This document shows positions 1-64,000 of a stretch of DNA of 64,000 nucleotides, in pieces; within the stretch, counting starts at the first letter, position 1, and the number at the start of each line of letters is the position of its first letter. The translations under genes were made by a program, and so were the position numbers. Source of the DNA: Escherichia phage vB_EcoM_ESCO8; the sequence record OM386653.1. One strand, 5' to 3'. A model generated the notes under the pieces. It was not told the DNA's origin, did no database searches, and worked only from the letters and a program-made list of their open reading frames with translations.

Positions 1-471
1 GCCTTAGCAGAGCAGCAATTGTTTGTAGGTGCAGCTAAACTCATTCAAAAAATTATGTTGGATGAACTATTGCACGTTAAAATGGATTATGCTATTATTG
101 ATGCACTGCTGAAAGATCCTGTTTGGAGAAAAGTATACGAAGACAATATCGACGTTCTGACAGAAATTCTTGATACGGTAGTTGGACAAGAGGAAGATTG
201 GTGTGACTATCTGTTTAGTGAAGGAAGGGTTATCGTTGGTGGTAACGCAGAGTTGTTCAAACTTTGGGTTTACTTCAATGCCGCGCCTATCTATCGCAGA
301 CTGAAAATGAAACACAAATTCCGTGCACCGAAGAAAAGTCCACTGCCTTGGATGGATGTTTGGTTAAATCCAGATCAAATTCAAGCAGCAGCACAGGAGA
401 TCCAAATTACAGCTTACAAACTGAATTCAGCAAATAAAGATGTAAGTGACGACGAGGAGTTAGATTTTTAA
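1..471 (+). CDS. nrdB: ribonucleotide reductase class Ia beta subunit, C-terminal part (5' end outside window)
   Basis: Frame is open to position 1; translated tail ...EEDWCDYLFSEGRVIVGG...SPLPWMDVWL...DDEELDF matches the conserved NrdB C-terminus (W.DYLF, P.PW..WL, acidic R1-binding tail). Confidence 0.8.
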   Translation, partial: ALAEQQLFVGAAKLIQKIMLDELLHVKMDYAIIDALLKDPVWRKVYEDNIDVLTEILDTVVGQEEDWCDYLFSEGRVIVGGNAELFKLWVYFNAAPIYRRLKMKHKFRAPKKSPLPWMDVWLNPDQIQAAAQEIQITAYKLNSANKDVSDDEELDF

Positions 472-689
472 TGAAACTACTTTGTGTTGGATTAATTTCT
501 GACTTCAAAGACGTTTTCGAAAAGGGAGCCTCTTACGAGGCTTCCGAATTGCAGAATGGTTTCTGTGATGTTTACGGTAAACGTTTAAAAAAGAATGGTG
601 ATCATTGGCTAGGAGTTCTGTCTTGCGGTCATATTATAGTTAATGGTGTAGCCAAGTTTGAAATTATCAAAGGAGAAAAAGATGATTGA
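471..689 (+). CDS. hypothetical protein (72 aa)
   Basis: ORF track; ATG overlaps nrdB stop (taATGa), compact phage-style packing. Confidence 0.4.
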   Translation: MKLLCVGLISDFKDVFEKGASYEASELQNGFCDVYGKRLKKNGDHWLGVLSCGHIIVNGVAKFEIIKGEKDD

Positions 690-864
690 TTTTGTTGATG
701 TAGATATTAATTCTGACTTAACAGAAGATGAAGGTGGCGCTTTTGTGTGTTCAGATGGGGAAAAATGTTTTACTCTGATGGTAGAAACTTATGATGGTAT
801 CACAGAAATTCTGTTAACAGAGAATGAGTTAAAACAGATGTTAGAAAAGATTGAGGAGCTTTAA
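682..864 (+). CDS. hypothetical acidic protein
   Basis: ORF track 658..864; internal ATG at 682 preceded by aaaggagaaaaag RBS is the more likely start. Confidence 0.4.
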   Translation: MIDFVDVDINSDLTEDEGGAFVCSDGEKCFTLMVETYDGITEILLTENELKQMLEKIEEL

Positions 865-866
865 TA

Positions 867-1013
867 ATGGATGATGTAAGTATTTGTCCTATCTGCGGGG
901 GTACTGGGAATTTTATTGTTAGTATGGAACAATTTATTCCTTGTTGGAATTGTAACGGCTTAGGTTTCGTTCATACAGAAGAAAAAGAAGAGGAGGAAGA
1001 TAGTGGGGGTTGA
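867..1013 (+). CDS. small zinc-ribbon protein (48 aa, CPICGG...CWNCNG)
   Basis: Not in ORF track (under 60 aa); two CxxC pairs; fills the gap between flanking ORFs. Confidence 0.4.
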   Translation: MDDVSICPICGGTGNFIVSMEQFIPCWNCNGLGFVHTEEKEEEEDSGG

Positions 1014-1329
1014 TATTGCATGGCGTATGTTACAGGGTGCACCTTTTAATAAATGGGAAGAGGCTGTAGGAGAAGATCCTAGAATTGAAGAAGAATTTGA
1101 TGGAGATTTTAATTGGTTCTTACAAGAAGGTCTTGATTTAAGCCGTATCTCTCCTTTCTATGATGCTGATGAATCTTATTGCATATATGGCATTTATTTA
1201 GAAGGTGGCGAAGGAAGTATAGCTGTAGATCTTGAGCAACTAAATAAGAATGCAAAAGAAGCCTACGCACAACTTCTTGAAAAATATAACATTGAAACGG
1301 AAACTATTATTTCTCAACACGTTTGGTAA
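1003..1329 (+). CDS. hypothetical acidic protein
   Basis: ORF track; GTG at 1003 or ATG at 1027 as start. Confidence 0.45.
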   Translation: MGVDIAWRMLQGAPFNKWEEAVGEDPRIEEEFDGDFNWFLQEGLDLSRISPFYDADESYCIYGIYLEGGEGSIAVDLEQLNKNAKEAYAQLLEKYNIETETIISQHVW

Positions 1330-1342
1330 GGAGGATAGTAGA

Positions 1343-1540
1343 ATGATGCTAGATCAACTGATCAATACTCCTCGCGTAACAGTAAGTCCAAAAACATTTG
1401 CATCACTTTTAGAAGATGCTAGAGAGGTTTATAACTTTACTGAAGAAGAGATTCCTGTTCCTGTTGAAAAAGGTTCCAGATGGTTGTTTTATGAAGGTAT
1501 TATTTTTACTGAAGGGAATAATTGGAAGGAGACTAAATGA
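1343..1540 (+). CDS. hypothetical protein (65 aa)
   Basis: ATG at 1343 preceded by taaggaggatagtaga RBS; stop overlaps rmlB start. Confidence 0.4.
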   Translation: MMLDQLINTPRVTVSPKTFASLLEDAREVYNFTEEEIPVPVEKGSRWLFYEGIIFTEGNNWKETK

Positions 1541-2526
1541 AATACTTAGTAACAGGTGGTTTAGGCTTTATTGGAAGTGCAGTAGTTCGTTTCCTGGCTA
1601 AAAATACTAAGAATGATATTTACGTTATAGATAAATGGGGTTACGCTTCAGACCCTAGAAATTTATCAGAAACACCTAATGTAAAGTTTTGTCGTGTTGA
1701 CTTGACAAATGCGCAGTTAACTGCTAAGATTGTGGCAGATGTTAATCCAGATTATATAATGCATCTTGCAGCAGAGAGTCACGTAGATAATTCAATAGCA
1801 TCACCGAGTGTTTTTATAAATTCAAATATTGTTGGAACATTTAATCTTCTAGAGGCTGTTCGTTTAATGGGAGATAAATCAAATCTTAAAATGTTCCATC
1901 ATATTTCAACAGATGAAGTGTATGGTGATATGGAAGAAGGGGATTATCCGTTTACAGAACAGAATCCTTATAAACCAAGTAGTCCATATGCTGCATCTAA
2001 AGCTGCAAGCGATCATTTGGTAAGAGCATGGCATCGTACTTATGGTATTCCGACAGTTATAACAAATTGTTCAAATAATTTTGGAGCATATCATCATCCA
2101 GAAAAACTAATACCTAAAACGATAACAAATATCTTGATGCATAAACCAATCCCTGTTTATGGCAATGGTCTTCAAGTAAGAGATTGGTTATACGTTGACG
2201 ATCACGCAGAAGCATTACACCTAGTAGTAACTAAAGGCAAATCTGGAGAAACATATAATATTGGGAGCAGAAACCCTAGAACTAATATTGATGTAATCTA
2301 TATGATTTGTGATTATATGGATGCGGTGTATCCATCTGAAACAGATGCTTGTAGCCTCATTGAAATGGTTACAGATAGACCTGGACATGATTTAAGATAC
2401 GAAGTGAATCCTTATAAGATTGAAAAGGAATTAGGGTGGAAAGCTAAAGGCATATTTGAAGAAAAACTTTATTCAACCATTGATTGGTATGTAGATAACA
2501 AAGAGTGGTGGGAAAATAAAGTTTAA
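1537..2526 (+). CDS. rmlB: dTDP-glucose 4,6-dehydratase
   Basis: 329 aa; N-terminal Rossmann motif [13 protein letters not shown], catalytic YxxxK ([13 protein letters not shown]), typical RmlB length. Confidence 0.9.
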
Positions 2527-2534
2527 GGAGGAGT

Positions 2535-3404
2535 ATGAAAGGTATTATCTTAGCAGGTGGTAGTGGAACAAGACTTTACCCAGTTACTAAAGGGGTTAGT
2601 AAACAACTATTACCAATTTATGATAAGCCTATGATTTATTATCCACTCTCTGTCCTAATGCTTTCTGGAATTAGGGAAATACTAATAATTACAACACCAG
2701 AAGATCAAATTAATTTTGTAAATCTTCTAGGTGATGGTTCTTCTTTTGGTATTTCCCTACAGTATGCAATACAGGATAGCCCAAGAGGTTTAGCAGAAGC
2801 GTTTATTATTGGTGAGAACTTTATTGGTGAAGATTCTGTAGCACTTGTGCTAGGTGATAATTTATTCTTTGGTCAGAGTTTTGGTAGCATTTTAGATTCT
2901 GCTAAAGAACATATTGAAAAGAATGGTGGAGCTAATATTTTTGGGTATCACGTAAATGATCCTGAAAGATTTGGTGTTGTTGAGTTTGATTCTGAAGGTA
3001 CAGTGGTGAGTATTGAAGAAAAACCAAAAGCACCAAAAAGCAACTATGCAATCACAGGCTTGTACTTTTACGATAATTCTGTTGTACAGAAAGCTAAAAG
3101 CGTTAAACCTTCTGCTAGAGGGGAGTTAGAGATTACAGATATAAATGAGATGTACTGGAAAGAAAAGGCTTTACGTGTCTGTAAACTAGGAAGAGGTTTC
3201 ACTTGGCTGGATACAGGAACACATGAAAGTCTTATGGAAGCATCTCAATTTGTTCATGCAATAGAAAAGCAACAAGGTATGAAGGTTGCATGCCTGGAAG
3301 AGATTGCTTTTAAAAATGAATGGATTACTTTAGACTCTGTAAAAAGTTCTGGAGAGGTTTTAAGTAAAACAGACTACGGTAAGTATTTACTTAAATTAAA
3401 ATAA
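2535..3404 (+). CDS. rmlA: glucose-1-phosphate thymidylyltransferase
   Basis: 289 aa; [18 protein letters not shown] nucleotidyltransferase signature; follows rmlB. Confidence 0.9.
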
Positions 3405-3416
3405 AGGGGGAATTAA

Positions 3417-3971
3417 ATGATTCAAGCAACAAAAATCGAAGATTTGTTGATCATTCAACCTGACGTTTACGGAGATGAACGTGGTTTTTTCTTAGAAAGT
3501 TTTAATCAGGCTTTATATGATCAATACATAGGTAAACAAAACTTTGTCCAAGATAACCATTCACGTTCTATTCGAGGAGTTCTACGTGGGCTTCATTTTC
3601 AAAAGAAAAACCCACAAGGGAAGTTAGTACGTTGTGTTCGTGGTGAAGTTTATGATGTTGCTGTAGATATTAGGGTTGGTAGTCCAACATTTGGAGAATG
3701 GGTAGGTGTTCTCTTATCTGAAAAGAATAAAACACAATTTTGGATTCCTCCTGGTTTCGCTCATGGCTTTGTTGTGATTAGTGACATTGCTGATTTTGAA
3801 TATAAATGTACAGAATATTACGATCCGACTTCAGAGTGTAGTCTTGCGTGGAATGATCCAGATATCAATATTGATTGGGGTTTTGATTTAATCTTTAATG
3901 ATATTAATTTTAAACCTATCTTGTCACAAAAAGATCAGCAAGCCAAAACACTAAAGGAGATCATATTTTGA
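3417..3971 (+). CDS. rmlC: dTDP-4-dehydrorhamnose 3,5-epimerase
   Basis: 184 aa cupin-sized protein with RGLHFQ and FAHGF motifs; third gene of rml cluster. Confidence 0.85.
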   Translation: MIQATKIEDLLIIQPDVYGDERGFFLESFNQALYDQYIGKQNFVQDNHSRSIRGVLRGLHFQKKNPQGKLVRCVRGEVYDVAVDIRVGSPTFGEWVGVLLSEKNKTQFWIPPGFAHGFVVISDIADFEYKCTEYYDPTSECSLAWNDPDINIDWGFDLIFNDINFKPILSQKDQQAKTLKEIIF

Positions 3972-4798
3972 CAAAATTTTTAATCTTTGGTTCAAAAGGT
4001 CAATTAGGACAGTCTTTGGCAAAAGTTGCGCCCGAAGATGTTATTTTGATTGAAGCAAGTGATGTAGACATTACCAACTTTAAAGATGTTATGAATAGTC
4101 TTGTACAGCATGTGCCTGATGTTGTTGTGAATTGTGCGGCTTACACGGCAGTAGATAAAGCTGAAGAAGATGTTAACACCTGTATAAATGTTAATGCATA
4201 CGGTGCAACAAACATTGCCAAAGCATGTAATGATTTACTGATACAGTTTGTACATATTTCAACAGACTATGTTTTTGATGGGCATGTTGCTGGCACAGAA
4301 GATAGTAAAACAAACCCCTTGAACACCTACGGTTACAGTAAACAATTAGGTGAAACTTTAGTACAAACAGTTTGTCCTACAGCACTTATTATCAGAACAG
4401 CTTCTGTTTATAGTGAATTTGGACATAACTTTTTGAAAACTATGTTGGAACGCTACAACGGTGGTCAAAAAGAATTTAATGTAGTATGTGATCATTTGTC
4501 ATGTCCTACTTATGCACCTGATCTTGCAGAAACAATTTTTAAACTTGTAAAAGATGGTGTAAATAGTAAAGTTGTACACTATGCAGGTGCAGATTATATT
4601 TCTTGGTATGATTTTGCACGAAAGATATTTCTTGTTATAGATTTATCTGTTACAGTTAATCCTGTATCTGCTTCAACCTATAATTCCAAAGCAGTCAGAC
4701 CAGCAACATCTTATTTAAAAACAGATCCTACTTTAAATCCGCGAAGTGTTGATAGCGGTATTGTAAGAACTTTAACTATACTTTTAAACAAGGAGTGA
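3968..4798 (+). CDS. rmlD: dTDP-4-dehydrorhamnose reductase
   Basis: 276 aa; N-terminal Rossmann-like FGSKGQLGQSL; position after rmlC; TTG start overlapping rmlC stop. Confidence 0.75.
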   Translation: MTKFLIFGSKGQLGQSLAKVAPEDVILIEASDVDITNFKDVMNSLVQHVPDVVVNCAAYTAVDKAEEDVNTCINVNAYGATNIAKACNDLLIQFVHISTDYVFDGHVAGTEDSKTNPLNTYGYSKQLGETLVQTVCPTALIIRTASVYSEFGHNFLKTMLERYNGGQKEFNVVCDHLSCPTYAPDLAETIFKLVKDGVNSKVVHYAGADYISWYDFARKIFLVIDLSVTVNPVSASTYNSKAVRPATSYLKTDPTLNPRSVDSGIVRTLTILLNKE

Positions 4799-5061
4799 AA
4801 ATGAATTTTATTATCTACGGTAAACCAAATTGTCCTTTCTGCACTAACGCTAAGATTCTACTAGAACAGCGTGAACAGGATTTTAAATATCTTACCTTAG
4901 ATGAAGACTATTCTTTAGATCAGATTCAGAATCTGGTTTTAGAGAAAACAGGTGTTCTACCACGCACATTTCCTCAGATTTTTGTGGAAGATGGTGAACA
5001 GCTAACCCACGTAGGAGGTTTTTCTGAACTACGTGAATTCATGGCTCAGATTGCGGAGTAA
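4795..5061 (+). CDS. glutaredoxin (NrdC/NrdH-like redoxin)
   Basis: 88 aa; active-site CPFC near N-terminus, TFPQIFV and GGF motifs typical of glutaredoxins. Confidence 0.8.
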   Translation: MKMNFIIYGKPNCPFCTNAKILLEQREQDFKYLTLDEDYSLDQIQNLVLEKTGVLPRTFPQIFVEDGEQLTHVGGFSELREFMAQIAE

Positions 5062-5065
5062 CAAT

Positions 5066-5209
5066 ATGAAAGGTAAACAGAAACGTAAGATCTTTTCTCG
5101 TGCTTTGGCAACAGAGCTTAAGTCCCAAACTAAAAAGACGAAGCCTAAACGTGAAATGTCTCCTGAACACCTACTGTTTCAAGAGCTAGATCATGGGGAG
5201 GGCGACTGA
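5066..5209 (+). CDS. small basic protein (47 aa)
   Basis: Not in ORF track; ATG 5 nt after grx stop; Lys/Arg-rich. Confidence 0.3.
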   Translation: MKGKQKRKIFSRALATELKSQTKKTKPKREMSPEHLLFQELDHGEGD

Positions 5210-5221
5210 TATAAGGAAAAC

Positions 5222-5722
5222 ATGGCTAAAGTAGTTGATGTGTTTGATATGTTACGTTTTGATGAAGGACTAAAGCTAACTGTATATCCTGATACCGAAG
5301 GGTATTGGACAGTTGGTATTGGACACCTTCTGACAAAACTCAAAGATAAAGCAGAAGCTATACGCATTCTTGATAACTTAGTAGGTAGAAAAACCAATGG
5401 AGTTATTACTGAAGCGGAAGCTAGAAAAATCTTTGAGAGTGACGTAAAGAAAGCGATACAACAAATCCATTCAAGTACCATACTATCTCCTATTTACGAT
5501 AAAGTAAGTCCTAATCGTAAAATGGCTATTATTAATATGGTATTTCAAATGGGGTTGAAAGGTGCAGAATCTTTCAAAAATAGCTTGACTTTAGTGAGTA
5601 ATTCATATTATACTCAAGCCTCTATAAATTTACGTAAAAGTAAATGGTATCGCCAAACGCCTAATCGCGCAGAGCGTGTAATTCAGGTACTTAAAACTGG
5701 AACATTAGACGCTTATAACTAA
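5222..5722 (+). CDS. e: T4-type lysozyme (endolysin)
   Basis: 166 aa; MLRFDEGLKLTVYPDTEGYWTVGIGHLLTK closely matches the T4 lysozyme N-terminus including catalytic Glu/Asp/Thr positions. Confidence 0.9.
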   Translation: MAKVVDVFDMLRFDEGLKLTVYPDTEGYWTVGIGHLLTKLKDKAEAIRILDNLVGRKTNGVITEAEARKIFESDVKKAIQQIHSSTILSPIYDKVSPNRKMAIINMVFQMGLKGAESFKNSLTLVSNSYYTQASINLRKSKWYRQTPNRAERVIQVLKTGTLDAYN

Positions 5723-5725
5723 ACA

Positions 5726-5746
5726 AAGGGGCGAAAGCCCCTTTTA
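5726..5746 (+). terminator. rho-independent terminator (ggggcgaaagcccc + T-run)
   Basis: GC hairpin followed by tttt directly after lysozyme stop; same hairpin recurs at 17012. Confidence 0.6.
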
Positions 5747-5760
5747 TAAGGAGTGCAAAC

Positions 5761-6513
5761 ATGGGAAACAAAACCGCAAAGGCTCGTCGTCAATCAGCAG
5801 CCAATGATGACAAACGTGCCAGTCGTTATGCGGCTAAAGCAGTAGGAAATGATGATTACCGTCTTGATGAATTTACCCCTGTTGGGAATCAAGAAGCTAT
5901 TGTAAGAAGCATGGTTTGGAATGATTTAACCATTGTTAATGCCCCAGCAGGAACAGGAAAAACGACAACAGCACTATGGAAAGCATTGCAAATGCTTAAA
6001 GCTGGTGACTTCAGAAAGTTGATTTTCCTTAAAAACCCGACAGAAGTAGGTGATGATCAAATTGGTTTCTTATCTGGAGATAAGACTGATAAACTAGCAG
6101 CACACTACGAATCAACTAAAAGAATTTTCCAACAGTTTATGACTGCAAATAAATTGGAAAACGATATTGCAAGTGGCAAAATTGAACTTAATATTCCAAA
6201 CTATGCACTAGGTGCTACGTGGGATAACAGCATTATTCTTATTGATGAAGTTCAACTTATGTCACCAAATACAGTAAAACTTCTCCTTGAGCGAGCAGGT
6301 CTTAATACACGTATTGTCATTATGGGTGATGTTAATCAAACATATGCAATTAAACGAAGAGCTAACGGGTTAGGTGATTTGTTAGATCGTGTTGTTCCTA
6401 TTAATGAAGAAGGAGAAAGGGAAGCTATTGTGGATTTTATTGGTTATGTTGAAATGACAACTGCTGATAACCAACGTTCCCGTTTGTCTCAGTTCATCAC
6501 GGAAGTATATTAA
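5761..6513 (+). CDS. phoH: PhoH-like ATPase
   Basis: 250 aa; Walker A NAPAGTGKTT, Walker B ILIDEVQ, VIMGDVNQ motif. Confidence 0.85.
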   Translation: MGNKTAKARRQSAANDDKRASRYAAKAVGNDDYRLDEFTPVGNQEAIVRSMVWNDLTIVNAPAGTGKTTTALWKALQMLKAGDFRKLIFLKNPTEVGDDQIGFLSGDKTDKLAAHYESTKRIFQQFMTANKLENDIASGKIELNIPNYALGATWDNSIILIDEVQLMSPNTVKLLLERAGLNTRIVIMGDVNQTYAIKRRANGLGDLLDRVVPINEEGEREAIVDFIGYVEMTTADNQRSRLSQFITEVY

Positions 6514-6549
6514 TAATTACAAGGCAAGGATGCCTGTTATGGAGGTTAA

Positions 6550-7044
6550 ATGACGCTAATTGAGATTGATCGCAATGGTATTGATGAATGCTATCAAGCT
6601 GGCTTAGTTAAGCCGAATGAGTTTAGACAGATTTATATTGACAAGATTGAAAAAGAAATATCTCTTCGTTTAGAGAACATGACAACTTTGCAAAAAGTTC
6701 AGATGTTTTTTAGTTGGTTAAAAGGCGAGGATTGGCTAACTAAATATTACCAGGAATTATCTGATAGTCAAGAAGGCTTGTTTGAGTGTATAATAAATAT
6801 AGCTGGGTCTAATTCAGAATTACTCCTGATTGATGAAGAAGATTCTAAACTTCTTTTTCTTAGCAGTATCTTTCACAAGAAATCTATGTTAGTAAGAAAT
6901 TGCAGTGATTTACTAAATCATCCACTAACAAGAACTAATAAAATTCTTGTGGATAAAGAAACACTAAGAGCTATTGATTACCTCCGTAAATATGTAAGCG
7001 GTGGTAAAGCAGTCCTTAAAACACTACAGGAGGAAGTACAATGA
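6550..7044 (+). CDS. hypothetical protein (164 aa)
   Basis: ORF track; stop overlaps next start. Confidence 0.5.
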   Translation: MTLIEIDRNGIDECYQAGLVKPNEFRQIYIDKIEKEISLRLENMTTLQKVQMFFSWLKGEDWLTKYYQELSDSQEGLFECIINIAGSNSELLLIDEEDSKLLFLSSIFHKKSMLVRNCSDLLNHPLTRTNKILVDKETLRAIDYLRKYVSGGKAVLKTLQEEVQ

Positions 7045-7694
7045 CAACAATTATTGCAACACGTAACAAAATTCTGTCTGACGGTAAAGTAACAGTAGGT
7101 AGTCGTGTAGACACTTTAAATTTCAAGAAAGTGCGTAAAATTGGGGATTACCTTGTTGGTGGTGCAGGACGTCTGTCTTCTATCTTGACTTTCTTTTCTT
7201 GGTTCGAACAAAACTTACAATGCCAAGCAGCACAAGAGACAATCCCAGGTTTGGTGATCCAGTCAGATCCTGATAAAGAAGATGAAGAGTTTGTGGCATT
7301 GGTTGTTCACCCAGACGGTAAAATTTATATGCACGAGGGTAATAATCCAACACGAGCATATCCTTTAACTGAAGATTATTATGCTGTTGGTAGTGGGGCA
7401 GATTTTGCTTTAGCAGCTTTAGATGCAGGGGCAACTCCAGAAGAAGCGATGGAAGTTGCAAAACTACGAGATGCTTTTTCCGGTGGTGAAACTTTTGTCG
7501 AAGAGATCGAAGAACAACTGGAGCTAACAGCGGAAGATATTCTGAACTTCAGCAAGGAGCAACTAATTAGTATGCTGTTGACTGGTGATCCTGATAGTGA
7601 TGAAGCTGAAAGTATTTTAGCAGAAATGAAAGAATCACAAGAAAAAGTATTGACAGTCTCTGAAAAACTTGATAAAGTGTCCTCTGATAATTAA
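7041..7694 (+). CDS. HslV-like Ntn peptidase (proteasome-type) with acidic C-terminal extension
   Basis: N-terminal MTTIIATRN (Thr right after Met as in HslV), GGAGRLSS and YAVGSGADFALAA resemble HslV GFAGGTAD / GSGGPYA blocks; no HslU partner in window. Confidence 0.65.
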   Translation: MTTIIATRNKILSDGKVTVGSRVDTLNFKKVRKIGDYLVGGAGRLSSILTFFSWFEQNLQCQAAQETIPGLVIQSDPDKEDEEFVALVVHPDGKIYMHEGNNPTRAYPLTEDYYAVGSGADFALAALDAGATPEEAMEVAKLRDAFSGGETFVEEIEEQLELTAEDILNFSKEQLISMLLTGDPDSDEAESILAEMKESQEKVLTVSEKLDKVSSDN

Positions 7695-7702
7695 TCTAGT
7701 AT

Positions 7703-7725
7703 AAACCCCCCTTTAAGGGGGTTAT
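7703..7725 (+). terminator. rho-independent terminator (ccccccTTTAAggggg)
   Basis: Perfect hairpin directly after HslV-like stop followed by tt. Confidence 0.5.
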
Positions 7726-7736
7726 TAGGAGGAGAT

Positions 7737-8165
7737 ATGTTACCAGTACCTGTAACCTTTGTAGAAAAAGCCTACTACTCTTTAGAACAAAACTGTAAAA
7801 GAGCTAAAAATTTTATTGAAAGTTTAGCAGAACAGCGTTACACTGTATCTAAAAAGGGATGGTTCAGAACTTCACAATATTTAGTCAACCCTTTCGGAGA
7901 AGTTCGTGTGTTGTATGGCAACACAGAAAATATCTTAGAAAGAATGTTAGAACTAGATAGGATCTCCTCCTGTGATTATCAACTGTTGAAATTTTACGAT
8001 GTGTCAGAAAGCGTTAAAAACTTTCTTGACGACTTATGTAAACGAAAAACAGAAGAAGATACAATACCAGTATCTATGGAAGAATTAACATTCTTAAGAG
8101 ATATTATGGTTTTTGAAGAAGACCCTGAAATCACAAAAGAGGAGATTTTAAGTAGTGGCAAATAA
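7737..8165 (+). CDS. hypothetical protein (142 aa)
   Basis: ORF track; aggaggagat RBS before ATG. Confidence 0.5.
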   Translation: MLPVPVTFVEKAYYSLEQNCKRAKNFIESLAEQRYTVSKKGWFRTSQYLVNPFGEVRVLYGNTENILERMLELDRISSCDYQLLKFYDVSESVKNFLDDLCKRKTEEDTIPVSMEELTFLRDIMVFEEDPEITKEEILSSGK

Positions 8166-8664
8166 GTATGATCGTCCACCAACTGATTACTATCCTACTC
8201 CACAAAAATGTATAAATGCATTATTTAGTGTAATAGATTTTAATAACCTTAAAGAAGAAGGTTTTATTTTTGCAGAACCGTGTAAAGGCGCTGCTGCTGC
8301 AATTTATCAACATTTTCCAGAAGGATCAGAATATTGTGAGTTAGAAGAAGGGAAAGATTATTTTAACCACGAATGGCATACTAAGCCGGATATTATAATC
8401 ACAAATCCCCCATTCAAACTTGCACTTGAGTTCTTGCAAAAGAGCTTAAAAGAAGCAGACGTTTGCATATACTTGTTGCGTCTTGGGTTCCTAGAGTCTA
8501 TTAAACGAAGGGAATTCCATAAACAGAATCCACCAACAAACTTGATTGTTCTTTCTGAACGACCATCTTTTGTTGCAGGTGGTACTGATAAGACAGCATA
8601 TGCTTGGTACGTCTACGACCCAAAAAACAGGCTGGGTTTAACTCAACCTTTCTATTTTGTTTAA
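8155..8664 (+). CDS. small amino-methyltransferase-like protein (putative DNA N6-adenine or N4-cytosine MTase)
   Basis: 169 aa; YYPTP, FAEPCKGAAAA (AdoMet-binding-like) and IITNPPF (motif IV) in gamma-class order. Confidence 0.55.
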   Translation: MANKYDRPPTDYYPTPQKCINALFSVIDFNNLKEEGFIFAEPCKGAAAAIYQHFPEGSEYCELEEGKDYFNHEWHTKPDIIITNPPFKLALEFLQKSLKEADVCIYLLRLGFLESIKRREFHKQNPPTNLIVLSERPSFVAGGTDKTAYAWYVYDPKNRLGLTQPFYFV

Positions 8665-8677
8665 GAGGAGCATTTTT

Positions 8678-8908
8678 ATGACCGAGAAATTTACTGTTAC
8701 TATGGAACTCACCTTTGATGAAGAAGATTTTGATCTTCATGTATCAACTAAAGCAGATAACATTCACACAACACAGAGTGTTGCAATCGCTATGTTCTTT
8801 AAACAAGCTATTGCAAAACAAGCTGAAGTATGTGCTGGTTTAGCTGTAGAGTATGCAGAAGTTGTCAAGGTTCTTGAAAGTGCTCGTAACGGCGATTGGG
8901 ATGAATAA
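8678..8908 (+). CDS. hypothetical protein
   Basis: ORF track 8657..8908; ATG at 8678 after aagaggag RBS preferred. Confidence 0.4.
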   Translation: MTEKFTVTMELTFDEEDFDLHVSTKADNIHTTQSVAIAMFFKQAIAKQAEVCAGLAVEYAEVVKVLESARNGDWDE

Positions 8909-9111
8909 TGGCATACAATTACTATCTGGTATATTTTAACGAAACTAAGAAAAAAGACACAGGAACTAATGTTTATGCGGAATCCGAAGAACACGCAAAA
9001 GCTATTGGTTCCGTGCTTCTTTCTAGAATAGCAGGTGAAGAAATTCCTGTAGAGGCTATTTTTGCAGAAGTTGACCCTGGTATTCAAGAGGATGATATTA
9101 CCACTACTTAA
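8908..9111 (+). CDS. hypothetical protein (67 aa)
   Basis: ORF track; start overlaps previous stop. Confidence 0.4.
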   Translation: MAYNYYLVYFNETKKKDTGTNVYAESEEHAKAIGSVLLSRIAGEEIPVEAIFAEVDPGIQEDDITTT

Positions 9112-9168
9112 CTGTTGACTTTAACATTAAGGTAGTGCATACTTCCTGTAACAGAACAGGAGGGTATT

Positions 9169-9831
9169 ATGAAGTTTGTACTGTATCATCGACTTTCTAA
9201 GAAGAAACAACAAGGCAACCAGTATGGTATAGAATCACAGGAAGCAGATATTCAACGCTTCCTGGATTCACAAGAAAATTATACTATTGTAGGTAGCTTT
9301 GCAGAGTTTTATTCGGGTAAAGGCGATTGGAAGCAACGTAGAGAGCTTGTAAAAGCTGTTAATCTTTGTAAAGAAACAGGTGCTACACTTGTTGTTGCTA
9401 AGGTTGACCGTCTTGGACGTAACACAGCCTCTGTTGCAACCTTATTAGAGATGATTAATGTACGAATAGCAACTATGCCCTCCGCTGAAAATATGATAAT
9501 AAATATTTTAGCAGTTCTGGCAGAAGAAGAGGCTCGTGCAATATCTGATCGTGTTAAGAAGAGCCTTAAGGTAGCAAAAGCGAAGGGAACGCTTCTTGGT
9601 GCAGCAAACCCTAAATACAAAAGAACAGATTATACGAAAACGGAAGAAGCAAAACGCTCAAAAGAGTTTGCGCTTTCTTTAAAAGATTCTTTAGTTGCAT
9701 ACAGAGCTTGTAAAACGCCATATATGACGATTGCAAAGCATCTGAATGAATCAGGAAAGAGAACTATTCGTGGGAGTTTGTTCGATGCCAAAGCGGTACA
9801 ACGTCTTTGTGCAAAATTGAATATTAAATAA
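9169..9831 (+). CDS. small serine recombinase (resolvase/invertase family)
   Basis: 220 aa; YHRLS (catalytic Ser position), VVAKVDRLGRN, AVLAEEEARAISDRVKKSLKVAKAKG match resolvase catalytic-domain blocks; C-terminal helix-turn-helix-like tail. Confidence 0.7.
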   Translation: MKFVLYHRLSKKKQQGNQYGIESQEADIQRFLDSQENYTIVGSFAEFYSGKGDWKQRRELVKAVNLCKETGATLVVAKVDRLGRNTASVATLLEMINVRIATMPSAENMIINILAVLAEEEARAISDRVKKSLKVAKAKGTLLGAANPKYKRTDYTKTEEAKRSKEFALSLKDSLVAYRACKTPYMTIAKHLNESGKRTIRGSLFDAKAVQRLCAKLNIK

Positions 9832-9840
9832 GGAGGAAAC

Positions 9841-10044
9841 ATGGTAGTTCAATCTTTTGAGGAGACTGTTAAAAAACAATTCCTATCGAAGCGAGCGATG
9901 GTTGAATTTTTGCATTTTCTCGAAGTAGATAGGGTACTTATTGAGACTACACCAGATGGTAACTGGCAAGTCTCGTATATTGCCACCAGGCATATCGTAG
10001 ACAGTACGAAAGAAGAAAGTTCGGAAGTTACGGTTGCTAGTTAA
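9841..10044 (+). CDS. hypothetical protein (67 aa)
   Basis: ORF track; aaggaggaaac RBS. Confidence 0.4.
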   Translation: MVVQSFEETVKKQFLSKRAMVEFLHFLEVDRVLIETTPDGNWQVSYIATRHIVDSTKEESSEVTVAS

Positions 10045-10055
10045 AGGAGTTAAAT

Positions 10056-10628
10056 ATGCGTTTAGCTTTTAACGGGAAGATAAGCACAGCAAACATATTA
10101 TCAGCCATAGGATTATTAGGTAAAAAATTCACACCTTTCAGTTTACCTGTTTGTGTAGATTTTGATCATGTATTTGATATTAATAATCCTTCACGTTGTA
10201 TCGCCAGAAGTAATATTGATAACCCAAGTGAAAATCTGTTTTATATTACTAAACCATCCCAGGCAATTTTGAATCAATGGGAAGCAGGTCTGATTAAACC
10301 AGGTAAATATTTTGCATTACTACCTTGTAAATCATTGGCTATAGAGGACAGTCTAAACTATGCAAACAATCTTGTTGTTACAGCATTCATTGTCTCAGAA
10401 AAAGAAGAAACTGCGGCACTTGCAAACACTGTTAAATCTTTGTATGATGCTTTGGGTGTTACTTACACTACCTTCGTTTGTGAAGATATTCCACATTGCG
10501 TTGAATTCGTGGTGAATGGTGTAACTGTATGTCGTGTAGAAACAACTCAAGACGAAGACGTTTTTATTACTGTAGCCGATGTAATATCTGAACCTGTGTT
10601 TAGCTACGCAGTTTCATTAACACATTAA
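10056..10628 (+). CDS. hypothetical protein (190 aa)
   Basis: ORF track; aaggag RBS. Confidence 0.5.
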   Translation: MRLAFNGKISTANILSAIGLLGKKFTPFSLPVCVDFDHVFDINNPSRCIARSNIDNPSENLFYITKPSQAILNQWEAGLIKPGKYFALLPCKSLAIEDSLNYANNLVVTAFIVSEKEETAALANTVKSLYDALGVTYTTFVCEDIPHCVEFVVNGVTVCRVETTQDEDVFITVADVISEPVFSYAVSLTH

Positions 10629-10638
10629 GGAGAAGGGG

Positions 10639-10965
10639 ATGAAAATAACGACAGAACAGGCTTTAATAGACAAAGGAAGGGAAATCTTAGAAAGTCATTT
10701 GGAGGATATTCAAAGGACTCCAGGGTATCTCGGCTGGCGTATACAAGAAGCCGTCGATTTTCTACCCCGTAAAAATAAAGAGATTGAAGTAAGATCTCTA
10801 TTCCTCCTTGTTAAAGTAGATGGTGACGCTATATACAAAGATGTAGCGTCTCACATTGAACAAATAGAAGAAAAAGCCTACAAAGAATTTGCAGATCTTG
10901 TTGTAGAACATAATATAGAAGGTAAAGTTAATATCTTTATACTTATGGATTTTGAGGAGAGTTGA
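10639..10965 (+). CDS. hypothetical protein (108 aa)
   Basis: ORF track; aaggagaagggg RBS. Confidence 0.45.
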   Translation: MKITTEQALIDKGREILESHLEDIQRTPGYLGWRIQEAVDFLPRKNKEIEVRSLFLLVKVDGDAIYKDVASHIEQIEEKAYKEFADLVVEHNIEGKVNIFILMDFEES

Positions 10966-11708
10966 TGCTAGTATATCAAGAAATTAGTGTAAAAGATGAT
11001 CAAGACCTGTTTATTATTGGTGATTTACATGGTTGCTTTGATTTGTACCAGAAAGGTGTTAATACTTTAGGTATCCGAGATCAAGATGTTGTTGTATCTT
11101 TAGGAGATCTTACAGATCGCGGCAAGCAGAATTTTCGTTGTGTTGTTGAATTCACCAGAAAGCTAAATCGTTATGGTATTCGTGGAAATCATGAAGATAT
11201 GATGATTAAAGGGTTGCTAGAAGGTGATAGACGATATTACGAATGTTGGTTTCAGAACGGAGGCCATACAGTTCTAGACGAGTGTGGAGAAGAGGGTGCA
11301 ACTGCTCTTGCTTTGATGCTAGAAGATTTACCTGTTGTACTTGTTGTCAATTATCGTAATATGAAACTAGGCTTTATTCACGGTGGGTATCCTTCAGTTT
11401 TGGAACATTTACCAGTGACAGAAGTTTTGCCATTTTGTTTGAATATGAATAAAGAGCAAGTTTCTCGATTCACAGAATCTTTAATGTGGGATCGTGATAT
11501 GATAGATTGCGCACTTGAAGGGATTCTTCTTCCTAGAGTTTCAGGAGTAGATTATGTATTTCACGGGCATTCTTATGTTCCTAAACCTGTGATTAGCAGT
11601 AATAGGGTATATATGGACACAGGATCTTGCTTCAATGGTAATTTAACCTTTGCATATTTTGATGATTCAAATACGTTACAATTTTATTCTACTTTAGAGG
11701 AGGACTAA
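10962..11708 (+). CDS. Ser/Thr protein phosphatase (calcineurin-like metallophosphoesterase)
   Basis: 248 aa; GDLHG, GDLTDRG, GNHE metal-binding motifs in canonical order. Confidence 0.8.
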   Translation: MMLVYQEISVKDDQDLFIIGDLHGCFDLYQKGVNTLGIRDQDVVVSLGDLTDRGKQNFRCVVEFTRKLNRYGIRGNHEDMMIKGLLEGDRRYYECWFQNGGHTVLDECGEEGATALALMLEDLPVVLVVNYRNMKLGFIHGGYPSVLEHLPVTEVLPFCLNMNKEQVSRFTESLMWDRDMIDCALEGILLPRVSGVDYVFHGHSYVPKPVISSNRVYMDTGSCFNGNLTFAYFDDSNTLQFYSTLEED

Positions 11709-12028
11709 TGTATAAAATCACAATTAAAGAAACAGTAGGAGAACTTACGAAAGAAACTACTATTGAGACGGAAGATGTTGAGTTAGTCAAAGAGCTTTTA
11801 TTTCCAAAACCAGAAATAAAAGATAATGATGAACAGTTGGATGAAGATAATGAGACAGCAAGGGATAAATGGAAGAAACAACTAGCGGAGATTTGGAAAA
11901 AGCCTGAAGTAACTCCTCCATTTGATCCTCGTAGACCTTATAATCCTTGGGAAATTGGAAGCCCTTGGTTTACGTACCCTATCACTCCAATTGTTAATCC
12001 AATTGTTACTCCCAATATTACTTGTTAA
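11708..12028 (+). CDS. hypothetical protein, Pro-rich C-terminus
   Basis: ORF track 106 aa. Confidence 0.4.
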   Translation: MYKITIKETVGELTKETTIETEDVELVKELLFPKPEIKDNDEQLDEDNETARDKWKKQLAEIWKKPEVTPPFDPRRPYNPWEIGSPWFTYPITPIVNPIVTPNITC

Positions 12029-12038
12029 GGAGAAAACC

Positions 12039-12617
12039 ATGAGCGATTTATTCTACACAGGTGTTGGTAGCAGAGATATTACAGACGAAGAATGGGATAC
12101 TATGGTATCTGTTGCAAAATGGCTATCTACATGGTTCATTTTGCGATCTGGTAAAGCAGAAGGTGCAGATTCCGCATTTGAATGCGGGGTATATGATAGT
12201 GGGAACAATACAAAGAAAGAAATATACATCCCTTGGCTCTCGTTTAAAGGTAATGAAATAGAGGGAGAGGTTATTGTTCTTGACAGACCAGATAGTGTAA
12301 ACTATGCTTTAACCTTGCAATATGCAAAAGAATTGCATCCAGCTTGGGACAGATTATCTCAAGGTGCTAAAAAATTACATCAAAGAAATATCCACCAAGT
12401 TCTTGGAAGAGATCTTGAGAATCCAAAACCATCTTGTTTTCTTTTAGCTTGTGCAAATACAGATAAAAATGGAGATCCTTTAGGTGGTACAAGAACAGCT
12501 TGGATGTTGGCTAAAAAGTTTAATGTTCCTTGTTTTAATATTCGAGGTAAAAGTAAAAAACAAATTTTCGAATTTATTAAGCCTATTTTAGAGGAGAATG
12601 GTCTTGTCCAGAAATAA
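12039..12617 (+). CDS. SLOG-like (DprA/LOG/YpsA-type) Rossmann-fold protein, tentative
   Basis: Track ORF starts at 11922; ATG at 12039 after aaggagaaaacc RBS preferred. YTGVGSRD then LRSGKAEGAD resembles the GxGxR / SGxAxGxD SLOG signature. Confidence 0.4.
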   Translation: MSDLFYTGVGSRDITDEEWDTMVSVAKWLSTWFILRSGKAEGADSAFECGVYDSGNNTKKEIYIPWLSFKGNEIEGEVIVLDRPDSVNYALTLQYAKELHPAWDRLSQGAKKLHQRNIHQVLGRDLENPKPSCFLLACANTDKNGDPLGGTRTAWMLAKKFNVPCFNIRGKSKKQIFEFIKPILEENGLVQK

Positions 12618-13122
12618 TATAAGCGTCATTAAAGATAGCTTTATTGATGTAACAAACGATATTGTACCTACAATACAATATATAGTTGAGGCACAAGGTT
12701 TAAACTTTATACGTGATAAAGTTAAGATTGTTTTTCATAACACTCCAGGTTTTGTAACAGTGGGTTCAACAAAAACGCCGTGCTCTACAGATCTGATTAC
12801 TTTAGACAAAAACTTAACACAAGAAGAAGTAGAAATTCTTAACCTCTATTGGTTAGGTTTTAAAAGATACGAGGATACAGCTTTATCCAGAATGTCAACT
12901 ATTTTAGCTAATATTCTGGTTCGGAAAATTTCTAAAATATGGGATGAAGAAAACCCAGATGAAATAGTTTTACACTTTGCTAAACCGGAAGACGGGGCAT
13001 ATGATATAGACACATCTGAAATGGCTTATGGATTTATTATTTCTGGTAATGTATTACAGATGGAATCTTTATTGTATGTTGAGACAGTAAAACACAATAA
13101 CAACTACGAGGAGGTTGTATGA
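12598..13122 (+). CDS. hypothetical protein (174 aa)
   Basis: ORF track. Confidence 0.5.
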   Translation: MVLSRNNISVIKDSFIDVTNDIVPTIQYIVEAQGLNFIRDKVKIVFHNTPGFVTVGSTKTPCSTDLITLDKNLTQEEVEILNLYWLGFKRYEDTALSRMSTILANILVRKISKIWDEENPDEIVLHFAKPEDGAYDIDTSEMAYGFIISGNVLQMESLLYVETVKHNNNYEEVV

Positions 13123-13376
13123 AAGGTTTAGAGTTTAACTTTGTAGATGCGTGGGAAGGATGGGATGAACTAGGAGTAGGGGATTTATGTTTTTATGATG
13201 TTACCTTGAAGGAAGAATACAAACATCTAGCTCCTAGTGAAGATTGCGATGTGATTCTATCTATTCTGTTAAGTCAGTCTATAGTGCAATTCGATTTCTT
13301 AAAAGGTAGTGAATGTATTGAAAGTAAAGCATTCCGTTTAGAAGTTTCTCTTGGTGAAGAAGTTCCTGTAGAATAA
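13119..13376 (+). CDS. hypothetical protein (85 aa)
   Basis: ORF track. Confidence 0.4.
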   Translation: MKGLEFNFVDAWEGWDELGVGDLCFYDVTLKEEYKHLAPSEDCDVILSILLSQSIVQFDFLKGSECIESKAFRLEVSLGEEVPVE

Positions 13377-13380
13377 TATA

Positions 13381-13402
13381 AACCCGCTTCGGCGGGTTTT
13401 TT
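13381..13402 (+). terminator. rho-independent terminator (cccgcTTCGgcggg + T6)
   Basis: Hairpin with tetraloop followed by tttttt. Confidence 0.6.
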
Positions 13403-13403
13403 G

Positions 13404-13432
13404 TTGACAACACTAGTTTTTTCGAATAAACT
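13404..13432 (+). promoter_or_regulatory. sigma70-like promoter (TTGACA-N17-TAAACT)
   Basis: Perfect -35 hexamer immediately after terminator, upstream of 13459 CDS. Confidence 0.45.
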
Positions 13433-13458
13433 ACAGAAAAACAGAAGAGGAGTTTAGC

Positions 13459-13869
13459 ATGTATTATAGTGATTATTTTGTAAACCCAACAAAAGAACAA
13501 CTTCAATCAGCAGTGGATAAGATGCAGATTGTAGTTAAAGAATGTGAGAAAATAAGAAAACAACTACAAGAGGAGACTGTTGTTGTTAATAAATGGTTTG
13601 GTCTTAAGAAGAAAGTTGTTAGTAAACACAATATCATCCTTGAAAAAGCAAAAACGACAGGAACTAGTTACGCCTTACAAGCCTTGTTACTAAATTACAT
13701 TGATATAGAACAACATTCTCTTCTGCACTGTTGGCTTAACAGCCCTGGTATTGAGGATCTCTTGTTCTGGTTATCGTGTGAATCTGTACTTTTAAATGAG
13801 AATGAGGCTTACCGTTTAAACTTCTGCCTCAAGGCAGAATTACCAGCTAGTGTTAAGGAGAAGAAGTAA
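13459..13869 (+). CDS. hypothetical protein (136 aa)
   Basis: ORF track; gaggag RBS. Confidence 0.5.
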   Translation: MYYSDYFVNPTKEQLQSAVDKMQIVVKECEKIRKQLQEETVVVNKWFGLKKKVVSKHNIILEKAKTTGTSYALQALLLNYIDIEQHSLLHCWLNSPGIEDLLFWLSCESVLLNENEAYRLNFCLKAELPASVKEKK

Positions 13870-13871
13870 TA

Positions 13872-14861
13872 ATGAAAGTTTTAAGTCTTTTTGATGGTAT
13901 GTCAGGAGGAATGCTTGCGCTAAAAAGTGCAGGTATTGAAGTAGATACATATTACGCTTCAGAATTAGACAAATTTGCCGTAGCTGAAAGCCAAGCAAAT
14001 TTTCCAGATATTATTCAGTTAGGTGATGTTACAAAATGGAGAGAATGGGATATCCCGTGGGGAGAAATTGATCTTTTGTTAGGTGGTAGTCCGTGTCAAG
14101 GCTTCTCTTCTTCTGGTAAGGGTTTGAACTTTCAAGATCCGCGATCTAAGCTATTCTTCGAATATGTTGAAATTCTTGAACATATTAAAAAGTTTAATCC
14201 TAATGTTAAGTTCATGCTTGAAAACGTTAAGATGAAAGCGGAGTGGGAAAACGTGATCACAAGTTACTTAGGTGTTGATCCCGTATTCATTAACTCCGCA
14301 GATTTCACGGCACAGAATAGACAACGTTTATACTGGTGCAACTGGGAAATAAAACCCTGGGAGATTACCAATGAAGTGTTGCAAGATATCATTGAAGATG
14401 ATAGTATTGTAGACAGAGATAAGGCTTATTGCATAGATGCAAATTATGCCAAAGGTGGTAATATAGAACAGTATTTTGAAAAGAGTCGCAGACAACTGGT
14501 TTTTTATCCGGCAGCAATATATGGGCGTAGAATTAATGAAAATGGCAAACGTAGTACATCTAAAACTGATCGTTTGGTACATTGTTTGGAAGTTCAGGAC
14601 AGTGGAAAAACTCGTTGCCTCACAACTGTGCCTAAAGACGTACTATTAGCTTATATTCCACCTGGAAGATATCTAGATGCCTTTGAAAAATTAAGTGAAG
14701 GCGTACATTATAGAAAGTTAACGGTTAAAGAGTGTTGCCGCTTGCAAGGTGTGCCAGATGACTACTTTAAAGTGAGTAGTAACACACAAGCATATAAGAT
14801 GTTAGGCAATGGTTGGACTATACCTGTCATTGCACATATTCTTAAATGTATGGAGGAATAA
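13872..14861 (+). CDS. DNA cytosine-5 methyltransferase
   Basis: 329 aa; motif I LFDGMSGG, motif IV GGSPCQGFS, motif VI ENV, motif VIII QNRQR, motif X GNGWTIPV. Confidence 0.85.
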   Translation: MKVLSLFDGMSGGMLALKSAGIEVDTYYASELDKFAVAESQANFPDIIQLGDVTKWREWDIPWGEIDLLLGGSPCQGFSSSGKGLNFQDPRSKLFFEYVEILEHIKKFNPNVKFMLENVKMKAEWENVITSYLGVDPVFINSADFTAQNRQRLYWCNWEIKPWEITNEVLQDIIEDDSIVDRDKAYCIDANYAKGGNIEQYFEKSRRQLVFYPAAIYGRRINENGKRSTSKTDRLVHCLEVQDSGKTRCLTTVPKDVLLAYIPPGRYLDAFEKLSEGVHYRKLTVKECCRLQGVPDDYFKVSSNTQAYKMLGNGWTIPVIAHILKCMEE

Positions 14862-14983
14862 TGGAAACATTGTGGAAAGGCTGGAAGACTGCTGTGATAG
14901 CTTTTATAATTCCATTAACTTTTCTTGGTTGGTGTTTTTGGGAATTTATCTTTTGGTTAATTTCCCATATACATTGGGGGTAA
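14861..14983 (+). CDS. small hydrophobic peptide (40 aa)
   Basis: Not in track; ggaggaataATG overlapping dcm stop, stop abuts next ATG; one predicted TM helix. Confidence 0.35.
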   Translation: METLWKGWKTAVIAFIIPLTFLGWCFWEFIFWLISHIHWG

Positions 14984-14984
14984 T

Positions 14985-15593
14985 ATGACTCAAAAAGTTG
15001 CATATCAAGTAGATCGTGAAGATGGTGAAGGTAGTGTTGTAGTTTTTGATACACATGGTCTTGCAGCAAGACGCAAAGGTGCTTGTCTACTGGACATTGG
15101 TGGTGAAGATGAATACTGCACTGTACGTAGAGTAAAAGAATTTGATCAATATGCTGAAAAAGGTTTTGTACCCGTGAAAGCACTATTAGAAGCTGGATGG
15201 TGGATACCTAGTGCACATGATTATGATATTTTGGAAGATACAGATGAATTCAACAGTGAAGATTTTGTTTTTTCTCTGGATGAAAAATGTGTTTGGAAAA
15301 ACTGGGATGAAATGGAACGCCATGCTTATTTTATAAACGAAGCATTAGATCGTAAAACTTGGTTTGAAAATACAGTTAAAGCAGCGTATCCTCAATTTAC
15401 TTTTACACAGTTTTGGGGTGGCCCACATCATATTACTCATACAGCATATTTCGAGTTCCCAGGTTCACGTTATAAAGGTACTGTTTATTGGGATTGGGAC
15501 GAGAACAAAGAACCTTCTGCTCAAGATTTCCGTTGCTATGTTTGTCAAGGTGATCAAGAAGCCCTTGACAAGTACCTTAAAAGTCTGGTATAA
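14985..15593 (+). CDS. hypothetical protein (202 aa)
   Basis: ORF track. Confidence 0.5.
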   Translation: MTQKVAYQVDREDGEGSVVVFDTHGLAARRKGACLLDIGGEDEYCTVRRVKEFDQYAEKGFVPVKALLEAGWWIPSAHDYDILEDTDEFNSEDFVFSLDEKCVWKNWDEMERHAYFINEALDRKTWFENTVKAAYPQFTFTQFWGGPHHITHTAYFEFPGSRYKGTVYWDWDENKEPSAQDFRCYVCQGDQEALDKYLKSLV

Positions 15594-15608
15594 TCCGTAA
15601 AACTTAAC

Positions 15609-15632
15609 CAAAGCCCCAATCAGGGGCTTTAT
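15609..15632 (+). terminator. rho-independent terminator (gccccAATCAggggc + ttt)
   Basis: Hairpin after CDS stop. Confidence 0.5.
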
Positions 15633-15647
15633 TTGTGTGGAGGATAT

Positions 15648-16178
15648 ATGGGTTTTGATGATATGTTATTATATGAGGAGGCTTGTGTGAAAGAAGCTAT
15701 GGCTTTACCAGTTTTATCTATTGATATTACAACAGTAGACACTTTTTCAGATTGTGAAACGTGTGGATCGTATTCGTCTATTGTACATGAAGTTAGTGGG
15801 GATTTAGGCACTTACGAAGATGGAGATTATGCAAGTTGTTTAGGTGATAATCGAGATGGTGAAGTGGCGAATGTTGCAAACTGGATTGCTTCTAAGTTAA
15901 AAGAAAGAAATCGTCCGTTCCCTAATCTTCTTACACCAGAAGCTATGCTTAAAGCTGAACAAGAGATGTATGATTATGGTTATAAAGTAGATTATGACTA
16001 TAATGATCCTAAATATAAAAAATTGAGTGACAAGTATTGGGAACTAGCTAATGCTTATGATAAATACTACTCTACAGAAAACATTGTTAAATTGTTTTTA
16101 GATTTTGGAGTAGAAATTAATTGGGATTTCGAAGAGGAAGAGCGTTACGACGCATCTTCTTGGGATGATGATTACTAA
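15648..16178 (+). CDS. hypothetical acidic protein
   Basis: Track ORF from 15633; ATG at 15648 after ggaggatat RBS preferred. Confidence 0.5.
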   Translation: MGFDDMLLYEEACVKEAMALPVLSIDITTVDTFSDCETCGSYSSIVHEVSGDLGTYEDGDYASCLGDNRDGEVANVANWIASKLKERNRPFPNLLTPEAMLKAEQEMYDYGYKVDYDYNDPKYKKLSDKYWELANAYDKYYSTENIVKLFLDFGVEINWDFEEEERYDASSWDDDY

Positions 16179-16189
16179 GAGGATATTGA

Positions 16190-17002
16190 ATGCGAAGAGT
16201 AATTTTTGTTAGTGGCGCAGGTTTAAGTGCAGACAGTGGGATTCGAACGTTCCGAACAGACACAGATAGTGGTCGTGCCTTATGGGAAGAATATGACTTA
16301 GAAGAGGTCTGCGATATTGGAGCTTTCCAAGCAGGTTATCGTGTGAGAACATCTCCAGATCTTCCAGTGGTCGGTGGTGTAGACGAGAACGGTATGGACT
16401 TGTATGCCAAAACACACGAATTTTATAACAAAAGACGTGTTGAGCTTAAAGATGTACAACCTAATGCTGCACATATTCAAATAGCAAAGTGGTTTAAGGA
16501 ATATCCTAACCAAGTAGTAAACTTGACAACAAACGTCGATGATCTACTAGAGCGAGCAGGTGTGGACAGGGATTCTGTTATTCACGTGCACGGGTATCTC
16601 CCTGAAGTAGTTTACCGTATGCATCCTGGAGATTACAAAACACTGGTAGACATTGGTTACAATAGTATAAACATAGATGATTATAACTGGGTGAAGCCTA
16701 ATGTTGTATTTTTTGGTGAGGCTGCACCTTTGTATGCAGATATGGCTCACTTGTTTGATACTTTGACCATGCAAGATTTGGTTGTTGTAGTAGGATGTTC
16801 AAACCAAGTTATCAATTTTAATTGGGAATTATTCCCTGCACTTAATATGGGTACAAAAATGATTGTTGTTAACCCAGGAATTAATTACGAAGAAACTCTT
16901 CTTTACGAAGATAGAGGAGTCTTTGTTTACAGAGAAAAGGCAGCAGATGCTTTTAGCAATCCTGCTTTCATAAAAATGATAGAAGATCATTTGACTAAGT
17001 AA
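16190..17002 (+). CDS. Sir2-family (sirtuin-like) protein lacking the zinc-ribbon cysteines
   Basis: 270 aa; FVSGAGLSADSGIRTFR, TTNVDDLLERAG, HVHGY (catalytic His), VFFGEA and VVVGCS blocks in canonical order; no CxxC...CxxC module. Confidence 0.75.
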   Translation: MRRVIFVSGAGLSADSGIRTFRTDTDSGRALWEEYDLEEVCDIGAFQAGYRVRTSPDLPVVGGVDENGMDLYAKTHEFYNKRRVELKDVQPNAAHIQIAKWFKEYPNQVVNLTTNVDDLLERAGVDRDSVIHVHGYLPEVVYRMHPGDYKTLVDIGYNSINIDDYNWVKPNVVFFGEAAPLYADMAHLFDTLTMQDLVVVVGCSNQVINFNWELFPALNMGTKMIVVNPGINYEETLLYEDRGVFVYREKAADAFSNPAFIKMIEDHLTK

Positions 17003-17009
17003 CTTGACC

Positions 17010-17030
17010 AAGGGGCGAAAGCCCCTTTTC
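17010..17030 (+). terminator. rho-independent terminator (ggggcgaaagcccc + tttt)
   Basis: Identical hairpin to 5728-5741. Confidence 0.6.
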
Positions 17031-17045
17031 TTATAGGAGAATATT

Positions 17046-17303
17046 ATGACCACAGAACAAATCGTTAAAGACCATTTTATGATGCACTACGTTTATTACT
17101 TCAATAATAATCAACAGAAAGGTGAGGGATTTTGTTATCTATCCGCACAACAAGGTTTTGGTATCCGTCAAGCAGATATTAACGGGGCAGTGGCTGGAAT
17201 TACAAAAGGCTTGGTTGCAAACCTTAAAGATAATGTTGTTGTTGTCCCAACGTGCATCTCTTATCTCTCAACCTGCCCTGAAGAAGATTTTATGCATTCT
17301 TAA
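17046..17303 (+). CDS. hypothetical protein (85 aa)
   Basis: ORF track; aggag RBS. Confidence 0.4.
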   Translation: MTTEQIVKDHFMMHYVYYFNNNQQKGEGFCYLSAQQGFGIRQADINGAVAGITKGLVANLKDNVVVVPTCISYLSTCPEEDFMHS

Positions 17304-17370
17304 AACCTCCTGTAACGCATTCTAACGCACTTTTTATTTTAGTAATACGTTTCCCTATCTAATGCAAACA

Positions 17371-17405
17371 AAAGCCCCTAGAAGCGATTCTAGGGGCTTT
17401 ATTTT
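17371..17405. terminator. bidirectional terminator at convergence of plus and minus blocks
   Basis: aaaagccccTAGAAGCGATTCTAggggctttatttt: long hairpin flanked by A-run and T-run. Confidence 0.5.
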
Positions 17406-17478
17406 AGTCTTCTGTAAAATATCCTATGACAACAATGATAAAGATGATTAACACTACGATACTCTCTAATAAAGTCAT

Positions 17479-17700
17479 CTACAGATCTCGTTCATATAGT
17501 TCAATTATCAATTCATCCTCTGCTGTTATCGTACCAATTTGCCAAGTGTGAAGATAAACCTCTGTATAAGAGTGTATCTTACTATCTAACAAGCACAACC
17601 ACGTATTGTTGCTTACCTTTTCTTGAATATGAACCTTAACCACGAAAGGGTGAGGGTTATCTACTAAGAAACCAATACTACCTTCTACAACTACAGACAT
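17479..17700 (-). CDS. hypothetical protein (73 aa)
   Basis: ORF track. Confidence 0.45.
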   Translation of the reverse strand: MSVVVEGSIGFLVDNPHPFVVKVHIQEKVSNNTWLCLLDSKIHSYTEVYLHTWQIGTITAEDELIIELYERDL

Positions 17701-17747
17701 AATACCTCCTATTGTTTATGCTAAGACAAATAAAAACACACATACAA

Positions 17748-17772
17748 GAAAACCCGCCGGAGCGGGTTTAGC
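17748..17772 (-). terminator. rho-independent terminator (acccgcCGGAgcgggt)
   Basis: Hairpin followed by T-run on minus strand; same hairpin recurs at 44451. Confidence 0.5.
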
Positions 17773-17774
17773 TG

Positions 17775-18098
17775 TTATACAATGTGTTTTGTTTTAACGT
17801 GCGAAGATTTAAAAATCTTATTATGTAATGAAATACAACTATCACGGAACACATAGTAGTTAACAACATCTGGTTTATCAACACAGAGTGTAGCCACAAC
17901 TTTCATAGGTATAGATACATTCTCACGAAGAGTAATACTACCTTTCAAACGTTCAGATGAAATGTGAATCAAACCTTCTTTTTCATCAATGATAACTTCT
18001 TTAACATTTTTGAAATTATAACAAGAGTTGTCAACATAAGATACCCTTGCTTTTGTTTGCTTCTGTTTAGGACGAGAACCAGTGTTTATTTTTTGCAT
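17775..18098 (-). CDS. hypothetical protein (107 aa)
   Basis: ORF track. Confidence 0.45.
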   Translation of the reverse strand: MQKINTGSRPKQKQTKARVSYVDNSCYNFKNVKEVIIDEKEGLIHISSERLKGSITLRENVSIPMKVVATLCVDKPDVVNYYVFRDSCISLHNKIFKSSHVKTKHIV

Positions 18099-18106
18099 AG
18101 TTTTCC

Positions 18107-18394
18107 TTATTTGCTTTCACGAGCAAAATAATAATTTTCATATTCATTACGTGTAACGATTTCTGGATGATCAGGTTCACCGTAACTAAGTTTAATTTCA
18201 GGATACACTTTGGTGTTGAATAGACACGTAACACCTCTCATATAATATCCTGTAGGACTTAAGACAACATCATCTTCACTTACACTTGAGAATTTTATTT
18301 CACCATTAGTATCTTTGACGACAATAAGAGCATGTTCAGGCCAATCAAGATTCTCTTCTTTCAGTTTTTCATAAACTTCTTGCACTAGTTCCAT
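18107..18394 (-). CDS. hypothetical protein (95 aa)
   Basis: ORF track. Confidence 0.45.
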   Translation of the reverse strand: MELVQEVYEKLKEENLDWPEHALIVVKDTNGEIKFSSVSEDDVVLSPTGYYMRGVTCLFNTKVYPEIKLSYGEPDHPEIVTRNEYENYYFARESK

Positions 18395-18403
18395 ATTGCC
18401 TCC

Positions 18404-18577
18404 TCAGATTACAAATTTTTCTTCTTCTGGTTTCTCGTAGTTGGGAGAATAAACGTGGGATGGATTAAAACCTTTAAAGCTACCCCGCCCTTTTCGTGGA
18501 CAATTGAATGTTTTAGCTTTGTGATCACCAAAAGATTTACCACAATGTACACATTTATAATTGGTATCTTTGAACAT
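18404..18577 (-). CDS. small zinc-finger protein (57 aa, CVHCGK...FNCPRKGRG)
   Basis: Not in track; aaggagag RBS upstream; preferred over overlapping low-complexity track ORF 18409..18606. Confidence 0.45.
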   Translation of the reverse strand: MFKDTNYKCVHCGKSFGDHKAKTFNCPRKGRGSFKGFNPSHVYSPNYEKPEEEKFVI

Positions 18578-18733
18578 TTTACTCTCCTTTGAAAGATAGG
18601 CTGCACAGCAGTACAGCCTTTTAAAAAATTAGTGTTTAAATTTTTCGATTACTTCGTCAACTTTAGCGATGATAACATCCTGGTACTTGTGACCAAAATA
18701 ACCAACAACAACACCAACAATAAACGTCATCAT

Positions 18734-19333
18734 TTACTTCTCCTTTTTAACTATAATGGCTTCTTCATTCAGAGTAAACAGCAAGGAAGATGTATCACCA
18801 ACACACCTTGCACCTGGAATGAGTTCTAAAATTTTAGAGGATATAGCAATAGTATCTTCATCCAGTACATATTCTCCAGGTAACAATCTTAATGTTATTG
18901 GAAAATCTACGGATGCCAAACCAGAGAACATCCCATCATTAAGAAGAACAACTTCTAAACCGTTGCCTTCTTGTTGTGCATTATGCACTTTTTCCGGTAA
19001 GAAGTCAATACATTGATTTAAAATTTCCACATTTAATTCTACACCAGTCCGAGCTTTATAAACTCTAGCCAAATCTATGATCCGAGGATCAATACTGGCG
19101 TAAGGAGATTCTAGGTGTTTTGGGTCAATAGGAGCAACGCGCAATTTACCATCGAGAGATATCCACGTTACAATCCACATTTCACCAACCCCAGGTTGAT
19201 CTCGCGCAGTAAGGAATTCTACTAATGCTCCAGGATTAGGCATTATGTAATCTTGTGTGATCAACATGTTCTTCACTCGCAAAAGCATTCCTGGCTTCAG
19301 TAAGCCCTTCTCACCACTCCAATATTCTTTCAT
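18734..19333 (-). CDS. hypothetical protein (about 199 aa)
   Basis: Track ORF 18734..19378; internal ATG (MKEYW) at 19333 has aggagtaaaa RBS. Confidence 0.5.
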   Translation of the reverse strand: MKEYWSGEKGLLKPGMLLRVKNMLITQDYIMPNPGALVEFLTARDQPGVGEMWIVTWISLDGKLRVAPIDPKHLESPYASIDPRIIDLARVYKARTGVELNVEILNQCIDFLPEKVHNAQQEGNGLEVVLLNDGMFSGLASVDFPITLRLLPGEYVLDEDTIAISSKILELIPGARCVGDTSSLLFTLNEEAIIVKKEK

Positions 19334-19346
19334 TTTTACTCCTGAT

Positions 19347-19619
19347 TTAATGTCGTAGTTCACTAAACTTACAAACAAAGTGAACGTTAAGAAAAGTTAG
19401 TTTTCGATCTGGTGTAAACTCTGTTACTGTTTTATACACCTGTGCAATACCGAACCTGTTGACAGCAGGTACTGATAGTTGGCTTATACATTTCATAGCT
19501 GATAGTTTTGCCTCTTCTTCAGATGCAAAATAAGTAAACATACCTTCTTCGTCAACTATAATTTCTTGTGTAACACAATCTACAAAACAAAAGAAAACAT
19601 TAGGTAATTTTTCCGACAT
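19347..19619 (-). CDS. hypothetical protein (90 aa)
   Basis: ORF track. Confidence 0.45.
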   Translation of the reverse strand: MSEKLPNVFFCFVDCVTQEIIVDEEGMFTYFASEEEAKLSAMKCISQLSVPAVNRFGIAQVYKTVTEFTPDRKLTFLNVHFVCKFSELRH

Positions 19620-19620
19620 A

Positions 19621-19833
19621 TTAGTTGTTCCTGTACTTAGAGAACAAGGTATTGACTAACCAGTCAGCAAACAGTAATCCAAGTGTACCAATACCGTAAC
19701 CGATAAGCATAATGTAAGGCACTGCCTTATTTTCATTACCTGTCATTACTTCAGGAAAAATCAAAAATACAATACCGTTACCAACGATAATCCAGAACAT
19801 AAGAAACACAAACATACGAAGCAACATTGTCAT
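19621..19833 (-). CDS. small membrane protein (2 predicted TM helices)
   Basis: ORF track 70 aa; hydrophobic segments. Confidence 0.45.
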   Translation of the reverse strand: MTMLLRMFVFLMFWIIVGNGIVFLIFPEVMTGNENKAVPYIMLIGYGIGTLGLLFADWLVNTLFSKYRNN

Positions 19834-19834
19834 A

Positions 19835-20017
19835 TTATTCTTCCTCCTTCACTTCTTCAACTTTACGAAGCATACGTTTATCAAATGTAGCTTTCTGTAG
19901 TTGTTCATTAACATCAAACCATACCACTTCGCAAGTATCATAAGTAGATACCATTACAGTCATTAACATTTCTTCACTGGCAAGACGTACAATATCACCT
20001 GTTTTAATATTTACCAT
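19835..20017 (-). CDS. hypothetical protein (60 aa)
   Basis: ORF track; aggag RBS. Confidence 0.4.
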   Translation of the reverse strand: MVNIKTGDIVRLASEEMLMTVMVSTYDTCEVVWFDVNEQLQKATFDKRMLRKVEEVKEEE

Positions 20018-20421
20018 AACTCCTCCAGAAGTTTACCAAGTTTAGTTTTAAATTCATTATCCCACGCTATACGAACTATGTCAAGATCACCTTGTGCATT
20101 ACGTTTTGTATCTAAGTAGTAACCACCATGCTCATAGCGGTGTTTTATATGCTCGATCAGACGTTCTTTACCACTCTTGGATAAATAGTCATCAAATTCC
20201 CCATTGAAAAGGTCTAAGATTGTTTGTCTATTATCTCCTAGTTGGGTGATTCTAAAACTAATCAAAGATCCCTGTAAACCTATATCTGTTTGTTTAAGAG
20301 AAAACCCATGACCAAAGCCGCCTGTAACTATAACAAGCGGTTTTCCTGTGATAGAGCTTTTAATAACATCTTGCTTAGGTTCTGCCAAAGATGTTAGAAA
20401 CTCTTTTAACCATTTGAACAT
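20011..20421 (-). CDS. hypothetical protein (136 aa)
   Basis: ORF track. Confidence 0.5.
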   Translation of the reverse strand: MFKWLKEFLTSLAEPKQDVIKSSITGKPLVIVTGGFGHGFSLKQTDIGLQGSLISFRITQLGDNRQTILDLFNGEFDDYLSKSGKERLIEHIKHRYEHGGYYLDTKRNAQGDLDIVRIAWDNEFKTKLGKLLEELW

Positions 20422-20526
20422 AAACTCTCCTGTGTGGCGTGGCTTTGCCTAAGCGCCGAAGGCGCGGATCAAATATAAGCTGAATTTATTACGCCCAGGT
20501 AGCCAGGGCGCATAAATATCAGAAAT

Positions 20527-20775
20527 TTACCATCGAATAACTATTCGAGTAAAGTTTTCATCGTAATGAGATGTTTCTGTATCAATAAAAGTTAAAAAAC
20601 CTTCAGCATCCAAGCTAACTTTTACGAAAGTTGGATAAAGCGTGTATATAGCAGCTTCTCTGTCTCCATCTTTAGCTGCTCTTTCAATATACGCGTAGAT
20701 GTTTTGTAAACTCTCCTTTGCTTTGTTAAGTTCTGCGTTTTCTGCCAGTTCTCTCATTTTATCTGCTACAGTCAT
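20527..20775 (-). CDS. hypothetical protein (82 aa)
   Basis: ORF track. Confidence 0.45.
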   Translation of the reverse strand: MTVADKMRELAENAELNKAKESLQNIYAYIERAAKDGDREAAIYTLYPTFVKVSLDAEGFLTFIDTETSHYDENFTRIVIRW

Positions 20776-21044
20776 TTGTCAGTATCCTTTTCAATAAAGC
20801 CTGTGGTTTTACAAGGTACACATTCATACATTTGTCCAACATCTGCAACCACCCAACCCATTCCATTGCAATAAGGACAGATTGTTTTGTTCTCTTTAGC
20901 ATACACAGCCAGAAGTCTTTCTTCTAGCTTGTTGTAATCAGCAAGAAGAACATAGTCTCCTTCTGGATCTGGTACAATATCACATTGACCAGCAGCACCT
21001 TGGCTGTACACCTCTAAACCATATCGTGTAACCATTATCCCCAC
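20772..21044 (-). CDS. zinc-ribbon protein (CPYCNG...CVPC)
   Basis: ORF track 90 aa; two CxxC pairs. Confidence 0.45.
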   Translation of the reverse strand: MGIMVTRYGLEVYSQGAAGQCDIVPDPEGDYVLLADYNKLEERLLAVYAKENKTICPYCNGMGWVVADVGQMYECVPCKTTGFIEKDTDK

Positions 21045-21253
21045 TCCGCAATCAGTTTTGGATTTTCTGCACGAGAATAGAATGTTGTAATGTCACCGTA
21101 AGTGTACTCTTGTTCCGACAGTTTTACAAGAGAGATCATTTCACGATCTGGAGTACCAGGAATCCAGTCAAATACAGCAACGCCACGTGGTGTTACATAG
21201 AAACCAGATGTATTACCCGTAAACTTATCTTTTCCTTTATATAATTTGTACAC
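21035..21253 (-). CDS. hypothetical protein (72 aa)
   Basis: ORF track; GTG start with aggag RBS. Confidence 0.4.
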   Translation of the reverse strand: MYKLYKGKDKFTGNTSGFYVTPRGVAVFDWIPGTPDREMISLVKLSEQEYTYGDITTFYSRAENPKLIAEWG

Positions 21254-21324
21254 TTTCTACTCCTCATAGATAGAATCTATTAAAAACCTGCTATCAATCG
21301 GTATAAACAGTTTTACTTTTCGTA

Positions 21325-21379
21325 AAAAACATGCTACCCTAATCTTATATACCGAGCGATAGCGAGGTAGAGAATATTC
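21325..21379 (+). repeat. conserved ~55 nt element, copy A (aaaaacatgctaccctaa...gagcgaNagcgag...attc)
   Basis: Near-identical 18-mer plus similar downstream sequence also at 49968-50022. Confidence 0.4.
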
Positions 21380-21460
21380 CATGTTATACATGGAAAGAGT
21401 ATATGTAATGTTACTAACTCTATAACTAACTATATACTCTTTATACCTTACTTACTACTC

Positions 21461-21724
21461 TTATTGAAGTTCAAAGATATCCCCATCTCCATCATATCCA
21501 TACTCTAACTCTCCTGTATCATATAATACAATAAAGTCTGTATCATCTTCAATAAAAGATTTAGCATAGTCTACTAACTCTTCATTATCTTCATACCCTT
21601 CCAGGTACTCAATACGACCATTGATACATTTAGCTGCAACAACTCCTGGGCCATTGCTTGGAGTCCACTCACTGTATACTCGCATACCTAATTCTTTAAT
21701 CATTGTTTGTCTCCTCATAATCAA
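21461..21724 (-). CDS. hypothetical acidic protein (87 aa)
   Basis: ORF track. Confidence 0.45.
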   Translation of the reverse strand: MIMRRQTMIKELGMRVYSEWTPSNGPGVVAAKCINGRIEYLEGYEDNEELVDYAKSFIEDDTDFIVLYDTGELEYGYDGDGDIFELQ

Positions 21725-21920
21725 TGTAGTTGTAACACTTATTCTTTAAGAAATCTTCTGCTTGTTTATTGTGTTTTAGAATGATGCACTTCTCTTTGTT
21801 CTGTTCTACATCATTATGTAGATTGTACAAGTTAGATGCACCATACAGAATACCAATTAACAAAAGCAAAGAGATTGCTGTTGATAACAAAAATTGTTGC
21901 AACTTGTTTACAGACTTCAT
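21696..21920 (-). CDS. small membrane-anchored protein, paralog family B
   Basis: N-terminal TM helix; EKCIILKHNKQAEDFLKNKCYNYIDYEE matches 25784..26032 (EQCIVFKHQRNAEKFLALDCNRYVSYQMYE). Confidence 0.45.
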   Translation of the reverse strand: MKSVNKLQQFLLSTAISLLLLIGILYGASNLYNLHNDVEQNKEKCIILKHNKQAEDFLKNKCYNYIDYEETNND

Positions 21921-22143
21921 AAACCCTCCTTATCGTTAGTACACATTGATACTAACAAGAAGTTAAGATCGTGTCAACATCTTTGTGTTAATTTTATCCA
22001 CTGTTCACATTCTTCTTTTGTGTCGTACTCTACAGGCTTTCCTGTATCATTTCCACAACCATCTCCGAACGTAGCCCACCAGGAGAATAGAAAACAAGTT
22101 TCTCTTACTCTCCACTTATTGGCATAAGGTACAACATAATAAC

Positions 22144-22395
22144 TCATAAGATTGTGATCCTTAGTTCATTTTCTAAGGTGTGTCTCACACATTCTTTGAA
22201 ATTGTTATCAACATAAACCACACGTACCCCATGAGGTGTTTCTTTACATTCAAACACATTATATACAGTGTCAGATAAGACATGTTGTACGTTTACTTGT
22301 CCAACACCATCTTTAACCACAACCATTACTTTCAGTAAACTTGTATGGTTTTTAACTTCATCTTCTACGTATGCTACAACATCTTTGATATTCAT
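22144..22395 (-). CDS. hypothetical protein (83 aa)
   Basis: ORF track. Confidence 0.45.
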   Translation of the reverse strand: MNIKDVVAYVEDEVKNHTSLLKVMVVVKDGVGQVNVQHVLSDTVYNVFECKETPHGVRVVYVDNNFKECVRHTLENELRITIL

Positions 22396-22691
22396 CGTTT
22401 CTCCTGTTTAAGTACGATATAAGATTGACGAGATTTCCATCGTCCCATCTTAACAAGGCAAATAACGCCTCTCTTTAACAGATATTTCATATCTTCGTCA
22501 TAAGCTGTTTGCAATTGCCACTTACTGTTAACAGGAAGAGAACCATGTACCCTTAAGTGAGCTAACAGATACTTTCTTCGCTCCTTCCCATAAGGCAGAT
22601 ATTGCCATTCTTTCTTTGATACAGGTTCGTGTACTTTACGATGCCAGTAAGTAAGGTGTCTTCTTTTATGTAAACCCCTATTCCTTACCAT
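22392..22691 (-). CDS. hypothetical basic protein (99 aa)
   Basis: ORF track; Arg/Lys/His rich. Confidence 0.45.
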   Translation of the reverse strand: MVRNRGLHKRRHLTYWHRKVHEPVSKKEWQYLPYGKERRKYLLAHLRVHGSLPVNSKWQLQTAYDEDMKYLLKRGVICLVKMGRWKSRQSYIVLKQEKR

Positions 22692-22930
22692 TATACCTCT
22701 ACCTCCGTTACCCCAGGATCTCTAGTCCAGGTATAGTAGAGCATACCATCTTCTTTCAGTGCAATGCGATCACTTTCGTCTCGAAGATATAGGTCACATA
22801 CTACGCGCAGTTGCGGATCTGATCCGAGTAGTTCTGAAACAATAAGGTCATCACCGCTCATACGAGCAACAATCACTGCATATTGACCAGTATCTGCATC
22901 AAAAATTGGTTGTCCGATGTTTAATTGCAT
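22691..22930 (-). CDS. hypothetical protein (79 aa)
   Basis: ORF track. Confidence 0.4.
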   Translation of the reverse strand: MQLNIGQPIFDADTGQYAVIVARMSGDDLIVSELLGSDPQLRVVCDLYLRDESDRIALKEDGMLYYTWTRDPGVTEVEV

Positions 22931-23115
22931 TGTGTTGTCTCCTTATTCAGTACATTGTTTTGTGCTGCGCGCCAGCACTCATAAAAACCTTGGGTTAATG
23001 GCATAGTGTAATTTCCAGAAGGATCTCTTTCGAGATCCCCATCTGCATAACAACCACTACCTAAAAACCATTTTTCAAAATCGGATAAATCATCCCAATC
23101 TACACTATTTTCCAT
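22921..23115 (-). CDS. hypothetical protein (64 aa)
   Basis: ORF track. Confidence 0.4.
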   Translation of the reverse strand: MENSVDWDDLSDFEKWFLGSGCYADGDLERDPSGNYTMPLTQGFYECWRAAQNNVLNKETTQCN

Positions 23116-23116
23116 A

Positions 23117-23608
23117 TTATACTGTCTTATACCCTACAATAGCAACCTGATTCGTAGGCTTCCAACGACCAATAATCTCACCAGAAATCTCTGTGCTACC
23201 ATTTATGTATTGGTAATGGGTATCATCATGATTAACCCACGCCATAACGTCAAGAGTAGGGGTTTTGACGTGTACCAGTAGTGTAGCCCATTCTGGGGCT
23301 TCTTTAATATCTACAGAATCTTGCCAATCTTCTTCGATGTGCCAAGTAGGTTCACCATCAACATCTGTAACGAAGAAACGAGCTTTCATACGTTTAAAGA
23401 ACATTGGTGTATACCCATGATCGCACTCTGGGGTAAAATCATCCATCGTCTCGTCATAGGTGAAATATTGTCCATCTTTGTAATGAAAAGATGCGCAAAA
23501 TAGTTCATTACGAGCAGGAACATGCCATACAGCTACAAAACTACGACCATGTGGATAATGTTTAACCTCTTGCATAGTTTCCTCCTTATTTTTATTCAAA
23601 AGAATCAA
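23117..23608 (-). CDS. hypothetical protein (163 aa)
   Basis: ORF track; aggaggaaact RBS near internal Met also possible. Confidence 0.5.
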   Translation of the reverse strand: MILLNKNKEETMQEVKHYPHGRSFVAVWHVPARNELFCASFHYKDGQYFTYDETMDDFTPECDHGYTPMFFKRMKARFFVTDVDGEPTWHIEEDWQDSVDIKEAPEWATLLVHVKTPTLDVMAWVNHDDTHYQYINGSTEISGEIIGRWKPTNQVAIVGYKTV

Positions 23609-24035
23609 TTCGATTTTGTTCTATGTCAATTGCAGCATCTAAGATAAGTTTTAATGCTTCGAATTGCAAGTCTTCCTCTAAAGAGAAGACATATAAAACA
23701 ACGGATTCCAAGTAAGACAGCACTCCAAGACTAAGCGTTGCAATTTCTACTCCTGCATCGGAGAAGCCTGTTTGCAAAATTTCTTTGAAGAAACGCTGTT
23801 TATCAACAATAGCAGATAAAATAAGCGTTTTACGCTCGTCTGCTGATCGCACTGTGCAGTATATGTTGCTAAAAGAATCTAGCCACATTTTGATCATACC
23901 TTGTCGGTACATAAGGATTTCAATATCAGCTAACATATTATTTCTCCTCTGGAGAAAGGTTTGCATTAACTTGATAGTAAAAATCAAAATCTTTGTGTTG
24001 ATCGCACCATTCTTGAGCGTCTTTAAATGACGCAA
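23592..24035 (-). CDS. hypothetical protein (147 aa)
   Basis: ORF track. Confidence 0.45.
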   Translation of the reverse strand: MRHLKTLKNGAINTKILIFTIKLMQTFLQRRNNMLADIEILMYRQGMIKMWLDSFSNIYCTVRSADERKTLILSAIVDKQRFFKEILQTGFSDAGVEIATLSLGVLSYLESVVLYVFSLEEDLQFEALKLILDAAIDIEQNRIDSFE

Positions 24036-24126
24036 ATTGCATAGTGAATGTTGCCATCCACGTGTTCATACTTTTATTGAACTTGTCGATAAAAAATGTT
24101 TGCATTATTCCTCCCATTTTATCCAA
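23938..24126 (-). CDS. hypothetical protein (62 aa)
   Basis: ORF track. Confidence 0.35.
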   Translation of the reverse strand: MDKMGGIMQTFFIDKFNKSMNTWMATFTMQFASFKDAQEWCDQHKDFDFYYQVNANLSPEEK

Positions 24127-24338
24127 AGGCAGTATTCTGGAACATAAACCTCCTTCCCTTTGTTATTTACAAAGGTGTACTCCACAAATTCTGCTTTATA
24201 TGTTTTGTTATATTCCTGTGCTGCTGGCACAGGACATTTTGTAATGCGCGTTTCAGTCCAACGGCGGTGTATAACCGCCTTGTTCTTTGGATCAAACGGA
24301 TGTATAAAGTGTGTTTTACTCATGCGCCATTTCCACAA
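24105..24338 (-). CDS. hypothetical protein (77 aa)
   Basis: ORF track. Confidence 0.4.
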   Translation of the reverse strand: MWKWRMSKTHFIHPFDPKNKAVIHRRWTETRITKCPVPAAQEYNKTYKAEFVEYTFVNNKGKEVYVPEYCLWIKWEE

Positions 24339-24720
24339 GATTTTTAATCATAGTTTCTCGACAGAGATTCCACATGTCCGAAGCAACCATAGAGGCATAT
24401 TCATCGGGGTTGGATTCTGGTAAAATCTCTTTAACTGCTTCTGGTGTCGGGTTGCACATAGCAGGTAGTGCTTTAAGTGCATCTTCAATAGAGAGCTTCT
24501 TACCTTCACTGTAAATAACTTCGTAAGCATAGTCATTTACATCTTCTGGAATATCTTGATCCAGGTAACGCACAGTAGAGTTATGCATTTTGTTCATAGC
24601 TTCACTAACACCAGCGCCACAAAGCTGTGCAACTTCTTTAGAGATACAGTCACAAATAACAACTTCATAAGGTTGTCCACCATAATACTGTGCATTATAT
24701 TTGATTTTAACAGACCACAT
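24316..24720 (-). CDS. hypothetical protein (134 aa)
   Basis: ORF track. Confidence 0.5.
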   Translation of the reverse strand: MWSVKIKYNAQYYGGQPYEVVICDCISKEVAQLCGAGVSEAMNKMHNSTVRYLDQDIPEDVNDYAYEVIYSEGKKLSIEDALKALPAMCNPTPEAVKEILPESNPDEYASMVASDMWNLCRETMIKNLVEMAHE

Positions 24721-24786
24721 CTTACTCTCCTTATTTAACGTGTTTTAGCAATTCAATGCGATGCCCTTCAAACATAATCTCTTTCA

Positions 24787-25371
24787 TTACACATCCTCCA
24801 TTTGGAACATCTTCTTGTGGTTAGAATAGATCTGTTTGAAAATCTTGTCAAGGCGTTCATATGATTCTTTATGCTCTTGTTTCCATCCGTGATTTCGGAT
24901 TTTATCTGCTAGGTCATACGCCTCGCATAAAACTTTGGCAAAGTTGGTATTATCTATAGCACAAGCCTCAAAACCTTGAACTAAACCCTCTACATCATAC
25001 CACGTATAGTCAGAGTCACTAGGAGGCTTTCCTGCATCGGCTAAACGTTGCCTCACCCATTCGATACGTTTTTCATTCAAATGGCACTTACCTTCTCTAC
25101 ACTCTTGTTCTAATTCTTCTTTAGATTCATTGAATGGGTGAAGGACAGGTAGCTCTGCTTTTTGCAATTGCTCCAGATATTCTCCTACAATACGCATAGC
25201 TTCACTGTGTGTACACTTTCTACCTGTGTGCCAGTAACGGAAGATACTTTCTGTTAAACAGATGTTTTTACTAAACATCGCATTGTCTTTAACATTCACT
25301 CTATTAGCCCAGTCTAAATAATATACATAAAACTGCAATAATTCATAACTGCTTGGTATAATTTTACTCAT
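24787..25371 (-). CDS. paralog family A member 1 (194 aa)
   Basis: Shares LLQFY..W, LHPFN, RIEWVRQRL motifs with 25995..26363, 28287..28661, 28802..29218. Confidence 0.55.
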   Translation of the reverse strand: MSKIIPSSYELLQFYVYYLDWANRVNVKDNAMFSKNICLTESIFRYWHTGRKCTHSEAMRIVGEYLEQLQKAELPVLHPFNESKEELEQECREGKCHLNEKRIEWVRQRLADAGKPPSDSDYTWYDVEGLVQGFEACAIDNTNFAKVLCEAYDLADKIRNHGWKQEHKESYERLDKIFKQIYSNHKKMFQMEDV

Positions 25372-25549
25372 AGCCTCTCCTTAATTGTGAAAAATGTTAT
25401 CAATCAATATGACTAGTAATACAAGGATAGAAGGGAGTAGGAACAGAAATCTTAACATTATGTGATGCGTGTGAGAAGCGGCTTTAGCGCCAGCCGCCAG
25501 TAAGCCTACTAATCCTACAATAAAGAGCAGTTGTTCAGGGACACCCATA

Positions 25550-25774
25550 TTATGGAACACTTGGATACTCCGTAAGTTCGGCTAACAATTGGATATGTGG
25601 ACACGTGAATTGTTGTCCTGGATAGCGTGAGCTAATATCATCCAGCAAAGCAATCACAGCATTGTGCAATGCTTCGTAATCTTCATAATACACCATCTCT
25701 CCATTAGGATCTTCAACAATATCACAGTGACAAGCGTGAGCAGTACACGCATCCCATTCCAGACGTTTTACCAT
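25550..25774 (-). CDS. hypothetical Cys/His-rich protein (74 aa)
   Basis: ORF track; CTAHACHC motif. Confidence 0.4.
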   Translation of the reverse strand: MVKRLEWDACTAHACHCDIVEDPNGEMVYYEDYEALHNAVIALLDDISSRYPGQQFTCPHIQLLAELTEYPSVP

Positions 25775-25783
25775 AAACCCTCC

Positions 25784-26032
25784 TTACTCATACATTTGAT
25801 AAGATACATAACGATTGCAATCAAGTGCGAGAAACTTTTCAGCATTTCTTTGATGCTTGAACACAATACACTGTTCTTTTTTAGCTGCACTTTCACGAGC
25901 TTCTCTTGCCATATACTCACCTAAACGAACGATACCAGAGAATAACACGTATGCAAGAATAAGACAAACAGTGATTGCACAGAAAGTTTTAAACTTAACC
26001 ATTGTATTCCTCCATATCACGAATACGATCAA
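25784..26032 (-). CDS. small membrane-anchored protein, paralog family B
   Basis: See 21696..21920. Confidence 0.45.
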   Translation of the reverse strand: MIVFVIWRNTMVKFKTFCAITVCLILAYVLFSGIVRLGEYMAREARESAAKKEQCIVFKHQRNAEKFLALDCNRYVSYQMYE

Positions 26033-26363
26033 TCACCCATTGTACACGTTCTTTATTAAGGTGTGCAATGCCTAGCTCTGTTTCCGTAAAGTAGTGCGAG
26101 AAATCCGTATTAAACGGATGTAAATGGTTCAAACCCGCTTTCTTAAATTGTTCCTTCATTTCCTCTCGTACAGAGGATTGGAGCTTTGATACATTCTCAA
26201 CATCTTTTATCCAAGCAATATTGTATAAGAAGTCTACAAGACACGTGCAAAGACCATAATGCTTTTTGCTAAAGTTTGTATCTTCTTGTTCTAACCACCA
26301 TTCATAAAATTGTAGCAAATAGGGGCTGCTTTTCATGTTACACACTTTATTATTTTCTTGCAT
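25995..26363 (-). CDS. paralog family A member 2 (122 aa)
   Basis: LLQFYEWWLEQ, GLCTCLVDFL, LHPFN, RVQWVIDRI motifs. Confidence 0.55.
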   Translation of the reverse strand: MQENNKVCNMKSSPYLLQFYEWWLEQEDTNFSKKHYGLCTCLVDFLYNIAWIKDVENVSKLQSSVREEMKEQFKKAGLNHLHPFNTDFSHYFTETELGIAHLNKERVQWVIDRIRDMEEYNG

Positions 26364-26372
26364 GGTTTCTCC

Positions 26373-26672
26373 TTAATGCCAATCTACGATCACTGAATCT
26401 ACAAAACCCTCTTTGGTGTTTAAAGCATACACCTTACTAAGCCCACGCTCTCGTAGTGTTTCCATAGCAAGATCAATCAAATCAACTTGTCGTTTCTTTG
26501 CTTGTTCATTTTTTGGATAGTCATCCAAACCGAAAACAGACGGTTTAAATGCTTTGGAGTATTTGCCAGTCTTAGCCTGATCATAACAGTCCTGAATAAT
26601 TTCCTCAATAGGAAACCATAAACCTTCTCCACTTTGCTTTGCAATACAACGCAGTTTTTCTGTAACAGTCAT
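26373..26672 (-). CDS. hypothetical protein (99 aa)
   Basis: ORF track. Confidence 0.45.
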   Translation of the reverse strand: MTVTEKLRCIAKQSGEGLWFPIEEIIQDCYDQAKTGKYSKAFKPSVFGLDDYPKNEQAKKRQVDLIDLAMETLRERGLSKVYALNTKEGFVDSVIVDWH

Positions 26673-26881
26673 TCTTCCTCTCCTTTCAATTTACACTCAA
26701 AGATACCATTCTTAATGTTATCTGTCAAATAAAGACTATCTTCTATCTCTTCTTTTGTATACACATAAGCCTCCTTTTCCACGTCTGTCAGACCTTGCAT
26801 CGGAGCTAGTAGCCACCAGCTCCGCCAGTCAAACATAGGAGACTTATCAGATACACGAAGAATGTATCTGTCATTACACAT
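26669..26881 (-). CDS. hypothetical protein (70 aa)
   Basis: ORF track. Confidence 0.4.
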   Translation of the reverse strand: MCNDRYILRVSDKSPMFDWRSWWLLAPMQGLTDVEKEAYVYTKEEIEDSLYLTDNIKNGIFECKLKGEEE

Positions 26882-26884
26882 ATA

Positions 26885-27337
26885 TTATACGATGTTCACA
26901 CTAATATCTGCAACACCAACAAGAGAATAGATTTCAACTACACTCTGTGTACGATCCAGCTTGTAACGTTTCGCCTCTTTTTCAACTTCCTCATGGGAGA
27001 TGGTTTCCATGATCGGAACTCCATCCACTACAAGCAGGTATTTCTCTTCGTGTTTACTTTTTGGTGCTTCCTCTAAGACTTCTACAAAATACTCAAACTC
27101 ACTTTTTGCAAGCAACGTGTAACACTGAAGAAAGTCTCCTTCATTTTGAGCGATAATTTCTTGTTCTCCTGCTAAGGATTGCAAAGCAGTGACACCATAC
27201 CAATCATCCACATCTAATACACGAAAATAGGAATCACCTAAAAAAGAAGCAATCCTACTATTGCACTCAGACACATTAGCAAACTTACGGATATAAGATG
27301 CGTTCTTAAAACGATACACTTTACCAATTTCAAACAT
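26885..27337 (-). CDS. hypothetical protein (150 aa)
   Basis: ORF track. Confidence 0.5.
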   Translation of the reverse strand: MFEIGKVYRFKNASYIRKFANVSECNSRIASFLGDSYFRVLDVDDWYGVTALQSLAGEQEIIAQNEGDFLQCYTLLAKSEFEYFVEVLEEAPKSKHEEKYLLVVDGVPIMETISHEEVEKEAKRYKLDRTQSVVEIYSLVGVADISVNIV

Positions 27338-27539
27338 TACACAACTCCTTATTGTTCAAGGGTAAAAGGAATGATTTCACCATAGCTGTATTGCATGGCA
27401 TTCACTTCTGCTTCTGCACGTTGTGCTAGTTCTAGTGTTGCACAGATTTTGTAAGGTACAGTGCTGCATTGGCTCCAGCCTGGGGTATTCTTTGTTACTA
27501 AGTACACAGTAGTTTGTTTATCCATCTTCTTTTCCTCTT

Positions 27540-27797
27540 TTAAACAGTATATTCGTGTGGAAGGAAAACATAGTCTTCTCCTTCAACAACATCAACTACT
27601 TTCCACTTCCAGCCAGGTACTTGGCTCATTGTCTTGAATGACACATAAGCAACTCCGCTGTAAGCGATATCGGCATCTAATATAAGAGGGAAAGCAACGT
27701 GTGTCAACCCCAGATAACCACAATTATTTTCAATACACACCTGAATGCTTTTCATGTTATGCTCCATTAAAGACGGGGCGCGTAGCGTTACGTTCAT
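27540..27797 (-). CDS. hypothetical protein (85 aa)
   Basis: ORF track. Confidence 0.45.
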   Translation of the reverse strand: MNVTLRAPSLMEHNMKSIQVCIENNCGYLGLTHVAFPLILDADIAYSGVAYVSFKTMSQVPGWKWKVVDVVEGEDYVFLPHEYTV

Positions 27798-28215
27798 CGT
27801 TCACTGTAATAAGGTTTTTCATAACCATAACACCCTGAATATAGCCTAGCCAACGATGGCGTTTGGTTTCAGACATACCATTACACCCATTCTGAATTTC
27901 ATTCAACATCCACAGTAAGTGGGAAACACCTGTTTCACTGGTATCTGGATCTTCTACAGAACTAAGAATAGTTTCATAGCGTTCACAAATTTCTGGGTAG
28001 AATTCATAATCCTGTTGTACATCTCGCATTTCTCGAATGAAGTGACGAGCAATAGGCTTCCCACGAAAATATTCATTGATGAAATCAATAACACACATCT
28101 CACTGCCTGTCACCACGGAAGGCGTTCCTATGTTAAATTGAACACTCACACCGCATTCTTTTACAAGATTATGTACACGCTCCGTGTTAGCAAGATACAA
28201 AGATACAGTTTTCAT
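27757..28215 (-). CDS. hypothetical protein (152 aa)
   Basis: ORF track. Confidence 0.5.
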   Translation of the reverse strand: MKTVSLYLANTERVHNLVKECGVSVQFNIGTPSVVTGSEMCVIDFINEYFRGKPIARHFIREMRDVQQDYEFYPEICERYETILSSVEDPDTSETGVSHLLWMLNEIQNGCNGMSETKRHRWLGYIQGVMVMKNLITVNDERNATRPVFNGA

Positions 28216-28286
28216 TTACACCTCTCATTAGTAGTTTTGTTATGCGCGATATTGCATATTTTATGGAACACAGTGTACAGGCATTT

Positions 28287-28661
28287 CTATTCAATGCAAG
28301 CATTATTTGCATCTTCGATTCTGTCTTTCACCCATTGAAGACGTAACGTGTTGGTATGACACGCCAAGTCTATACACTCTGAAAGGTAATCCATGCAATC
28401 TGCATTGAACGGAAGATTGTAGTCCAGTCCTGCACATGTAAATTGTTTCCTCATTTCGTATTTCAAACTATCCAACAAACGATCACGCCATCTTTTATCT
28501 TCTTCTCTAGTTACCTCACCAACAAAATCATCTACATAATCTACCAGACAACCACATAAGCCACTCGTTGTGCGATTCATTGCAGGATGGTTGGCAATCC
28601 ATGCTTTATAGAATCGTATTAAAGCTGCACTACTCAACGGAATATTACTTTTCATGATCAC
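28287..28661 (-). CDS. paralog family A member 3 (124 aa)
   Basis: LIRFYKAWIANHP, GLCGCLVDYV, FTCAGLDYNLPFN, RLQWVKDRIEDANN motifs. Confidence 0.55.
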   Translation of the reverse strand: MIMKSNIPLSSAALIRFYKAWIANHPAMNRTTSGLCGCLVDYVDDFVGEVTREEDKRWRDRLLDSLKYEMRKQFTCAGLDYNLPFNADCMDYLSECIDLACHTNTLRLQWVKDRIEDANNACIE

Positions 28662-28827
28662 CTCCTAACTTAAGTATTCTACCTAGCAGATAAAAGAATG
28701 CCTGTATTGCACTAAGGAACATACACAAAATAATAAGAAGTCCGAAACCGACAAAACCTGCTTTTATCATTAACCAAACTATTCCAACCAATTCCCACAT
28801 TCTACACACCCTTACATGAATCGGCAA
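28645..28827 (-). CDS. small membrane protein (60 aa)
   Basis: ORF track; hydrophobic. Confidence 0.35.
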   Translation of the reverse strand: MPIHVRVCRMWELVGIVWLMIKAGFVGFGLLIILCMFLSAIQAFFYLLGRILKLGGDHEK

Positions 28828-29218
28828 TACGATCTTTCACCCACTGCAATCTCCCTGGGTTCGTATGGCAAGAATGTTTCTTACCTTCATCTTCATAACA
28901 CAGAAGATCATCATTAAAGGGCAGGAAGGAGGATAGCCCAGCACACGTGAATTGCAATTTCATCTCTTCCAGCGTTTTGCTACGAACCATTTTGAAATGT
29001 TCTATATCTTCTTGCGTAGGCTTTTTCTTTGACATAGCGGATGCCAGATAATCCATAAGGCAAATACACAAACCAACATTCTCACGATGCATTGAGGAAT
29101 GATCTTCCATCCATGCTTTGTAGAATTCTAACAGCAGTGGACTGCTAAGAGGAACACACATATCAGACTCCTTTATAAGATTACGTTTCATGCCACACAT
29201 CATATAGCATCTTTTCAT
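28802..29218 (-). CDS. paralog family A member 4 (138 aa)
   Basis: LLLEFYKAWMEDHS, GLCICLMDYL, FTCAGLSSFLPFN, RLQWVKDRIADSCKG motifs. Confidence 0.55.
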   Translation of the reverse strand: MKRCYMMCGMKRNLIKESDMCVPLSSPLLLEFYKAWMEDHSSMHRENVGLCICLMDYLASAMSKKKPTQEDIEHFKMVRSKTLEEMKLQFTCAGLSSFLPFNDDLLCYEDEGKKHSCHTNPGRLQWVKDRIADSCKGV

Positions 29219-29520
29219 CTGTTACAAGAACAGCAACATAGGAACATCATTAATGAAGGATTTAGTATAGGATTTCCCTATCAATTATTCTATATATACC
29301 TATTATTTTTAACACACCCCTTTGTACATAATATAGACAAATAAATATCTATGCCACAAAAATTTTCCGGTATACCCGATTTATTTCGACACACCCCCTT
29401 TTCATAAACGTAAAGTCAATAATATCAATAACTTGCCGCAAAATACTGCTCGCTTGCGAGAGGTGCTTAACGCGATTTTCAGCGCCCCCCGATTTCTGCC
29501 GACCGTCCCCCTCAAATATC

Positions 29521-29543
29521 AATGAGAATTATTATCATTTGCA
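29521..29543. promoter_or_regulatory. Fur-box-like palindromic site 1 (aatgagaattattatcatttgc)
   Basis: 14 of 19 match to GATAATGATAATCATTATC by eye; AATGA...TCATT inverted repeat. Confidence 0.35.
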
Positions 29544-29718
29544 TTATCATTCAATGACTTATAAGACTTTTGATTATTTTCTGAGCAAGAAAGGCACTAC
29601 TCACAACAAAACAGATAAATTCTAAGTAAATCAATGGCTTGGCATTTCTAAACATCTATATACACCTTGCCAAATGAAATGATCTGGCGTGAAATAGTGC
29701 CACCCGTGGAAGATAGCT

Positions 29719-29737
29719 GATAATGATTCTCATTTGC
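29719..29737. promoter_or_regulatory. Fur-box-like site 2 (gataatgattctcatttgc)
   Basis: Exact GATAATGAT half-site; 15 of 19 to Fur consensus; near-identical copy at 42212-42230. Confidence 0.4.
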
Positions 29738-30568
29738 ATACTTTCTGTACTATAAAACCGACTAAAAATCAAGATAATTCTATTTTATTGCGCTTTTAAG
29801 AAAGTAGGCTCAACAAATGGTAAGTTATATTGCAACAAATAGGGATAGTTATGCCCGACAAATAACAACAATAGTATGAAAAATCATCTATTCGGATGTA
29901 AATAATTTTGCGCAATAGCACTGTGTTCCCATAGCGCCCCCTGGAGGGTGGCGCATTATGATCATCAATGTCATTATTCACCATGTTTATTATTGCATAG
30001 CTTATATTATAGCCAATGTTCTAAACATTAGCTAATAATAACGCACCGCAACAATGTAAGGGAATACAATATACCATGTATATTGTTGCGCTTGCAATTG
30101 TTGCAAGCTACATAAGCACAGATAATAACTATCGGTGATGGTTATTATGTGGGGTGTGTAGTTGCGTTATTATTAGCCGCCTATGTGTCCGGCATAGGCT
30201 GCTAATGATACGCTTGCGAATTATATTTCTTGTTATAGTTATTGTATGGAATGATTACTGTATGAAATGATTATTTAGGTAATAGATAGGAAGGTAAAGA
30301 TTAGATCATAAATAGATAGGATATTAATTATTTAGTAATGTTACTAACAATTTAATAGTTACTTTGTGCAACAATTCGATAGATTATAGTTATAGTTTTA
30401 AAGGTTAGATAGATTATATTTAGCTTAGTAATGATTTATATTGGTTATTGTTGTTTAATATAAGGTTATCAATGAGATAGTAACAGTAAGTTATAAATAA
30501 AGGTGAGATAATTAGTTTTAATTTAGTTAGATAACTTATTATTTTATAGGTTAGATGGTCATAAGTTA

Positions 30569-30589
30569 AGAATGATTATCATTATTGCA
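30569..30589. promoter_or_regulatory. Fur-box-like site 3 (aagAATGATtATCATTATtgc)
   Basis: Perfect 13-bp palindrome AATGATtATCATT matching the Fur-box core. Confidence 0.4.
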
Positions 30590-30626
30590 TTATGCAGTTT
30601 ATTGCATAAATAATCAGCTATAAATA

Positions 30627-30645
30627 AGAATGATTATCATTTAAG
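30627..30645. promoter_or_regulatory. Fur-box-like site 4 (aagAATGATtATCATTtaa)
   Basis: Same perfect palindrome 45 bp from site 3. Confidence 0.4.
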
Positions 30646-30855
30646 AGGAAAGACAAGAAAAAGGCTGTTTTTTCCCGATAGTTACATTGAGAAATTAAAA
30701 ATAAGCGGTCTAAAACACGCTGTAAGCGCCTTATGATCTTCATGGTATGGTTGTTCATCTGCTCCTTGATTAGCTCGATACCGCGATCTATTCACTTTTT
30801 TCGGTGAACGTTTTTGATAGGTAAAAGCTATCATATTTATTTAGGTAAAAAGAAA

Positions 30856-30872
30856 GGGCGCTTTGTGCGCCC
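30856..30872 (-). terminator. terminator hairpin (gggcgcTTTGTgcgccc) at 3' end of minus-strand array
   Basis: GC hairpin followed by T-rich run on minus strand, just downstream of CDS 30889..31272. Confidence 0.5.
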
Positions 30873-30888
30873 TGGTATGAAATGTTAT

Positions 30889-31272
30889 TTACTGATAAGC
30901 AGGATCGTTTGTTATATCAATCCAATGAGCTAAATTAATTTTATTTTTTGCTTTCATTTTCTCGATCAAACGTTCGGCTAATGTCTCGGAACGAATATAA
31001 ACATAATCGCTAAAATCTTGCCCCGTTTCTTCGTCGATCATTTCCCTGTATTCAACCTTGCCGATAAACGCATGATTCAGCGCATAAGTTTTACCCGTGT
31101 ACCAGTTGTGTAAATGAATCTCGCATTTATAATCGTCGCTATAACCTTCGGTTGTTCTAACTTCAACCAAGTCACCTTTAAACACTGATAAGCACCACAT
31201 AGGATCACGATCTACAGCGCCGTTAAAATCTTTACCGTTTACAGTCGCTGCCAGGTTGATGATATTGCTCAT
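30889..31272 (-). CDS. hypothetical protein (127 aa)
   Basis: ORF track; first gene of PeSL-associated array. Confidence 0.5.
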   Translation of the reverse strand: MSNIINLAATVNGKDFNGAVDRDPMWCLSVFKGDLVEVRTTEGYSDDYKCEIHLHNWYTGKTYALNHAFIGKVEYREMIDEETGQDFSDYVYIRSETLAERLIEKMKAKNKINLAHWIDITNDPAYQ

Positions 31273-31347
31273 GGTGATTCCTCGTTTACCGTTTAAAATT
31301 GTTTGCCCTACACGATAACTATAAATTAACAGAGGCTATAAAGCAAG

Positions 31348-31578
31348 TTATTTTTCATAGAATTTTTCTACTGTGATATTCTTCCCAGTGGGATTAGCTA
31401 CTTTCAAAATTTTATCATGTACTGGACGCCCAAAAGAATAAGATCCGTATACAGTAAACCAATAATCACCGTCAGGCTGTACTATCACCGCTGCATAGGG
31501 TACGCCTTTTTCGTTATTGCTGACATAATAGATCACATTGCCGTTAATAGCCTCAGCGCGTTTAATTTGTTCGATCAT
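31348..31578 (-). CDS. hypothetical protein (76 aa)
   Basis: Track ORF 31348..31656 reads through the upstream stem-loop cassette; internal ATG (MIEQIK) at 31578 preferred. Confidence 0.45.
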   Translation of the reverse strand: MIEQIKRAEAINGNVIYYVSNNEKGVPYAAVIVQPDGDYWFTVYGSYSFGRPVHDKILKVANPTGKNITVEKFYEK

Positions 31579-31597
31579 GATATGATTCCTATATTGA

Positions 31598-31656
31598 GCG
31601 GGAAACCATTTCCCGCCTACGTGATAAATAATAATGTAAGCGTGATCCGGTGTCAA
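31598..31656 (-). promoter_or_regulatory. PeSL-like cassette (TTGACA -35, -10, hairpin GCGGGAAAtggTTTCCCGC)
   Basis: Minus-strand reading: TTGACA, 16 nt, TTATTA, then GC hairpin, then RBS and start of 31348..31578. Confidence 0.55.
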
Positions 31657-31669
31657 TAGATAAAGTTAA

Positions 31670-31906
31670 TTATTTTGCATAATCAATAACAGCGCAGATT
31701 TTATCATTTACATCTTGTAAATCAAAGGCATAGGCGATCTTGCCTTGCAATTTTCCACGGGTGAAACAGATACGATAAACGCCGTTTTTACTATCCTCTT
31801 CTGATTTTAGTATTTTTGCAACCGTTGCAATTAACAGATCATCAGAGTAAGCGATAAAGCCACCACGTAAAATAGGTGATTTTTTGAGGATCATGACTTC
31901 TTTCAT
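31670..31906 (-). CDS. hypothetical protein (78 aa)
   Basis: ORF track. Confidence 0.45.
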   Translation of the reverse strand: MKEVMILKKSPILRGGFIAYSDDLLIATVAKILKSEEDSKNGVYRICFTRGKLQGKIAYAFDLQDVNDKICAVIDYAK

Positions 31907-32334
31907 TTTCTTTTTCCTGTTTTCGTTTTGGGTATGTTCTACCCTCTAAAAACAATATTAAACTGTTGTGATTTATCGGTCAATAGATGAGATTGTAAAG
32001 ATTTGATAGTTTATTCCTTTGATGTTTTGTTGTTTGATAGTTATTAGCTATCAATATATAGCGGGATCTTCCGGTGATTATCTTCCCCTGTCCCCAGGTG
32101 CCGCCCGTTCCATAATAATAATCAAAAGCAGGGTAAAAGGCAAGATAAAAAGCAAATTATTTCCTATGTGCTTTAAACGCTCTAGATAGCTTTATAACGG
32201 CTTTTTCATCCTGGTAAGGTGATTAATCATCACTACCTTGTTTAAGCGGTTATAATCGGTTTTAGGCTGTTTTACGCCACCTTTACGCCTATTCTTTACG
32301 TGTTGTTTCCATCGTGAAAAAAGAATACAAAAAA

Positions 32335-32351
32335 GGGCGCTTAGTGCGCCC
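32335..32351. terminator. bidirectional terminator hairpin (gggcgcTTAGTgcgccc)
   Basis: Flanked by A-run and T-run; downstream of CDS 32369..32758. Confidence 0.5.
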
Positions 32352-32368
32352 CTTTCTTTTACCGTGTA

Positions 32369-32758
32369 TTAATATTCGTTATAATACATCGCTAATTTTT
32401 CATCAAAAGCTGATTGACGATCCGCATACTCCCAGAACATTTCCTGATCCTGTTGTTCGTCATCATCCATCATGTTGAATTGCGCAACCTCCTGGTAAGT
32501 GATCGCTATATTATAACGATAGGTGATCTCTTCTGCGATGTTTTCCGGTAAAGATGATTCTACACTGTCTAACAGCATATCTAACATCATTTCAGCCGCT
32601 TTTTCATCATTATCAAAGCAGTAAGCAGACCATGCCGCATGATGTTTATTTTTCATCTTTGCAATCAAGCCGTTTACTAAAAAAGGCGCTACGTTGTTAA
32701 CGATACCCTGTAAAGATTGGAATTTTTCAACGTTAGAAACAGAAACCAGGTTGCGCAT
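32369..32758 (-). CDS. hypothetical acidic protein (129 aa)
   Basis: ORF track. Confidence 0.5.
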   Translation of the reverse strand: MRNLVSVSNVEKFQSLQGIVNNVAPFLVNGLIAKMKNKHHAAWSAYCFDNDEKAAEMMLDMLLDSVESSLPENIAEEITYRYNIAITYQEVAQFNMMDDDEQQDQEMFWEYADRQSAFDEKLAMYYNEY

Positions 32759-32782
32759 AGTATTTACCTTTTTTGATTACCT

Positions 32783-32842
32783 GGCGGGAAACCATTTCCC
32801 GCCTACGTGGTAAATAATACCATATTGGGGATCGGTGTCAAT
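32783..32842 (-). promoter_or_regulatory. PeSL-like cassette (hairpin GGCGGGAAAtggTTTCCCGCC)
   Basis: TTGACA at 32837-32842 (minus), TATTAT -10, hairpin 32783-32803, then RBS of 32369..32758. Confidence 0.55.
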
Positions 32843-32847
32843 ACTTT

Positions 32848-33234
32848 TTATTCAATATAAATCAAATTATCTTCACCAATGTAAGCATGCACCGATGGCA
32901 TTAATTTAGCTGCATTTGTTAGGCGGTTGGCGGTGTTAGTAGTGTATATTTCAGGGCGATCCCAAAAGCCTACGCCGTGACCGTTACGGGTGAAATGTAA
33001 GTCATTCCCGATCTGGTTTGCTGTTGCGCCGTCGCTCATTGCCTCAGAGATAGCAGCATCATTGGCATCACAATAAGCCGCTACGTCATGAATGATCCGC
33101 TGATGGGCTTGATCTGAAAAATCATAATCGTCTAAGTTATCAATAAAATAGCCTTCATGATCCCTGGCTGATTCAGCAAAAATAAAGGCTTCTTTATAAC
33201 CGTTGATGATTTCAATAATGATTTCAGTTTTCAT
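32848..33234 (-). CDS. hypothetical protein (128 aa)
   Basis: ORF track. Confidence 0.5.
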   Translation of the reverse strand: MKTEIIIEIINGYKEAFIFAESARDHEGYFIDNLDDYDFSDQAHQRIIHDVAAYCDANDAAISEAMSDGATANQIGNDLHFTRNGHGVGFWDRPEIYTTNTANRLTNAAKLMPSVHAYIGEDNLIYIE

Positions 33235-33464
33235 GCTGTACGCTCGACAATAATAATGGTTTGCGGGATCTCGTTTTCTACTACTAACAAGGCTTTTTTC
33301 TGTGTGATAGATATTTTAACACGTTGTAAAGTAGCGGTAAAATCTTTCATTTCATTATGCGCGGATTTAGTGCAATGCCAGATCTCAGGTTTACCTATTT
33401 GCAAGCCGCGTAAAAATTCTGTTTTACCTGTCTTATTCGTGATCATTTGATTCACCTTATCCAA
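33231..33464 (-). CDS. hypothetical protein (77 aa)
   Basis: ORF track. Confidence 0.4.
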   Translation of the reverse strand: MDKVNQMITNKTGKTEFLRGLQIGKPEIWHCTKSAHNEMKDFTATLQRVKISITQKKALLVVENEIPQTIIIVERTA

Positions 33465-33579
33465 TACCGTGGGAAGATAGGATCATGTTAGCCATAGTTG
33501 CAACCAATCCAACCGATAACGCCAGGCCAACTACTACAACCGTGAAAATTTTCTCTAACATGATTCTACCCTCATTAAT

Positions 33580-33641
33580 GGGCGTTGCCTTATTGCCCCG
33601 CCCTATGTCGTACACTTTACCAGATAACAGCATATTGTCAA
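33580..33641 (-). promoter_or_regulatory. PeSL-like cassette (variant hairpin)
   Basis: TTGACA at 33636-33641 (minus) followed by GC-rich dyad gggcg...cgccc. Confidence 0.4.
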
Positions 33642-33642
33642 A

Positions 33643-33837
33643 CTATTTTTTATAAGGGATCAGTAAACTTCTCGCTATTGCTTCACGTAAACCTTTACTT
33701 TTTATTAGATCTATTGTTGCAGGGTGGCAAGTAAAAGCCTTTGACCATTTTTGATCACCTGGTTTACGGGCGAAAATGTAAACTTCTCCGTCGATTTCAT
33801 CCCAACGAGTATTGCTTGTTAGTTTTTTAAGCGCCAT
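33643..33837 (-). CDS. hypothetical protein (about 64 aa)
   Basis: Track ORF 33643..33867 runs into the upstream hairpin; internal ATG (MALKKL) with aaaagagaaa RBS preferred. Confidence 0.4.
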   Translation of the reverse strand: MALKKLTSNTRWDEIDGEVYIFARKPGDQKWSKAFTCHPATIDLIKSKGLREAIARSLLIPYKK

Positions 33838-33858
33838 GCTGATTTCTCTTTTAGTTGT

Positions 33859-33916
33859 GAGCGGCACTATTGCCGCCCTACGAAATACATTCTACCCGAT
33901 TTATAATTGTTGTCAA
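33859..33916 (-). promoter_or_regulatory. PeSL-like cassette (hairpin GCGGCActatTGCCGC)
   Basis: TTGACA 33911-33916 (minus), hairpin 33861-33876. Confidence 0.55.
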
Positions 33917-33917
33917 A

Positions 33918-34187
33918 CTATTTTTTCAAGCTCGACCAGTCAAAACACGGGGCGATCTCGTTAAAACTTGTACCCTGTAAAGCACATAATTTTTTAGCAA
34001 TAGCCGCCGTAACCTGGCGTTGTACGCGAGGATCTGCTACTGATTGGAGAAAGTAGGCGGCTTTATATGTGATCATGCTTTCGCCTGTTTCCTTGTTAAC
34101 GTGGTGCACGGTTTTAGCCTTATCATCTTTTACCAGGGTGTAACCGGATTCGATGGCCTTGATTGCAACGTCCAAAGATATTTTCAT
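33918..34187 (-). CDS. hypothetical protein (89 aa)
   Basis: ORF track; aagagg RBS. Confidence 0.45.
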   Translation of the reverse strand: MKISLDVAIKAIESGYTLVKDDKAKTVHHVNKETGESMITYKAAYFLQSVADPRVQRQVTAAIAKKLCALQGTSFNEIAPCFDWSSLKK

Positions 34188-34206
34188 GATTTACCTCTTT
34201 ATTGAC

Positions 34207-34227
34207 GGCGGGGAATACTCCCCCGCC
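34207..34227 (-). promoter_or_regulatory. stand-alone GC hairpin (GGCGGGGaatactCCCCCGCC) in 5' leader
   Basis: Hairpin between two minus-strand genes with no TTGACA hexamer present. Confidence 0.4.
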
Positions 34228-34234
34228 TTATTAA

Positions 34235-34405
34235 TTACTCTTCATCGTCGCCGTTATAGTATTCAATGCCGTTTTCATCGGTTACAGTAATGTTAACGCC
34301 ACCGATAGCAACACGATCACGGGCAAACGTCATGGCTTCATTTAAATCTTCAGACCAAAAAATATTGTGACCTTTGCGCGATACGTAAAACATAGTTGGG
34401 ATCAT
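34235..34405 (-). CDS. hypothetical protein (about 56 aa)
   Basis: Track ORF 34235..34435 begins inside the hairpin; internal ATG (MIPTMF) preferred. Confidence 0.4.
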   Translation of the reverse strand: MIPTMFYVSRKGHNIFWSEDLNEAMTFARDRVAIGGVNITVTDENGIEYYNGDDEE

Positions 34406-34427
34406 GATTTGTTTCTCTTCTGTTATG

Positions 34428-34485
34428 AGCGGCACTATTGCCGCCCTATGTGATAAACTTTACTACGTTGTTTGCCTAGTGTCAA
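34428..34485 (-). promoter_or_regulatory. PeSL-like cassette (hairpin GCGGCActatTGCCGC)
   Basis: TTGACA 34480-34485 (minus), hairpin 34430-34445. Confidence 0.55.
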
Positions 34486-34486
34486 A

Positions 34487-34771
34487 TTATTTTTTAATGT
34501 TTTGCCCTACAAAATTAATCACTTCCTTAAGCTGTTTCTCAGTCATGATCGTGCCTGGCAATTCTTCTTTGATTTCTTCCGGTAGATAGATATTACCGCG
34601 CCAGGTTAATAAACAACCGTTTTGATCTTCGCAGATAGAATAAGAGAAGATCCACTCATTATCATTCTCAAGCTCCCAAAAGCACAAAAAATCTTCTTTC
34701 CCCAGGTTTTCAACGGTTAAACATAAGCCGCGACGTGCTGCATAGTTGGAAAGTGCTTTTGTGATCTTCAT
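34487..34771 (-). CDS. hypothetical protein (94 aa)
   Basis: ORF track. Confidence 0.45.
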   Translation of the reverse strand: MKITKALSNYAARRGLCLTVENLGKEDFLCFWELENDNEWIFSYSICEDQNGCLLTWRGNIYLPEEIKEELPGTIMTEKQLKEVINFVGQNIKK

Positions 34772-34790
34772 AGCTTATCTCTTCTTTTAA

Positions 34791-34854
34791 GGCGGGGGAA
34801 ACCATTTCCCCGCTCTATGAGATACAATATACTACCCGTTCAGTGTGCTGTCAA
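34791..34854 (-). promoter_or_regulatory. PeSL-like cassette (hairpin GGCGGGGGAAAccaTTTCCCCGC)
   Basis: TTGACA 34849-34854 (minus), hairpin 34791-34813. Confidence 0.55.
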
Positions 34855-35178
34855 TCAATAATCTTCAATATTTTCTACATTGACAAAAGCATGTTTATTT
34901 TCTAAGTTTTCGCCGTACCATTGCCCCATGTTGATTTCTGCGGTGCGCAACCAGGACATGCCGCGTTCTATCTTTTTGCTCGCAATGTCGATCCGGCTTT
35001 TGCATAGTGATTTAGCTTGCAATGTAAAAACACTATTGCCCTGTAATGCTTCCAGGTCATCATGTGCAAGGCGATACTCTTTAAAGCCTGATTCTATCAT
35101 TTCAATCGCATCAAGGAAACGAGCGCGATGATAGAAAAAATCAGAGTTATCCAAATAAACACCGATCACAGATTTCAT
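34855..35178 (-). CDS. hypothetical protein (about 107 aa)
   Basis: Track ORF 34855..35238; internal ATG (MKSVIG) preferred; TTGACA-N17-TAAACT promoter without hairpin upstream. Confidence 0.45.
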   Translation of the reverse strand: MKSVIGVYLDNSDFFYHRARFLDAIEMIESGFKEYRLAHDDLEALQGNSVFTLQAKSLCKSRIDIASKKIERGMSWLRTAEINMGQWYGENLENKHAFVNVENIEDY

Positions 35179-35507
35179 AATTTTACCCTTTTGTTTGCGG
35201 CCTTTGCCGTTTTCAAGATATAGTTTAAAGCATAACAAAAAATTGTCAAGCCTTTAAAGCGTACAACTATAAAACCTATTAAAACACAATGTATAATAAC
35301 ATGGCTATAGTAGCAATACAACATAAAGCCATGCTTGTTTTCCTTCCTTCCTCGTATGCTGGATTTATTACGCTATATTGTACGGGAATAATTTTCATGC
35401 TGTTTCCTTAATGTCTTAAAACGTGGTTTACAATAGAAACAAGCATACAGAAGAAAAAAGATCCTGTCAATAAGATACCGAAAAATAAATGTAAATAGGG
35501 CATGGTT

Positions 35508-35810
35508 TTACTCCTTAAAAAAATCATTGACAATTAAACTGATAACGCCCAGCACCAGATCACCAGGTAGCGCCGCGCTTTCGTTGTTGCTTGTTTGCAC
35601 TTCCTCACTAGTACCAGCATGATAAATCGCATGGTAAGCAATAGTATAATAACCTTTCGTTATTTCTTTAAGATTAATGATTAGCACGTTATTTGTTTCA
35701 TCTTGAAACAATTTAGCGGTGATAGTATTGTTTTCTTTTACACTATCGACTTTTATTGATGGATCATTTACACCAGAAAAAAGAAAAAACGTTTTAGCTA
35801 TGCCGTTCAT
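35508..35810 (-). CDS. hypothetical protein (100 aa)
   Basis: ORF track. Confidence 0.45.
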   Translation of the reverse strand: MNGIAKTFFLFSGVNDPSIKVDSVKENNTITAKLFQDETNNVLIINLKEITKGYYTIAYHAIYHAGTSEEVQTSNNESAALPGDLVLGVISLIVNDFFKE

Positions 35811-35857
35811 GTAGTTCTCCTTTGTTGTGTGTATCTTATAACGTGCTTTCTATGTTG

Positions 35858-36259
35858 TCAATCTTTTATCTCGGTGCATTTTGCTAGGGTATACGTTGCA
35901 AGTGCTGACACTAGTTTTTCATTGCTACGATCTGCGGCTGTACTGTGTACTTTTTGAATACTTTTTAACCACGGCGTAAAATTTTGAGTAGTGAGCACAC
36001 TGGTAATAATTTCACATGGCACATCTTCATTTAAGCCATTAACAATAGATTTATCTATTTTTGCCGTTAGTTGTGTAACAGCACCATAAGCGATCATGTG
36101 TGAATCCTCCATGATTTCATCGGGGATCGCATTATTAATAAGCATGACGTTTTCCATTGCATCAACGGCGCTTAATTCTGCTACTGTGGAGGATATCGCC
36201 GCGCTAGATGTTCCAACCATGCCAAAAGAGATTAAACCAGCGATCAATAATTTTTTCAT
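35858..36259 (-). CDS. putative secreted protein (signal-peptide-like N-terminus)
   Basis: Track ORF 35858..36271; start at MKKLLIAGLISFGMVGTSSAA after gagg RBS. Confidence 0.45.
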   Translation of the reverse strand: MKKLLIAGLISFGMVGTSSAAISSTVAELSAVDAMENVMLINNAIPDEIMEDSHMIAYGAVTQLTAKIDKSIVNGLNEDVPCEIITSVLTTQNFTPWLKSIQKVHSTAADRSNEKLVSALATYTLAKCTEIKD

Positions 36260-36267
36260 TTCTTGCC

Positions 36268-36450
36268 TCATATATGTTTTATTGAGATTATATTGTCACT
36301 ATATACAACGTTTTTCAACGTGTCAATAAAAATCTTATTGCCTTCAATCCCCAGGATCACGCCGCTAGTTATGAAGCCATATTGATCACGATATCTGGCG
36401 CATAACCTTTGCCCCTGGGCTAGTGCCTTGCTTATTTCTTCTAATCTCAT
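36268..36450 (-). CDS. hypothetical protein (60 aa)
   Basis: ORF track. Confidence 0.35.
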   Translation of the reverse strand: MRLEEISKALAQGQRLCARYRDQYGFITSGVILGIEGNKIFIDTLKNVVYSDNIISIKHI

Positions 36451-36540
36451 TTTAAAGCTCCTGTAAAGCCGTCTAACGTTGATTTATAGGCTTGCCCTGG
36501 CGTTACCATTGCCTATGGGTAACAAGCCTCTATATAAGCT

Positions 36541-36566
36541 AAAAGGGCGCTTATTGCGCCCTTTTT
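36541..36566. terminator. bidirectional terminator (aaaagggcgcTTATtgcgcccttttt)
   Basis: Perfect hairpin flanked by A4 and T5. Confidence 0.55.
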
Positions 36567-36567
36567 G

Positions 36568-36705
36568 TTATTCGTTCCAGTATCTTTTTGTGCTGCGATC
36601 TCTTTTTGTTTTGTTCCGCTTATCGCCTTTTTTGGTGATCTCTTCGTTCCAATTTTTACGCGCCTTGCTGCGGTTGAATTTTTCGATCTGCTGTGATGCG
36701 TTCAT
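36568..36705 (-). CDS. small basic protein (45 aa)
   Basis: Not in track; aagagga RBS; Lys/Arg-rich; followed by terminator. Confidence 0.4.
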   Translation of the reverse strand: MNASQQIEKFNRSKARKNWNEEITKKGDKRNKTKRDRSTKRYWNE

Positions 36706-36720
36706 GTTTTTTCCTCTTAA

Positions 36721-37080
36721 TTACGCCACGTTATGCTGTTTTGCCAGGGTTACGATCATGCTTGCAATATATAACCAATAATTTTCCCGCTCACGGGTAA
36801 CGGTTGTTTCTTTACTTGTTTCTTTTATGTACTTCCATTCAATTAACAAGTGATCGATCTCGTTATAATCAAAAGCAATATTGATTTCTGACGGTAAACC
36901 TTGTAACCAGGAGGCTATCGCCTTGATCATGTTATGATTGTAACGTTTTTGATTATCGGGATACCAGTATTCAGATTTAAAACGGCGCATCAGTTCGGTG
37001 ATCTTTTCTTTTTCTGTTGTAGTACCATTAAAAGAAATAGCCGACACAATGTAAGTTTTAATTGCTTTTACTGATTTCAT
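36721..37080 (-). CDS. hypothetical protein (119 aa)
   Basis: ORF track. Confidence 0.5.
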   Translation of the reverse strand: MKSVKAIKTYIVSAISFNGTTTEKEKITELMRRFKSEYWYPDNQKRYNHNMIKAIASWLQGLPSEINIAFDYNEIDHLLIEWKYIKETSKETTVTRERENYWLYIASMIVTLAKQHNVA

Positions 37081-37100
37081 AATCTTATCTCTTTATTGAT

Positions 37101-37159
37101 GGCGGGAAACCATTTCCCGCCGTTGTTGTTACTTTACTTATAAATCATGCTACTGTCAA
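37101..37159 (-). promoter_or_regulatory. PeSL-like cassette (hairpin GGCGGGAAAccaTTTCCCGCC)
   Basis: TTGACA 37154-37159 (minus), hairpin 37101-37121. Confidence 0.55.
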
Positions 37160-37166
37160 GCGGATA

Positions 37167-37337
37167 TTATTTATTTTTTAACGTTAATGTTCCCAGCTTA
37201 TCAGCGTGACGCAGACCAGGGAAGATCCATTTTCCTGATTCATCTTTTACCGGGGCTTTAAGCGTAGCGCCCAAGTTGGCGGCATTAACTTTACGTGCAA
37301 CGTTGCGAGCGGCTTCACGGGTGGCGAAAGTGATCAT
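37167..37337 (-). CDS. small protein (56 aa)
   Basis: Not in track; sits between two cassettes. Confidence 0.4.
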   Translation of the reverse strand: MITFATREAARNVARKVNAANLGATLKAPVKDESGKWIFPGLRHADKLGTLTLKNK

Positions 37338-37408
37338 GGTGTTTTCCTCTTCTCTTTGTTAGGCGGTTGGCTATTCCACCGCCTTGATGAATACAGTTTA
37401 CTCTATTT

Positions 37409-37567
37409 TTATTTCTTTGCAACTACTTTTATATTTTCTTTCTTTGCCTCTTCCACCTGATCCGCCCACTGCTTACCCCACGTTTGAGCGTTATAGTGAT
37501 ATTGACAAAGAGCAACGCCACGTTTTAAACCAGAGATAGACTTTTTACCACATTGGCAAGTTTTCAT
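37409..37567 (-). CDS. small zinc-binding protein (52 aa, CQCGKK...CQYH)
   Basis: Not in track; aaggga RBS. Confidence 0.4.
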   Translation of the reverse strand: MKTCQCGKKSISGLKRGVALCQYHYNAQTWGKQWADQVEEAKKENIKVVAKK

Positions 37568-37578
37568 TTTGTGATCCC

Positions 37579-37794
37579 TTAGTTGATAATTGTCAAAGTA
37601 AAATCATAATCTTTTGACAGTTTATATTGCACCTTGTTACCGTATATGTCACCTTTACGTAAAGATCCACGGATACCGATAACATCCTTCACGTCTTTTA
37701 AATTTTTCACGCCTGTAATGTCTTTGTTGAAATACTCGTCATCTGAAAATAAAACTTGACTTGCATTTTTTAACAGTGTGCGGATATTAGCCAT
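37579..37794 (-). CDS. hypothetical protein (about 71 aa)
   Basis: Track ORF 37579..37842 reads into hairpin; internal ATG (MANIRT) preferred. Confidence 0.4.
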   Translation of the reverse strand: MANIRTLLKNASQVLFSDDEYFNKDITGVKNLKDVKDVIGIRGSLRKGDIYGNKVQYKLSKDYDFTLTIIN

Positions 37795-37815
37795 TTTGAT
37801 AATCTCTCTTACTAT

Positions 37816-37874
37816 GAGCGGCACTATTGCCGCCCTATGCATTACATTTTACTGATTTTAGTTATCTTGTCAAG
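37816..37874 (-). promoter_or_regulatory. PeSL-like cassette (hairpin GCGGCActatTGCCGC)
   Basis: TTGACA 37869-37874 (minus), hairpin 37818-37833. Confidence 0.55.
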
Positions 37875-37881
37875 ATTATTT

Positions 37882-38109
37882 TTAGTTTAATCCATCCAGG
37901 CACAACAAGCGATCAACATTCAGATCGGTTAGGCTAATCGTTGGCACCTGGTAGGATTCGATGTACTCAACGCTCGACCATTGCCCGAAGTTAGCGACCG
38001 CCCAGCTATTCAAGGAAGAGTGAAGATCATCCCCTTTCTTCTCGGTGATAACTGCTACTACCTGGGAGCTTCCAACCGTACCGGATACGCGAACAATAAC
38101 GATAGCCAT
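37882..38109 (-). CDS. hypothetical protein (75 aa)
   Basis: ORF track. Confidence 0.4.
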   Translation of the reverse strand: MAIVIVRVSGTVGSSQVVAVITEKKGDDLHSSLNSWAVANFGQWSSVEYIESYQVPTISLTDLNVDRLLCLDGLN

Positions 38110-38131
38110 AATGATAACCTTTCTTTGATTT

Positions 38132-38191
38132 GGCGGGAAACCATTTCCCGCCCTATGTGATATATCTTACACTAATTTAAAACGTTGTCAA
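38132..38191 (-). promoter_or_regulatory. PeSL-like cassette (hairpin GGCGGGAAAccaTTTCCCGCC)
   Basis: TTGACA 38186-38191 (minus), 16 nt, TAAGAT, hairpin 38132-38152. Confidence 0.55.
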
Positions 38192-38286
38192 ATTATTTTC
38201 TATTTCTTCCGTAATAGCCTAATTTATGATCTAAGCTAAAACGTTTTGTGAGATAGGTCGAACGATGTTTCATTTTTATATCTCCT

Positions 38287-38526
38287 TTACATTCCAACCA
38301 TCGCGGCGCGGATTGCAGTTTTACTGAACTTGTAACCGTCTGGCGTTTTATCTTGATCCATACTTTCAAGAAATAACATCATATCACGCGCTGCGTCATT
38401 CTTATTGGTGTTAGCTGCGATAAATTCACGCGCAAGATTATAAAAACCTTCATCATTGTTGATCCAAAGGCTTACATTCCAATGAGTTTTGTTTTTGTGA
38501 CCTAAGAACATTTTTGATTTAGCCAT
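38287..38526 (-). CDS. hypothetical protein (79 aa)
   Basis: ORF track. Confidence 0.45.
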   Translation of the reverse strand: MAKSKMFLGHKNKTHWNVSLWINNDEGFYNLAREFIAANTNKNDAARDMMLFLESMDQDKTPDGYKFSKTAIRAAMVGM

Positions 38527-38548
38527 GATGTTAATCTCTTTTTCAGTG

Positions 38549-38609
38549 AGGCGGGAACTATTCCCGCTCTCTATGTAATACAGTTTACTCTTTTTATTCG
38601 TGCTGTCAA
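38549..38609 (-). promoter_or_regulatory. PeSL-like cassette (hairpin GCGGGAActaTTCCCGC)
   Basis: TTGACA 38604-38609 (minus), hairpin 38549-38572. Confidence 0.5.
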
Positions 38610-38614
38610 TGCTT

Positions 38615-38980
38615 TTATAAATCTTTTTTACGTTTTACATCGCTTGCATGACTGTATACAGTGATCCCATTGTCACGGCAAAAACGGGAAAGGTAGGCAT
38701 AATTTGAAAACTCTTTACCTTCCAGGTTGATAACCTTGCTAAATTCTTCCATTGCTACAGTGTCAAAGTGATCCCCGTATCCATATTGGAACGGCACGTT
38801 TACTACTTCGATCAGTTTACCGCCGATCTCAACGTCAACCATCAAAGAGAAATAAGTATTACCATAAGACTTTTGAAACCAGCGACGGGCGCTAATATGT
38901 ACCGCTTCAATGCTGGATAGTTCAATTTTAGCAGTGTTAGCCAGGGTAGCATAAGCAGAAACATTGATATTTTTAGCCAT
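38615..38980 (-). CDS. hypothetical protein (121 aa)
   Basis: ORF track. Confidence 0.5.
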   Translation of the reverse strand: MAKNINVSAYATLANTAKIELSSIEAVHISARRWFQKSYGNTYFSLMVDVEIGGKLIEVVNVPFQYGYGDHFDTVAMEEFSKVINLEGKEFSNYAYLSRFCRDNGITVYSHASDVKRKKDL

Positions 38981-39075
38981 AGTCTTTAATCTCTTTTGAT
39001 TAGTTAGGAGTATTCCCGATAAAAGTTATTATGCTTGTACTATCGTTCGTTGTCAATAGCACAAGACTAAAACTT

Positions 39076-39255
39076 TTAACGATAATCATCATAGGCTTTA
39101 TTGACCTGGCGAATATAGCATTCAAAAGCTAGATCAATAGATTTATATTCACGGATATAATCACCATAGGAAACCACATACATTTCTATAGCTTCCTCAT
39201 ATGCCAAGATGATAGAATCTAAACCTACGATCTCAGTCTTTGCAATAATAGCCAT
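39076..39255 (-). CDS. small acidic protein (59 aa)
   Basis: Not in track; between cassettes. Confidence 0.4.
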   Translation of the reverse strand: MAIIAKTEIVGLDSIILAYEEAIEMYVVSYGDYIREYKSIDLAFECYIRQVNKAYDDYR

Positions 39256-39401
39256 GCTTTTATTCCTTAGTAATGTTTCAATCTATATAAGCATTATAGC
39301 TTACTGATTTCAGGTGTCAAGTGATTTTTTATTTCACCTTATGGGGCGTTGCCCCGCTTTATGTGGTACATATTACGGGGCTTGTTTGCATATGTCAAGC
39401 C

Positions 39402-39947
39402 TTACACAATACAATTTTCATAATTTTTTAGGGCTTGTCTTTTTTCCTCTTCTGTCGGCATGTATGGCTGGATCTCTTCCTCTTCCAGGGTAGGCATGAT
39501 TTCTTCCTCTTCCTCCTGGTCTTCCTCTTGCGCTACGGCAACAAGTTTATTGATCTTCTCCTGGGCTTTAATCAATTTTGCATCTAGCACCATTTTAGCG
39601 GTGTTGTATACCGTCCATGCCATGCGTTTTTCTTCGTATGCTTTATCTAGTGCGGCTAATTTAGCGGGATACTCTTCTAACACCTTAAAAGCCGGATCAA
39701 TGCTATATAAGGGATTATTTTTAGCGTCATCGCTTGGATCTGCGGCGCTTGCAATGTCAGCGTTACCATTTGCCAGCCAACCAGGGCGAACGGATCGCGT
39801 CTTTGTGTGCCCGTTGCTCTTTGCCGCTCGATTCCCTATCTGCTCCCCGCTGTACCCTTCCATGTGATCGATCATGTCATCTGGTATTATGCGCGGATCA
39901 TTAGCGTCATGCTTTACCCATGACTGGATCACATATTCACGCCCCAT
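39402..39947 (-). CDS. hypothetical protein with acidic Glu-rich C-terminal region (181 aa)
   Basis: ORF track. Confidence 0.5.
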   Translation of the reverse strand: MGREYVIQSWVKHDANDPRIIPDDMIDHMEGYSGEQIGNRAAKSNGHTKTRSVRPGWLANGNADIASAADPSDDAKNNPLYSIDPAFKVLEEYPAKLAALDKAYEEKRMAWTVYNTAKMVLDAKLIKAQEKINKLVAVAQEEDQEEEEEIMPTLEEEEIQPYMPTEEEKRQALKNYENCIV

Positions 39948-40209
39948 GTTCGTTCGCCTCTTCTGTTAGTAGTTTACACACCTTAAACATGCTTGCCGCG
40001 TCTTTTGACGGTAGCCAGCCTATGCGATACACTCCAGGATCTGGATTCGTTATATCTGTTAATTGAGCGTTACGATGATTAAAGATAGTGTAACCGCCAC
40101 CAGCACGGGGATAAACATTATCTTTAAACCTGATAGCGTATCTCGCCAGGTTGAACGTTGTAGCATGTTCAAAAGCGATCACATTATCAAAAACTTTTAG
40201 AAAAAACAA
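39937..40209 (-). CDS. hypothetical protein (90 aa)
   Basis: ORF track. Confidence 0.4.
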   Translation of the reverse strand: MFFLKVFDNVIAFEHATTFNLARYAIRFKDNVYPRAGGGYTIFNHRNAQLTDITNPDPGVYRIGWLPSKDAASMFKVCKLLTEEANEHGA

Positions 40210-40211
40210 GA

Positions 40212-40358
40212 TTATCCTCCCCAGCGTTTAAAGCCCGTTGCACGGTTATTTTTTAACTCTCGTTTTAGTCTCTTGCAACGGTTTACAAGTGCAAACCGTG
40301 CCGGAGTTGTAACAGTAGCGCCGTTTTTGGTGTGAATACTCATTACATATTGTTTCAT
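40212..40358 (-). CDS. small basic protein (48 aa)
   Basis: Not in track; downstream of hairpin 40376-40396. Confidence 0.35.
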   Translation of the reverse strand: MKQYVMSIHTKNGATVTTPARFALVNRCKRLKRELKNNRATGFKRWGG

Positions 40359-40436
40359 AAAGTTTTATCCTATGTAAGCGGGAATAGTTCCCGCTTTAAG
40401 ATAGCTTATCAGGTTTTAGTGCAATGTTAACCGTTT

Positions 40437-40799
40437 TTATTCGTAAATTTTACCGCTTTCTACCCATACCATAACACGGCGCATGTTATCCCATGCATCT
40501 TGTCGCAGATTTAAGGCATGCAATTCTTCGGTTGTGCTCATACCTGGTACGGGCTTGCTATATGTTACAAAGAGATCGCCAGCATATTCATAAGCCAGGG
40601 TAAGATCACATTGAATCATCTTTTTAAGCATAGCATTAAGCATCATATTAGCGGCATGTTGATCACGTTTTAGCGGTAGCGTTGCGATCTGTGAGCGATA
40701 GCTTTCGATCCGTGCATCCACTGCATCACGTGGAAGATTTTTCACGTCGTCGCGGAAAGATACCAGGTTTAACATGATAGTATTGATTTGCTTGCTCAT
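40437..40799 (-). CDS. hypothetical protein (120 aa)
   Basis: ORF track. Confidence 0.5.
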   Translation of the reverse strand: MSKQINTIMLNLVSFRDDVKNLPRDAVDARIESYRSQIATLPLKRDQHAANMMLNAMLKKMIQCDLTLAYEYAGDLFVTYSKPVPGMSTTEELHALNLRQDAWDNMRRVMVWVESGKIYE

Positions 40800-40821
40800 T
40801 GCATTACCCTTTCTTTGATTT

Positions 40822-40882
40822 GGCGGGAAACCATTTCCCCGCCTTATGTGGTATATATTACAAAATTATTTTTAAGTGTCAA
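40822..40882 (-). promoter_or_regulatory. PeSL-like cassette (hairpin GGCGGGAAAccaTTTCCCCGCC)
   Basis: TTGACA 40877-40882 (minus), hairpin 40822-40843. Confidence 0.55.
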
Positions 40883-40885
40883 GCC

Positions 40886-41158
40886 TTAAAGCAAAAACGC
40901 TACATCTTGCGCTTTTAGTGTAGTGTCGATCATTTTCGGGCTTTTATAATCCACAAAGCGCGCGGTTTTTTCAATAACGAAGCCGAGATAATCTTGTTTA
41001 TTGAAATTACATTCTTTTTTAAATGTTTCCCGTGCCACGGTGATCGCTGCATCCAGGGATAAACGCCCATCAATATTGATGTTAGCGAAAGATCCGCCAC
41101 CGCGCATAGGTTTACCAGTGATGCCAGCTACGATCATTGATGCGCTATATGATGCCAT
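40886..41158 (-). CDS. hypothetical protein (90 aa)
   Basis: ORF track. Confidence 0.45.
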   Translation of the reverse strand: MASYSASMIVAGITGKPMRGGGSFANINIDGRLSLDAAITVARETFKKECNFNKQDYLGFVIEKTARFVDYKSPKMIDTTLKAQDVAFLL

Positions 41159-41180
41159 GATTATTTCTCTCTTCTGTTAT

Positions 41181-41238
41181 GAGCGGCACTATTGCCGCCC
41201 TATGTGATACATCTTATCAGATTAAAAAACGTTGTCAA
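41181..41238 (-). promoter_or_regulatory. PeSL-like cassette (hairpin GCGGCActatTGCCGC)
   Basis: TTGACA 41233-41238 (minus), 16 nt, TAAGAT, hairpin 41183-41198, then RBS and ATG of 40886..41158. Confidence 0.55.
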
Positions 41239-41609
41239 GAATATTTTTAAAAGATAATAACCGCTACTACAATCCAAAATGGAACGGCTAGAATGATAGC
41301 GTTAATCGTTCCAACCGTCAAGCTGTTTTCTTTCTTGATCATCGTTATCAACCTTTTATAAGTAATGTTATTGTGACGGTGGATTGTGGAGATCCTCACC
41401 TTTGCCCGTCCTGCATTGCGCCCTCCTTTTGTTTATTGTCGTTGTGCCTCGCCCCCCTCGACAAGATGAATAATACGCTACCAGGTGAGGAACGTCAACC
41501 CCTTTTTTAATCTTTTTTCATTTCTTTTTTGCTTGCTATCTATAAAGGAAAGGGGCTATTATCTTTCTACCGCGCCAACCAGGGCGCACATCAAAGAAAG
41601 GGCGATACC

Positions 41610-41876
41610 ATGACAAATACTACTTTACACCTCATGCACTCATTAGGCTGGCAAGGCGGCACGGTGCACCAGGTAGCAAGCGCAACGGGCTTAAAGGTTG
41701 AAACCGTTCTCAACCTGGGCGATCATAAGGTGGAAGAAATAGATCATTTTGATACGTTCGCAAATGGTTATCTATGGGCTTGCAGTGGCGGCGGGGAAAG
41801 CAAGATCCCGCCAGGGGCGCGGGGCGACATGTATTTTTGGCTAGGTGTCCTATCCTGGCAAGAAAACAAAAAATAA
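41610..41876 (+). CDS. hypothetical protein (about 88 aa), GC-rich
   Basis: Track ORF 41529..41876; internal ATG (MTNTTLHL) after aaagaaagggcg preferred; higher GC than surrounding phage DNA. Confidence 0.35.
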   Translation: MTNTTLHLMHSLGWQGGTVHQVASATGLKVETVLNLGDHKVEEIDHFDTFANGYLWACSGGGESKIPPGARGDMYFWLGVLSWQENKK

Positions 41877-41878
41877 TC

Positions 41879-41907
41879 TTGACAAGCCCAGGGATCGGGC
41901 TTATACT
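41879..41907 (+). promoter_or_regulatory. strong sigma70-like promoter (TTGACA-N17-TATACT)
   Basis: Perfect -35 and near-consensus -10; no ORF for about 800 bp downstream. Confidence 0.4.
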
Positions 41908-42138
41908 GTTTTACATACAGAAGAGGAAGCGCCACCCCCACGGCGTAAAGGCGGGGCTAACATACCAGGGCACTACTGGTTGGAAGGTTGATCGCCGGTA
42001 GCTCGTCTAAAATAAATTTGTAAAGAAATGTAAAGATAAAAATAATCGCTTGCTTTTGTTGTTGGTTATGCTATTCTTATTGTATGGCGAGGGGACACGG
42101 GAGCGCGAGACAAACACCGCCCCTGCGCGTTATTCTCT

Positions 42139-42252
42139 AAATGAGAAAATTCTCATTTGCTAATGATTCTCATTCTCTTACTGAGAATGATTATCACTTA
42201 CATACTTAAATGATAATGATTCTCATTTACAAATGAAAATGATTATCATACG
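42139..42252. promoter_or_regulatory. cluster of five Fur-box-like palindromic sites
   Basis: aatgagaaAAttctcatt (8+8 palindrome), AATGAttcTCATT, gAATGATtATCAc, GATAATGATtctCATTtac, AATGATtATCATa within 114 bp. Confidence 0.4.
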
Positions 42253-42269
42253 CACACCCATAAAAACAC

Positions 42270-42478
42270 GAAATTGAACTTTTCATTTTTGATTTTTCTA
42301 CGGAAAAAGGCAAAAAACTTTAAATAAACTGGGGAATTTTTAAAAAATTGAAGTTTTCATTTTCAAAATCTGGATAGAAATACGTACAAAAACTTTAAAT
42401 AATTTTGACCAAACTTGAACTTTTCATTTTCAAAATTTGTACCCAAAAATCTGTAAAAACTTTAAATAATTTTGTCCT
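42270..42478. repeat. three tandem ~66-74 bp direct repeats (ttgaaSttttcattttcaaaat ... aaaactttaaataa)
   Basis: Units begin near 42274, 42348, 42414; each has a TTGAA..TTCAA dyad and a TTTAAATA box. Confidence 0.55.
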
Positions 42479-42688
42479 TTTTATAAAAATGATTTTACTG
42501 TTCTGTTATAAGTAGTAGTTAAGAGATAGTATGCCTTTTAAAGATCAGATACCATAGTCAAACAAACAAATTAAATACTTTATTAACAGAGTACAGAATA
42601 ATATTTACTCTGGATATATTATTCAGAGGGTGGATTTCCGTACATGAAACCCACACCCCTTTTTATAAAAATAAAAATTTTCAAAATA

Positions 42689-43240
42689 TCAGGAAATATC
42701 AGATTGTGCTTTTAGATAAACAGCAAGGTCTGTATGCCATTTTCCTAAAAGATTTTGTCCTTTCCAACAGTCCTTATTTTCCACATCACGATCCCACATT
42801 CCCATTTTGATACCATAAATAGAATCATAAGGGCTTGCCTCTACGAACTCCTTATCTGCGTAAGCGATAAGTTTATTTTTGAGATCTTCATTTTGTGTGT
42901 ATTTAAGATACAAACCACGCTTGACAATCTTCTCCCGTAAAGAAGTCCAAGTAGCTTCATCGTAATCTTTAACTAATCTACCTAGTCGCTTATAATATGC
43001 CTGTTCTTTTTCTCCTGTATATCTTAGATCTCCGGTTAAAATAGAAGATGCAATGTTGTAATCATAAAACAAACATGCTTTTCTCCACATCATATATTGT
43101 TCCACACAAGTAAATTCAACAGAACTTGTAATAGAATTATTATACTTGGGAGCTAAAGGTTCAATAAAAGATGATAGATACCAGTTGCTAAATTCATCTT
43201 TTGCCGAGAAGAAGAACACATACTTATCAGTAATCCGCAT
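42689..43240 (-). CDS. NADAR-domain (YbiA-like) protein
   Basis: 183 aa; FFFSAKDEFSNWY, CVEQYMMWRKA, GQNLLGKWHTDLAVYL fit the NADAR pattern (F.F....SN..., ..EQ..QA.KA, G.NLLG). Confidence 0.65.
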   Translation of the reverse strand: MRITDKYVFFFSAKDEFSNWYLSSFIEPLAPKYNNSITSSVEFTCVEQYMMWRKACLFYDYNIASSILTGDLRYTGEKEQAYYKRLGRLVKDYDEATWTSLREKIVKRGLYLKYTQNEDLKNKLIAYADKEFVEASPYDSIYGIKMGMWDRDVENKDCWKGQNLLGKWHTDLAVYLKAQSDIS

Positions 43241-44413
43241 TTACATCTCCTTACTGTATACTAATTTGCCACCATATTGTGTAATAATTTTTTGAAGATT
43301 TTCCAAATCAGAAACACTTACTGTTTCTGTATAACCATCTTTCAACTCTCTTGCCGTTAAAATACCAGTTTTTAATTTTTTCTTTATAGCTCTTTCAGCA
43401 GCCCTACATTGTTTCACTGTGCTAAAATCATATAAACAAATACGCCCCATAAAAAACAGATTACGGCTCTTTTGACCGTTTAATCGTCTATCGCTATCTT
43501 TAGATATACCAAACTTAAGAGCAACTATAATATCATTATCTTTAACAATATTAATATATAATTGCTGTTGATTATGACCAGCACACTGTGGACAACCTTG
43601 ACCGAGGCTTAATAAATTACGAGCACTCCCTATCTGCTCACCATGCACAAGACAAAGATATTTAAACTTACCTATAGAAGAGGGTTTGGTAATCCAATCT
43701 ACCCAGACATACCCTTTCCCTTCTACTTCCTTTTTTACCCTATAGGTGATCTGGTCTTCTGTATACTGATAGTTCCCACAACGACACGGAATATACCCTT
43801 GTTTAAGGTTATGTCCTGCAGAGTAAAATTTACCATCACAAACACCTGCTTGAACATATTCATCATGGGAGCAAACAGGACACTCAACCATCCATACTGC
43901 ATCACGCTTGTTACGTTTCCCTGTATTGGTGAAGATAGTGCCTTCCTTAAATTCCCCTGTAGAAAAGAAATCTGCAATATGTTGATCGTCGGACATTGTT
44001 TGTCTCTCCCTCTTACATTGTGGACAACCGCTACCACGTTTAAAATTGTTAATACTTGTAGTATCCCATTTATTACCACAATGACACAACAAATCAAGTT
44101 TTGTTTTATTCCCTTTCCATTCTCCCACGTACCCTAACACCTGATACCCCCTCTTCTGTGCTATCTCTTCCAAGATCGGCAATTCTGTTTCCCATGTTAA
44201 CGGCTTCTTACCAGAACAGATAGGACAACCACGTCCCTTCTTAAAATCATTAATGTTCGTGGTGTTCCACTCTCCATGTTTAGGACAAGATAGCTTAAGT
44301 TTAGTCTTGTTCCCTTTCCATTCACCAACATAACCCAGGATTTGAATATTGCGATTTTTAGCAAGGGGTGTTAATTCTTCTTTATATTGTTCCCATGATT
44401 TTGGTGCTGTCAT
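43241..44413 (-). CDS. zinc-ribbon-repeat protein with C-terminal GIY-YIG/T5orf172-like domain (putative nuclease)
   Basis: 390 aa; two tandem ~45 aa repeats (LGYVGEWKGNKTKL.L.C...G.W.TT.IN.FK.G.GCP.C), further GCPQC motif, C-terminal LYINIV...ALKFGISKDSDRRL resembling the T5orf172 KxGxT...RR core. Confidence 0.4.
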   Translation of the reverse strand: MTAPKSWEQYKEELTPLAKNRNIQILGYVGEWKGNKTKLKLSCPKHGEWNTTNINDFKKGRGCPICSGKKPLTWETELPILEEIAQKRGYQVLGYVGEWKGNKTKLDLLCHCGNKWDTTSINNFKRGSGCPQCKRERQTMSDDQHIADFFSTGEFKEGTIFTNTGKRNKRDAVWMVECPVCSHDEYVQAGVCDGKFYSAGHNLKQGYIPCRCGNYQYTEDQITYRVKKEVEGKGYVWVDWITKPSSIGKFKYLCLVHGEQIGSARNLLSLGQGCPQCAGHNQQQLYINIVKDNDIIVALKFGISKDSDRRLNGQKSRNLFFMGRICLYDFSTVKQCRAAERAIKKKLKTGILTARELKDGYTETVSVSDLENLQKIITQYGGKLVYSKEM

Positions 44414-44450
44414 CTATTACTCCTCTTATTAAATCTGGCATCAATACAAG

Positions 44451-44470
44451 AAAACCCGCCGGAGCGGGTT
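44451..44470. terminator. bidirectional terminator (acccgcCGGAgcgggt + T-run)
   Basis: Same hairpin as 17750-17770. Confidence 0.5.
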
Positions 44471-44487
44471 TTTATTTGCTGGCTTAC

Positions 44488-45615
44488 TTAAAACACGCTT
44501 GCCAAAGTTGCACCATTGGTGATAGTTGGTTCCAGAACAATACGGAAAGAATCTTCTGGATCATCACTAAACACAACGATTTTACCGCCTGTAATAAGAT
44601 CTGCTTTCATTTTTGTCGCATTCAATGGAATTCGAGCATCTCCTTCATCATCAAAAACCACGTAAGAGCTATTAGCAAGGGCTTCTTTAGAGTCTGCATC
44701 ACTTGGAGATGACAAGTACACGTCTAGTGTGCACGAGCCACCTAAAAAGATTGCAGGTGTGAAGTTATGCCAACTAGATACCCAGCTAACTTTCTGAAGT
44801 TTCCCATTAATAACAACGCTGCTGATATCCCACTTATTACCACCACCCAAAGAAACGCCCATCATAGAGATGCATTCTTTAAAGGATAAATCAGGGTAGA
44901 AATTAAGTTCTTCTACTATACCTTGGATCACATCAAAGGACAACTCTAAACTTACATCCCAAAGCCTTTGGAAATTATCAAAGTGTGCTTTGTTATCCAG
45001 GTTTTTATCTAAATAGTCAATCATAGTTTCTAGTGAGATTTTATCATAATTAAAATTATAAAACACACGACTAGGACGATTTAGAAAGAATTCAGAGATA
45101 AAGCCACTGTTTTTAGTTAGAATAAACAGTTTATTACCACTGCCAGTACCATCTAACAAAGTGAGAAGTGCTTCTTGATCTTGTTTCTTCTCATACACTT
45201 TATCAAACTCGTCAAAAATAATCACTGCTTTGTCGGTGATCTTGCTAATAAGTTCAATGAAATTAGCATCGCTGTAGGCTTGAGTAACCATAATAGTTGG
45301 AATACCTTCTTCTACAAGGTCACGACTAATGAGTTTGGCTAACATAGTTTTACCACTACCCTTAGTTCCTGTCAGAAGCAATCCTGTATTTTTACCTTGT
45401 GCACTCCGGCGATGGAATGTACGGATAACGTGATTTGCTCGTTTTTCTGTTTCACCATACAGAACATCCGGTACACCTGTCAGATTACCACGGCTTAAAA
45501 AATAATTGCCAAGGGGATCACGACTAACAGTATAGAATCCAGGTGGAAGATAGTTAGATTCCACGCCCATATCTTTATTTACACTTACAATATCACCATA
45601 AATCGTGTATTTCAT
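44488..45615 (-). CDS. AAA-type P-loop ATPase, paralog 1
   Basis: 375 aa; Walker A GTKGSGKT, Walker B IIFDEFD, NRPSR arginine motif; about 45% identical by eye over the ATPase core to 60181..61341. Confidence 0.6.
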   Translation of the reverse strand: MKYTIYGDIVSVNKDMGVESNYLPPGFYTVSRDPLGNYFLSRGNLTGVPDVLYGETEKRANHVIRTFHRRSAQGKNTGLLLTGTKGSGKTMLAKLISRDLVEEGIPTIMVTQAYSDANFIELISKITDKAVIIFDEFDKVYEKKQDQEALLTLLDGTGSGNKLFILTKNSGFISEFFLNRPSRVFYNFNYDKISLETMIDYLDKNLDNKAHFDNFQRLWDVSLELSFDVIQGIVEELNFYPDLSFKECISMMGVSLGGGNKWDISSVVINGKLQKVSWVSSWHNFTPAIFLGGSCTLDVYLSSPSDADSKEALANSSYVVFDDEGDARIPLNATKMKADLITGGKIVVFSDDPEDSFRIVLEPTITNGATLASVF

Positions 45616-45626
45616 TTTAACCCCTT

Positions 45627-46064
45627 TTATTTTTGTTGAGATGAACGAATTAAATCAGCAGCAAATTCAATCAGATACACTTTTGGTGCAATAATGATTT
45701 TTAGCCAATCAAAATTCGAAAAGAAAATAACAAATCCTAAAAAGAAAAAGAAAGCACAGACAACAAGGCCAACAATAGGTAAAGCAGATACTTCACCATA
45801 GCGATCTCGTGACCACAGGCATTCTTTATCTTTAATTGCTTTTACGAGGTTCCGCACAGCAATAAAAGTAATAAACATAAAGCAAATACTAAAAAGTTGC
45901 CATAAACCTGCGGATACTGCTTTCCACACTAATAGTTGATGGATTACTTCTGGAATTTGTTGTTTTCCAAACTCTACAACATCACTCATTGTTTGAATAG
46001 TGACGTTAACCATGTTCAGAAGTACATCCGTTGCTTTATCTGCGATTGCGTTTGTTTTACTCAT
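45627..46064 (-). CDS. membrane protein (145 aa, multiple TM helices)
   Basis: ORF track; hydrophobic segments. Confidence 0.45.
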   Translation of the reverse strand: MSKTNAIADKATDVLLNMVNVTIQTMSDVVEFGKQQIPEVIHQLLVWKAVSAGLWQLFSICFMFITFIAVRNLVKAIKDKECLWSRDRYGEVSALPIVGLVVCAFFFFLGFVIFFSNFDWLKIIIAPKVYLIEFAADLIRSSQQK

Positions 46065-46078
46065 TCTTTATTCCTCAC

Positions 46079-46252
46079 TTACCTTTTAAGGAAACCAATC
46101 ATAATGAAGAACCACATCCAGGCAGGAGAGATAATAAAGCCAAAGAAACCGCAAATAACCGCTTTCTTAATCTCTTCCAGACAACCCACCAGGAAAAGAA
46201 CGAGTGAGACTACAATCCAGATAGCCATAAATACTGTAACAAAGAAACTCAT
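46079..46252 (-). CDS. small membrane protein (57 aa)
   Basis: Not in track; hydrophobic. Confidence 0.3.
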   Translation of the reverse strand: MSFFVTVFMAIWIVVSLVLFLVGCLEEIKKAVICGFFGFIISPAWMWFFIMIGFLKR

Positions 46253-46272
46253 ACCTTTCTCCCGTCTGTATT

Positions 46273-46524
46273 TTAAAATTCAACCACCACTTTATCGAGG
46301 TGCTCTGCTTCAACTTGATCTAATGTTAACACCTCAACTAAACCCTTGTCAATACCTAATTTAATAACATCAACATATTGTCCAAACAGATCCTGGATAG
46401 ATATCTTGTGTTCGACAACAACAACCACTTCATTCCCTTTTGTGAATTCTCTCCATACACGTCCACATTTGAAAATAAAGTCTGCTTCATCTGCTGTTAT
46501 CATTTTAGGTTTGATACTTAACAT
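46273..46524 (-). CDS. hypothetical protein (83 aa)
   Basis: ORF track. Confidence 0.45.
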   Translation of the reverse strand: MLSIKPKMITADEADFIFKCGRVWREFTKGNEVVVVVEHKISIQDLFGQYVDVIKLGIDKGLVEVLTLDQVEAEHLDKVVVEF

Positions 46525-46862
46525 TATAAAACTCCGTACTCTGGTTCAATATTATGCTTACGACAAATGGCATCCCAACGCTCATTACCAAAACTTCTTC
46601 CATGTAGTGCATCGTATGCGAAATGTTCTGCCAACCACATTACTACACCATCTGGTTCAGTGTCAAGCGGAATTCGAAACTCTCGATCATAACGCATACG
46701 GAGAACAAACTCATTACCGTCTTCCAGCAGGTGCATATGACTTTTAGCTCGTGATGCCAAATCGAAGAAAGGAGGTTCATCGTTCCAAACGTGACGCTCA
46801 ACTTCAACACCATGATCAACTACCAAAGTGGCAATTACTTCTCTCATTTCTTTACTAAACAT
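46524..46862 (-). CDS. hypothetical protein (112 aa)
   Basis: ORF track. Confidence 0.5.
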   Translation of the reverse strand: MFSKEMREVIATLVVDHGVEVERHVWNDEPPFFDLASRAKSHMHLLEDGNEFVLRMRYDREFRIPLDTEPDGVVMWLAEHFAYDALHGRSFGNERWDAICRKHNIEPEYGVL

Positions 46863-46960
46863 ATTAAAGCCCTCCTAATTTAATAGTCCACTCAACACCT
46901 GTTAGATAACTTCTTTACACAAGTATACTAAGAACATATAAGTGATTTTACCAGATATGT

Positions 46961-47314
46961 TTAGCTCCACAAATTATGGAAATACTTAGCAAACAAAATA
47001 CGACCTTCTAAACGCTCTTGCCGTTGTTTTTCATTAACTTCTTCAGGTGGAGTTGAATCCTTAAAAGAGGACTCCATTTTTTCAAGAATTTCTAACCAGT
47101 GTTCTGCTGCTCGTTCTTCCATATAAGGTAGATAGTCACCTTTAGCGTGTGGGTACATCCGACGAAGTAACCCGCTAGGAATTTTAACATTGTTTGTGGC
47201 TATCACTTTTGCACGATATGCAGAAAGTGCGTTGTAGATCAGTTTACTTAGTGTCACATCCAGATCAAGAAGATCACTCTCTTCAAATTGAATTTCATCG
47301 TGTACAATTTTCAT
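46961..47314 (-). CDS. hypothetical protein (117 aa)
   Basis: ORF track. Confidence 0.5.
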   Translation of the reverse strand: MKIVHDEIQFEESDLLDLDVTLSKLIYNALSAYRAKVIATNNVKIPSGLLRRMYPHAKGDYLPYMEERAAEHWLEILEKMESSFKDSTPPEEVNEKQRQERLEGRILFAKYFHNLWS

Positions 47315-47325
47315 ATCACTCTCCT

Positions 47326-47616
47326 TTATAGTAAAACACGTTTTGCACTGCTTGGTGCATTGTCGAACATGTTTATCACTTTGTCAAGTTTGTGTATTAA
47401 CTCGTTCGTAATGTTCCACTCTTTGTATGATCTCCATTGTTTCTTATTCTCACCTACCTGGTGTAAAACTTTGATTGGTGCATTCAAACGTACATTGCGT
47501 TCTTTGTCCTCTTCAAAAGAGGCTAACCATTTTTCGTTATGCCCATGAACAGCAATAATAATGCCAAAACCATCAAAAGTTTCTGTAATATTCTTAGTTG
47601 CTAGTGTGATGTTCAT
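47326..47616 (-). CDS. hypothetical protein (96 aa)
   Basis: ORF track. Confidence 0.45.
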   Translation of the reverse strand: MNITLATKNITETFDGFGIIIAVHGHNEKWLASFEEDKERNVRLNAPIKVLHQVGENKKQWRSYKEWNITNELIHKLDKVINMFDNAPSSAKRVLL

Positions 47617-47665
47617 ATCTAACCTCTTTTGTTACGATACCCACAGAGTACCAGAAACTAATTTC

Positions 47666-47693
47666 AAATCAAGTATTGACATACATTTTTATT
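47666..47693 (+). promoter_or_regulatory. sigma70-like promoter (TTGACA-N16-TAAGAT) in divergent intergenic region
   Basis: Same -10 hexamer as several PeSL cassettes; drives the plus-strand block starting at 47735. Confidence 0.45.
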
Positions 47694-47734
47694 TTGTTAA
47701 GATTAGCGCATACCAAATGAAAGGAGAAAAACAA

Positions 47735-47881
47735 ATGCAAAACATCGAACTAACTTCTATCGAAGCTAAAGAAGCAATGAAGGAAGATAGACGTGTTGAA
47801 CATAACCGTTTTTGCGGTGGTGAGTGGTTTGAGATGGAATTCAGATCGGAAGTTTGGCAAGGGAGTGATGGGGGGGTGTAA
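47735..47881 (+). CDS. small protein (48 aa)
   Basis: Track ORF 47561..47881; internal ATG after gaaaggagaaaaacaa RBS. Confidence 0.35.
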   Translation: MQNIELTSIEAKEAMKEDRRVEHNRFCGGEWFEMEFRSEVWQGSDGGV

Positions 47882-47899
47882 TCAAAAAGGAAAGAAGAA

Positions 47900-48046
47900 A
47901 TGATCTACAAAAATAAGTTCACTGGCTGTCTGCGTAAATTTATTGACAAAAAAGGGTATGTTTCTGTTGACAATGGTGTTACGTGGGTGCAAAATGGCAC
48001 TTCAGAACAACTGATCAAGGCTTTACCTTACTATGAGGAGGTTTAA
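47900..48046 (+). CDS. small protein (48 aa)
   Basis: Not in track; aaaaaggaaagaagaa RBS; stop abuts next ATG. Confidence 0.35.
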   Translation: MIYKNKFTGCLRKFIDKKGYVSVDNGVTWVQNGTSEQLIKALPYYEEV

Positions 48047-48370
48047 ATGTCAAACAGTCTGTTTAGCGTGTCAATTGCACCACGTGTCAATATCCGTTGT
48101 CAGTTTGTTACTTTACCTGGTGTAACGCATATCACATTAGAATACGATCCTCGCTCACGAGACAACCCAATCACAGGGAAAATTGATTGTGCTTATGGTG
48201 ATTTTGTTATGGATCACCAAACCATCTTATGCTGTGTGCAACGCTTACAGGCAGGATCTTTATACATCTTTAAGAAAACGGTGTTCCAAGAGATTGCTCA
48301 AGCAGTTGAAAGTGGTATGGAGACTCTTAACGCTATGATTGAAGCAGCCAACAAGAAGGAGGTTTTATGA
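48047..48370 (+). CDS. hypothetical protein (107 aa)
   Basis: ORF track. Confidence 0.45.
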   Translation: MSNSLFSVSIAPRVNIRCQFVTLPGVTHITLEYDPRSRDNPITGKIDCAYGDFVMDHQTILCCVQRLQAGSLYIFKKTVFQEIAQAVESGMETLNAMIEAANKKEVL

Positions 48371-48624
48371 CACTTTATCACGTAACTACAGAAGGCGACT
48401 GTGAAGGCCGCACTACAAAAGATTTGGGGTATGTTGAAGCAGATTCACCTGAACATGCAATTAAGTATCTGCACTCTATTGGTAAGTATGCTTATTATGA
48501 ATATTATATTTATGAGGTTGAGGAAAATCCTATACAAGTAGCAACACCTATGGTAGAGTTGGAACCTCTTAAAGCAAAAGTTAAAACTGGCAGTACATCT
48601 GGATTTAAGGGGGTAGTACAATGA
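48367..48624 (+). CDS. hypothetical protein (85 aa)
   Basis: ORF track. Confidence 0.45.
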   Translation: MTLYHVTTEGDCEGRTTKDLGYVEADSPEHAIKYLHSIGKYAYYEYYIYEVEENPIQVATPMVELEPLKAKVKTGSTSGFKGVVQ

Positions 48625-48890
48625 AAATTCGTGATAATATTGCAGACTACATTGTAACTTGTGAAGATGGTACAGATGTTTTGCTCCCGCAACCAATTGT
48701 TTGGGAGGATGGTGAAATGTACCGTGTAGCTACGGAACATTGTAAAGGTATTGACATTAAAGCTCTTTGTGCTATGCTTGTCGAAGATCAAGAATCTGAT
48801 CTCTCAGTTGTAACATACCAAGATGTGTATGAAATCTGTGAAACTTTACTACAAATGCATGAAGATGGACAAGAGGTATTTCCAAAATGA
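48621..48890 (+). CDS. hypothetical protein (89 aa)
   Basis: ORF track. Confidence 0.45.
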   Translation: MKIRDNIADYIVTCEDGTDVLLPQPIVWEDGEMYRVATEHCKGIDIKALCAMLVEDQESDLSVVTYQDVYEICETLLQMHEDGQEVFPK

Positions 48891-49087
48891 CAGAATGGGT
48901 AAAAGTAGAAGATCCATACGATATCCCACTAGGTGAGTATGTGGTGGTAATGGAAGATGGTGAAAAAGGGTATTGTGAAGTGCATAAAAGTATGTCTGGT
49001 AAGATTATTGTGGTGAACCATCATTTTCACTTTGATTACCCTCCTATTGTGGCATATATGCCTTTACCTAAATATGAAGGGGATTAA
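48887..49087 (+). CDS. hypothetical protein (66 aa)
   Basis: ORF track. Confidence 0.4.
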   Translation: MTEWVKVEDPYDIPLGEYVVVMEDGEKGYCEVHKSMSGKIIVVNHHFHFDYPPIVAYMPLPKYEGD

Positions 49088-49234
49088 ATGTTATTCTTTA
49101 GACTTAATATTGCTTTTTGTTTGTTTGCAAACATTGCATTCTGGGTATTGGGTAGTGTAAAATTAGGCTACTTCTTTATTGTACTACAAGCTATTTGTTT
49201 AGCTGGTCAAATAATCACTAAGGGGCGAGTATGA
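49088..49234 (+). CDS. small membrane peptide (48 aa)
   Basis: Not in track; ATGA overlap with next gene. Confidence 0.35.
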   Translation: MLFFRLNIAFCLFANIAFWVLGSVKLGYFFIVLQAICLAGQIITKGRV

Positions 49235-49659
49235 CACAACAAATCCAAGATAAATTTAATGAACTCTATCCAGCAAGCGAAAGCGGCACTCATAACGTGC
49301 GTAAATCGCTCTATAACGTCTTTAAAGCAGGATGGGAGGCTTGCCTTCAGGCTCAAGAAAAACCAGCGTTAGGGACGCGTAACGGCTTTTATATCCCGAT
49401 TGTTGAAAGCGAGGAAGGATGGGGTAGCAAATATGATGGCTATATGGTAGGATTCACCATAGAAGATCTTGAAGAACGCCGTAAAGTCTTTGAGGCAGCT
49501 AATACAGAAAAGTATGGCTACTATTATGAACGACCTATTCGTTACACTCCTGTTGTGCTTAGTCCTAAAGCTGTTGAAACAATGTCTGCAACAGAAAAAG
49601 AAAGGACTCGCCATTGTGTATGGTTTGATGATATTGACGATTTTCGATTTGGAGAATAA
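49231..49659 (+). CDS. hypothetical protein (142 aa)
   Basis: ORF track; aaggggcgag RBS. Confidence 0.5.
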   Translation: MTQQIQDKFNELYPASESGTHNVRKSLYNVFKAGWEACLQAQEKPALGTRNGFYIPIVESEEGWGSKYDGYMVGFTIEDLEERRKVFEAANTEKYGYYYERPIRYTPVVLSPKAVETMSATEKERTRHCVWFDDIDDFRFGE

Positions 49660-49662
49660 TTT

Positions 49663-49935
49663 ATGAAAAATAAACACCCTTACTATCAACTATTGCATGT
49701 ACTGCGCCGATTGCGCAATAAGCAGATTGAAGATTTCCGTCACTTCAAGCGTGATCGTGTGAATCGTCAATGGATGGATCATCGTTTCTTCTCTTTAACT
49801 GTACGTAAGTTCCGTGAAGAGATTAAGAAGACAGACCAGGTAATTGCAGGTGCTAAACGTGCAATCTCTATGTCAAAAATCACAGGTGTAAATCATATGT
49901 ACGACTTCAAAACAGACTCTGTTGTACCTATGTAA
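49663..49935 (+). CDS. hypothetical basic protein (90 aa)
   Basis: ORF track. Confidence 0.45.
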   Translation: MKNKHPYYQLLHVLRRLRNKQIEDFRHFKRDRVNRQWMDHRFFSLTVRKFREEIKKTDQVIAGAKRAISMSKITGVNHMYDFKTDSVVPM

Positions 49936-49967
49936 AAGTATTTTGTAAAGTTTTGTGGAGAGTATTG

Positions 49968-50022
49968 ACTTTTTCAGAAAAACATGCTACCCTAAACCTG
50001 AAAGGTGACGAGCGAAGCGAGT
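49968..50022 (+). repeat. conserved ~55 nt element, copy B
   Basis: aaaaacatgctaccctaa and downstream gagcgaagcgag...attctc shared with 21325-21379; followed by 7-bp dyad 50043-50071 and RBS of 50100 CDS. Confidence 0.4.
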
Positions 50023-50099
50023 TAGTATTCTCTATAGATATTGTTCCTGTCACTCATGGAGGGGCAGGAACAGAGTATATTACTGTATAGGAGAATACT

Positions 50100-50366
50100 A
50101 TGGATGTTACTACACTAAGGTTTATACTTCTCTTCTTACTTATAGTTATAGGATTAATTGTTATACCCTATCTATATGTCTACATGTTATCTCGTAAGTA
50201 TGGTTATGATCGTATACCATTTTACTATTTAATACCTGTCTTAGTTATCTATCTATTTCTCTTTTGTAGATATTGTCCTGAACTAGTTCCTGAACACTGG
50301 AAGTTAGAACCTGTTGAAGTTTACCATTGTGAATGGAAGACAGAGTACAGATCTAACAGTAATTAG
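50100..50366 (+). CDS. membrane protein (88 aa, 2 TM helices)
   Basis: ORF track; aggagaatact RBS. Confidence 0.45.
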   Translation: MDVTTLRFILLFLLIVIGLIVIPYLYVYMLSRKYGYDRIPFYYLIPVLVIYLFLFCRYCPELVPEHWKLEPVEVYHCEWKTEYRSNSN

Positions 50367-50426
50367 TTATTGACTCTACCTACTAAATAATCTAGATTCT
50401 ATGTAAAATTTACTAAGGAGACTACT

Positions 50427-50591
50427 ATGCAAAACATTTCTATCACTAAAACAAAAAGATCTGTACCTAAACTTACTCACTCTACCTACCCTGTTATCAT
50501 CCGAAAAGGAAAAGAATGGATTAAAGATGATCATGGTGGTTATGTAGAAGTGTCAAAGCTGAAAGAAGCAGAAGTTAACTTTGTACGCTAA
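50427..50591 (+). CDS. small basic protein (54 aa)
   Basis: Not in track; taaggagactact RBS. Confidence 0.4.
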   Translation: MQNISITKTKRSVPKLTHSTYPVIIRKGKEWIKDDHGGYVEVSKLKEAEVNFVR

Positions 50592-50601
50592 GGAGTAGAT
50601 T

Positions 50602-50883
50602 ATGACTGAAGAGTTTAAGCAATGGTTTGATAAAAACTTTCTACCCCATCTGTGGCCTAATGAAGAAGAACGTCAAGAGATGATGATCTACACTTGGCTT
50701 GCCTGGCGGGATGGCATCCGTAGCAAAGAAGCACAGGAAGAGGAACCTATTGCTTACATCTTTAAACATCCGGCAGGTAAGTTGTTTTGGGCTTTAACAG
50801 ACGAAAGTAATAAAGATCACCATGATGTTATTCCTGTGTATGCCAAGAACAATGTGAAGGATCAATCAGATGACAATGTATAG
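50602..50883 (+). CDS. hypothetical protein (93 aa)
   Basis: ORF track; aaggag RBS. Confidence 0.45.
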   Translation: MTEEFKQWFDKNFLPHLWPNEEERQEMMIYTWLAWRDGIRSKEAQEEEPIAYIFKHPAGKLFWALTDESNKDHHDVIPVYAKNNVKDQSDDNV

Positions 50884-51352
50884 CATATGGGGTAGAATGG
50901 GTGAAGACCATGACTACTATTGCTTGAAAAGTAACGTTGAACAGGTAGATGTTGATCAAATTATAAAGCACTACCTGAAAACATGGCGTGAGGTGGAGTT
51001 TAGAGAGTTCGCTATCCTCCATAGTCAAGAAGGAGAAAAGGAGATAGACATGAGTACACTAACTAAAGCAGTACAAACGCATAAAGAATATGAGGAAGCA
51101 GTTAAAGATGAAGTAAACCCTACTTCACTGACCTTCGAAAACCTTACCCCTTTGTTTTGGTCATATGATGGTAATGAAATCCTTACACATCATACACCAG
51201 AGGCTGTTAAAAATTGGGAAGGCTGTTGTAATTCCTATGAGGTACGGTATGTTGTAGAAGAAGATGATACGTACATTATGTTCCGCATAGATAACGGTTG
51301 TGGTGATCAATGGGATATTGTTCTTTCTAAACATTTGCAATTGGGTGGTTAA
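50870..51352 (+). CDS. hypothetical protein (160 aa)
   Basis: ORF track. Confidence 0.5.
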   Translation: MTMYSIWGRMGEDHDYYCLKSNVEQVDVDQIIKHYLKTWREVEFREFAILHSQEGEKEIDMSTLTKAVQTHKEYEEAVKDEVNPTSLTFENLTPLFWSYDGNEILTHHTPEAVKNWEGCCNSYEVRYVVEEDDTYIMFRIDNGCGDQWDIVLSKHLQLGG

Positions 51353-51353
51353 A

Positions 51354-51716
51354 ATGCTAAAGTACCTGATGATTACTTGGTTATGTTTACTTTCATTTGC
51401 TGGACATGCAACAGAAGGTTTTAAACTTGGTGCTGACGGTACTAAATTCTTTACATATTGGGGTGGGAAAGCCTTATACCAAGAAGAAAAGAATAGCATA
51501 GAATGTACGGTTAGTAAGAAGATTAAATCAGTAGATCAATATGGGGATGCCTATACTGGTGTAGGTTTTAACTGTGGAAAAGATTTATTTCTATTTGTTA
51601 AAAAGTATTTAGATGTTAACCTTGTATTGCTTATTGTTGTAGATCCTGCTAAGTTTGAAGAGCGTAAAGCATATCGTGCAGATATGTTCCTAGAATATGA
51701 TGATAAGGAGAAATAA
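51354..51716 (+). CDS. putative secreted protein (signal-peptide-like N-terminus)
   Basis: Track ORF 51300..51716; start at MLKYLMITWLCLLSFAGHA. Confidence 0.45.
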   Translation: MLKYLMITWLCLLSFAGHATEGFKLGADGTKFFTYWGGKALYQEEKNSIECTVSKKIKSVDQYGDAYTGVGFNCGKDLFLFVKKYLDVNLVLLIVVDPAKFEERKAYRADMFLEYDDKEK

Positions 51717-52067
51717 ATGCTTGATGTAACTATTAATGGTGTTAAATATATTCCTTACGTAGAGAAAAGCAATCCTGATGCCCTGGATGTTATGTTTGAG
51801 GATTCAGATCTTGGTACTGTCACTGTACGGGAATATTTCCGACAACTACTCTCTACGTTATGGAGAGAAGAAGAGTGTTTTAATGGTAAACGTCCATTTG
51901 GTAACTCATGCTGGCAATTTGATATGATCCGCGCCTTAATTGAGGCAGGGTATATTGAAGGTACAGTTGTGTACGATGAAGATGGATATCCAGAAGAGAC
52001 TGACTACGACAGTAAAGAAGCTAATAAATTTATACAGGGCTTGATTGCACAGATGTGTTTGGGTTAA
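51717..52067 (+). CDS. hypothetical protein (116 aa)
   Basis: ORF track; aaggagaaataa RBS. Confidence 0.45.
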   Translation: MLDVTINGVKYIPYVEKSNPDALDVMFEDSDLGTVTVREYFRQLLSTLWREEECFNGKRPFGNSCWQFDMIRALIEAGYIEGTVVYDEDGYPEETDYDSKEANKFIQGLIAQMCLG

Positions 52068-52068
52068 T

Positions 52069-52455
52069 ATGAAAGTATTAAATTTTTACCACTTAGGTAA
52101 AGTAATACCTGAAGGTGCAGTTTACATTGGCAGAGCTATGCCTCATATGGGGTTAAAAGCCTCAAAGTTTGCAAATCCTTTTAAGTTAAAGGATGATGAA
52201 CCACGAGGGTCAACTATACAAAGATATAAAGAGTGGTTGTGGGAACAAATTCGTTGTGGTAAAATCACTCTTGAGGATTTGTTAGAATTAGAAGGGAAAG
52301 ACTTAGTTTGCTTCTGCGCACCTCAACCTTGTCATGGTGATGTGTTGGTAGCAGCGGTTGCTTGGGCTAGAACAGAGTGGGATAAAAGGCATCCTACTTA
52401 CACAGATGATTATTGGATTTGGGAGGATATTTATGAAGACTACACAAGAAATTAA
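52069..52455 (+). CDS. hypothetical protein with CFCAPQPCHGDVL motif
   Basis: Track ORF 52045..52455; internal ATG preferred; conserved-looking VYIGR...ANPF...CxCxPxPCHGD pattern. Confidence 0.45.
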   Translation: MKVLNFYHLGKVIPEGAVYIGRAMPHMGLKASKFANPFKLKDDEPRGSTIQRYKEWLWEQIRCGKITLEDLLELEGKDLVCFCAPQPCHGDVLVAAVAWARTEWDKRHPTYTDDYWIWEDIYEDYTRN

Positions 52456-52798
52456 CGTATTTGATCTGTCAGGTTTAGATATGGAAAAAGCAACCCTGTA
52501 TCATCACGATAAAGATAACATTACATACATCTACATCGGAGCAGATAAATATAACATTCCTGAAGACTCCCTGGCAGTAATGAAGGAAGGGGATATGCCT
52601 TTGCAAGAGAAGATGATTGGTTTTTCCTTTCGTCAAGATGTTAAGATGGATGGTGTTATTGCTATCTTCCAGGTGGACGAGTTTTATATGGTTACTTTTG
52701 TAACACCAAATTTCACCAATATCAATGGGGAAGAGGCAGCAAACGATGTTATTGTTCTAACGTTGGGTAATGCCTTAAAAGATTTAGAAAACGTTTAA
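52433..52798 (+). CDS. hypothetical protein (121 aa)
   Basis: Track ORF 52358..52798; ATG after gggaggatattt RBS. Confidence 0.45.
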   Translation: MKTTQEINVFDLSGLDMEKATLYHHDKDNITYIYIGADKYNIPEDSLAVMKEGDMPLQEKMIGFSFRQDVKMDGVIAIFQVDEFYMVTFVTPNFTNINGEEAANDVIVLTLGNALKDLENV

Positions 52799-52819
52799 CA
52801 AACCAATAAGGAAAATATA

Positions 52820-53335
52820 ATGTTTTTTGATGCTCAATCTCCACTTGTTGACTCTGTAAGCAGAGCGGTAATATATCCAGACTTTGATGAAAGAGAAATA
52901 TGGCTTAAGGAACACCACTATGATCCAGAAAATGTCAACTGGTGCAATCTGGATGTTGGTAAGTATCCGCGAGATAAGGGCATCTTGAAATATTATGCTT
53001 GCTATACGGTGGATAACATCTATGAATACTACGTGTTTCGTAGTTTGATTATCCATCTAAATAAATTGGGTGCTCTAACAGGGGATTCTCAATTTACTCT
53101 AGGCCACTATAAACCATTTAAGAAAGGTGGAGAGCACTTTCCAAGCAATTGGATTATACAAACATTAAAAGATAATTCTCGTGCTAGTGATGTTATCCCA
53201 GACAAAAAAGAAAAGTGGACATGGCATGAGCAAATGGAGTATATTATACAACATATGCCACAACGTGTATTGTATGAGGAAAAGTTGGTCAACCGTTGTG
53301 CCGAGTTAATACAGATTGTTAAAGGGTTTTACTAG
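52820..53335 (+). CDS. hypothetical protein (171 aa)
   Basis: ORF track; aaggaaaatataATG. Confidence 0.5.
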   Translation: MFFDAQSPLVDSVSRAVIYPDFDEREIWLKEHHYDPENVNWCNLDVGKYPRDKGILKYYACYTVDNIYEYYVFRSLIIHLNKLGALTGDSQFTLGHYKPFKKGGEHFPSNWIIQTLKDNSRASDVIPDKKEKWTWHEQMEYIIQHMPQRVLYEEKLVNRCAELIQIVKGFY

Positions 53336-53343
53336 GGGGAAAT

Positions 53344-53820
53344 ATGTCTAAACGTTTTGGTCGTAATCAAAAAAGAAAGTTAAGTGCTCAACTAGCAACT
53401 TTGCAAAAAGAGGTTAACACTTTACAAAAAAGTGTTTGTGAACTTAAGGAACAAAACCAACTTGAAAAAGAGTGTATCCAGCTTACACAGGAAGTTATTG
53501 GTGAGTATTTTCCTTCACTAGTTCCTAAGAAGGTGGCTCTTAGGGAAAATCTACCTTTTACTTTATCCTTAATGCAAGCAAATGATAGATTCCAAACTGA
53601 AACTGATGATTTGATGTTTGCAATGCATCAATTACATGGTTTAGAATATACAGCACAAGTGGATAAACTTCGTAACATGTTATATGTGCGGGTAGAAACA
53701 CCTAAAGGTGAGACAGTAGCTTTTAATTATAATTTCCAACAGCTACCTGATCATATTATTGAACAAATTTTAAAACGAGATTTTGTTCCTATGCTTGTTA
53801 AACAAATTAAGAGAGGTTGA
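53344..53820 (+). CDS. hypothetical protein (158 aa), basic N-terminus, coiled-coil-like
   Basis: ORF track. Confidence 0.45.
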   Translation: MSKRFGRNQKRKLSAQLATLQKEVNTLQKSVCELKEQNQLEKECIQLTQEVIGEYFPSLVPKKVALRENLPFTLSLMQANDRFQTETDDLMFAMHQLHGLEYTAQVDKLRNMLYVRVETPKGETVAFNYNFQQLPDHIIEQILKRDFVPMLVKQIKRG

Positions 53821-53821
53821 A

Positions 53822-55558
53822 ATGGCTAAGAAAGAGTTGAGCTTCACTCCAACAGAAGAGCAAACAGCTATTAAGGAGGCTTTTCCAGACCATCGCTTTT
53901 TAACTATCCAAGCTAAATCTGGATCAGGCAAAACGTCAACACTTTATTTGCTGGCTAACAGTACAGAAGATCGCATTCTTTACTTAGCTTTCAATAAAAG
54001 CATGGCAGAAGAAGCACGACGTAAGATGCCACTAAATGTAGAATGCCGTACATTGCATTCTATTTGCTATCAATTCCTGGATCATCGTTTACGTGCAAAA
54101 CTGTCACGACCAGAAGGACAGTATGTTAACGTTGCAGGTACAGGTAGCGAGATAGCAAAGAAATTTAAGATTAATAATCTTATTGATAAACGAGGGAAAA
54201 CACTTTTAACTCGTGCTATGATCGGTTTAATGATCAAGCAAACCGTAGGTAAGTTTGAATTTTCGGATGATCCTTTTATCAGCCGTAAACATTTTCCTAG
54301 TGTACATCTTGCAGATATTAAAAGAAAAGGTATTAACGAACACAAACTAATTACAGAAGTAGTTAAGTATGCAAAACAACTGTGGCGAGAGCGCATCGAT
54401 CCTAACACAGATACTTTGATGACGCATGACACCTATGTAAAATTGTTTGAATTGTCTGGTGCTGATCTTGGTTATGATATTATTTTTGGTGATGAATTCC
54501 AGGATGTTAACCCTGCATTCTTGTCTATTCTGCGAAATGCTAAATCTGCAAAACAAGTAGTAGTGGTGGGTGACGAATATCAGAGCATCTACCAGTTCCG
54601 TGGAAGCCAAAATATGATGAAGGAAACCTCTACATATGGGGCAGAGCTTCCATTAACTGCTTGCTTCCGTTTTGGCCCCAAAGTGGCAAACATTGCCAAT
54701 ATGATTTTAAGCGATAAAGAACCTTTGCGTCATCCTTTGGTTGGTAAAGGCTTTGATACTGTAGTAGGTAGCTACAAATCAGATGTTGTAGACTATACAA
54801 AACCTTACACTATCATCTTTCGCAAGAATTTAACCTTGCTTATGGAGGCAATGGATCGTATTGCAGATGGGGAAGAAATTATTATTAACGTAGATACCAG
54901 AGATTTTATCTCTATGGTAGATAGTGTTAATGCTCTTCGGAGAGGAGATATTGAGAAAGTAAAACATGAAACTGTATTACCTTACGCAGACTGGAATGAA
55001 TTTGTTGAGTGTGCAGAGGCTGATCCAGATGCTAAACGCTTGTTAAACATCGTAGTTTCTGGTAAGGCGAACACTATAGCACATACACTTAGAACGCATA
55101 GAAATTCTCCTACAGCAAAAGTCACACTGACTACAGCACACAAGTCTAAAGGTTTGGAGTGGGATCAGGTTATTGTTGCTAATGATTTTCCTTCCAACTA
55201 TGATAAAAAGACTGGTGAATGGATAGGACTGGAAGAGGCAGAGCGAAACCTACTGTATGTAGCGCATACCCGTTGTGTTAAATGCTTACAATGGAACACA
55301 ACCGTACAGGAGATTATAGATATCAACCGTGTTGCAACAGAGAAAGTACCAACAAGCACCACTTTACCGATCAATGGTATTAAACTTGGTGTATTTGGCG
55401 CTGGCACATCTCGAAAAGCTGTAGAAAAATTTGTTGCAGATTCTTTTGATGGTAACTATAATCATGCACAAGCATATGAGAGTTGGTTAGAGGAAGGTGA
55501 AGGTGATTTTTTAGGTGAAATAAATCTTTTACCAGATATAAATAAACTGGTAAACTAA
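53822..55558 (+). CDS. SF1 UvrD/Rep-type DNA helicase
   Basis: Track ORF from 53783; ATG at 53822 after agagaggttgaa RBS. Walker A AKSGSGKTSTL, motif II GDEFQD, motif III VGDEYQSIYQFRG, C-terminal TAHKSKGLEWD. Confidence 0.75.
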   Translation: MAKKELSFTPTEEQTAIKEAFPDHRFLTIQAKSGSGKTSTLYLLANSTEDRILYLAFNKSMAEEARRKMPLNVECRTLHSICYQFLDHRLRAKLSRPEGQYVNVAGTGSEIAKKFKINNLIDKRGKTLLTRAMIGLMIKQTVGKFEFSDDPFISRKHFPSVHLADIKRKGINEHKLITEVVKYAKQLWRERIDPNTDTLMTHDTYVKLFELSGADLGYDIIFGDEFQDVNPAFLSILRNAKSAKQVVVVGDEYQSIYQFRGSQNMMKETSTYGAELPLTACFRFGPKVANIANMILSDKEPLRHPLVGKGFDTVVGSYKSDVVDYTKPYTIIFRKNLTLLMEAMDRIADGEEIIINVDTRDFISMVDSVNALRRGDIEKVKHETVLPYADWNEFVECAEADPDAKRLLNIVVSGKANTIAHTLRTHRNSPTAKVTLTTAHKSKGLEWDQVIVANDFPSNYDKKTGEWIGLEEAERNLLYVAHTRCVKCLQWNTTVQEIIDINRVATEKVPTSTTLPINGIKLGVFGAGTSRKAVEKFVADSFDGNYNHAQAYESWLEEGEGDFLGEINLLPDINKLVN

Positions 55559-55568
55559 GGGGGTTAAA

Positions 55569-55820
55569 GTGGCAGGGTATCATTTGAAGGAGATTAGCAA
55601 AGAGGAATATGGTTCTATTGCTAAAATTCAAGAAGAGCTTTATGAACTTCAGGATGCTATTGATCAAGATTGCAAGCTGATGCAACTTATTGAGTTATCA
55701 GATATTGTAGGCGCTGTTGAAGGTGTTCTTGAACAGCATTTTCCTGATATGACGCTTCAAGATTTGATCACTATGTCGAACATTACTAAACGTGCATTCC
55801 GCAATGGAGGTCGCTCATGA
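55569..55820 (+). CDS. MazG-like nucleotide pyrophosphohydrolase domain protein, tentative
   Basis: 83 aa; EELYELQDAI...ELSDIVG resembles the MazG EExxEL...E(L)xD helical signature. Confidence 0.4.
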   Translation: MAGYHLKEISKEEYGSIAKIQEELYELQDAIDQDCKLMQLIELSDIVGAVEGVLEQHFPDMTLQDLITMSNITKRAFRNGGRS

Positions 55821-56389
55821 ATGTTGAAGTAATAGCCCAAGCTATTGATTACTATGGTCGGTTTGCACAAATGTTGGAAGTTCCATATCTCGTGGATGCT
55901 GATATACTGGTGTACACACTACCAGAAAATAAAGAGGATCGCCCATTAGGGCATCCTAACGGTAAATACTATGTAGCCAGTGCAGAACAATCTTTCCTGC
56001 AAATGGAGAAGGATGGTTTTGAATTTGCAGCAGGTAATCCTTATATGGCACTAACACCATGTTACCGTACAGAAGAAAATTTAGATGATACTCATTTCAA
56101 TATTTTCTTGAAATTGGAGTTGATTGAGTTCTATCCTGATGCTACAATTGAAGAGTATGCTAACTCTATGCGCTGTTTCTTCTCTACTTACTATGGAGTT
56201 AAAACATATTTAGTACCCACTAATATTGGGGTTGACGTAGAGGATGAATATGGTTTAGAATTAGGTTCATTCGGTATGAGGGAGTCTCCAAAAGGTCATC
56301 CTTATATCTATGCAACAGGTATTGCGGAGCCTAGGGCTTCACTGGCAATAAACCGTGTTGTAAATAAGATTCAAAGCATTAGCAAATAA
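55817..56389 (+). CDS. hypothetical protein with class II aminoacyl-tRNA-synthetase-like motif 2, weak
   Basis: 190 aa; CYRTEENLDDTHFNIFLKLEL resembles class II motif 2 (fRxE...H..F...E); GSFGMRE is a possible motif-3 analogue. Fold assignment uncertain. Confidence 0.3.
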   Translation: MNVEVIAQAIDYYGRFAQMLEVPYLVDADILVYTLPENKEDRPLGHPNGKYYVASAEQSFLQMEKDGFEFAAGNPYMALTPCYRTEENLDDTHFNIFLKLELIEFYPDATIEEYANSMRCFFSTYYGVKTYLVPTNIGVDVEDEYGLELGSFGMRESPKGHPYIYATGIAEPRASLAINRVVNKIQSISK

Positions 56390-56401
56390 GAGGAGAATAG
56401 A

Positions 56402-56836
56402 ATGTCTATTGTGACACAAATGAAAGCAGATCGTATCTTAGCACGTACAACCGATAAGGGTGCTTTTGCTTTGTTAACTAATATTATTGGTGAGTTTGAC
56501 CTTGCTCGTACTCAAAAGGCAAATCTAAATAAATCAGAAGACGATATTATGATTAACATTGTTAAGATTGGTATTGCACACGCTAAAGAGGAGCTAGACT
56601 CACTTAAGAAAGTTAATGCTTCCCTTAGCAAATGTGAGCGAGCTATGCGTGATATCACCACTCTGGAAAAATATTTACCAGAAATGCTATCTGAAGATGA
56701 CCTTCGAGCGATTGCTGAAGAATTTGCCTTGACAGGCAAGAAAATGCCAGATATGATGAAACACCTTAAAGCAGAGTATCCGAATCAATATGATGGAAAA
56801 CTTGCTTCTACCATTGCAAAAGAAATTTTAAACTAA
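56402..56836 (+). CDS. GatB/YqeY-domain protein
   Basis: 144 aa; YLPEMLSEDDLRAIAEEFALTGKKMPDMMKHLKAEYP...KLASTIAKEIL parallels YqeY YLPEQLSEEE...DMGKVMG...KVK...LV. Confidence 0.5.
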   Translation: MSIVTQMKADRILARTTDKGAFALLTNIIGEFDLARTQKANLNKSEDDIMINIVKIGIAHAKEELDSLKKVNASLSKCERAMRDITTLEKYLPEMLSEDDLRAIAEEFALTGKKMPDMMKHLKAEYPNQYDGKLASTIAKEILN

Positions 56837-56853
56837 TTTAGAAGGAGAACATA

Positions 56854-57804
56854 ATGATTGCATTTTACGCTAATAAACTGGAAGTTAAAAAAGCAGCAGA
56901 AGAGATGGGTATCCTGCATATTCTTAACGAAGCAATTCACAAAAGTTTTGGTTACACGTCTGAAGCAGAAATCAATGATCTGATTCACAGTGTTAATGAC
57001 TTGTTCTTCTACCCTAACTTTCTACAGCAATTAGATGGTTGTGGATTTGAATATATGGAGCTTCATCCTGAATATACATTTATGGAAGTAACACCTGAAG
57101 GTTTTCTGGAGATTATTCGTACTGAATATCTTGCTAAAGAGGATAAAGAAAAAGATATGGCTGAAAAAGTACAACTGACTGTGCATAATACGTGTTTCCT
57201 GGATACTGAGGCCACGGAAGAAAATATTAATTACTTGCTTTCCGTTTGTAATCCTCATTGTCCACAACCACATTGGAAAAATGCAGATCATTATCTAATG
57301 TATTCAACTGAAGAAAACATTACTTTCTTCGATGAAAATAGTGGTATTAATGGTGCACATAAGAATTCTCCATATAGGAAAGATCGGTTTGTAGTTGATG
57401 TAAAAACATTTACTAAACTGTTTGAGGAGTATTATTCAAAAAATGAAAGTAAGACTGAATCTTCACCAAAACCACGTTTTCGCCGACCGCGTAAACCTGT
57501 GCCTACTCGTTCTGTAAGTTATGTTCGTATCATTTACACTACGCAGCAGGTATATACTCTTAAGAACGTAAGTACCCTTTCTGTACAAGAAGATGTAATT
57601 AATATTGTGCGTAATAATGTTATTACAGAGGGTATTGAGGAAAAGATTATGTCTGTTATCGATCCTAAACTTGTTATGGCAATCATTATTAATGAACCAA
57701 AAGGTGTAACAACATTGTTCCGAAATATTCATGGCACTTGGGAAACTCAAGTTGACGGTTTGACTTCTGATGGTTGTACACGTATTACCAAAAACCTTGA
57801 CTAA
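56854..57804 (+). CDS. hypothetical protein (316 aa)
   Basis: ORF track; aaggagaacataATG. Confidence 0.5.
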   Translation: MIAFYANKLEVKKAAEEMGILHILNEAIHKSFGYTSEAEINDLIHSVNDLFFYPNFLQQLDGCGFEYMELHPEYTFMEVTPEGFLEIIRTEYLAKEDKEKDMAEKVQLTVHNTCFLDTEATEENINYLLSVCNPHCPQPHWKNADHYLMYSTEENITFFDENSGINGAHKNSPYRKDRFVVDVKTFTKLFEEYYSKNESKTESSPKPRFRRPRKPVPTRSVSYVRIIYTTQQVYTLKNVSTLSVQEDVINIVRNNVITEGIEEKIMSVIDPKLVMAIIINEPKGVTTLFRNIHGTWETQVDGLTSDGCTRITKNLD

Positions 57805-57851
57805 GATCAAGGACAATCTTACGAAAAAGATTTAAAATAAAGATCCACCCT

Positions 57852-57880
57852 AAAGCCAGCTTAATGCTGGCTTTTATTTT
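57852..57880 (+). terminator. rho-independent terminator (aagccagcTTAATgctggctt + T-run)
   Basis: Hairpin after 56854..57804 stop; argues that the nrdD start is at 57894, not 57864. Confidence 0.55.
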
Positions 57881-57893
57881 CCACGGAGGATTA

Positions 57894-59693
57894 ATGACCC
57901 AAAAACTATATGAGGATGTAATCGGATTCCTCGAACAAACATCCGAAGAATTTACTCGTGAAAATGCAAACAAACCTGCAATGATTGTTAATACTCACCG
58001 AGACTTACTAGCAGGTATCCTAAGCAAGCACATGGCAATGACCCATATTTTACCGGAAGATCTGGCAGAATGGCATAAAAGTGGGTATGGTCACATTCAC
58101 GATTTAGATTATTTACTCTCACCTTTAACTAATTGTTGCCTGGTAAATTACCAAGATATGCTTGAGAACGGTTTCCGTATTGGTAATGCACATATTGAAA
58201 AACCAAAATCTATCGGTGTAGCGACTACTGTCCTAACTCAAATTATTCAAGCAGTAGCTTCTAGCCAATATGGTGGACAAACTTGTGCACATGTTGATAC
58301 TGGGCTTAGTCAATACGTTAAAGCAAGTTTTAATAAAATATATGCCGATGTTGGCGATTATGATATTGCTATGCGTATGGTAGATAAACAGGTCTATGAT
58401 GCAATGCAAACTTTAATCTACCAGGTGAACACTCTAATGAGTGTAAATGGTCAGTCACCTTTTATAACAATTAGTTTAGGTTTGGATACCTCTGCTTTTG
58501 GTAGAATGATCACTAAAAACTACCTAATGGTGCACAAACAAGGATTGGGAAAAGATAGGGTAACTCCTGTGTTTCCTAAAGTTATCTTCTTCTTGGAAGA
58601 TGGTGTTAACATGAAAGCTGGCGATCCAAATTATGATTTGAAGCAACTGGCAATGGAGTGTTGTGCTGAACGCATTTATCCTGATTTTATCTCTGTACCT
58701 TTAAACAAAGAAGTTACAGGATCTTCAGATGGTCGCGTCACAAGCATGGGTTGCCGTAGCTTCTTGTCATACTATGCAACAGAGCAAGGTGAAAAATATG
58801 ATGGTCGTTTCAACTTAGGCGTAGTTTCTTTAAACTTACCTATCATTGCAGCAGAGTCCCGTGAAAAGGGCATCTTATTTACTGAACTGTTGGAACAACA
58901 TATGGAGATGGCGTATAAGGCACATATGCTACGTGTTAACCGTATTAGACATACCAAAGCATCTCAAAACCCTACATTGTTTATGGAAGGGGCTTTAGCT
59001 CGACTAGAAGCTAATGAAGAGATTGGTAAGCTATTTGAAGGTGGTTATGCCTCTATTAGTATCGGTTATGTAGGTTTAGCAGAAGCTATGGAGATTTTAT
59101 ACCCAGGTAACACCAATCCAAAAGCAATGGGTAAAAACATCCTTCAATATATGAAGGATATCTGTGGCACATTTAAAGAACGTTCTGGTTTAGCTTTTAG
59201 TTTGTATGGAACACCAGCAGAATCCTTGTGCTATAAATTTGCCAAAGCATTAAATGATCGCTATCCTGGTTCTATTGATCGTGACTACTTGACAAACTCT
59301 TTCCATCAACCTGTGTGGATGCACACTACCCCGTTCCAAAAGTGGGATTATGAGGAAGGTTTTGCACAAATCAGTAATGGTGGGAACATAGGCTATGTAG
59401 AAACACCAAACCTTAAAAATAACTTGCAAGCACTGGAAACCCTTGTAGATTATGCCTACAACAAAATTCCTTATTTTGGCGTGAACCAACCTGTAGATCA
59501 GTGTTTCAAATGTGGTTTTCATGGTGAATTTAAGGCAACAGCTAAAGGCTTCGAGTGTCCAAGTTGTGGCAATCATGAGGAAGAATCTATATCTGTAATC
59601 AGAAGAGTGTCAGGATACCTGTCTGCCCCTAACTCTCGCCCTTATAATAAAGGTAAAATGCAAGAGGTATTAGAAAGGGAGAAACATTTTTGA
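57894..59693 (+). CDS. nrdD: anaerobic ribonucleoside-triphosphate reductase
   Basis: About 599 aa; C-terminal zinc ribbon CFKCGFHGEF...CPSCGN followed by glycyl-radical-like RRVSGYL; followed by nrdG. Confidence 0.85.
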   Translation: MTQKLYEDVIGFLEQTSEEFTRENANKPAMIVNTHRDLLAGILSKHMAMTHILPEDLAEWHKSGYGHIHDLDYLLSPLTNCCLVNYQDMLENGFRIGNAHIEKPKSIGVATTVLTQIIQAVASSQYGGQTCAHVDTGLSQYVKASFNKIYADVGDYDIAMRMVDKQVYDAMQTLIYQVNTLMSVNGQSPFITISLGLDTSAFGRMITKNYLMVHKQGLGKDRVTPVFPKVIFFLEDGVNMKAGDPNYDLKQLAMECCAERIYPDFISVPLNKEVTGSSDGRVTSMGCRSFLSYYATEQGEKYDGRFNLGVVSLNLPIIAAESREKGILFTELLEQHMEMAYKAHMLRVNRIRHTKASQNPTLFMEGALARLEANEEIGKLFEGGYASISIGYVGLAEAMEILYPGNTNPKAMGKNILQYMKDICGTFKERSGLAFSLYGTPAESLCYKFAKALNDRYPGSIDRDYLTNSFHQPVWMHTTPFQKWDYEEGFAQISNGGNIGYVETPNLKNNLQALETLVDYAYNKIPYFGVNQPVDQCFKCGFHGEFKATAKGFECPSCGNHEEESISVIRRVSGYLSAPNSRPYNKGKMQEVLEREKHF

Positions 59694-60160
59694 ATTACGC
59701 CGGATATGAACCTGTTGACATGCTCAACGGTGATGGTGTAAGATGCTCTTTGTGGGTGAGCGGTTGTAGCCACGGTTGCCGTGGCTGCTTTAACCAGAAA
59801 GCCTGGTCGTATAACTACGGACAAGAGTTCACTACTGAAACATTAGATCTTATCTTGAAAGATTTATCTCGACCTTTCATTAAAGGATTAACAGTTTTAG
59901 GTGGTGAACCTCTTGACAAAGAGAACATTGACACTGTAGAGTATGTTCTTGAGAAGGTAAGAGATTGTTTTGGAAACAAAAAAGATATTGTCTTATATAC
60001 AGGATATCTTTTTGAAGAAATTCCAGAGAAAATTAAAAAACTGGTTGACATAGTAATAGATGGTAAGTATGATATGACTCAACCAACAACGAAACGTTAT
60101 AGAGGTTCAGATAATCAACGAATGTGGGTTAAGAAAGACAACATTTGGGAATCTGACTAA
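59690..60160 (+). CDS. nrdG: anaerobic RNR activating protein (radical SAM)
   Basis: 156 aa; CSHGCRGC (Cx3Cx2C) radical-SAM cluster motif near N-terminus; directly downstream of nrdD. Confidence 0.85.
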   Translation: MNYAGYEPVDMLNGDGVRCSLWVSGCSHGCRGCFNQKAWSYNYGQEFTTETLDLILKDLSRPFIKGLTVLGGEPLDKENIDTVEYVLEKVRDCFGNKKDIVLYTGYLFEEIPEKIKKLVDIVIDGKYDMTQPTTKRYRGSDNQRMWVKKDNIWESD

Positions 60161-60180
60161 ATTAAATAGAGGAGAAAACT

Positions 60181-61341
60181 ATGTTTACAGTATTCGGCAA
60201 TCAAATCTTCCTGCGTCAGAAGTCTGGTACAGATATTGAAGAAATTCCAGCAGGAACTTTTGGTGTAGGTGTTACTCAAAGTGGCGAGTTCTTCCTGTAT
60301 CCTAAAAACGATATGGAAGTCCCTTCAGTAACATACGGTGATACTGATGATAAATCAGAACGTATTATCAAGACGTTCCTTAGCCGCAAAGGTAAAAACA
60401 CAGGTGTTCTCCTTGAGGGTACGAAGGGTAGCGGTAAAACTTTGCAAGCTAAAATGCTGTCTTCTGCTCTTCGTGAAATGGGTATTCCTACTATTTCTAT
60501 CGGTAGTGCTTTTAATGGTGAAGGCTTTATCAATTTTATGTCTAAAATCACACAACCTGTGATGATTATGATCGATGAATTTGATAAACTGTATGCTGAA
60601 AAAGATGCACAGGATGGTTTGCTTACCCTGCTGGATGGTGTTGGTGGCTATGACAAGCTGTTTGTATTGACTAAAAATGATGGTTATGTATCAGAATTTT
60701 TGCGTAATCGCCCTAGCCGTATTTTCTACAGCTTTAACTATAAGAAACTACCTAAAGCTACTATGGATGATTATCTGGCTAAAAATCTGGAGAACAAAGC
60801 CTTTTTACCAGATTTTGAAACGCTTTATAATCTGTCCGTGGACTTGAACTTTGATATTGTTCAGTCATTAGTAGAAGAACTTAACCGTTACCCTAATGAC
60901 AAATTCTCTGATGCACTTGCATTAATGGGTATCAGTATTACTGAACACCGCTATGCTGCAAAAGAAGTTAAACTTCTGAAAGTTAACGGTGTAGATCGTA
61001 CAGGAGATGTTTCGGCAGATACCGATATTGACGGTATGACAGCACAGGGTTTGTTTAGCGGTAATCGTTATGTTGTAGCTGTAGACCATAAGCTAGGAGA
61101 AGAGCATCTTCCTGAAATGGAAGGAGTCGTTACCGTAGAAGATAAAGACGAAGAAGGTGACTACTACTGGGGTGTAGACCGTATCTTGCTGACGTATGAT
61201 GAAAAACACATCCGTACAATGGGCGGTGACGGTTATCACTTTATGTTCACCGATGATAAAGGTAACAACATTGAAGTTGTTATTAAAAACAAAGAACGTA
61301 AAAACTACACAGAGTATGTGTTTGGTGGTCGTTCTTACTAA
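60181..61341 (+). CDS. AAA-type P-loop ATPase, paralog 2
   Basis: 386 aa; Walker A GTKGSGKT, Walker B IMIDEFD, NRPSR; paralog of 44488..45615. Confidence 0.6.
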   Translation: MFTVFGNQIFLRQKSGTDIEEIPAGTFGVGVTQSGEFFLYPKNDMEVPSVTYGDTDDKSERIIKTFLSRKGKNTGVLLEGTKGSGKTLQAKMLSSALREMGIPTISIGSAFNGEGFINFMSKITQPVMIMIDEFDKLYAEKDAQDGLLTLLDGVGGYDKLFVLTKNDGYVSEFLRNRPSRIFYSFNYKKLPKATMDDYLAKNLENKAFLPDFETLYNLSVDLNFDIVQSLVEELNRYPNDKFSDALALMGISITEHRYAAKEVKLLKVNGVDRTGDVSADTDIDGMTAQGLFSGNRYVVAVDHKLGEEHLPEMEGVVTVEDKDEEGDYYWGVDRILLTYDEKHIRTMGGDGYHFMFTDDKGNNIEVVIKNKERKNYTEYVFGGRSY

Positions 61342-61347
61342 GTGATA

Positions 61348-61372
61348 AAAGGAGGCGAAAGCCTCCTTTATT
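61348..61372 (+). terminator. rho-independent terminator (ggaggcGAAAgcctcc + ttta ttt)
   Basis: Hairpin after ATPase stop. Confidence 0.5.
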
Positions 61373-61375
61373 TGT

Positions 61376-61579
61376 ATGGAGGGTATTATGGATCATTATT
61401 TTGTTTTTAAAGATAAAGTTGATACCGCAGGTGGTCACGTTGCTAAAAATGATCGTGACATTAAAGAAGTATTAGGAGATCTGATTAACATTTTAGAACA
61501 AAAAGAGTTGCTTTTAGATAAGGATATTGCTAGACTTCTTGGTGTGGGGATAAGTGACATACAAAGATTACCATTCTAA
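61376..61579 (+). CDS. hypothetical protein (63-67 aa)
   Basis: ORF track; second in-frame ATG at 61388 has a better RBS. Confidence 0.4.
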   Translation: MEGIMDHYFVFKDKVDTAGGHVAKNDRDIKEVLGDLINILEQKELLLDKDIARLLGVGISDIQRLPF

Positions 61580-61590
61580 AGGGGAAGAAA

Positions 61591-61746
61591 ATGCTTACAG
61601 ATGATGAATATAAAGCTATCCAAGAAAAACTAACGGAACTTGAAATTCTTGCTGTCAATATTAAAGATCAATCACATGCTGGAAAGTTACTACATCAAGA
61701 GATCAATAAAATTAAGCAGATGATATTCTTTTGGACGGAGGATTAA
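61591..61746 (+). CDS. small protein (51 aa)
   Basis: Not in track; ggggaagaaaATG RBS; stop abuts HAD-like gene. Confidence 0.35.
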   Translation: MLTDDEYKAIQEKLTELEILAVNIKDQSHAGKLLHQEINKIKQMIFFWTED

Positions 61747-61748
61747 AA

Positions 61749-62405
61749 ATGACTGTTAAGCATATTTCTTTTGATGTATGGAATACTCTTATTACTGCTA
61801 ATCCTTTGTATGCAGAAGAACGCAACAAGGTTATTGCCGAGTATGCCTCTTGTTCTGAGGTAGAAGCAGCTACCGTATATAAAGAGGTAAAAACTCTCCT
61901 GGATTTAAAAGCAGAAAAAGGCATTTGTGGAACATCTAGAAATGCTTGGGAAACACTTTCTGCTCGTTTGAACATTGATCTTGATAAAGTAGATGGGTTA
62001 AAAAGAGACTGTTTAGCAATGTTTATAAAACATCCTCCAACATTAAACCCTGAACTTTGCAAGAAGTTGGAAGAGCTAAGTTCAACCTATTCTTTGAGTA
62101 TTAAAAGCAATACTAATTTTGTACCTGGTAGTTTTTTAGCTGTATATTCTGGCTTGACAAAATTACCATTCGACTTTATGCATTTTTCTGACGAGTTTTG
62201 CTTGTGTAAACCAGATCCTAGGTTTTTTAAACTCTCTTTTGATGAAATGGTAACGTTTGATCTCGCACCAGAGGAGATCTTACACGTTGGAGATAGTTTG
62301 ATCTATGATGGAAAAGCTGTTGACATAGGGATGAAGTTCTGTCATATTATTAATCCAGAAGACTTGTTGGCTAAACTTAAAAAAGAGGAACTTATTAATG
62401 CGTAA
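61749..62405 (+). CDS. HAD-superfamily-like hydrolase, tentative
   Basis: Track ORF from 61731; ATG at 61749 after ggaggattaaaa. N-terminal ISFDVWNTL (haloacid-dehalogenase-like DxxGTL variant) and C-terminal HVGDSLIYDGKAVDIGM (motif IV-like). Confidence 0.45.
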   Translation: MTVKHISFDVWNTLITANPLYAEERNKVIAEYASCSEVEAATVYKEVKTLLDLKAEKGICGTSRNAWETLSARLNIDLDKVDGLKRDCLAMFIKHPPTLNPELCKKLEELSSTYSLSIKSNTNFVPGSFLAVYSGLTKLPFDFMHFSDEFCLCKPDPRFFKLSFDEMVTFDLAPEEILHVGDSLIYDGKAVDIGMKFCHIINPEDLLAKLKKEELINA

Positions 62406-63255
62406 TCAAATTCAACATTTTGCTAATACTTTTACTAACCTGAAGGAAGCAAAATTTAACATTGCAGATTATTCCAAGCTAAAGTTTGGTAGTAACCAGG
62501 CAGCAAAAAGAATGGGGCGCATTCTGGCTGAAAGTTTCTTTTCCAAGTATGAAGAACGACTGGTAAATGAAAGTTTTGTTGTTATTCCATCTCCATATAA
62601 CTATGTGAAAAATGCAGCTACAGTGTTATCTGAACATTTTGTAGATCACCTCAACTACCTAATCTCTATCAAAGGAGGTAAAGCAGTGGAGTGGGATATC
62701 GTTCATCGTAAAGTGAGCTATATCAATGATTATGGATTTCTTAGCAAAGAAGATCGTAAGGCTTTGATCGATGGTGACACTTTCTCTATCAATCGTGATT
62801 TCTGGGGTAATAAAACTCTGATTTTCATTGATGATGTTAATATTACAGGAACGCACGAAGAAAAACTTATTGAAATTTTAGACAAAGAAGGTGTTGAAAA
62901 CGATACGTTTTTCCTGTACTTTGCAAAGTATGAAGGTACAGAAGCCAATACCGAAGCTGCACTTAACTTCAACTATATCAATAACCTGGCAGCTTTTATT
63001 AAAATGATTAAACAAGAAACTGATGCTAAATGTTTGGTTCGTCCTATTAAGTATCTAATGAGTCAAAGCGAAGTTGATTTTAAAATTGCACTTTCACAGC
63101 TTCCTTTGTATTATGTAGAACAACTGTTCTTTGGTTGCCTTGCAGAAGGCTACAATAACATTGAAAAATATAAAGAGAACTTTGATTTCCTACGTCAATT
63201 TTTTGAAAGCAACATTATCAACAAATCTAATGTTAAAGGGGATTATTATGTCTAA
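62398..63255 (+). CDS. phosphoribosyltransferase (type I PRT) fold protein
   Basis: 285 aa; TLIFIDDVNITGTH matches the PRPP-binding loop (hhhhDDhhxTGxT). Confidence 0.5.
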   Translation: MRNQIQHFANTFTNLKEAKFNIADYSKLKFGSNQAAKRMGRILAESFFSKYEERLVNESFVVIPSPYNYVKNAATVLSEHFVDHLNYLISIKGGKAVEWDIVHRKVSYINDYGFLSKEDRKALIDGDTFSINRDFWGNKTLIFIDDVNITGTHEEKLIEILDKEGVENDTFFLYFAKYEGTEANTEAALNFNYINNLAAFIKMIKQETDAKCLVRPIKYLMSQSEVDFKIALSQLPLYYVEQLFFGCLAEGYNNIEKYKENFDFLRQFFESNIINKSNVKGDYYV

Positions 63256-63964
63256 TAAAGTAATGACTTTCGGAGATCCTATCACCAATATTACAGAAAA
63301 AGATTTTGGGCGTGTAGCAACAGATAAAGATGGTGTCTTAAGAATTCGTGTACAAGGTATTACAGCACAGGATGAATATGCTGTGTATGTTTCAGGTCTT
63401 AACTATATTGATGATCGCATTACACAAAACTTTGCACTGATCGGTGGTGTAGAGAAAATGTATTGGGAAGATGAAATTGTAACAAGTTATCCGGCAGGTA
63501 TCATTGAGGTATACGGTGATCTTTTAGCAGCAGCCGAGAGAGGCGATATAGACGCTATAGCACACTGCTGTAACTGTTTTTGCACTATGGGTAGTGGTAT
63601 TGCACCAAAAATTAAAAGCAAGTGGCCTGGTGCGTTTAAAGCAGATTGTGCCACTAAACATGGTGATTATAAAAAATTAGGTACGTTTACCAAATATATA
63701 GAAAACAATTTGACAATTTATAATTTATATGGACAATATGGTTATAGTCGTCGTGAGGAAGGTAAGCGTGACCTGAATTATGAAGCTATCTACAATGCGT
63801 TAGATAGTATGGGAGACGATGTTGTATCTTCAGGCGGTAAAATTGTAGGTTTACCAATGCTTGGTTGTGGTTTGGCTGGAGGTTCTTGGAGTATTGTAAA
63901 ACTTATGATCGAAGAAACTCTAGTAAACAAAGGTTTAAATGTAATTGTTTACAAACTGAAATAA
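63248..63964 (+). CDS. macro-domain protein with N-terminal extension
   Basis: Track ORF from 63131; ATG at 63248 (MSNKV). GDIDAIAHCCNCFCTMGSGIA resembles macro D-A-I-V-N-A-A-N...GGGV; C-terminal VGLPMLGCGLAGGS resembles the macro diphosphate-binding loop. Confidence 0.5.
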   Translation: MSNKVMTFGDPITNITEKDFGRVATDKDGVLRIRVQGITAQDEYAVYVSGLNYIDDRITQNFALIGGVEKMYWEDEIVTSYPAGIIEVYGDLLAAAERGDIDAIAHCCNCFCTMGSGIAPKIKSKWPGAFKADCATKHGDYKKLGTFTKYIENNLTIYNLYGQYGYSRREEGKRDLNYEAIYNALDSMGDDVVSSGGKIVGLPMLGCGLAGGSWSIVKLMIEETLVNKGLNVIVYKLK

Positions 63965-63973
63965 GGAGAAAGT

Positions 63974-64000
63974 ATGGCAGGTGTTTTAGCAGTATTAGGT
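63974..64000 (+). CDS. start of next CDS (truncated by window end)
   Basis: aaggagaaagtATG then MAGVLAVLG; only 9 codons visible. Confidence 0.25.

Follow-up and report, generated by a model that had tools for sequence, protein, structure and literature searches.

Phages related to phi92 carry a small gene whose database name is that of a DNA recombination mediator, and the question that it raises is whether its product acts on phage DNA or on a soluble nucleotide. We analysed this gene in Escherichia phage vB_EcoM_ESCO8 (OM386653.1), within a stretch of 64,000 nucleotides, the whole of which is called the window here. The original prediction, drawn from two sequence motifs, placed the product in the SLOG superfamily and proposed that it acts on nucleotide signals in a genome that also carries Sir2, Macro and NADAR genes. 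About 3% of sequenced phages have a member of its family, which comprises thousands of sequence clusters, and the gap is functional.

The gene and its family

The gene is a single ORF of 192 amino acids at 12039..12617 (+), with the ATG at 12039 and the stop codon ending at 12617, exactly the span originally predicted. Its start lies 10 nt past the stop of the preceding gene, and 6 nt upstream of the ATG the sequence shows a ribosome-binding site, AAGGAG (12027..12032, +), a motif also annotated for gene 047 in the phi92 RefSeq record. The homologues share the N-terminal start M-x-x-x-Y-T-G-V-G-S-R with the 192-aa protein, which rules out the upstream TTG at 11922 as the gene's start codon. 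The protein is 100% identical to Phi92_gp047. Over window positions 10000-15000, the 20 best-matching records, among them vB-Eco-KMB37, inny, EmilieFrey and phi92, show 98.7-99.3% identity, and none of the 55 matching records falls below 95%; the identity to EmilieFrey, a member of the BASEL collection (locus tags bas61), is 99.1%. The source is a phi92-type E. coli myophage, Justusliebigvirus, and both phi92 and its relative EmilieFrey are tractable E. coli phages in which a DNA-directed role could be told from a small-molecule role. The downstream ORF, Phi92_gp046 (12598..13122, +; 174 aa, PHROG 8569), overlaps the 3' end of the gene by 20 nt at its start and is probably co-translated with it. 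Phi92_gp046 has no Pfam match, and no homologue of it was found beside the SLOG gene in 12 other loci, indicating that it is lineage-specific and not a conserved partner.

Phi92_gp047 matches the PHROG 768 profile over its full length (residues 2-186 of 192, E=8.6e-60). PHROG 768 is named 'DprA-like DNA recombination-mediator protein', which is also the RefSeq product name; gene 047 is described in the phi92 record as 'potential DNA processing protein like fold', and the EmilieFrey copy bears the BASEL label 'putative DprA-like recombination protein'. The gene and its DprA-like fold are already in the databases, and finding them adds little in itself. Direct scans of the protein against Pfam, NCBIfam and PADLOC gave no match, and NSA2, the sole yield of a single-sequence PDB search, was discarded as a chance match.

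Relatives were found by tblastn in 1,508 of 50,697 phage records, several of which are 220-320 kb long, and this conservation rules out an ORF artefact. An HMMER profile search gave 6,011 clusters at 50% identity with E<=1e-3, 2,058 of them with E<=1e-30. The groups checked by taxonomy are phi92-like phages (Stephanstirmvirinae), Vequintavirinae, Pakpunavirus, a T5-like Demerecviridae phage, an N4-like Schitoviridae phage and a T4-like Krischvirus. Among 185,579 cellular genomes, only two loci were found by a pattern scan that was kept deliberately strict and built on a 12-sequence alignment, so the close family appears to be largely viral. The two loci, one on a Saccharibacteria MAG contig (L017, 1702-2247) and one on a 2.6-Mb contig of a Desulfosarcina MAG (L018, 5001-5435), show 35-38% identity.

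Fold and conserved pocket of Phi92_gp047

The AlphaFold2 model, built on 61 homologues as a single domain of 192 aa, has a mean pLDDT of 96.6 and a pTM of 0.92, with alternating strands and helices. The fold is a three-layer Rossmannoid alpha/beta one, and its closest relatives in structure are SLOG proteins. Structural matches to the model scored 15.9 for the Moco carrier protein (2iz5), 15.2 for DprA (3maj), 14.9 for the LOG protein TM1055 (1rcu), 14.7 for H. pylori DprA (4ljk), 14.3 for YgdH (9us2), 13.3 for ShosA (8zva), 12.3 for YpsA (2nx2) and 10.8 for the ThsA SLOG domain with 3'cADPR (7uxs). Foldseek placed H. pylori DprA first (E about 3e-6, TM 0.54-0.59), and all of its matches with E<=1e-3 were SLOG proteins; neither a non-Rossmann fold nor an unrelated family appeared. 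The original assignment to SLOG stands, being borne out by the PHROG 768 match, the pLDDT of the model and the SLOG-only top structural matches, and the model supports a SLOG/DprA-type fold for Phi92_gp047.

Conservation was read from 61 diverse homologues that are 39-77% identical to the query. The two motifs on which the original prediction was based, GVGSRD and LRSGKAEGAD, map to residues 8-13 (nt 12060-12077) and 35-44 (nt 12141-12170) and are separated by 21 residues (about 25 in the prediction). Within them, G10, R12, G38, A40, G42 and D44 are invariant, and the PHROG 768 match together with the presence of the family in 1,508 phage records and 6,011 clusters puts both motifs far beyond chance. 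The first lies in a glycine-rich loop past strand 1, G8-V-G10-S11-R12 (12060..12074, +), which corresponds to DprA motif 1 'G-S/T/A-R' and was aligned by HMMER to VGSR/IGTR of solved DprAs; G8 and S11 are at least 90% conserved. The second, the strand-2 to helix-2 motif L35-R-S-G-K-A-E-G-A-D44 (12141..12170, +), corresponds to DprA 'SGxAxGxD', with R36 and S37 at least 90% conserved, and aligns to DprA chains and to E. coli Smf, where TSGLARGID is the counterpart of RSGKAEGAD. The helix past the third core strand, L113-H114-Q-R116-N117-I-H-Q120-V-L-G123 (12375..12407, +), corresponds to DprA motif 2 'F/L/Y-x-x-R-N/D'; here H114, R116, N117, Q120 and G123 are invariant, and L113 is at least 90% conserved. 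A phosphate-binding loop and helix N-terminus, G149-G150-T151-R-T153-A154 (12483..12500, +), correspond to DprA 'SGSxxTA' and LOG 'PGGxGTxxE', with G149, G150 and T151 invariant and T153 and A154 at least 90% conserved. All SLOG ligand-contact motifs are present, namely the Gly-rich loop, the G-rich motif of strand 2, the polar residues of the strand-3 helix and the GG(x)T loop, and the family has W66, H114, Q120 and S132 as extra invariant residues of its own. In the secondary structure of the model, all 16 invariant residues lie at strand ends or helix starts, where Rossmann folds usually hold their ligand; an enzyme, or a site for one specific ligand, typically shows such a pattern. As judged from the alignments, the invariant residues reproduce the nucleotide pocket of DprA.

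Wang et al. defined the DprA domain by two motifs of the ssDNA pocket, 'G-S/T/A-R' and 'F/L/Y-x-x-R-N/D' (PMC3950713). In H. pylori DprA (HpDprA), motif 1 is Gly50-Arg52, with Arg52 as the pocket switch, and motif 2 is Phe140-Asn144 in the base-binding pocket, in which Tyr108, Arg143, Asn144 and Gly164 take one inserted thymine; the affinity for ssDNA falls about 315-fold in the R52E mutant and about 173-fold in R143E (PMC3950713). Phi92_gp047 has both motifs, as G10-S11-R12 and L113-H-Q-R116-N117. The five best PDB profile matches were all DprA. The Pfam DprA model matched 47 of the 61 homologues at E<=0.1, weakly (best E=3.6e-6), and SLOG cluster 4 was matched by 10 of the 61. These sequence comparisons support DprA as the closest relative within SLOG. 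The query itself had no match to Pfam DprA (PF02481) at E<=1, and the DprA scores of the 20 long family members scanned individually, 16-29 bits, were all below the gathering threshold of 29.6 bits. Alignment of the family profile with E. coli Smf by hhalign covered the first 40 residues only, and motifs past these residues were mapped manually, by eye. In this manual mapping, Smf IHP..L corresponds to LHPAW.RL of the phage protein, FPRRNRIISGLS to LHQRNIHQVLG, SGSLVTA to GGTRTA, and VFALPG to PCFNIRG.

The proximity to DprA in sequence and structure and the conserved DprA ssDNA motifs are what a classical DprA mediator would display, that is, a protein that coats phage ssDNA, displaces SSB and loads RecA or a phage recombinase for recombination-dependent replication; such a role has been proposed for the DprA/Smf genes of jumbo phages (PMC7824862). 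However, Phi92_gp047 consists of the DprA domain alone, with 192 aa against the 374 aa of E. coli Smf, and lacks the N-terminal SAM domain and the C-terminal winged-helix/DML1-like domains of the bacterial multi-domain architecture. The T4-like phages, in which the family is also present, encode their own mediator system, UvsX/UvsY. Comparison with DprA/Smf (PF02481; 4LJR, 3UQZ, 3MAJ) revealed that the regions of the dimer and RecA interfaces are not conserved in the phage family; no conserved surface was found outside the pocket, and the C-terminal helix, equivalent to the DprA dimer interface in the manual alignment, is variable. The Pfam DprA scores below the gathering threshold also count against a classical mediator, and the fusions to NADAR and DUF4326 described below would be unexpected for a RecA loader. 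A classical mediator therefore appears unlikely. These fusions, together with the invariant W66, H114, Q120 and S132 and the largely viral distribution, set the family apart from DprA.

Comparison with the LOG/PpnN phosphoribohydrolases revealed that the phage domain is longer and of the DprA type, and that Ala154 (GGTRTAW) stands in place of the catalytic Glu of PGGxGTxxE. The protein had no match to the LOG model of Pfam (PF03641), and a LOG-type hydrolase with the canonical Glu was ruled out, the motif being absent.

Domain fusions and candidate ligands

Fusions to NADAR and DUF4326 in relatives of Phi92_gp047 are the strongest functional clue. Twenty long members of the family were scanned for fusions: P0072 and 19 proteins drawn from the 150 best cluster representatives. 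NADAR was found in four of the 20: it is N-terminal to the SLOG domain in P0137 and P0208, and it is C-terminal in P0121 (1475 aa) and P0122 (1488 aa), each of which has three different SLOG domains. DUF4326 was found in another four (P0196, P0204, P0209 and P0072), and PHROG 2072 and PHROG 9995 in two each. A second search yielded one more SLOG-DUF4326 fusion, P0283, and a fusion of DUF4326 to a YAcAr-type SLOG, P0317. No Macro fusion was seen in the scanned family sample. The ADP-ribose-domain fusions are a feature of the relatives, and Phi92_gp047 itself is stand-alone. The SLOG domains of P0121 and P0122 are of the Phi92_gp047 family, the YAcAr type and cluster 4, and both proteins resemble the 'polyvalent' proteins that some phages have been proposed to inject with their DNA.

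Viral SLOG domains and their architectures were described by Iyer, Burroughs, Anantharaman and Aravind in 2022; these domains are predicted to sense or degrade ADP-ribose derivatives, and DUF4326 is predicted to process ribose-linked phosphates or to bridge NAD systems and DNA modification (PMC9503650; PMC7824862). The viral SLOGs of PMC9503650 are stand-alone and co-occur with Macro, NADAR and Nudix, and the NADAR and DUF4326 fusions are reproduced here for the Phi92_gp047 family. NADAR is a phage enzyme that neutralises DarT1, which ADP-ribosylates phage DNA (PMC11825919).

On the basis of the DprA homology and the NADAR/DUF4326 fusions, we lean, tentatively, towards a DNA-directed role in the protection or repair of phage ssDNA. 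The pocket would hold a base of ssDNA, and the protein would serve as an accessory of DNA protection or counter-defence and not as a classical RecA loader. As a minimal single-domain DprA-type SLOG protein, Phi92_gp047 would grip one nucleotide by its base and phosphate; by analogy with H. pylori DprA, the most likely ligand would be a base in single-stranded phage DNA, perhaps an ADP-ribosylated base. The protein would be expressed with the early/middle genes of DNA and nucleotide metabolism and would work beside the ADP-ribose-removing enzymes NADAR, Macro and DUF4326; it may bind its ligand only or may cleave a glycosidic bond as well.

Several features count against this reading. At pI 6.83 (family median 7.7), the protein is not basic, which is unusual for a general ssDNA binder. 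DprA requires its dimer for high-affinity ssDNA binding, through an interface that in HpDprA includes Pro183, Leu196 and Phe205 (PMC3950713), and the manual alignment places this region in the variable C-terminus of the phage family. The invariant H114, Q120, W66 and S132 suggest, from conservation, a more specific ligand or catalysis. The NADAR/DUF4326 fusions are equally compatible with soluble ADP-ribose as the ligand (PMC9503650).

Alternatively, the pocket would take up a soluble ligand, either NAD-derived or a nucleotide monophosphate (ADP-ribose, a cyclic ADPR isomer, NMN or AMP, for example), and the protein would sequester it or cleave its N-glycosidic bond, thereby blunting host signalling or toxic metabolites. 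This reading combines the idea of the original prediction with the published prediction for viral SLOGs (PMC9503650). The structural matches include LOG, PpnN and ThsA with 3'cADPR, SLOG relatives whose ligands or substrates are free nucleotides. Among the invariant, enzyme-like residues is an 'H-x-R' reminiscent of the LOG motif 'MHxRK', and the neutral pI and the family fusions to NADAR, DUF4326 and other SLOG types point in the same direction. We regard a soluble ligand as somewhat less likely than the DNA-directed role.

Returning to the DNA-directed role, a 'mini-DprA' might take a modified base into its DprA-type pocket and so read, or even erase, ADP-ribosylated bases on ssDNA, acting through recruitment of NADAR/Macro or through its own base-ribose cleavage, although we consider this quite improbable. 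If true, it would represent a widespread and so far unrecognised counter-defence against DNA-ADP-ribosylating toxins of the DarT type. The family could become catalogued as a common counter-defence gene, and with its enzyme-like invariant pocket and repeated ADP-ribose-domain fusions, the current name 'recombination mediator' may mislead.

The SLOG domain of ThsA (Thoeris) and ShosA share the common fold, and both act in phage-host conflict. The PADLOC models for a ThsA-type sensor and for ShosA gave no match at E<=1, and a ThsA-like sensor with a built-in effector was ruled out, the phage protein being stand-alone without an effector domain. Nor was an adjacent effector of the ThsA or ShosA kind found, as 3.6 kb separate the SLOG gene from Sir2 and 50 kb from the PRTase gene. 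A further candidate reading is an antitoxin mimic or direct inhibitor that would imitate ShosA against the PRTase toxins of ShosTA or bind another defence protein. This appears highly improbable, since PADLOC gave no ShosA match at E<=1 and ShosA is no closer to the phage protein than ordinary DprA, and the breadth of the family and its invariant pocket favour a ligand over a protein interface specific to one defence.

ORF83, a phage protein annotated as DprA/Smf, is an Avs3 inhibitor according to Gao et al. 2022, as analysed in a preprint (10.1101/2025.06.06.658234); the preprint models it as LOG-like and AMP-binding and describes homologues in amoeba viruses that are fused to DUF4326. An Avs3 inhibitor modelled as an AMP binder would suit the soluble ligand. 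Compared by its published description, ORF83 shares with Phi92_gp047 a small SLOG domain, the R-N pair of the pocket and the threonine of GGT, and its homologues are fused to DUF4326; however, the spacing of R89/T112 differs from that of R116/T151, and its best PDB matches are LOG proteins, not DprA. A Marseillevirus SLOG (BFVD), taken as a stand-in for the Tunisvirus protein paired with ORF83 in the preprint, was a distant match to the AlphaFold2 model (TM 0.44, 17% identity), and a search with the SLOG-DUF4326 fusion returned no named Marseillevirus proteins among its matches. ORF83 probably belongs to a different SLOG subfamily, and its anti-Avs activity is therefore not transferable to the phage protein. 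As the link was not established, ORF83 was dropped as a functional guide and treated as an analogue, not as evidence on Phi92_gp047.

Genomic setting

The Sir2, NADAR and Macro genes cited as context in the original prediction were all recovered by Pfam. The Sir2-family gene (16190..17002, +; SIR2 E=1.3e-22) lies about 3.6 kb downstream of the SLOG gene, the stand-alone NADAR gene is at 42689..43240 (-; NADAR E=2.3e-36), and the Macro-domain gene is at 63131..63964 (+; Macro E=1.6e-6). They are about 4, 30 and 50 kb from the SLOG gene and are not clustered with it. The Macro ORF runs over the end of a gene for a ComF-like PRTase (62398-63255, +; PRTase_3 E=1.1e-41), and an internal ATG near 63230 is probably where the Macro gene truly starts; the macrodomain gene annotated in EmilieFrey has 735 nt. 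A gene for a HAD-like hydrolase (61731-62405, +) is tightly packed with the PRTase_3 and Macro genes. The pairing of a PRTase and a Macro domain in the segment 61731-63964 (+) suggests a module that processes phosphoribosyl or ADP-ribose groups; ShosTA, with its DprA-like antitoxin, also has a toxin of the PRTase fold. Directly upstream of the NADAR gene, a gene at 43241-44413 (-) encodes a protein of 390 aa that has three CapR-homology repeats, matches of the treble-clef zinc-finger-like kind and a weak match to T5orf172.

Analysis of 15 loci from different phage groups, with all-against-all BLAST of the flanking genes from 13 of them, revealed no partner gene conserved across phage groups. 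The usual setting in the 15 loci is a co-directional block of genes for DNA and nucleotide metabolism, including thymidylate synthase, dCMP deaminase, ribonucleotide reductase, glutaredoxin, PhoH and DNA methyltransferases. A position among DNA-metabolism genes would also suit the classical mediator considered above. Neither in phi92 nor in the remaining loci read does a NADAR, Macro or DUF4326 gene adjoin the SLOG gene, which counts against the DNA-directed role. In the T5-like Pectobacterium phage DU_PP_V (L004, 3492-5959), the SLOG gene overlaps the start of a split NAD-dependent DNA ligase, and in the Pakpunavirus Pseudomonas phage Ps12 (L006, 1-4076), it is 0.7-3 kb downstream of NAMPT and a PRPP-synthetase-like gene. 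Such NAD-linked neighbours in two phage groups favour a soluble ligand; they are not a general association.

In phi92, a NinI-like metallophosphatase is encoded (window 10962-11708, +) two genes ahead of the SLOG gene. A metallophosphatase homologous to it (28% identity, E=7e-18) is encoded two genes downstream of the SLOG gene on an unrelated 93-kb metagenomic phage contig (L008, 6277-6981), the sole flanking match across groups, and a further Metallophos gene is located 4 kb upstream of the SLOG gene in L010. This may be a weak association or a coincidence.

DNA methyltransferase genes lie about 1-4 kb from the SLOG gene in five loci (phi92, SPLA5a, Av-05, L016 and EmilieFrey), with sites at 13872-14861 (+) of the window, at 20660-21169 of the phi92 record (about 8150-8670 of the window) and in loci L003, L016 and L019. 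H. pylori DprA is reported to help incoming DNA to pass the restriction barrier (PMC3597690), and by analogy an anti-restriction role of the phage protein may be regarded as a lead.

Two further ORFs of the window, at 10056-10628 (+) and 15633-16178 (+), encode proteins of 180-190 aa that belong to PHROG 4806 and PHROG 9509 and are named 'histidyl tRNA synthetase' or 'putative aminoacyl-tRNA synthetase' in related records. These names are doubtful because the ORFs are far too short for a synthetase, and they look like over-annotation of a fragment-like domain.

Follow-up and report, generated by a model that had tools for sequence, protein, structure and literature searches.

What is the role of a non-coding sequence that is repeated in two distant intergenic regions of a virulent coliphage? 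We asked this of a 64,000-nt stretch (the window) of Escherichia phage vB_EcoM_ESCO8 (OM386653.1), a phi92-like myovirus (Justusliebigvirus, Stephanstirmvirinae). A first-pass annotation of the window had described a duplicated element of ~55 nt and had proposed a protein or sRNA binding site, a recombination hotspot or an antisense RNA module. This interpretation is supported in part: the repeat is real, and its non-coding nature, its conservation beyond chance and its regulatory character were all borne out, but a putative promoter, a hairpin and the number of copies, which is three, had been missed.

Position, copy number and context of the repeat

The 18-mer AAAAACATGCTACCCTAA occurs exactly at both sites on the plus strand, at 21325-21342 (copy A, as first annotated) and at 49978-49995 (copy B, which a 10-nt slip had put at 49968-49985). 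The end coordinate of 50022 assigned to the element at first pass agrees with the corrected position of copy B. Matches to the 18-mer with up to 3 mismatches are expected 0.12 times by chance in the window, and 0 of 100 shuffles reached two. A downstream motif had also been reported, and it is present in both copies, although it begins 11 nt past the 18-mer in copy A (GAGCGATAGCGAG, 21354-21366) and 14 nt past it in copy B (GAGCGAAGCGAG, 50010-50021) instead of 15-25 nt, and the 'N' written into it exists in copy A but is absent from copy B; the '..tag..attc' tail is as described. Gapped similarity between the copies reaches ~70 nt (21309-21380 versus 49961-50031), which replaces ~55 nt as the size of the unit.

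The suggested exact and fuzzy search for further copies found none inside the window (up to 3 mismatches in the 18-mer), but a third, copy C, lies elsewhere in the genome. A covariance model (R1) has exactly three matches per genome, of 65-80 bits, in outra and in the phAPEC8-like B15, which represent two genera. In the window, copy A scores 65.3 bits (21308-21376) and copy B 79.6 bits (49961-50031), and the next best covariance-model match in the window and both complete genomes (360 kb in all) has 14 bits. The three loci are the same in both genera, and in each of two more metagenomic lineages the triad recurs with copy A in antisense, copy B in sense and copy C in divergent orientation. Copy C is located in a divergent gap and heads a PRPP-synthetase/tRNA/structural block; after it comes a stretch of almost nothing but A+T, with a second promoter directly downstream of that stretch. 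Copy B has the sense orientation and belongs to the replication block; copy A, in antisense, is close to the 3' end of the early block.

Copy A occupies a 207-nt gap between two minus-strand early genes, homologues of phi92 gp024 (21035-21253) and gp023 (21461-21724), and is thus antisense to its neighbours, as had been stated. It has no plausible plus-strand ORF. Its predicted leader of ~94 nt is structured and non-coding (fold z-score -4.3); beyond the GA hairpin discussed below, it folds into a second hairpin (21377-21395, +, UUCCAUG-UUAUA-CAUGGAA) and is closed by a third, long-range stem, AGAGUAUAU...AUAUACUCU (21396-21440, +), which stops 20 nt short of the minus-strand gene's stop codon. 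Not a single site varies at 21305-21445 (~140 nt) among 5 close genomes. A sigma70-like promoter on the minus strand (21949-21977, TTGACA-17-TGtTAGTAT; outra coordinate 121153) faces copy A, the two being convergent and ~630 nt apart. As a candidate small non-coding RNA gene, copy A has the promoter-like sequence, the structure, the conservation and the lack of an ORF, while no canonical terminator was found downstream of it; for this copy, 'antisense RNA module' is still the best reading.

Copy B lies within a 164-nt gap ahead of the plus-strand homologue of phi92 gp208 (50100-50366, 88 aa). The annotated ATG at 50100 and the dyad gttcctg (50043-50049)/caggaac (50065-50071) were confirmed, and in the fold this 7-bp dyad is the second hairpin of the copy B leader (50043-50071, +; leader z-score -4.05), with a homologous GUUCCUG... 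hairpin in the Klebsiella, Citrobacter Tr1 and UViG B-type copies. The minimum-free-energy fold also pairs GUAUUCUC (50025-50032) with GAGAAUAC (50091-50098) on the plus strand, overlapping the Shine-Dalgarno sequence AGGAGA (50089-50094) of the gene at 50100, a long-range pairing that the Klebsiella and Tr1 copies do not preserve in this form. All 25 Justusliebigvirus records listed, of 55, match copy B at 81/81 positions, and its identity is at least 99% in 55/55 (flanks ~98%); over 178 nt, copy B has 0 SNPs among 5 close genomes.

A predicted promoter and a GA hairpin

The 18-mer corresponds to the spacer plus the extended -10 element, TGcTACCCT, of a sigma70-type promoter whose -35 hexamer lies 17 nt upstream. 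The putative promoter of copy A spans 21312-21340 (+; -35 TTTACT at 21312-21317, 17-nt spacer, TG at 21332-21333, -10 TACCCT at 21335-21340), in a register common to 17 other distinct copies, and that of copy B spans 49965-49993 (+; -35 TTGACT at 49965-49970, 17-nt spacer, TG at 49985-49986, -10 TACCCT at 49988-49993); transcription would start at ~21347 and ~50000, respectively. The consensus is TTGACW-N17/18-TGnTACCCT, copy C having TTGACA as its -35. TG(C/G/A)TACCCT is found in 18/18 distinct copies, and 12 distinct copies agree throughout in the TT.AC of the -35, in ATG.TACCCTA and in a spacing of 17/18 nt, while their flanks vary. A spacer of 17 nt is found in every A-type and every B-type copy as well as in the phi92-like C-type copies, and one of 18 nt in the C-type copies of B15 and Tr1. 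Copies B and C, and the copies in chromosomal islands (see below), are upstream of genes and co-oriented with them; copy A faces minus-strand genes.

E. coli has extended -10 (TGn) sigma70 promoters, and the sigmaS-type -10 carries C at -13. The module likewise has TG at -15/-14, C at -13, T at -12, A at -11 and T at -7, and it shares with extended -10 sigma70 promoters a -35 TTGACW at 17-18 nt. In contrast, its invariant CCC (-10 to -8) and its AA (-6/-5) are foreign to the sigma70 and sigmaS consensus, and sigma70 recognition does not account for the CCC. Consensus matching of the hexamers is only 8/12, and a simple sigma70 scan (threshold 9/12) lists neither copy A nor copy B. A short palindrome lies across the predicted start site in 8/12 copies and, being astride the start, could not form in an RNA starting there. 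No transcriptome or start-site data for Stephanstirmvirinae were found in the literature; the anatomy of the sequence, the number of copies, their conserved places and orientations, the covariation and strand bias of the hairpin and its presence in chromosomal islands are observed, and from there we infer promoter activity, start sites, timing, a binder of the hairpin and an effect of copy A on early genes.

The motif gagcgaNagcgag forms a hairpin and is neither a linear binding site nor a direct repeat. RNA folding and covariance analysis, a check proposed at first pass, found this covarying hairpin downstream of the 18-mer, beginning at about +3 to +7 relative to the predicted start. Above a covarying basal stem of 2-4 bp, it has in order a closing C-G pair, tandem G.A/A.G, G-C and C-G pairs, and a G-initial loop of 3-4 nt. 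In copy A it spans 21350-21369 (+; UACC, GA GC, loop GAUA, GC GA, GGUA), within the minimum-free-energy fold, and in copy B 50006-50024 (+; UGAC, GA GC, loop GAA, GC GA, GUUA). Pairing occurs in 91.7% of the hairpin cells versus 79.4% in shuffles (0/500 reach the observed value) and in only 26-45% when the partner columns are slid, and three pairs show both-sided changes, although these statistics overstate independence because the sequences are related. G.U cells amount to 10/108 in A3 and, without fitting, to 8/72 in A2; in 10/11 copies the sense strand out-folds its complement. Both results favour the transcribed strand. The loops are GAA, GCA, GAUA, GAAU, GGGA, GUAA and GAAA, and the distance from the -10 to the hairpin ranges from 13 to 17 nt. 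With loop length and distance varying and pairing being strand-specific, a rigid double-stranded DNA site is disfavoured, and a reading as an AGCGA direct repeat is broken by the Tr1 variant GAGCGAATGCGAG (loop GAAU), which keeps the hairpin.

Eleven hairpin nucleotides are invariant, which is more than sigma70 or simple stability needs. The core is fixed in three paralogues, in at least 4 phage lineages and also in the islands, against a covarying lower stem and a linker that changes freely. Nearest-neighbour energies are modest (-1.5 to -7.1 kcal/mol), the minimum-free-energy fold includes the hairpin in some copies but not all, and no U-tract follows either the GA hairpin or the second hairpin. 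At Rfam gathering thresholds there was no match in the window or the islands (E <= 10 gave noise only), no E. coli homologue of the module was detected, and no published description of it was found in the literature. With its closing C-G pair, tandem G.A pairs of the sheared type, GC clamp and G-initial loop, we regard the GA hairpin as a compact candidate RNA recognition motif without an Rfam family. In an unrelated IMG/VR match (L066), a GA-containing stem serves as a terminator.

Chromosomal islands and the interpretation of the module

The full module is also found, at 43-60 bits, in integrase/primase islands: together with the second hairpin of copy A, it heads the primase operon of integrase-bearing Citrobacter and Scandinavium chromosomal islands. 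The module there faces a non-coding leader that precedes the operon, is conserved and contains direct repeats of 46 nt. The island counterpart of the second hairpin, CUUUCAUG-UUAGU-CAUGAAAG, has a compensatory C-G to U-A change. Between phage and islands there are no more than two weak methyltransferase matches (L058 only), and the module has evidently moved between them.

The copies are probably, if by no means certainly, promoter and 5'-leader-hairpin cassettes that form one co-regulated set of three per genome, with copy A giving a non-coding or antisense RNA. Host RNA polymerase would read the sigma70-type extended -10 promoter of each cassette, and the transcript would start 2-6 nt upstream of the compact GA hairpin. 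Copy C would launch the PRPP-synthetase/NAPRTase/tRNA/structural block from its divergent control region, and copy B would fire into the block for replication and nucleotide metabolism, 2.3 kb from where that block starts. Copy A, with no gene to express, would yield a highly structured non-coding RNA of ~100 nt, which, unterminated, may run antisense into the early genes toward the convergent early promoter 630 nt off. The invariant hairpin core would be a shared 5' tag working at the RNA level; most likely a trans-acting factor recognises it, and protection of the 5' end could be a further role.

A rival reading, which we consider possible but doubtful, is a regulon that depends on a phage factor (activator, antiterminator or RNA-binding protein) at the early-to-middle switch. 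Such a factor would recognise the -10 and/or the GA hairpin RNA, turning B and C on while A counters early transcription; the islands, which are of Enterobacteriaceae, would have copied an A-type module to sense or exploit infection, switching on their replication operon at that time, or else copy A would be an RNA mimic, a decoy for the island leader. The invariance of the 11 hairpin nucleotides and of the CCC argues for such a factor, as do the absence of both features, the CCC -10 and the GA hairpin, from the ~70 other sigma70-like promoters of the genome, the fact that four island variants barely related to the phage have the module at the start of their primase operon, and the fact that copy A is the paralogue closest to the island leader. 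However, the -35 is near consensus, so that host polymerase alone may suffice, and no candidate factor emerges, the neighbour genes of the copies having no Pfam or informative PHROG match. No intrinsic terminators were found in the 5.5 kb around copy B (46000-51500), and the islands, which are found in 0 of 5,426 complete E. coli genomes, show no capsid or packaging link to these phages. If true, this reading would mean that a shared cis-regulatory RNA links a virulent coliphage family to satellite-like islands.

At least 10-15 early promoters of the genome have a GC-rich hairpin ~5 nt past the start, so that 5' hairpins are a house style of this phage. The copies might then be plain duplicated promoters, each with a generic stem-loop that has no specific partner and is kept by common descent. 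We find this unlikely, as the core is invariant over paralogues, phage lineages and islands while the lower stem covaries, any GC hairpin would be a better shield than one of such modest predicted stability, and copy A has no gene to express.

Transcripts at T4 ori(uvsY) and ori(34) and at the T7 primary origin serve as primers or R-loop formers, and GCGAAGC is a classic stable DNA mini-hairpin. Origin-type promoters, whose transcripts would prime replication or form R-loops with a GNA/GNNA mini-hairpin on the displaced strand, would explain why copy A needs no gene, why copy C is trailed by A+T and why the island module faces a repeat-bearing leader before a primase operon. This is nonetheless very unlikely: the A+T stretch may be the UP element of the second promoter, GC skew merely tracks gene orientation, the G.U pairs point to RNA over DNA, and a better origin candidate lies in the window at 42.1-42.5 kb. 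Finally, although the module, as a promoter joined to a stem-loop, is similar to the PeSLs of T4-type phages and has evidently moved between phages and islands, we give almost no credence to a PeSL-type recombination substrate or mobile promoter cassette for modular shuffling, nor to a double-stranded AGCGA-repeat operator, since there are just three copies, at loci conserved between genera and not flanking variable ORFans (which leaves the recombination hotspot of the first-pass annotation without specific support), a U-tract is absent from the stem-loop, the direct repeat is lost in the Tr1 variant GAGCGAATGCGAG, and spacing and loop length vary.

Nothing has been published on the timing of gene expression in phi92- and phAPEC8-like phages, which are common therapy and BASEL-collection phages. 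As a set of promoter and hairpin cassettes, the module would define a small regulon that can be tested precisely, made up of three promoters and one RNA hairpin and including an orphan antisense unit, and its presence in Citrobacter and Scandinavium islands offers a concrete way to study how virulent phages and satellite-like elements may interact.

Comparison with known systems

In T4-type phages, PeSL (promoter-early stem-loop) cassettes are numerous and flank ORFans in hyperplastic regions, where they mediate shuffling; they also work as terminators (Arbiol et al. 2010, PMC2839356; Comeau et al. 2014, PMC4122927). Like them, the module repeats a sigma70-like promoter with an adjacent stem-loop in intergenic regions of a large lytic coliphage, its sequence being conserved over about 70-100 nt; unlike them, it is limited to three copies, whose loci do not change from genus to genus, and its stem-loop is predicted to be transcribed, small, GA-containing and without a U-tract, and does not qualify as a terminator or attenuator. 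Closer analogues of PeSLs are the early promoter-hairpin cassettes at 31.6-41.3 kb of the window.

With the d(GCGAAGC)/GNA-GNNA mini-hairpins the module shares a G-C clamped, G-initial loop of 3-4 nt; GNA or GNNA fits most of its loops, but not the GAAU of Tr1. Unlike in the hairpin promoters of the phage N4 virion RNA polymerase, its hairpin is downstream of the promoter and not inside it, and its G.U pairs indicate RNA; these phages are not known to have a virion RNA polymerase. The 5'-terminal stem-loops that stabilise mRNA, such as that of the ompA 5' UTR, need no specific sequence. The module resembles the ompA leader in having a hairpin a few nt from the 5' end, but differs from it by 11 invariant nucleotides and modest predicted stability.

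Lambda nut (boxA + boxB) and HK022 put, which folds into two hairpins, are cis-acting antitermination RNAs. The likeness here is a promoter-proximal, putatively transcribed hairpin with a G-initial, GNRA-like loop at several operon heads in one phage; the module, however, has no boxA-like sequence, its hairpin is at the extreme 5' end, no N-like gene was identified, and no terminators were found downstream of copy B. Lambda OOP RNA is a phage antisense/convergent-promoter module, and copy A is similarly a self-contained promoter directed against flanking genes on the 3' side of an early operon. Copy A differs from OOP in having no canonical terminator and in that two sense operons begin with the same promoter and hairpin.

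Anatomy of the repeated module

Just two exact occurrences of the 18-mer AAAAACATGCTACCCTAA were counted across the window, on the plus strand at 21325-21342 (copy A) and at 49978-49995 (copy B), with no further match at up to three mismatches (0.12 expected by chance). The first-pass annotation had described this identical pair as part of a duplicated element of about 55 nt. The duplication is real, and more specific than was then thought, but the second 18-mer had been placed 10 nt too early, at 49968-49985, and gapped similarity between the copies spans about 70 nt. The shared downstream motif is also present, as GAGCGATAGCGAG at 21354-21366 and GAGCGAAGCGAG at 50010-50021, at 11 and 14 nt from the respective 18-mers rather than the 15-25 nt claimed; the dyad 50043-50049/50065-50071 and the ATG at 50100 are as described. 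Copy A lies in a 207-nt gap with minus-strand homologues of phi92 gp023 and gp024 on either side, and copy B in a 164-nt gap ahead of a plus-strand gp208 homologue.

Both copies include a putative plus-strand promoter, with a -35 TTTACT (21312-21317) and a -10 TACCCT (21335-21340) in copy A, and TTGACT (49965-49970) and TACCCT (49988-49993) in copy B. The spacing of the hexamers is exactly 17 nt, and TGc precedes TACCCT; in sequence terms this is the extended -10 arrangement TGnTAnnnT, with T-12, A-11 and T-7 present. As the hexamers match 8 of 12 consensus positions, a simple promoter scan, for which at least 9 are needed, omits both copies. Transcription would start near 21347 in copy A and 50000 in copy B, if the start is set 7 nt past the -10. 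The invariant CCC within the -10 is not accounted for by sigma70 recognition. Of 12 copies, 8 have a short palindrome astride the predicted start. An RNA starting at the canonical distance from the -10 would be unable to form these palindromes (ACCTGAAAGGT, AAACATATGTTT, AAACCCGAAGTTT and CCCCGAAGGG), many of which have a C-GAA-G core; palindromes of the linker between -10 and hairpin are found at 49996-50006 in the window and at three other loci (L031, about 633-644; L039; L037).

A hairpin is the most fitting reading of the motif gagcga(N)agcgag: a variable 4-nt stem is followed by GA, GC, a loop of 3-4 nt, GC, GA and the complementary 4 nt. This GA hairpin, whose stem begins at +3 to +7 from the predicted start sites, is UACC-GAGC GAUA GCGA-GGUA in copy A (21350-21369, plus strand) and UGAC-GAGC GAA GCGA-GUUA in copy B (50006-50024, plus strand). 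In a MAFFT alignment of 12 sequences, 90.3% of stem cells pair, against 77.9% in shuffles (1 of 500 reaching the observed value) and 28-44% when the partner columns are slid. For 18 distinct sequences the corresponding figures are 91.7%, 79.4% (0 of 500) and 26-45%, and three stem pairs show two-sided changes (C-G/A-U/U-A; A-U/U-A/G.U/C-G; U-A/C-G/U.G). The covariation check proposed in the first-pass annotation thus supports a hairpin by pairing above that of shuffles, but is not proof of it, because the sequences are related and the 18-sequence alignment was fitted to a covariance model.

The hairpin appears to act on the sense strand. G.U cells (10 of 108 in the 18-sequence alignment, 8 of 72 in the unfitted one) would turn into A.C on the complement strand, and the tandem G.A into pyrimidine mismatches, and in 10 of 11 copies folding is more favourable for the sense strand than for its complement; all three features support this reading. 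As the predicted stability is modest (-1.5 to -7.1 kcal/mol), stability alone is an insufficient explanation for the 11 invariant hairpin nucleotides. A terminator was rejected on the absence of U-tracts, and no Rfam family was found for the module at gathering thresholds or at E of 10 or less.

The three copies and their genomic setting

Phi92-like E. coli myoviruses (Justusliebigvirus, Stephanstirmvirinae) such as phi92 (FR775895) and outra (MN850645) share 98-100% identity with the window. The window's genes lie on the plus strand up to 17.3 kb; a minus-strand block of small early genes spans 17.5 kb to about 46 kb, and plus-strand genes for replication and nucleotide metabolism follow from about 46.3 kb. 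The search for further copies, also proposed earlier, yielded a third one, copy C, outside the window in the complete genome of outra: TTGACA-17-TGcTACCCTAA...CGCC-GAGC GCA GCGA-GGGG. It lies in the divergent gap heading a block with PRPP synthetase, NAPRTase, a tRNA cluster, terminase and structural genes. Synteny of copy C through its 3' gene, that of PRPP synthetase, was dropped, as this gene is present in 1,566 phage records. Searches with the covariance model, which was derived from 12 distinct copies, give exactly three matches of 65-80 bits in each of two complete genomes, those of outra and of the phAPEC8-like phage B15 (MG065650), the next best scoring 14 bits. In B15, copy C is again in the divergent gap before the structural block, copy B is co-oriented near the start of the replication block, and copy A lies antisense in the early block, close to its 3' end. 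The triad recurs in each of two further metagenomic lineages, and the module is also present in Klebsiella relatives and in Citrobacter phage Tr1. A supposed third copy within the window (37128-37158, repeat family D7, 74% identity) was rejected as chance: read in reverse complement, it is the spacer of an early promoter on the minus strand, and it lacks the hairpin and scores 11.5 bits.

Copy B is identical over 81 of 81 nt in every listed Justusliebigvirus record (25 of 55) and at least 99% identical in all 55, although 98-99% is the figure for the 1.2 kb around it. A comparison of five close genomes shows no variable site in 21305-21445, nor in about 178 nt at copy B, where the background is 2-3 per 100 nt; this hints at constraint. 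Some matching records are titled 'Campylobacter phage', and these host labels look unreliable: C3 (MG065656), A150 (MG065639) and A110a (MG065689) are 100% matches to the copy-B or copy-C query, as are the E. coli Justusliebigvirus records, and for B15, whose record is marked UNVERIFIED, the match to copy B is 79.5%, the same as for phAPEC8.

Each copy has its own distinct downstream leader. Those of copies A and B fold better than shuffles (z-scores of -4.3 and -4.05), and that of copy C does not. Further plus-strand hairpins are predicted in copy A at 21377-21395 and 21396-21440; its structured leader, with no ORF and no canonical terminator, stops 20 nt short of the stop codon of the minus-strand gene, and the copy is convergent with a putative minus-strand promoter at 21977-21949. 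The predicted fold of copy B allows a pairing of GUAUUCUC (50025-50032) with GAGAAUAC (50091-50098) that spans the Shine-Dalgarno sequence and is absent in the same form from other genera. Terminator-like hairpins number 9 over 20500-24500 (1.9 expected), with the excess at 22178-24279; 6 of them, downstream of copy A, belong to the plus strand and are antisense to the early genes on the minus strand.

Other repeats were also seen. At least ten cassettes of about 76 nt (minus strand, 31580-41250; e.g. 33854-33929, 37811-37886, 38115-38204 and 41176-41251), each ahead of a small early gene, consist of a UP-like A-tract, TTGACA, 16-17 nt, TAnnAT, about 11 nt and a GC-rich hairpin (GGGCGGCAAUAGUGCCGCUC or GGCGGGAAAUGGUUUCCCGCC), a PeSL-like promoter/stem-loop. 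A likeness to the E. coli Fur box GATAATGATAATCATTATC is seen in sequences of 17-25 nt, TGATAATGATTCTCATT among them, with 4 matches at up to three mismatches against 0.12 expected (29512-29742; 30567-30641; 42157-42258, four in tandem; 55176-55194); the main cluster is in a stretch of about 0.8-1.5 kb with few or no annotated genes. Directly after the Fur-box-like cluster, three tandem 67-nt repeats (AAAWTTGAASTTTTCATTTT...AAAAACTTTAAATAA, 42270-42477) could be an origin or a regulatory hub. Units of AAAAGGGCGCTTAGTGCGCCCCTTTT in the early region (30852-30876, 32331-32355, 36541-36565), with an A-run, a GC hairpin and a T-run, look like bidirectional intrinsic terminators. A 52-nt direct repeat (44083-44134 and 44284-44335; 75% identical, 201 nt apart) lies near the divergent control region.

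Chromosomal islands and look-alikes

Outside the phage subfamily, the full module was found in four places at 43-60 bits, which form a family of integrase/primase chromosomal islands: the chromosome of Citrobacter sp. OP27 (L127), a Scandinavium MAG (L122, a contig of 505 kb) and two uncultured sources, namely an IMG/VR contig of 22.8 kb (L058) and a bacterial contig of 243 kb (L142). An integrase-sized gene precedes it in three of the four (L058, L122 and L127), and PHROGs confirmed a tyrosine integrase in L058 and L127. In all four, the module points over a non-coding leader of 0.55-1.5 kb (L058:4708-5700; on the minus strand, L127 from about 4151 down to 3580, L122 from about 5394 down to 4840 and L142 from about 7399 down to 5840) into an operon whose last protein, of about 410 aa, is primase-like by PHROGs in L058 and L127 and, from size and position, probably also in L122 and L142. 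Conservation of the leader was shown among L058, L122 and L127, and it belongs to no Rfam family. Its most similar phage copy is A: the second hairpin, CUUUCAUG-UUAGU-CAUGAAAG, differs from UUCCAUG-UUAUA-CAUGGAA of copy A by a C-G to U-A change, and AGAG(A)GUAU comes after it. Also within the leader are direct repeats of 46 nt and a second promoter sequence, the consensus TTGACA-17-TATAAT. Islands and phage share at most two weak methyltransferase matches, in L058 only, and P4 has no copy of the module. Host mimicry was rejected, since neither module nor island leader has a blastn match in 5,426 complete E. coli genomes.

A pattern scan of bacterial contigs was too loose, giving mostly chance matches, with promoter features in 6 of 120 listed. 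A relaxed scan of IMG/VR returned about 30 contigs of HTVC023P/027P-type pelagiphages (L041:2024-2161 and similar loci among L042-L080) that carry TATACCCTAT-CCCCCCC-AAC-GAGCGAAGCGAG-TGGG as a divergent pair, its members 68 nt apart, between small genes pointing left and the terminase/portal genes. No TTGACA -35 accompanies this pair. A scrambled 7-mer control gave 11 loci and the covariance model did not score the pelagiphage contigs, which suggests that the likeness to copy C is chance or convergence.

Possible roles of the module

The evidence fits best with a promoter-plus-leader cassette that each genome uses three times, the copies forming one co-regulated set in which the hairpin acts at the RNA level. 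Operons would be driven by copies B and C, and copy A would make a non-coding or antisense RNA. Pfam and PHROGs searches on ten flanking proteins were uninformative. Within this reading, the promoters may simply be strong host-type ones. It seems unlikely to us that they need a phage factor and that the islands have adopted the module as a means of responding to infection.

Three further readings are less likely. As a double-stranded operator, the module would be a rigid protein site, against which argue the loop of 3 or 4 nt (GAA, GCA, GAUA, GAAU and GGGA, with GUAA and GAAA added by the islands), the -10-to-hairpin distance of 13-17 nt and a linker that varies freely; AGCGA direct repeats as a protein site were rejected on the Tr1 variant and the same loop variability. 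An origin-type promoter gains no indication from GC skew, which only mirrors gene orientation.

A PeSL-like recombination cassette, the third, brings in the promoter-early stem-loops of T4-type phages, which the early promoter/hairpin cassettes resemble. Of the 73 matches to TTGAC[AT]-N16-18-TAnnnT in outra, about 15 are early promoters, each with a GC-rich hairpin about 5 nt past the start; TACCCT and the GA hairpin are combined only in the three module copies. 

The literature gave no description of the module, nor of transcription in the subfamily. The module, in our reading, is an undescribed variant of the phage promoter/stem-loop cassette. Its layout of three sites is unexpectedly fixed, one copy is an antisense orphan, and chromosomal islands carry a counterpart.

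What the first reader, a model, noticed from the sequence alone, without database searches (positions are those of the whole stretch)
29219..30888. 1.67 kb non-coding AT-rich region with four Fur-box-like palindromes
Phage genomes are densely coding, yet this stretch has no convincing ORF on either strand. It contains gataatgattctcatttgc (exact GATAATGAT half-site) and two perfect AATGATtATCATT palindromes 45 bp apart, all close to the Fur-box consensus GATAATGATAATCATTATC, plus GC dyads (gcgccCCCTGGAGGGTggcgc at about 29930; gcctatgTGTCCGGcataggc at about 30180). Possible roles: iron-responsive control of phage transcription, titration of host Fur, binding sites for a phage dimeric regulator, or a replication/packaging locus.
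Basis: partly seen in the sequence, partly recalled or inferred. Interest (0 to 1): 0.6.

Follow-up and report, generated by a model that had tools for sequence, protein, structure and literature searches.

The report
Phage genome ends carrying Fur boxes
The gene-free stretch is where the two physical ends of this phi92-like phage genome meet (a 343-bp terminal repeat plus spacers), and it carries near-perfect copies of the host iron regulator Fur's binding site, a motif found elsewhere in the genome only in one other non-coding block and, unexpectedly, in the same relative places in phage T5.

Summary
Window 29219-30888 has no conserved ORF. Its four palindromes match the 19-bp Fur consensus at 14-16/19, far above composition-matched shuffles.

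**What the region is.** It is the concatemer junction of a Justusliebigvirus genome. In gene order it holds the terminator of the last gene, a ~1-kb AT-rich right-arm spacer, a 343-bp direct terminal repeat (29468-29810) with conserved GTTR^AGC boundaries, and a 249-bp leader before the first gene.

**What the palindromes are.**
- A matrix built only from the phage sites ranks the fepB/entC, fhuA, fecI and fur operators first in their K-12 segments, and cirA second.
- Genome-wide, all ten strong sites lie in this block and in a second non-coding block (41.2-42.7 kb).
- The two blocks bracket a 10.6-kb block with 21 near-consensus sigma-70 promoters.
- Two sites sit 82 and 65 bp inside the repeat boundaries, and a sister genus has the same geometry.
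- The second array follows a conserved promoter/RNA-like module across two subfamilies.
- T5's "direct repeat C" elements at its injection-stop region are the same motif.

**Interpretation.** Host Fur binding is likely but untested. A boundary or roadblock role is my inference. I found no prior description.

The parts
30889..31272 (-). Last gene of the right genome arm (phi92 gp248 homolog, T4 gp30.8-like).
   Evidence: ORF; annotated as Phi92_gp248 in PATM; Pfam PF06019, E = 5e-29.
30855..30873 (-). Intrinsic terminator ending the right-arm early transcription unit.
   Evidence: Terminator scan; annotated as a terminator in PATM and Schickermooser; the hairpin is conserved in the sister genus.
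29811..30854 (-). Right-arm non-coding spacer (about 30% GC, short AT-rich repeats) between the terminator and the terminal repeat.
   Evidence: The part at 30086-30872 is about 71% conserved in Phapecoctavirus.
30618..30758 (-). Doubtful 46-aa micro-ORF (AAGGAG-cag-ATG) whose 3' end overlaps Fur-type site 4.
   Evidence: Annotated only in Bas61. Intact in the four close relatives whose fetched sequence covers it. No start or SD in Schickermooser, although the frame stays open there.
30626..30644 (.). Fur-type operator 4 (AAGAATGATTATCATTTAA), 14/19 to the consensus.
   Evidence: 19.0 bits. The box persists as AATGATAACCATTATC (15/19) in Schickermooser.
30568..30586 (.). Fur-type operator 3 (AAGAATGATTATCATTATT), 16/19 to the consensus.
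   Evidence: 20.5 bits.
30179..30199 (.). GC dyad gcctatgTGTCCGGcataggc. No T-run follows and its role is unknown.
   Evidence: lies in a 50-bp bin with 0% divergence among close relatives.
29934..29954 (.). GC dyad gcgccccctggagggtggcgc, about 125 bp outside the repeat boundary. Its role is unknown.
   Evidence: present in UAB_1. Schickermooser has a different GC dyad (CCGCCacaGGCGG) 8 nt from its cut site.
29819..29868 (.). Hypervariable, indel-rich patch immediately outside the left repeat boundary.
   Evidence: 62% divergence in this 50-bp bin against a 5% mean; deletion in UAB_1.
29468..29810 (-). Direct terminal repeat (one collapsed copy). The physical ends are at 29810 (left end, 5'-AGCCTAC...) and 29468 (right end, ...CGCGTTA-3'). 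Both cuts fall in a GTTR^AGC context.
   Evidence: About 98% identical to the annotated 343-bp DTR of UAB_1. The PhageTerm-based BME3 record starts at 29469. Boundary motifs are conserved in Schickermooser's exact 329-bp DTR.
29719..29737 (.). Fur-type operator 2 (GATAATGATTCTCATTTGC), 16/19, centred 82 bp inside the left repeat boundary.
   Evidence: 22.9 bits. Relatives carry the 17/19 version. The sister genus has a site 81 bp from its boundary.
29524..29542 (.). Fur-type operator 1 (GAGAATTATTATCATTTGC), 15/19, centred 65 bp inside the right repeat boundary and inverted relative to operator 2.
   Evidence: I3, 94% complementary; 21.4 bits. The sister genus has a pair about 66 bp from its boundary. 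It is the only piece that still aligns in L007.
29219..29467 (-). Left-arm leader between the repeat and the first gene. It contains two copies of AAAGGGGTGTGT (29313-29320 and 29390-29397 on the minus strand) and no strong sigma-70 promoter.
28802..29218 (-). First gene of the left genome arm. Its counterparts are UAB_1 gp001 and Schickermooser gp001/gp002.
31656..41498 (-). Promoter-dense immediate-early block bracketed by the two non-coding blocks. It has 21 sigma-70 promoters scoring >=10/12 (19 with a perfect TTGACA), all pointing toward the right terminus.
   Evidence: 21 on the minus strand vs 3 on the plus strand of the same interval, and 9 in the 12 kb beyond region 1.
41879..42006 (+). 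Conserved promoter P1 (TTGACA-17-TATACT, 41879-41907) plus a near-invariant GC-rich RNA-like core (41917-42006), antisense to the flanking genes.
   Evidence: Conserved at 75-85% in Stephanstirmvirinae and Vequintavirinae; no Rfam family.
42050..42128 (+). Second promoter-like element (TTGCTT-16-TATTCT, 42050-42077) and a GC-rich hairpin (42087-42128) directly before the array.
   Evidence: Alignment A2: the hexamers are conserved and the spacer varies.
42140..42253 (.). Array of six or more Fur-type operators centred at 42168, 42192, 42215, 42221, 42238 and 42244. Two pairs are offset by 6 bp and units are spaced 23-24 bp apart. The array lies 12.7 kb (8.6%) from the right terminus.
   Evidence: Homologous arrays are present in L014, KP13-26, W70, phiTE, KB57 and GAP31.
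42270..42477 (+). Three 67-bp direct repeats (TTGAAC-TTTTCATTTTCAAAAT...AAAAACTTTAAATAA) following the array.

Best explanation
SHOWN: what the region is. The 1.67-kb gap is the junction where the physical ends of a phi92-like (Justusliebigvirus) genome meet. This phage packages DNA with short direct terminal repeats. Read in gene orientation (window minus strand), the gap contains:
- the terminator of the last right-arm gene;
- a ~1.04-kb AT-rich spacer;
- the 343-bp terminal repeat (29810->29468), cut in conserved GTTR^AGC contexts;
- a 249-bp leader before the first left-arm gene.

SHOWN: what the palindromes are. They are statistically indistinguishable from the best host Fur operators. 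Genome-wide they occur only in this block and in a second non-coding block at 41.2-42.7 kb. Together the two blocks bracket a 10.6-kb terminal block of immediate-early genes driven by 21 near-consensus host-type promoters. Two operators lie at conserved distances (about 82 and 65 bp) inside the repeat boundaries.

INFERRED: how it works. Host Fe2+-Fur is abundant and is present before any phage protein is made. I propose that it occupies these near-consensus sites on the entering and replicating DNA and builds multi-dimer complexes that act as boundary elements. These would work as transcriptional roadblocks or insulators, possibly also as barriers to H-NS spreading. They would confine host RNA polymerase to the terminal early block and keep the terminal repeat and concatemer junction clear of read-through. 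The effect would be iron-dependent. At high genome copy number the same sites would unavoidably titrate Fur as a by-product.

My confidence by layer: terminal-repeat junction about 0.9; Fur is the relevant ligand about 0.6; boundary/roadblock role about 0.3.
For: Terminal repeat:
- The UAB_1 343-bp DTR maps to 29468-29810 at about 98% identity.
- BME3 has a 342-bp DTR by PhageTerm, and its record starts at 29469.
- Stephanstirmvirinae 'terminate with direct terminal repeats'.
- Many records open inside this gap.
- The GTTR^AGC boundary contexts are shared with Schickermooser's exact 329-bp DTR.

Fur-type identity:
- The sites match the consensus at 13-16/19 and exceed shuffles of the region itself.
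- In 131 kb of K-12 DNA, a PWM built only from phage sites ranks fepB|entC, fhuA and fecI first in their segments and cirA second. Five of the six K-12 positions at >=14 bits are classical Fur operators. It also ranks fur's own operator first in its locus.
- Pairs offset by 6 bp occur, as in real Fur clusters.

Confinement and conservation:
- All 10 sites at >=14 bits in the 146.7-kb Bas61 genome lie in the two non-coding blocks.
- The sister genus has the same geometry inside its repeat (81 and about 66 bp).
- In L007 only the box still aligns.
- Arrays follow the conserved module in five further genera, on Klebsiella, Cronobacter and Pectobacterium hosts.

Boundary position:
- 21 strong minus-strand promoters lie between the two blocks, against 3 on the other strand.
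- The same one-sided promoter density is seen in distant relatives.
- Sites 3 and 4 lie 220-280 bp past the terminator.

A host ligand rather than a phage ligand:
- There is no Fur homolog in Bas61, T5 or the window.
- No T5 pre-early protein has a homolog in Bas61.
- Unrelated T5-like phages nevertheless carry the same motif.
Against: - No binding data exist. Everything about Fur occupancy is inference from sequence.
- No site overlaps a strong sigma-70 promoter. Only 9/12 matches overlap, and those are expected because the box itself contains -10-like hexamers. In E. coli, 83% of Fur clusters overlap promoters.
- Within the genus the boxes are not significantly more conserved than their flanks: 2.8% vs 5.3% divergence, permutation p = 0.39.
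- Right-arm sites 3 and 4 are only weakly kept in the sister genus (PWM 8.6-10.6 bits, though 15/19 to the consensus).
- The 6-bp offsets partly follow from the hexamer-repeat nature of the motif.
- A roadblock role has not been demonstrated for arrays like these.
- A lytic phage that depends on an iron-sensing host protein is not obviously advantageous.
- A small phage DNA-binding protein shared between families would escape my homology tests.
Confidence: 0.45

Rival explanations
1. Fur sponge. The near-consensus sites exist to titrate host Fur as the genome replicates. That would derepress the host Fur regulon (iron uptake, RyhB, nrdHIEF) and feed the phage's iron-dependent ribonucleotide reductases. 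The position of the sites would matter only in that they must lie in non-coding DNA.
For: - There are ten to twelve very high-scoring sites per genome, several of them overlapping pairs. Multiplied by hundreds of genome copies, this approaches the cellular Fur pool of about 5-10 thousand molecules (established knowledge, and the principle of the FURTA assay).
- The phage encodes class I and class III ribonucleotide reductases and a glutaredoxin.
- A virulent Pseudomonas myovirus, PAK_P4, strongly derepresses Fur-controlled siderophore operons by an unknown mechanism.
Against: - A sponge does not explain the conserved geometry inside the terminal repeat.
- It does not explain the fixed position next to the conserved module in seven genera.
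- It does not explain the parallel placement in T5. T5 degrades host DNA early (abstract listed), so derepressing host genes would be pointless there.
- Titration is negligible at one genome copy early in infection.
Confidence: 0.15
2. The motif is read by a phage-encoded protein, or by a host protein other than Fur, as a cis-acting signal for DNA transactions at the genome ends. Candidates are terminase positioning at the repeat boundaries and a T5-like pause or stop in DNA delivery at the 8.6% array. The resemblance to the Fur box would then be coincidental or mimicry.
For: - Two inverted sites lie at conserved distances from both cut sites in two genera.
- In T5, all strong sites lie 240 bp from the left end and on the calculated first-step-transfer shear point at 9618, next to the 7.9% nick.
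- The array in this phage lies 8.6% from the right end, at the inner border of the early block.
- The early region encodes many uncharacterised small proteins, including annotated putative DNA binders with no Pfam match.
Against: - No protein shared between the T5 pre-early region and Bas61 was found, and there are no A1/A2 homologs.
- There are no DnaA boxes in either block.
- The match to host operators extends over the whole 19 bp and is as good as the best host site. That is unnecessary for an unrelated protein.
- Only T5 pre-early proteins were compared, not the whole T5 proteome.
Confidence: 0.2
3. One or both non-coding blocks are replication origins. Tandem promoters would prime an R-loop next to an AT-rich unwinding region with iterons (as at the T7 primary origin or T4 oriF/oriG), and the palindromes would be origin-binding sites.
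For: - Region 2 has two tandem promoter-like elements followed by 30% GC DNA, the palindrome array and three 67-bp direct repeats.
- Region 1 has a local GC-skew blip (+0.23 at 30-31 kb) and many short AT-rich repeats.
Against: - The cumulative GC-skew extremes lie at about 17 kb and 47 kb, where transcription direction switches, not at either block.
- There are no DnaA boxes.
- There is no origin-binding protein link.
- Nothing explains why an origin protein's site should equal the Fur box.
- Region 1 is already explained by the terminal repeat.
Confidence: 0.1
4. The boxes are functionless by-products of AT-rich, repeat-prone non-coding DNA.
For: Fur boxes are AT-rich hexamer repeats. The within-genus test shows no significant extra conservation. 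Single 16-mer matches across IMG/VR occur at about the chance rate.
Against: - The sites exceed composition-matched shuffles by one to three orders of magnitude.
- They are absent from the other 143 kb of Bas61, including other intergenic DNA.
- They persist at homologous positions in genera whose flanking non-coding DNA no longer aligns.
- They recur in T5-like phages.
Confidence: 0.03

Closest known systems
E. coli Fur operators and Fur-site clusters (19-bp box GATAATGATAATCATTATC; Chen et al. 2007, PMC2189734)
   Same: The sequence is the same: 13-17/19 to the consensus. A matrix made from the phage sites retrieves the entC/fepB, fepD/entS, fhuA, fecI, cirA and fur operators. Overlapping sites offset by 6 bp form clusters of about 100 bp, as in footprinted host clusters.
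   Different: The sites lie on a virulent phage, in a terminal repeat and a non-coding boundary block. They are not upstream of iron genes and do not overlap strong -35/-10 elements. They score above almost all sampled host operators. Binding is untested.
Untranslated Repeat Region 3 of the phage T5 terminal repeat (direct repeat C copies 1-4, palindromes E-I; injection-stop region)
   Same: T5's DRC repeats are the same motif (e.g. TTAAATGAGAATCATTATCATTTGCAT). All strong T5 sites lie in the terminal repeat: one pair 240 bp from the end and a cluster at 7.8-7.9% of the genome. Here the sites lie 65-260 bp from the end and at 8.6%. In both phages the array sits at the inner border of a terminal block of host-transcribed early genes that read toward the terminus.
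   Different: The phage families are unrelated and I found no shared pre-early proteins. T5's repeat is 10.1 kb against 343 bp here. T5's paired DnaA boxes and IRC/IRD repeats are absent here. Two-step transfer is demonstrated only for T5. The T5 literature I read does not mention Fur.
Short direct-terminal-repeat junctions of DTR-packaging phages (UAB_1 and BME3 in this genus; T7-type in general)
   Same: The repeat is flanked by non-coding DNA, with defined cut sites at both boundaries. The last-gene terminator lies on one side and the first early gene on the other.
   Different: The non-coding span is unusually long (1.67 kb), and host-regulator-type operators lie inside the repeat. No strong early promoter sits next to the repeat. 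In T7 the strong promoters A1-A3 lie just inside the left end (established knowledge).
Host transcription-factor sites on lytic phage genomes (PhoB boxes and NtcA sites in cyanophages; recalled from memory, not checked here)
   Same: The concept is the same: a virulent phage carries binding sites for a host nutrient-sensing regulator.
   Different: Those sites sit in promoters of auxiliary metabolic genes and regulate them. These sites sit in non-coding terminal and boundary DNA with no adjacent iron-related gene.
IHF sites at lambda cos (host architectural protein assisting terminase; established knowledge)
   Same: Host DNA-binding-protein sites lie at fixed distances from the packaging cut site.
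   Different: The protein, motif and packaging strategy all differ. The analogy covers only the two sites inside the repeat, not the 8.6% array.

Membership tests
Fur operator (Fur box) | Match to the 19-bp consensus at the level of footprinted sites (roughly >=11-13/19). | tested here: met
   The four sites in region 1 match at 14-16/19. All ten sites match at 13-16/19. Relatives carry a 17/19 version of site 2. Counts exceed region-matched shuffles.
Fur operator (Fur box) | Statistical equivalence to experimentally known host operators. | tested here: met
   The phage-only PWM ranks fepB|entC, fhuA, fecI and fur first in their K-12 segments, and cirA second. Five of six K-12 positions at >=14 bits in 131 kb are classical Fur operators.
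Fur operator (Fur box) | Clusters of overlapping sites offset by 6 (or 3) bp. | tested here: met
   Offsets of 6 bp occur at 42215/42221 and 42238/42244, and more weakly at 29527/29533/29539 and 30629/30635. The same offsets occur in relatives and in T5. This is partly a built-in property of a hexamer-repeat motif.
Fur operator (Fur box) | Overlap with the -35/-10 elements of a sigma-70 promoter (true of 83% of E. coli clusters). | tested here: not met
   Only 9/12 promoter-like matches overlap the sites, and none reaches >=10/12.
Fur operator (Fur box) | Metal-dependent binding of Fur (EMSA, footprint, FURTA, ChIP) and an iron-responsive output. | not testable with these tools
   No experimental data were found for these phages.
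Direct terminal repeat / concatemer junction of Stephanstirmvirinae | Identity to a repeat found at both ends of a linear genome whose termini were determined. | tested here: met
   The UAB_1 DTR (1-343 = 147427-147769) aligns to window 29468-29810. BME3 has a 342-bp DTR by PhageTerm and its record starts at 29469.
Direct terminal repeat / concatemer junction of Stephanstirmvirinae | Conserved sequence context at both repeat boundaries. | tested here: met
   TGTTG^AGC and CGCGTTA^AGCAC are present in the window, UAB_1 and Schickermooser.
Direct terminal repeat / concatemer junction of Stephanstirmvirinae | Termini and doubled read coverage in this very genome. | not testable with these tools
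   No reads are available. The window holds a single collapsed copy of the repeat.
T5-type first-step-transfer boundary (injection stop region) | A large untranslated repeat-rich block about 8% from a terminus, bordering a terminal block of host-transcribed early genes. | tested here: met
   The array lies 12.7 kb from the right end, which is 8.6% of 147.8 kb. The early block has 21 strong promoters. The T5 cluster is at 9485-9630, or 7.8-7.9%.
T5-type first-step-transfer boundary (injection stop region) | Paired DnaA boxes within IRC/IRD inverted repeats. | tested here: not met
   There is no TTWTNCACA in either non-coding block, and the window total of 10 is below the 11.4 expected by chance.
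T5-type first-step-transfer boundary (injection stop region) | A1/A2 pre-early proteins. | tested here: not met
   tblastn of 17 T5 pre-early ORFs against Bas61 gave only noise.
T5-type first-step-transfer boundary (injection stop region) | Demonstrated two-step DNA transfer. | not testable with these tools
   This requires blender or time-resolved DNA-entry experiments.
Phage replication origin | GC-skew inflection, DnaA boxes or iterons, and promoter-primed AT-rich unwinding DNA. | tested here: inconclusive
   The skew extremes at about 17 kb and 47 kb track the direction of transcription, and there are no DnaA boxes. However, region 2 does have tandem promoters, AT-rich DNA and 67-bp repeats.
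Known non-coding RNA families | A match to an Rfam covariance model, or a tRNA/tmRNA. | tested here: not met
   No match reached a gathering score in the window. E-value scans of both blocks gave only chance-level hits. No tRNA was found.

The most novel reading that the evidence does not exclude
Fur-type operator arrays may be a shared cis-acting signal for staged genome delivery or expression in unrelated virulent enterobacterial phages. T5's long-mysterious injection-stop region would consist largely of Fur boxes. rV5/phi92-like myoviruses would carry the equivalent: an operator pair near the entering end and an array about 8% in, at the inner edge of a host-transcribed pre-early block. On this reading, host Fur (or a protein that reads Fur boxes) gates the transition from the first-entering segment to the rest of the genome, making infection progress iron-sensitive.
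Probability: 0.1. Interest if true: 0.85.

Novelty: new variant of a known kind. Interest (0 to 1): 0.64.

Why it matters
That the gap is the terminal-repeat junction is ordinary, and the repeat itself is already published for sister phages. The new part is that the repeat and one other non-coding block hold all of the genome's near-consensus Fur operators.

This arrangement is conserved across Stephanstirmvirinae and Vequintavirinae, and it recurs at the equivalent positions in T5-like phages. I found no paper describing it.

If Fur binds, this would be a case of a virulent phage using an abundant host metal sensor as a structural or regulatory component of its non-coding control regions. That would have consequences for phage performance in iron-limited niches (gut, urine, blood), which is relevant to therapy with phi92/rV5-type phages.

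It also turns a 60-year-old puzzle, what the T5 injection stop signal is, into simple experiments: Fur footprinting of T5 9460-9640, and first-step transfer in a fur mutant.

Tried and rejected
- **Hidden gene.** Rejected. Six of nine small ORFs break in close relatives, and the best one (46 aa) has no start or SD in the sister genus.
- **Known RNA family or tRNA.** None found.
- **Classical Fur-repressed promoter.** No strong promoter overlaps any site.
- **Origin of replication from skew or DnaA boxes.** No support.
- **Within-genus purifying selection on the boxes.** Uninformative at 5% divergence, p = 0.39.
- **blastn of the array against 5,426 E. coli genomes.** Only short, uninformative hits; the tool is too blunt for 19-bp operators.
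- **Phage-encoded Fur.** None in Bas61, T5 or the window.
- **DNA-binding protein shared with T5.** No T5 pre-early protein matches Bas61.
- **Annotated phage 'transcription factors'.** No Pfam match.
- **Exact 16-mer scan of IMG/VR.** Single hits occur at about the chance rate; only clusters are meaningful.
- **Literature.** Four searches for Fur boxes in lytic phages, phi92, T5 or terminal repeats found nothing describing this.
- **Misassembly.** Rejected. The window simply joins the ends through one copy of the repeat.
Full report
**1. What is in the sequence**

The window is a phi92-like E. coli myovirus (Stephanstirmvirinae, Justusliebigvirus). The best matches are about 95% identical, e.g. 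Bas61 EmilieFrey.

Between the minus-strand genes at 30889-31272 and 28802-29218 there is no ORF longer than 62 aa. The stretch has 32.5% GC.

Six of the nine small ORFs are broken in at least one close relative. A 46-aa frame (30618-30758, minus strand) has AAGGAG-cag-ATG and stays intact within the genus. In the sister genus the start and SD are missing although the frame stays open, so I treat it as doubtful.

No Rfam family or tRNA matches.

**2. The palindromes are Fur-grade operators**

The four sites match GATAATGATAATCATTATC at 14-16/19.

Against 500 dinucleotide-preserving shuffles of the region itself:

| Threshold | Observed | Expected |
|---|---|---|
| >=14/19 | 8 | 0.34 |
| >=15/19 | 3 | 0.05 |
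| >=16/19 | 2 | 0.002 |

As an independent test I built a position weight matrix from phage sites only and scanned 131 kb of E. coli K-12:
- The top hit is the fepB|entC promoter region in the ent/fep locus, the fhuA promoter in its segment and the fecI promoter in its segment.
- cirA ranks second in its segment, fepD|entS third and fepA|fes sixth (or seventh, depending on how overlapping hits are merged).
- Five of the six K-12 positions at >=14 bits are classical Fur operators.
- fur's own operator is the top hit in its locus.

The phage sites score 16.5-23.8 bits leave-one-out, as high as the best host operator, entC at 23.5.

**3. The motif is confined to two non-coding blocks**

The same motif forms a dense array at 42140-42253, inside a second non-coding block at about 41.2-42.7 kb. 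In the 64-kb window, every site at >=15 bits lies in one of the two blocks.

In the complete 146,666-bp genome of Bas61, all ten sites at >=14 bits lie in the homologous blocks. The next best score is 13.9.

**4. Region 1 is the junction of the physical genome ends**

- Many GenBank records open inside this gap, including phi92 itself, whose numbering runs gp248 | gp001 across it.
- Salmonella phage UAB_1 annotates a 343-bp direct terminal repeat at both ends. It aligns to window 29468-29810 at about 98% identity.
- BME3 has a 342-bp repeat by PhageTerm, and its record begins at window 29469.
- A 2025 paper states that Stephanstirmvirinae terminate with direct terminal repeats.

In gene orientation the gap therefore reads:
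1. terminator, 30873-30855;
2. right-arm spacer, 30854-29811;
3. terminal repeat, 29810-29468;
4. left leader, 29467-29219;
5. first gene.

The Phapecoctavirus Schickermooser has an exact 329-bp repeat. Aligned with the window, both boundaries share the contexts TGTTG^AGC and CGCGTTA^AGCAC.

A hypervariable patch (29819-29868) lies just outside the left boundary.

**5. Sites inside the repeat have conserved geometry**

Operators 2 and 1 are inverted relative to each other. They are centred 82 and 65 bp inside the two boundaries. Schickermooser has Fur-like sites 81 and about 66 bp inside its boundaries, although the two repeats are otherwise only about 60% alike.

In the more distant L007, the only piece of region 1 that still aligns is the 26 bp holding a box. 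Loci L007-L010 all keep Fur-like sites in their equivalent gaps.

Among close relatives the boxes are not significantly more conserved than their flanks (2.8% vs 5.3%, p = 0.39). At 5% divergence this test has no power.

**6. The two blocks bracket an immediate-early block**

On the minus strand there are 21 sigma-70 promoters scoring >=10/12 (19 with a perfect TTGACA) between 41498 and 31656. All point toward the right terminus. The opposite strand of the same interval has 3. The 12 kb beyond region 1 has 9. Region 1 itself has none.

The array therefore lies at the upstream border of this block, 12.7 kb (8.6% of 147.8 kb) from the right end. Operators 4 and 3 lie 220-280 bp past its terminator.

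**7. Region 2 holds a deeply conserved module**

A ~125-240-nt piece of region 2 is conserved at 75-85% identity in 267 phage records. The hosts include Klebsiella, Salmonella, Cronobacter, Pectobacterium and Erwinia.

Alignment of seven genus-level representatives shows, on the strand antisense to the genes:
- an A-tract and P1 (TTGACA-17-TATACT, 11/12);
- a near-invariant GC-rich core (41917-42006);
- a second promoter-like element with conserved hexamers and a variable spacer;
- a GC hairpin;
- the operator array.

In W70, KP13-26, phiTE, KB57 and GAP31, Fur-like sites of 15-25 bits follow the conserved element within about 60-250 bp. Strong promoters lie almost only on one side of the module.

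RNAalifold on 18 copies finds one clean covarying pair (A-U/G-C, 9:9). Most of the other predicted pairs are invariant. The element is strongly constrained, but an RNA function is not proven.

Three 67-bp direct repeats follow the array.

**8. The T5 connection**

A T5-like phage (Gostya9) matched the array by blastn. The hit falls in its ~2-kb untranslated gap, which carries an array with the same 23/29-bp spacing and 6-bp-offset pairs.

In T5 itself, the annotated 'direct repeat C' copies 1-4 and palindromes E-I (9468-9637) are this motif.

In 111.5 kb of unique T5 sequence, all six sites at >=14 bits lie in the terminal repeat:
- one overlapping pair at 237/243, which is 240 bp from the left end;
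- the cluster at 9485-9630, on the calculated first-step-transfer shear point (9618) and beside the 7.9% nick at 9661-9668.

Davison's analysis of this region emphasises DnaA boxes and never mentions Fur.

The two families share no detectable pre-early protein. Neither encodes a Fur homolog. This phage has no DnaA boxes in either block.

A 16-mer scan of IMG/VR gives single hits at about the chance rate. However, 27 of the 120 sampled loci carry three or more sites within 400 bp, including a 346-kb contig.

**9. Interpretation**

Shown:
- the identity of region 1 as the terminal-repeat junction;
- the Fur-grade nature of the sites, their confinement to two blocks and their conservation;
- their border position relative to the early block.

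Inferred:
- that host Fur is the ligand. I favour this because unrelated phages of Fur-box-sharing hosts carry the motif without a shared phage binder;
- that the complexes act as boundaries or roadblocks. Fur is also known to antagonise H-NS at ftnA; I recall this from memory and did not check it here.

The absence of overlapping strong promoters argues against simple promoter repression.

Rivals:
- a Fur sponge, supported by site number and affinity, the phage's iron-dependent reductases and the PAK_P4 precedent. It is weakened by the positional conservation and by T5's early destruction of host DNA;
- a non-Fur reader acting in end processing or DNA delivery;
- a replication origin;
- chance.

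**10. Novelty**

The terminal repeat itself is known. Four literature searches found no description of Fur-type operators in these phages, in T5's repeat region or in lytic phage termini.

I rate this a new variant of a known kind: host-regulator sites on a lytic phage genome, but placed in terminal and boundary non-coding DNA rather than in gene promoters.

Noticed in passing
window 41879-42128 (+); also L014, L024-L028, L029-L042: A deeply conserved promoter plus GC-rich RNA-like core (CGCCAcCCCACGGCGwAAAGGCGGGGCTAAC...), antisense to the flanking genes. It is conserved at 75-85% across Stephanstirmvirinae and Vequintavirinae (267 records). There is no Rfam family, and I found one clean covarying pair. 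It may be an undescribed phage sRNA or an origin or primer transcript.
   Followed up: partly
window 42270-42477 (+): Three 67-bp direct repeats, each with TTGAAC-TTTTCATTTTCAAAAT and AAAAACTTTAAATAA. The latter resembles the T4-type late promoter TATAAATA. They follow the operator array directly, and their function is unknown.
   Followed up: no
window 31656-41498 (-): Twenty-one near-consensus sigma-70 promoters (19 with a perfect TTGACA) in 10 kb, roughly one per small gene, all pointing toward the right genome end. This is an unusually promoter-dense immediate-early block.
   Followed up: partly
L022/L023 (T5 AY587007: 237-243 and 9468-9637): T5's annotated 'direct repeat C' copies and palindromes E-I are Fur-box-like. 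They coincide with the calculated first-step-transfer shear point, and a further pair lies 240 bp from the left end inside dmp. No other site at >=14 bits occurs in 111.5 kb of unique T5 sequence.
   Followed up: partly
window 29313-29320 and 29390-29397 (-), 42652-42659 (-): The motif AAAGGGGTGTG(T/G) occurs twice in the left leader before the first gene and once at the start of region 2. It is a possible phage-specific promoter or terminator element.
   Followed up: no
window 29819-29868: A hypervariable, indel-rich patch (62% divergence against a 5% mean) lies immediately outside the terminal-repeat boundary. This may reflect recombination or repair at the packaging cut.
   Followed up: no
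GenBank MG065639, MG065645, MG065656, MG065689: Four records labelled 'Campylobacter phage' (host C. jejuni) are about 96% identical to this E. coli phage over the region. The host labels look doubtful, for example through a contaminating coliphage.
   Followed up: no
L121, L051, L116, L066, L112 (IMG/VR contigs): Other viral contigs of varied GC (0.21-0.53) and size, including a 346-kb contig, carry 5-8 Fur-type sites within 400 bp. Such arrays may be widespread in phage DNA.
   Followed up: partly
window 30618-30758 (-): A possible 46-aa micro-gene with a good Shine-Dalgarno sequence lies just after the terminator. Its last codons (LNDNHS) are the translation of Fur-type operator 4. It is annotated only in Bas61, and the sister genus has no start or SD.
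   Followed up: yes
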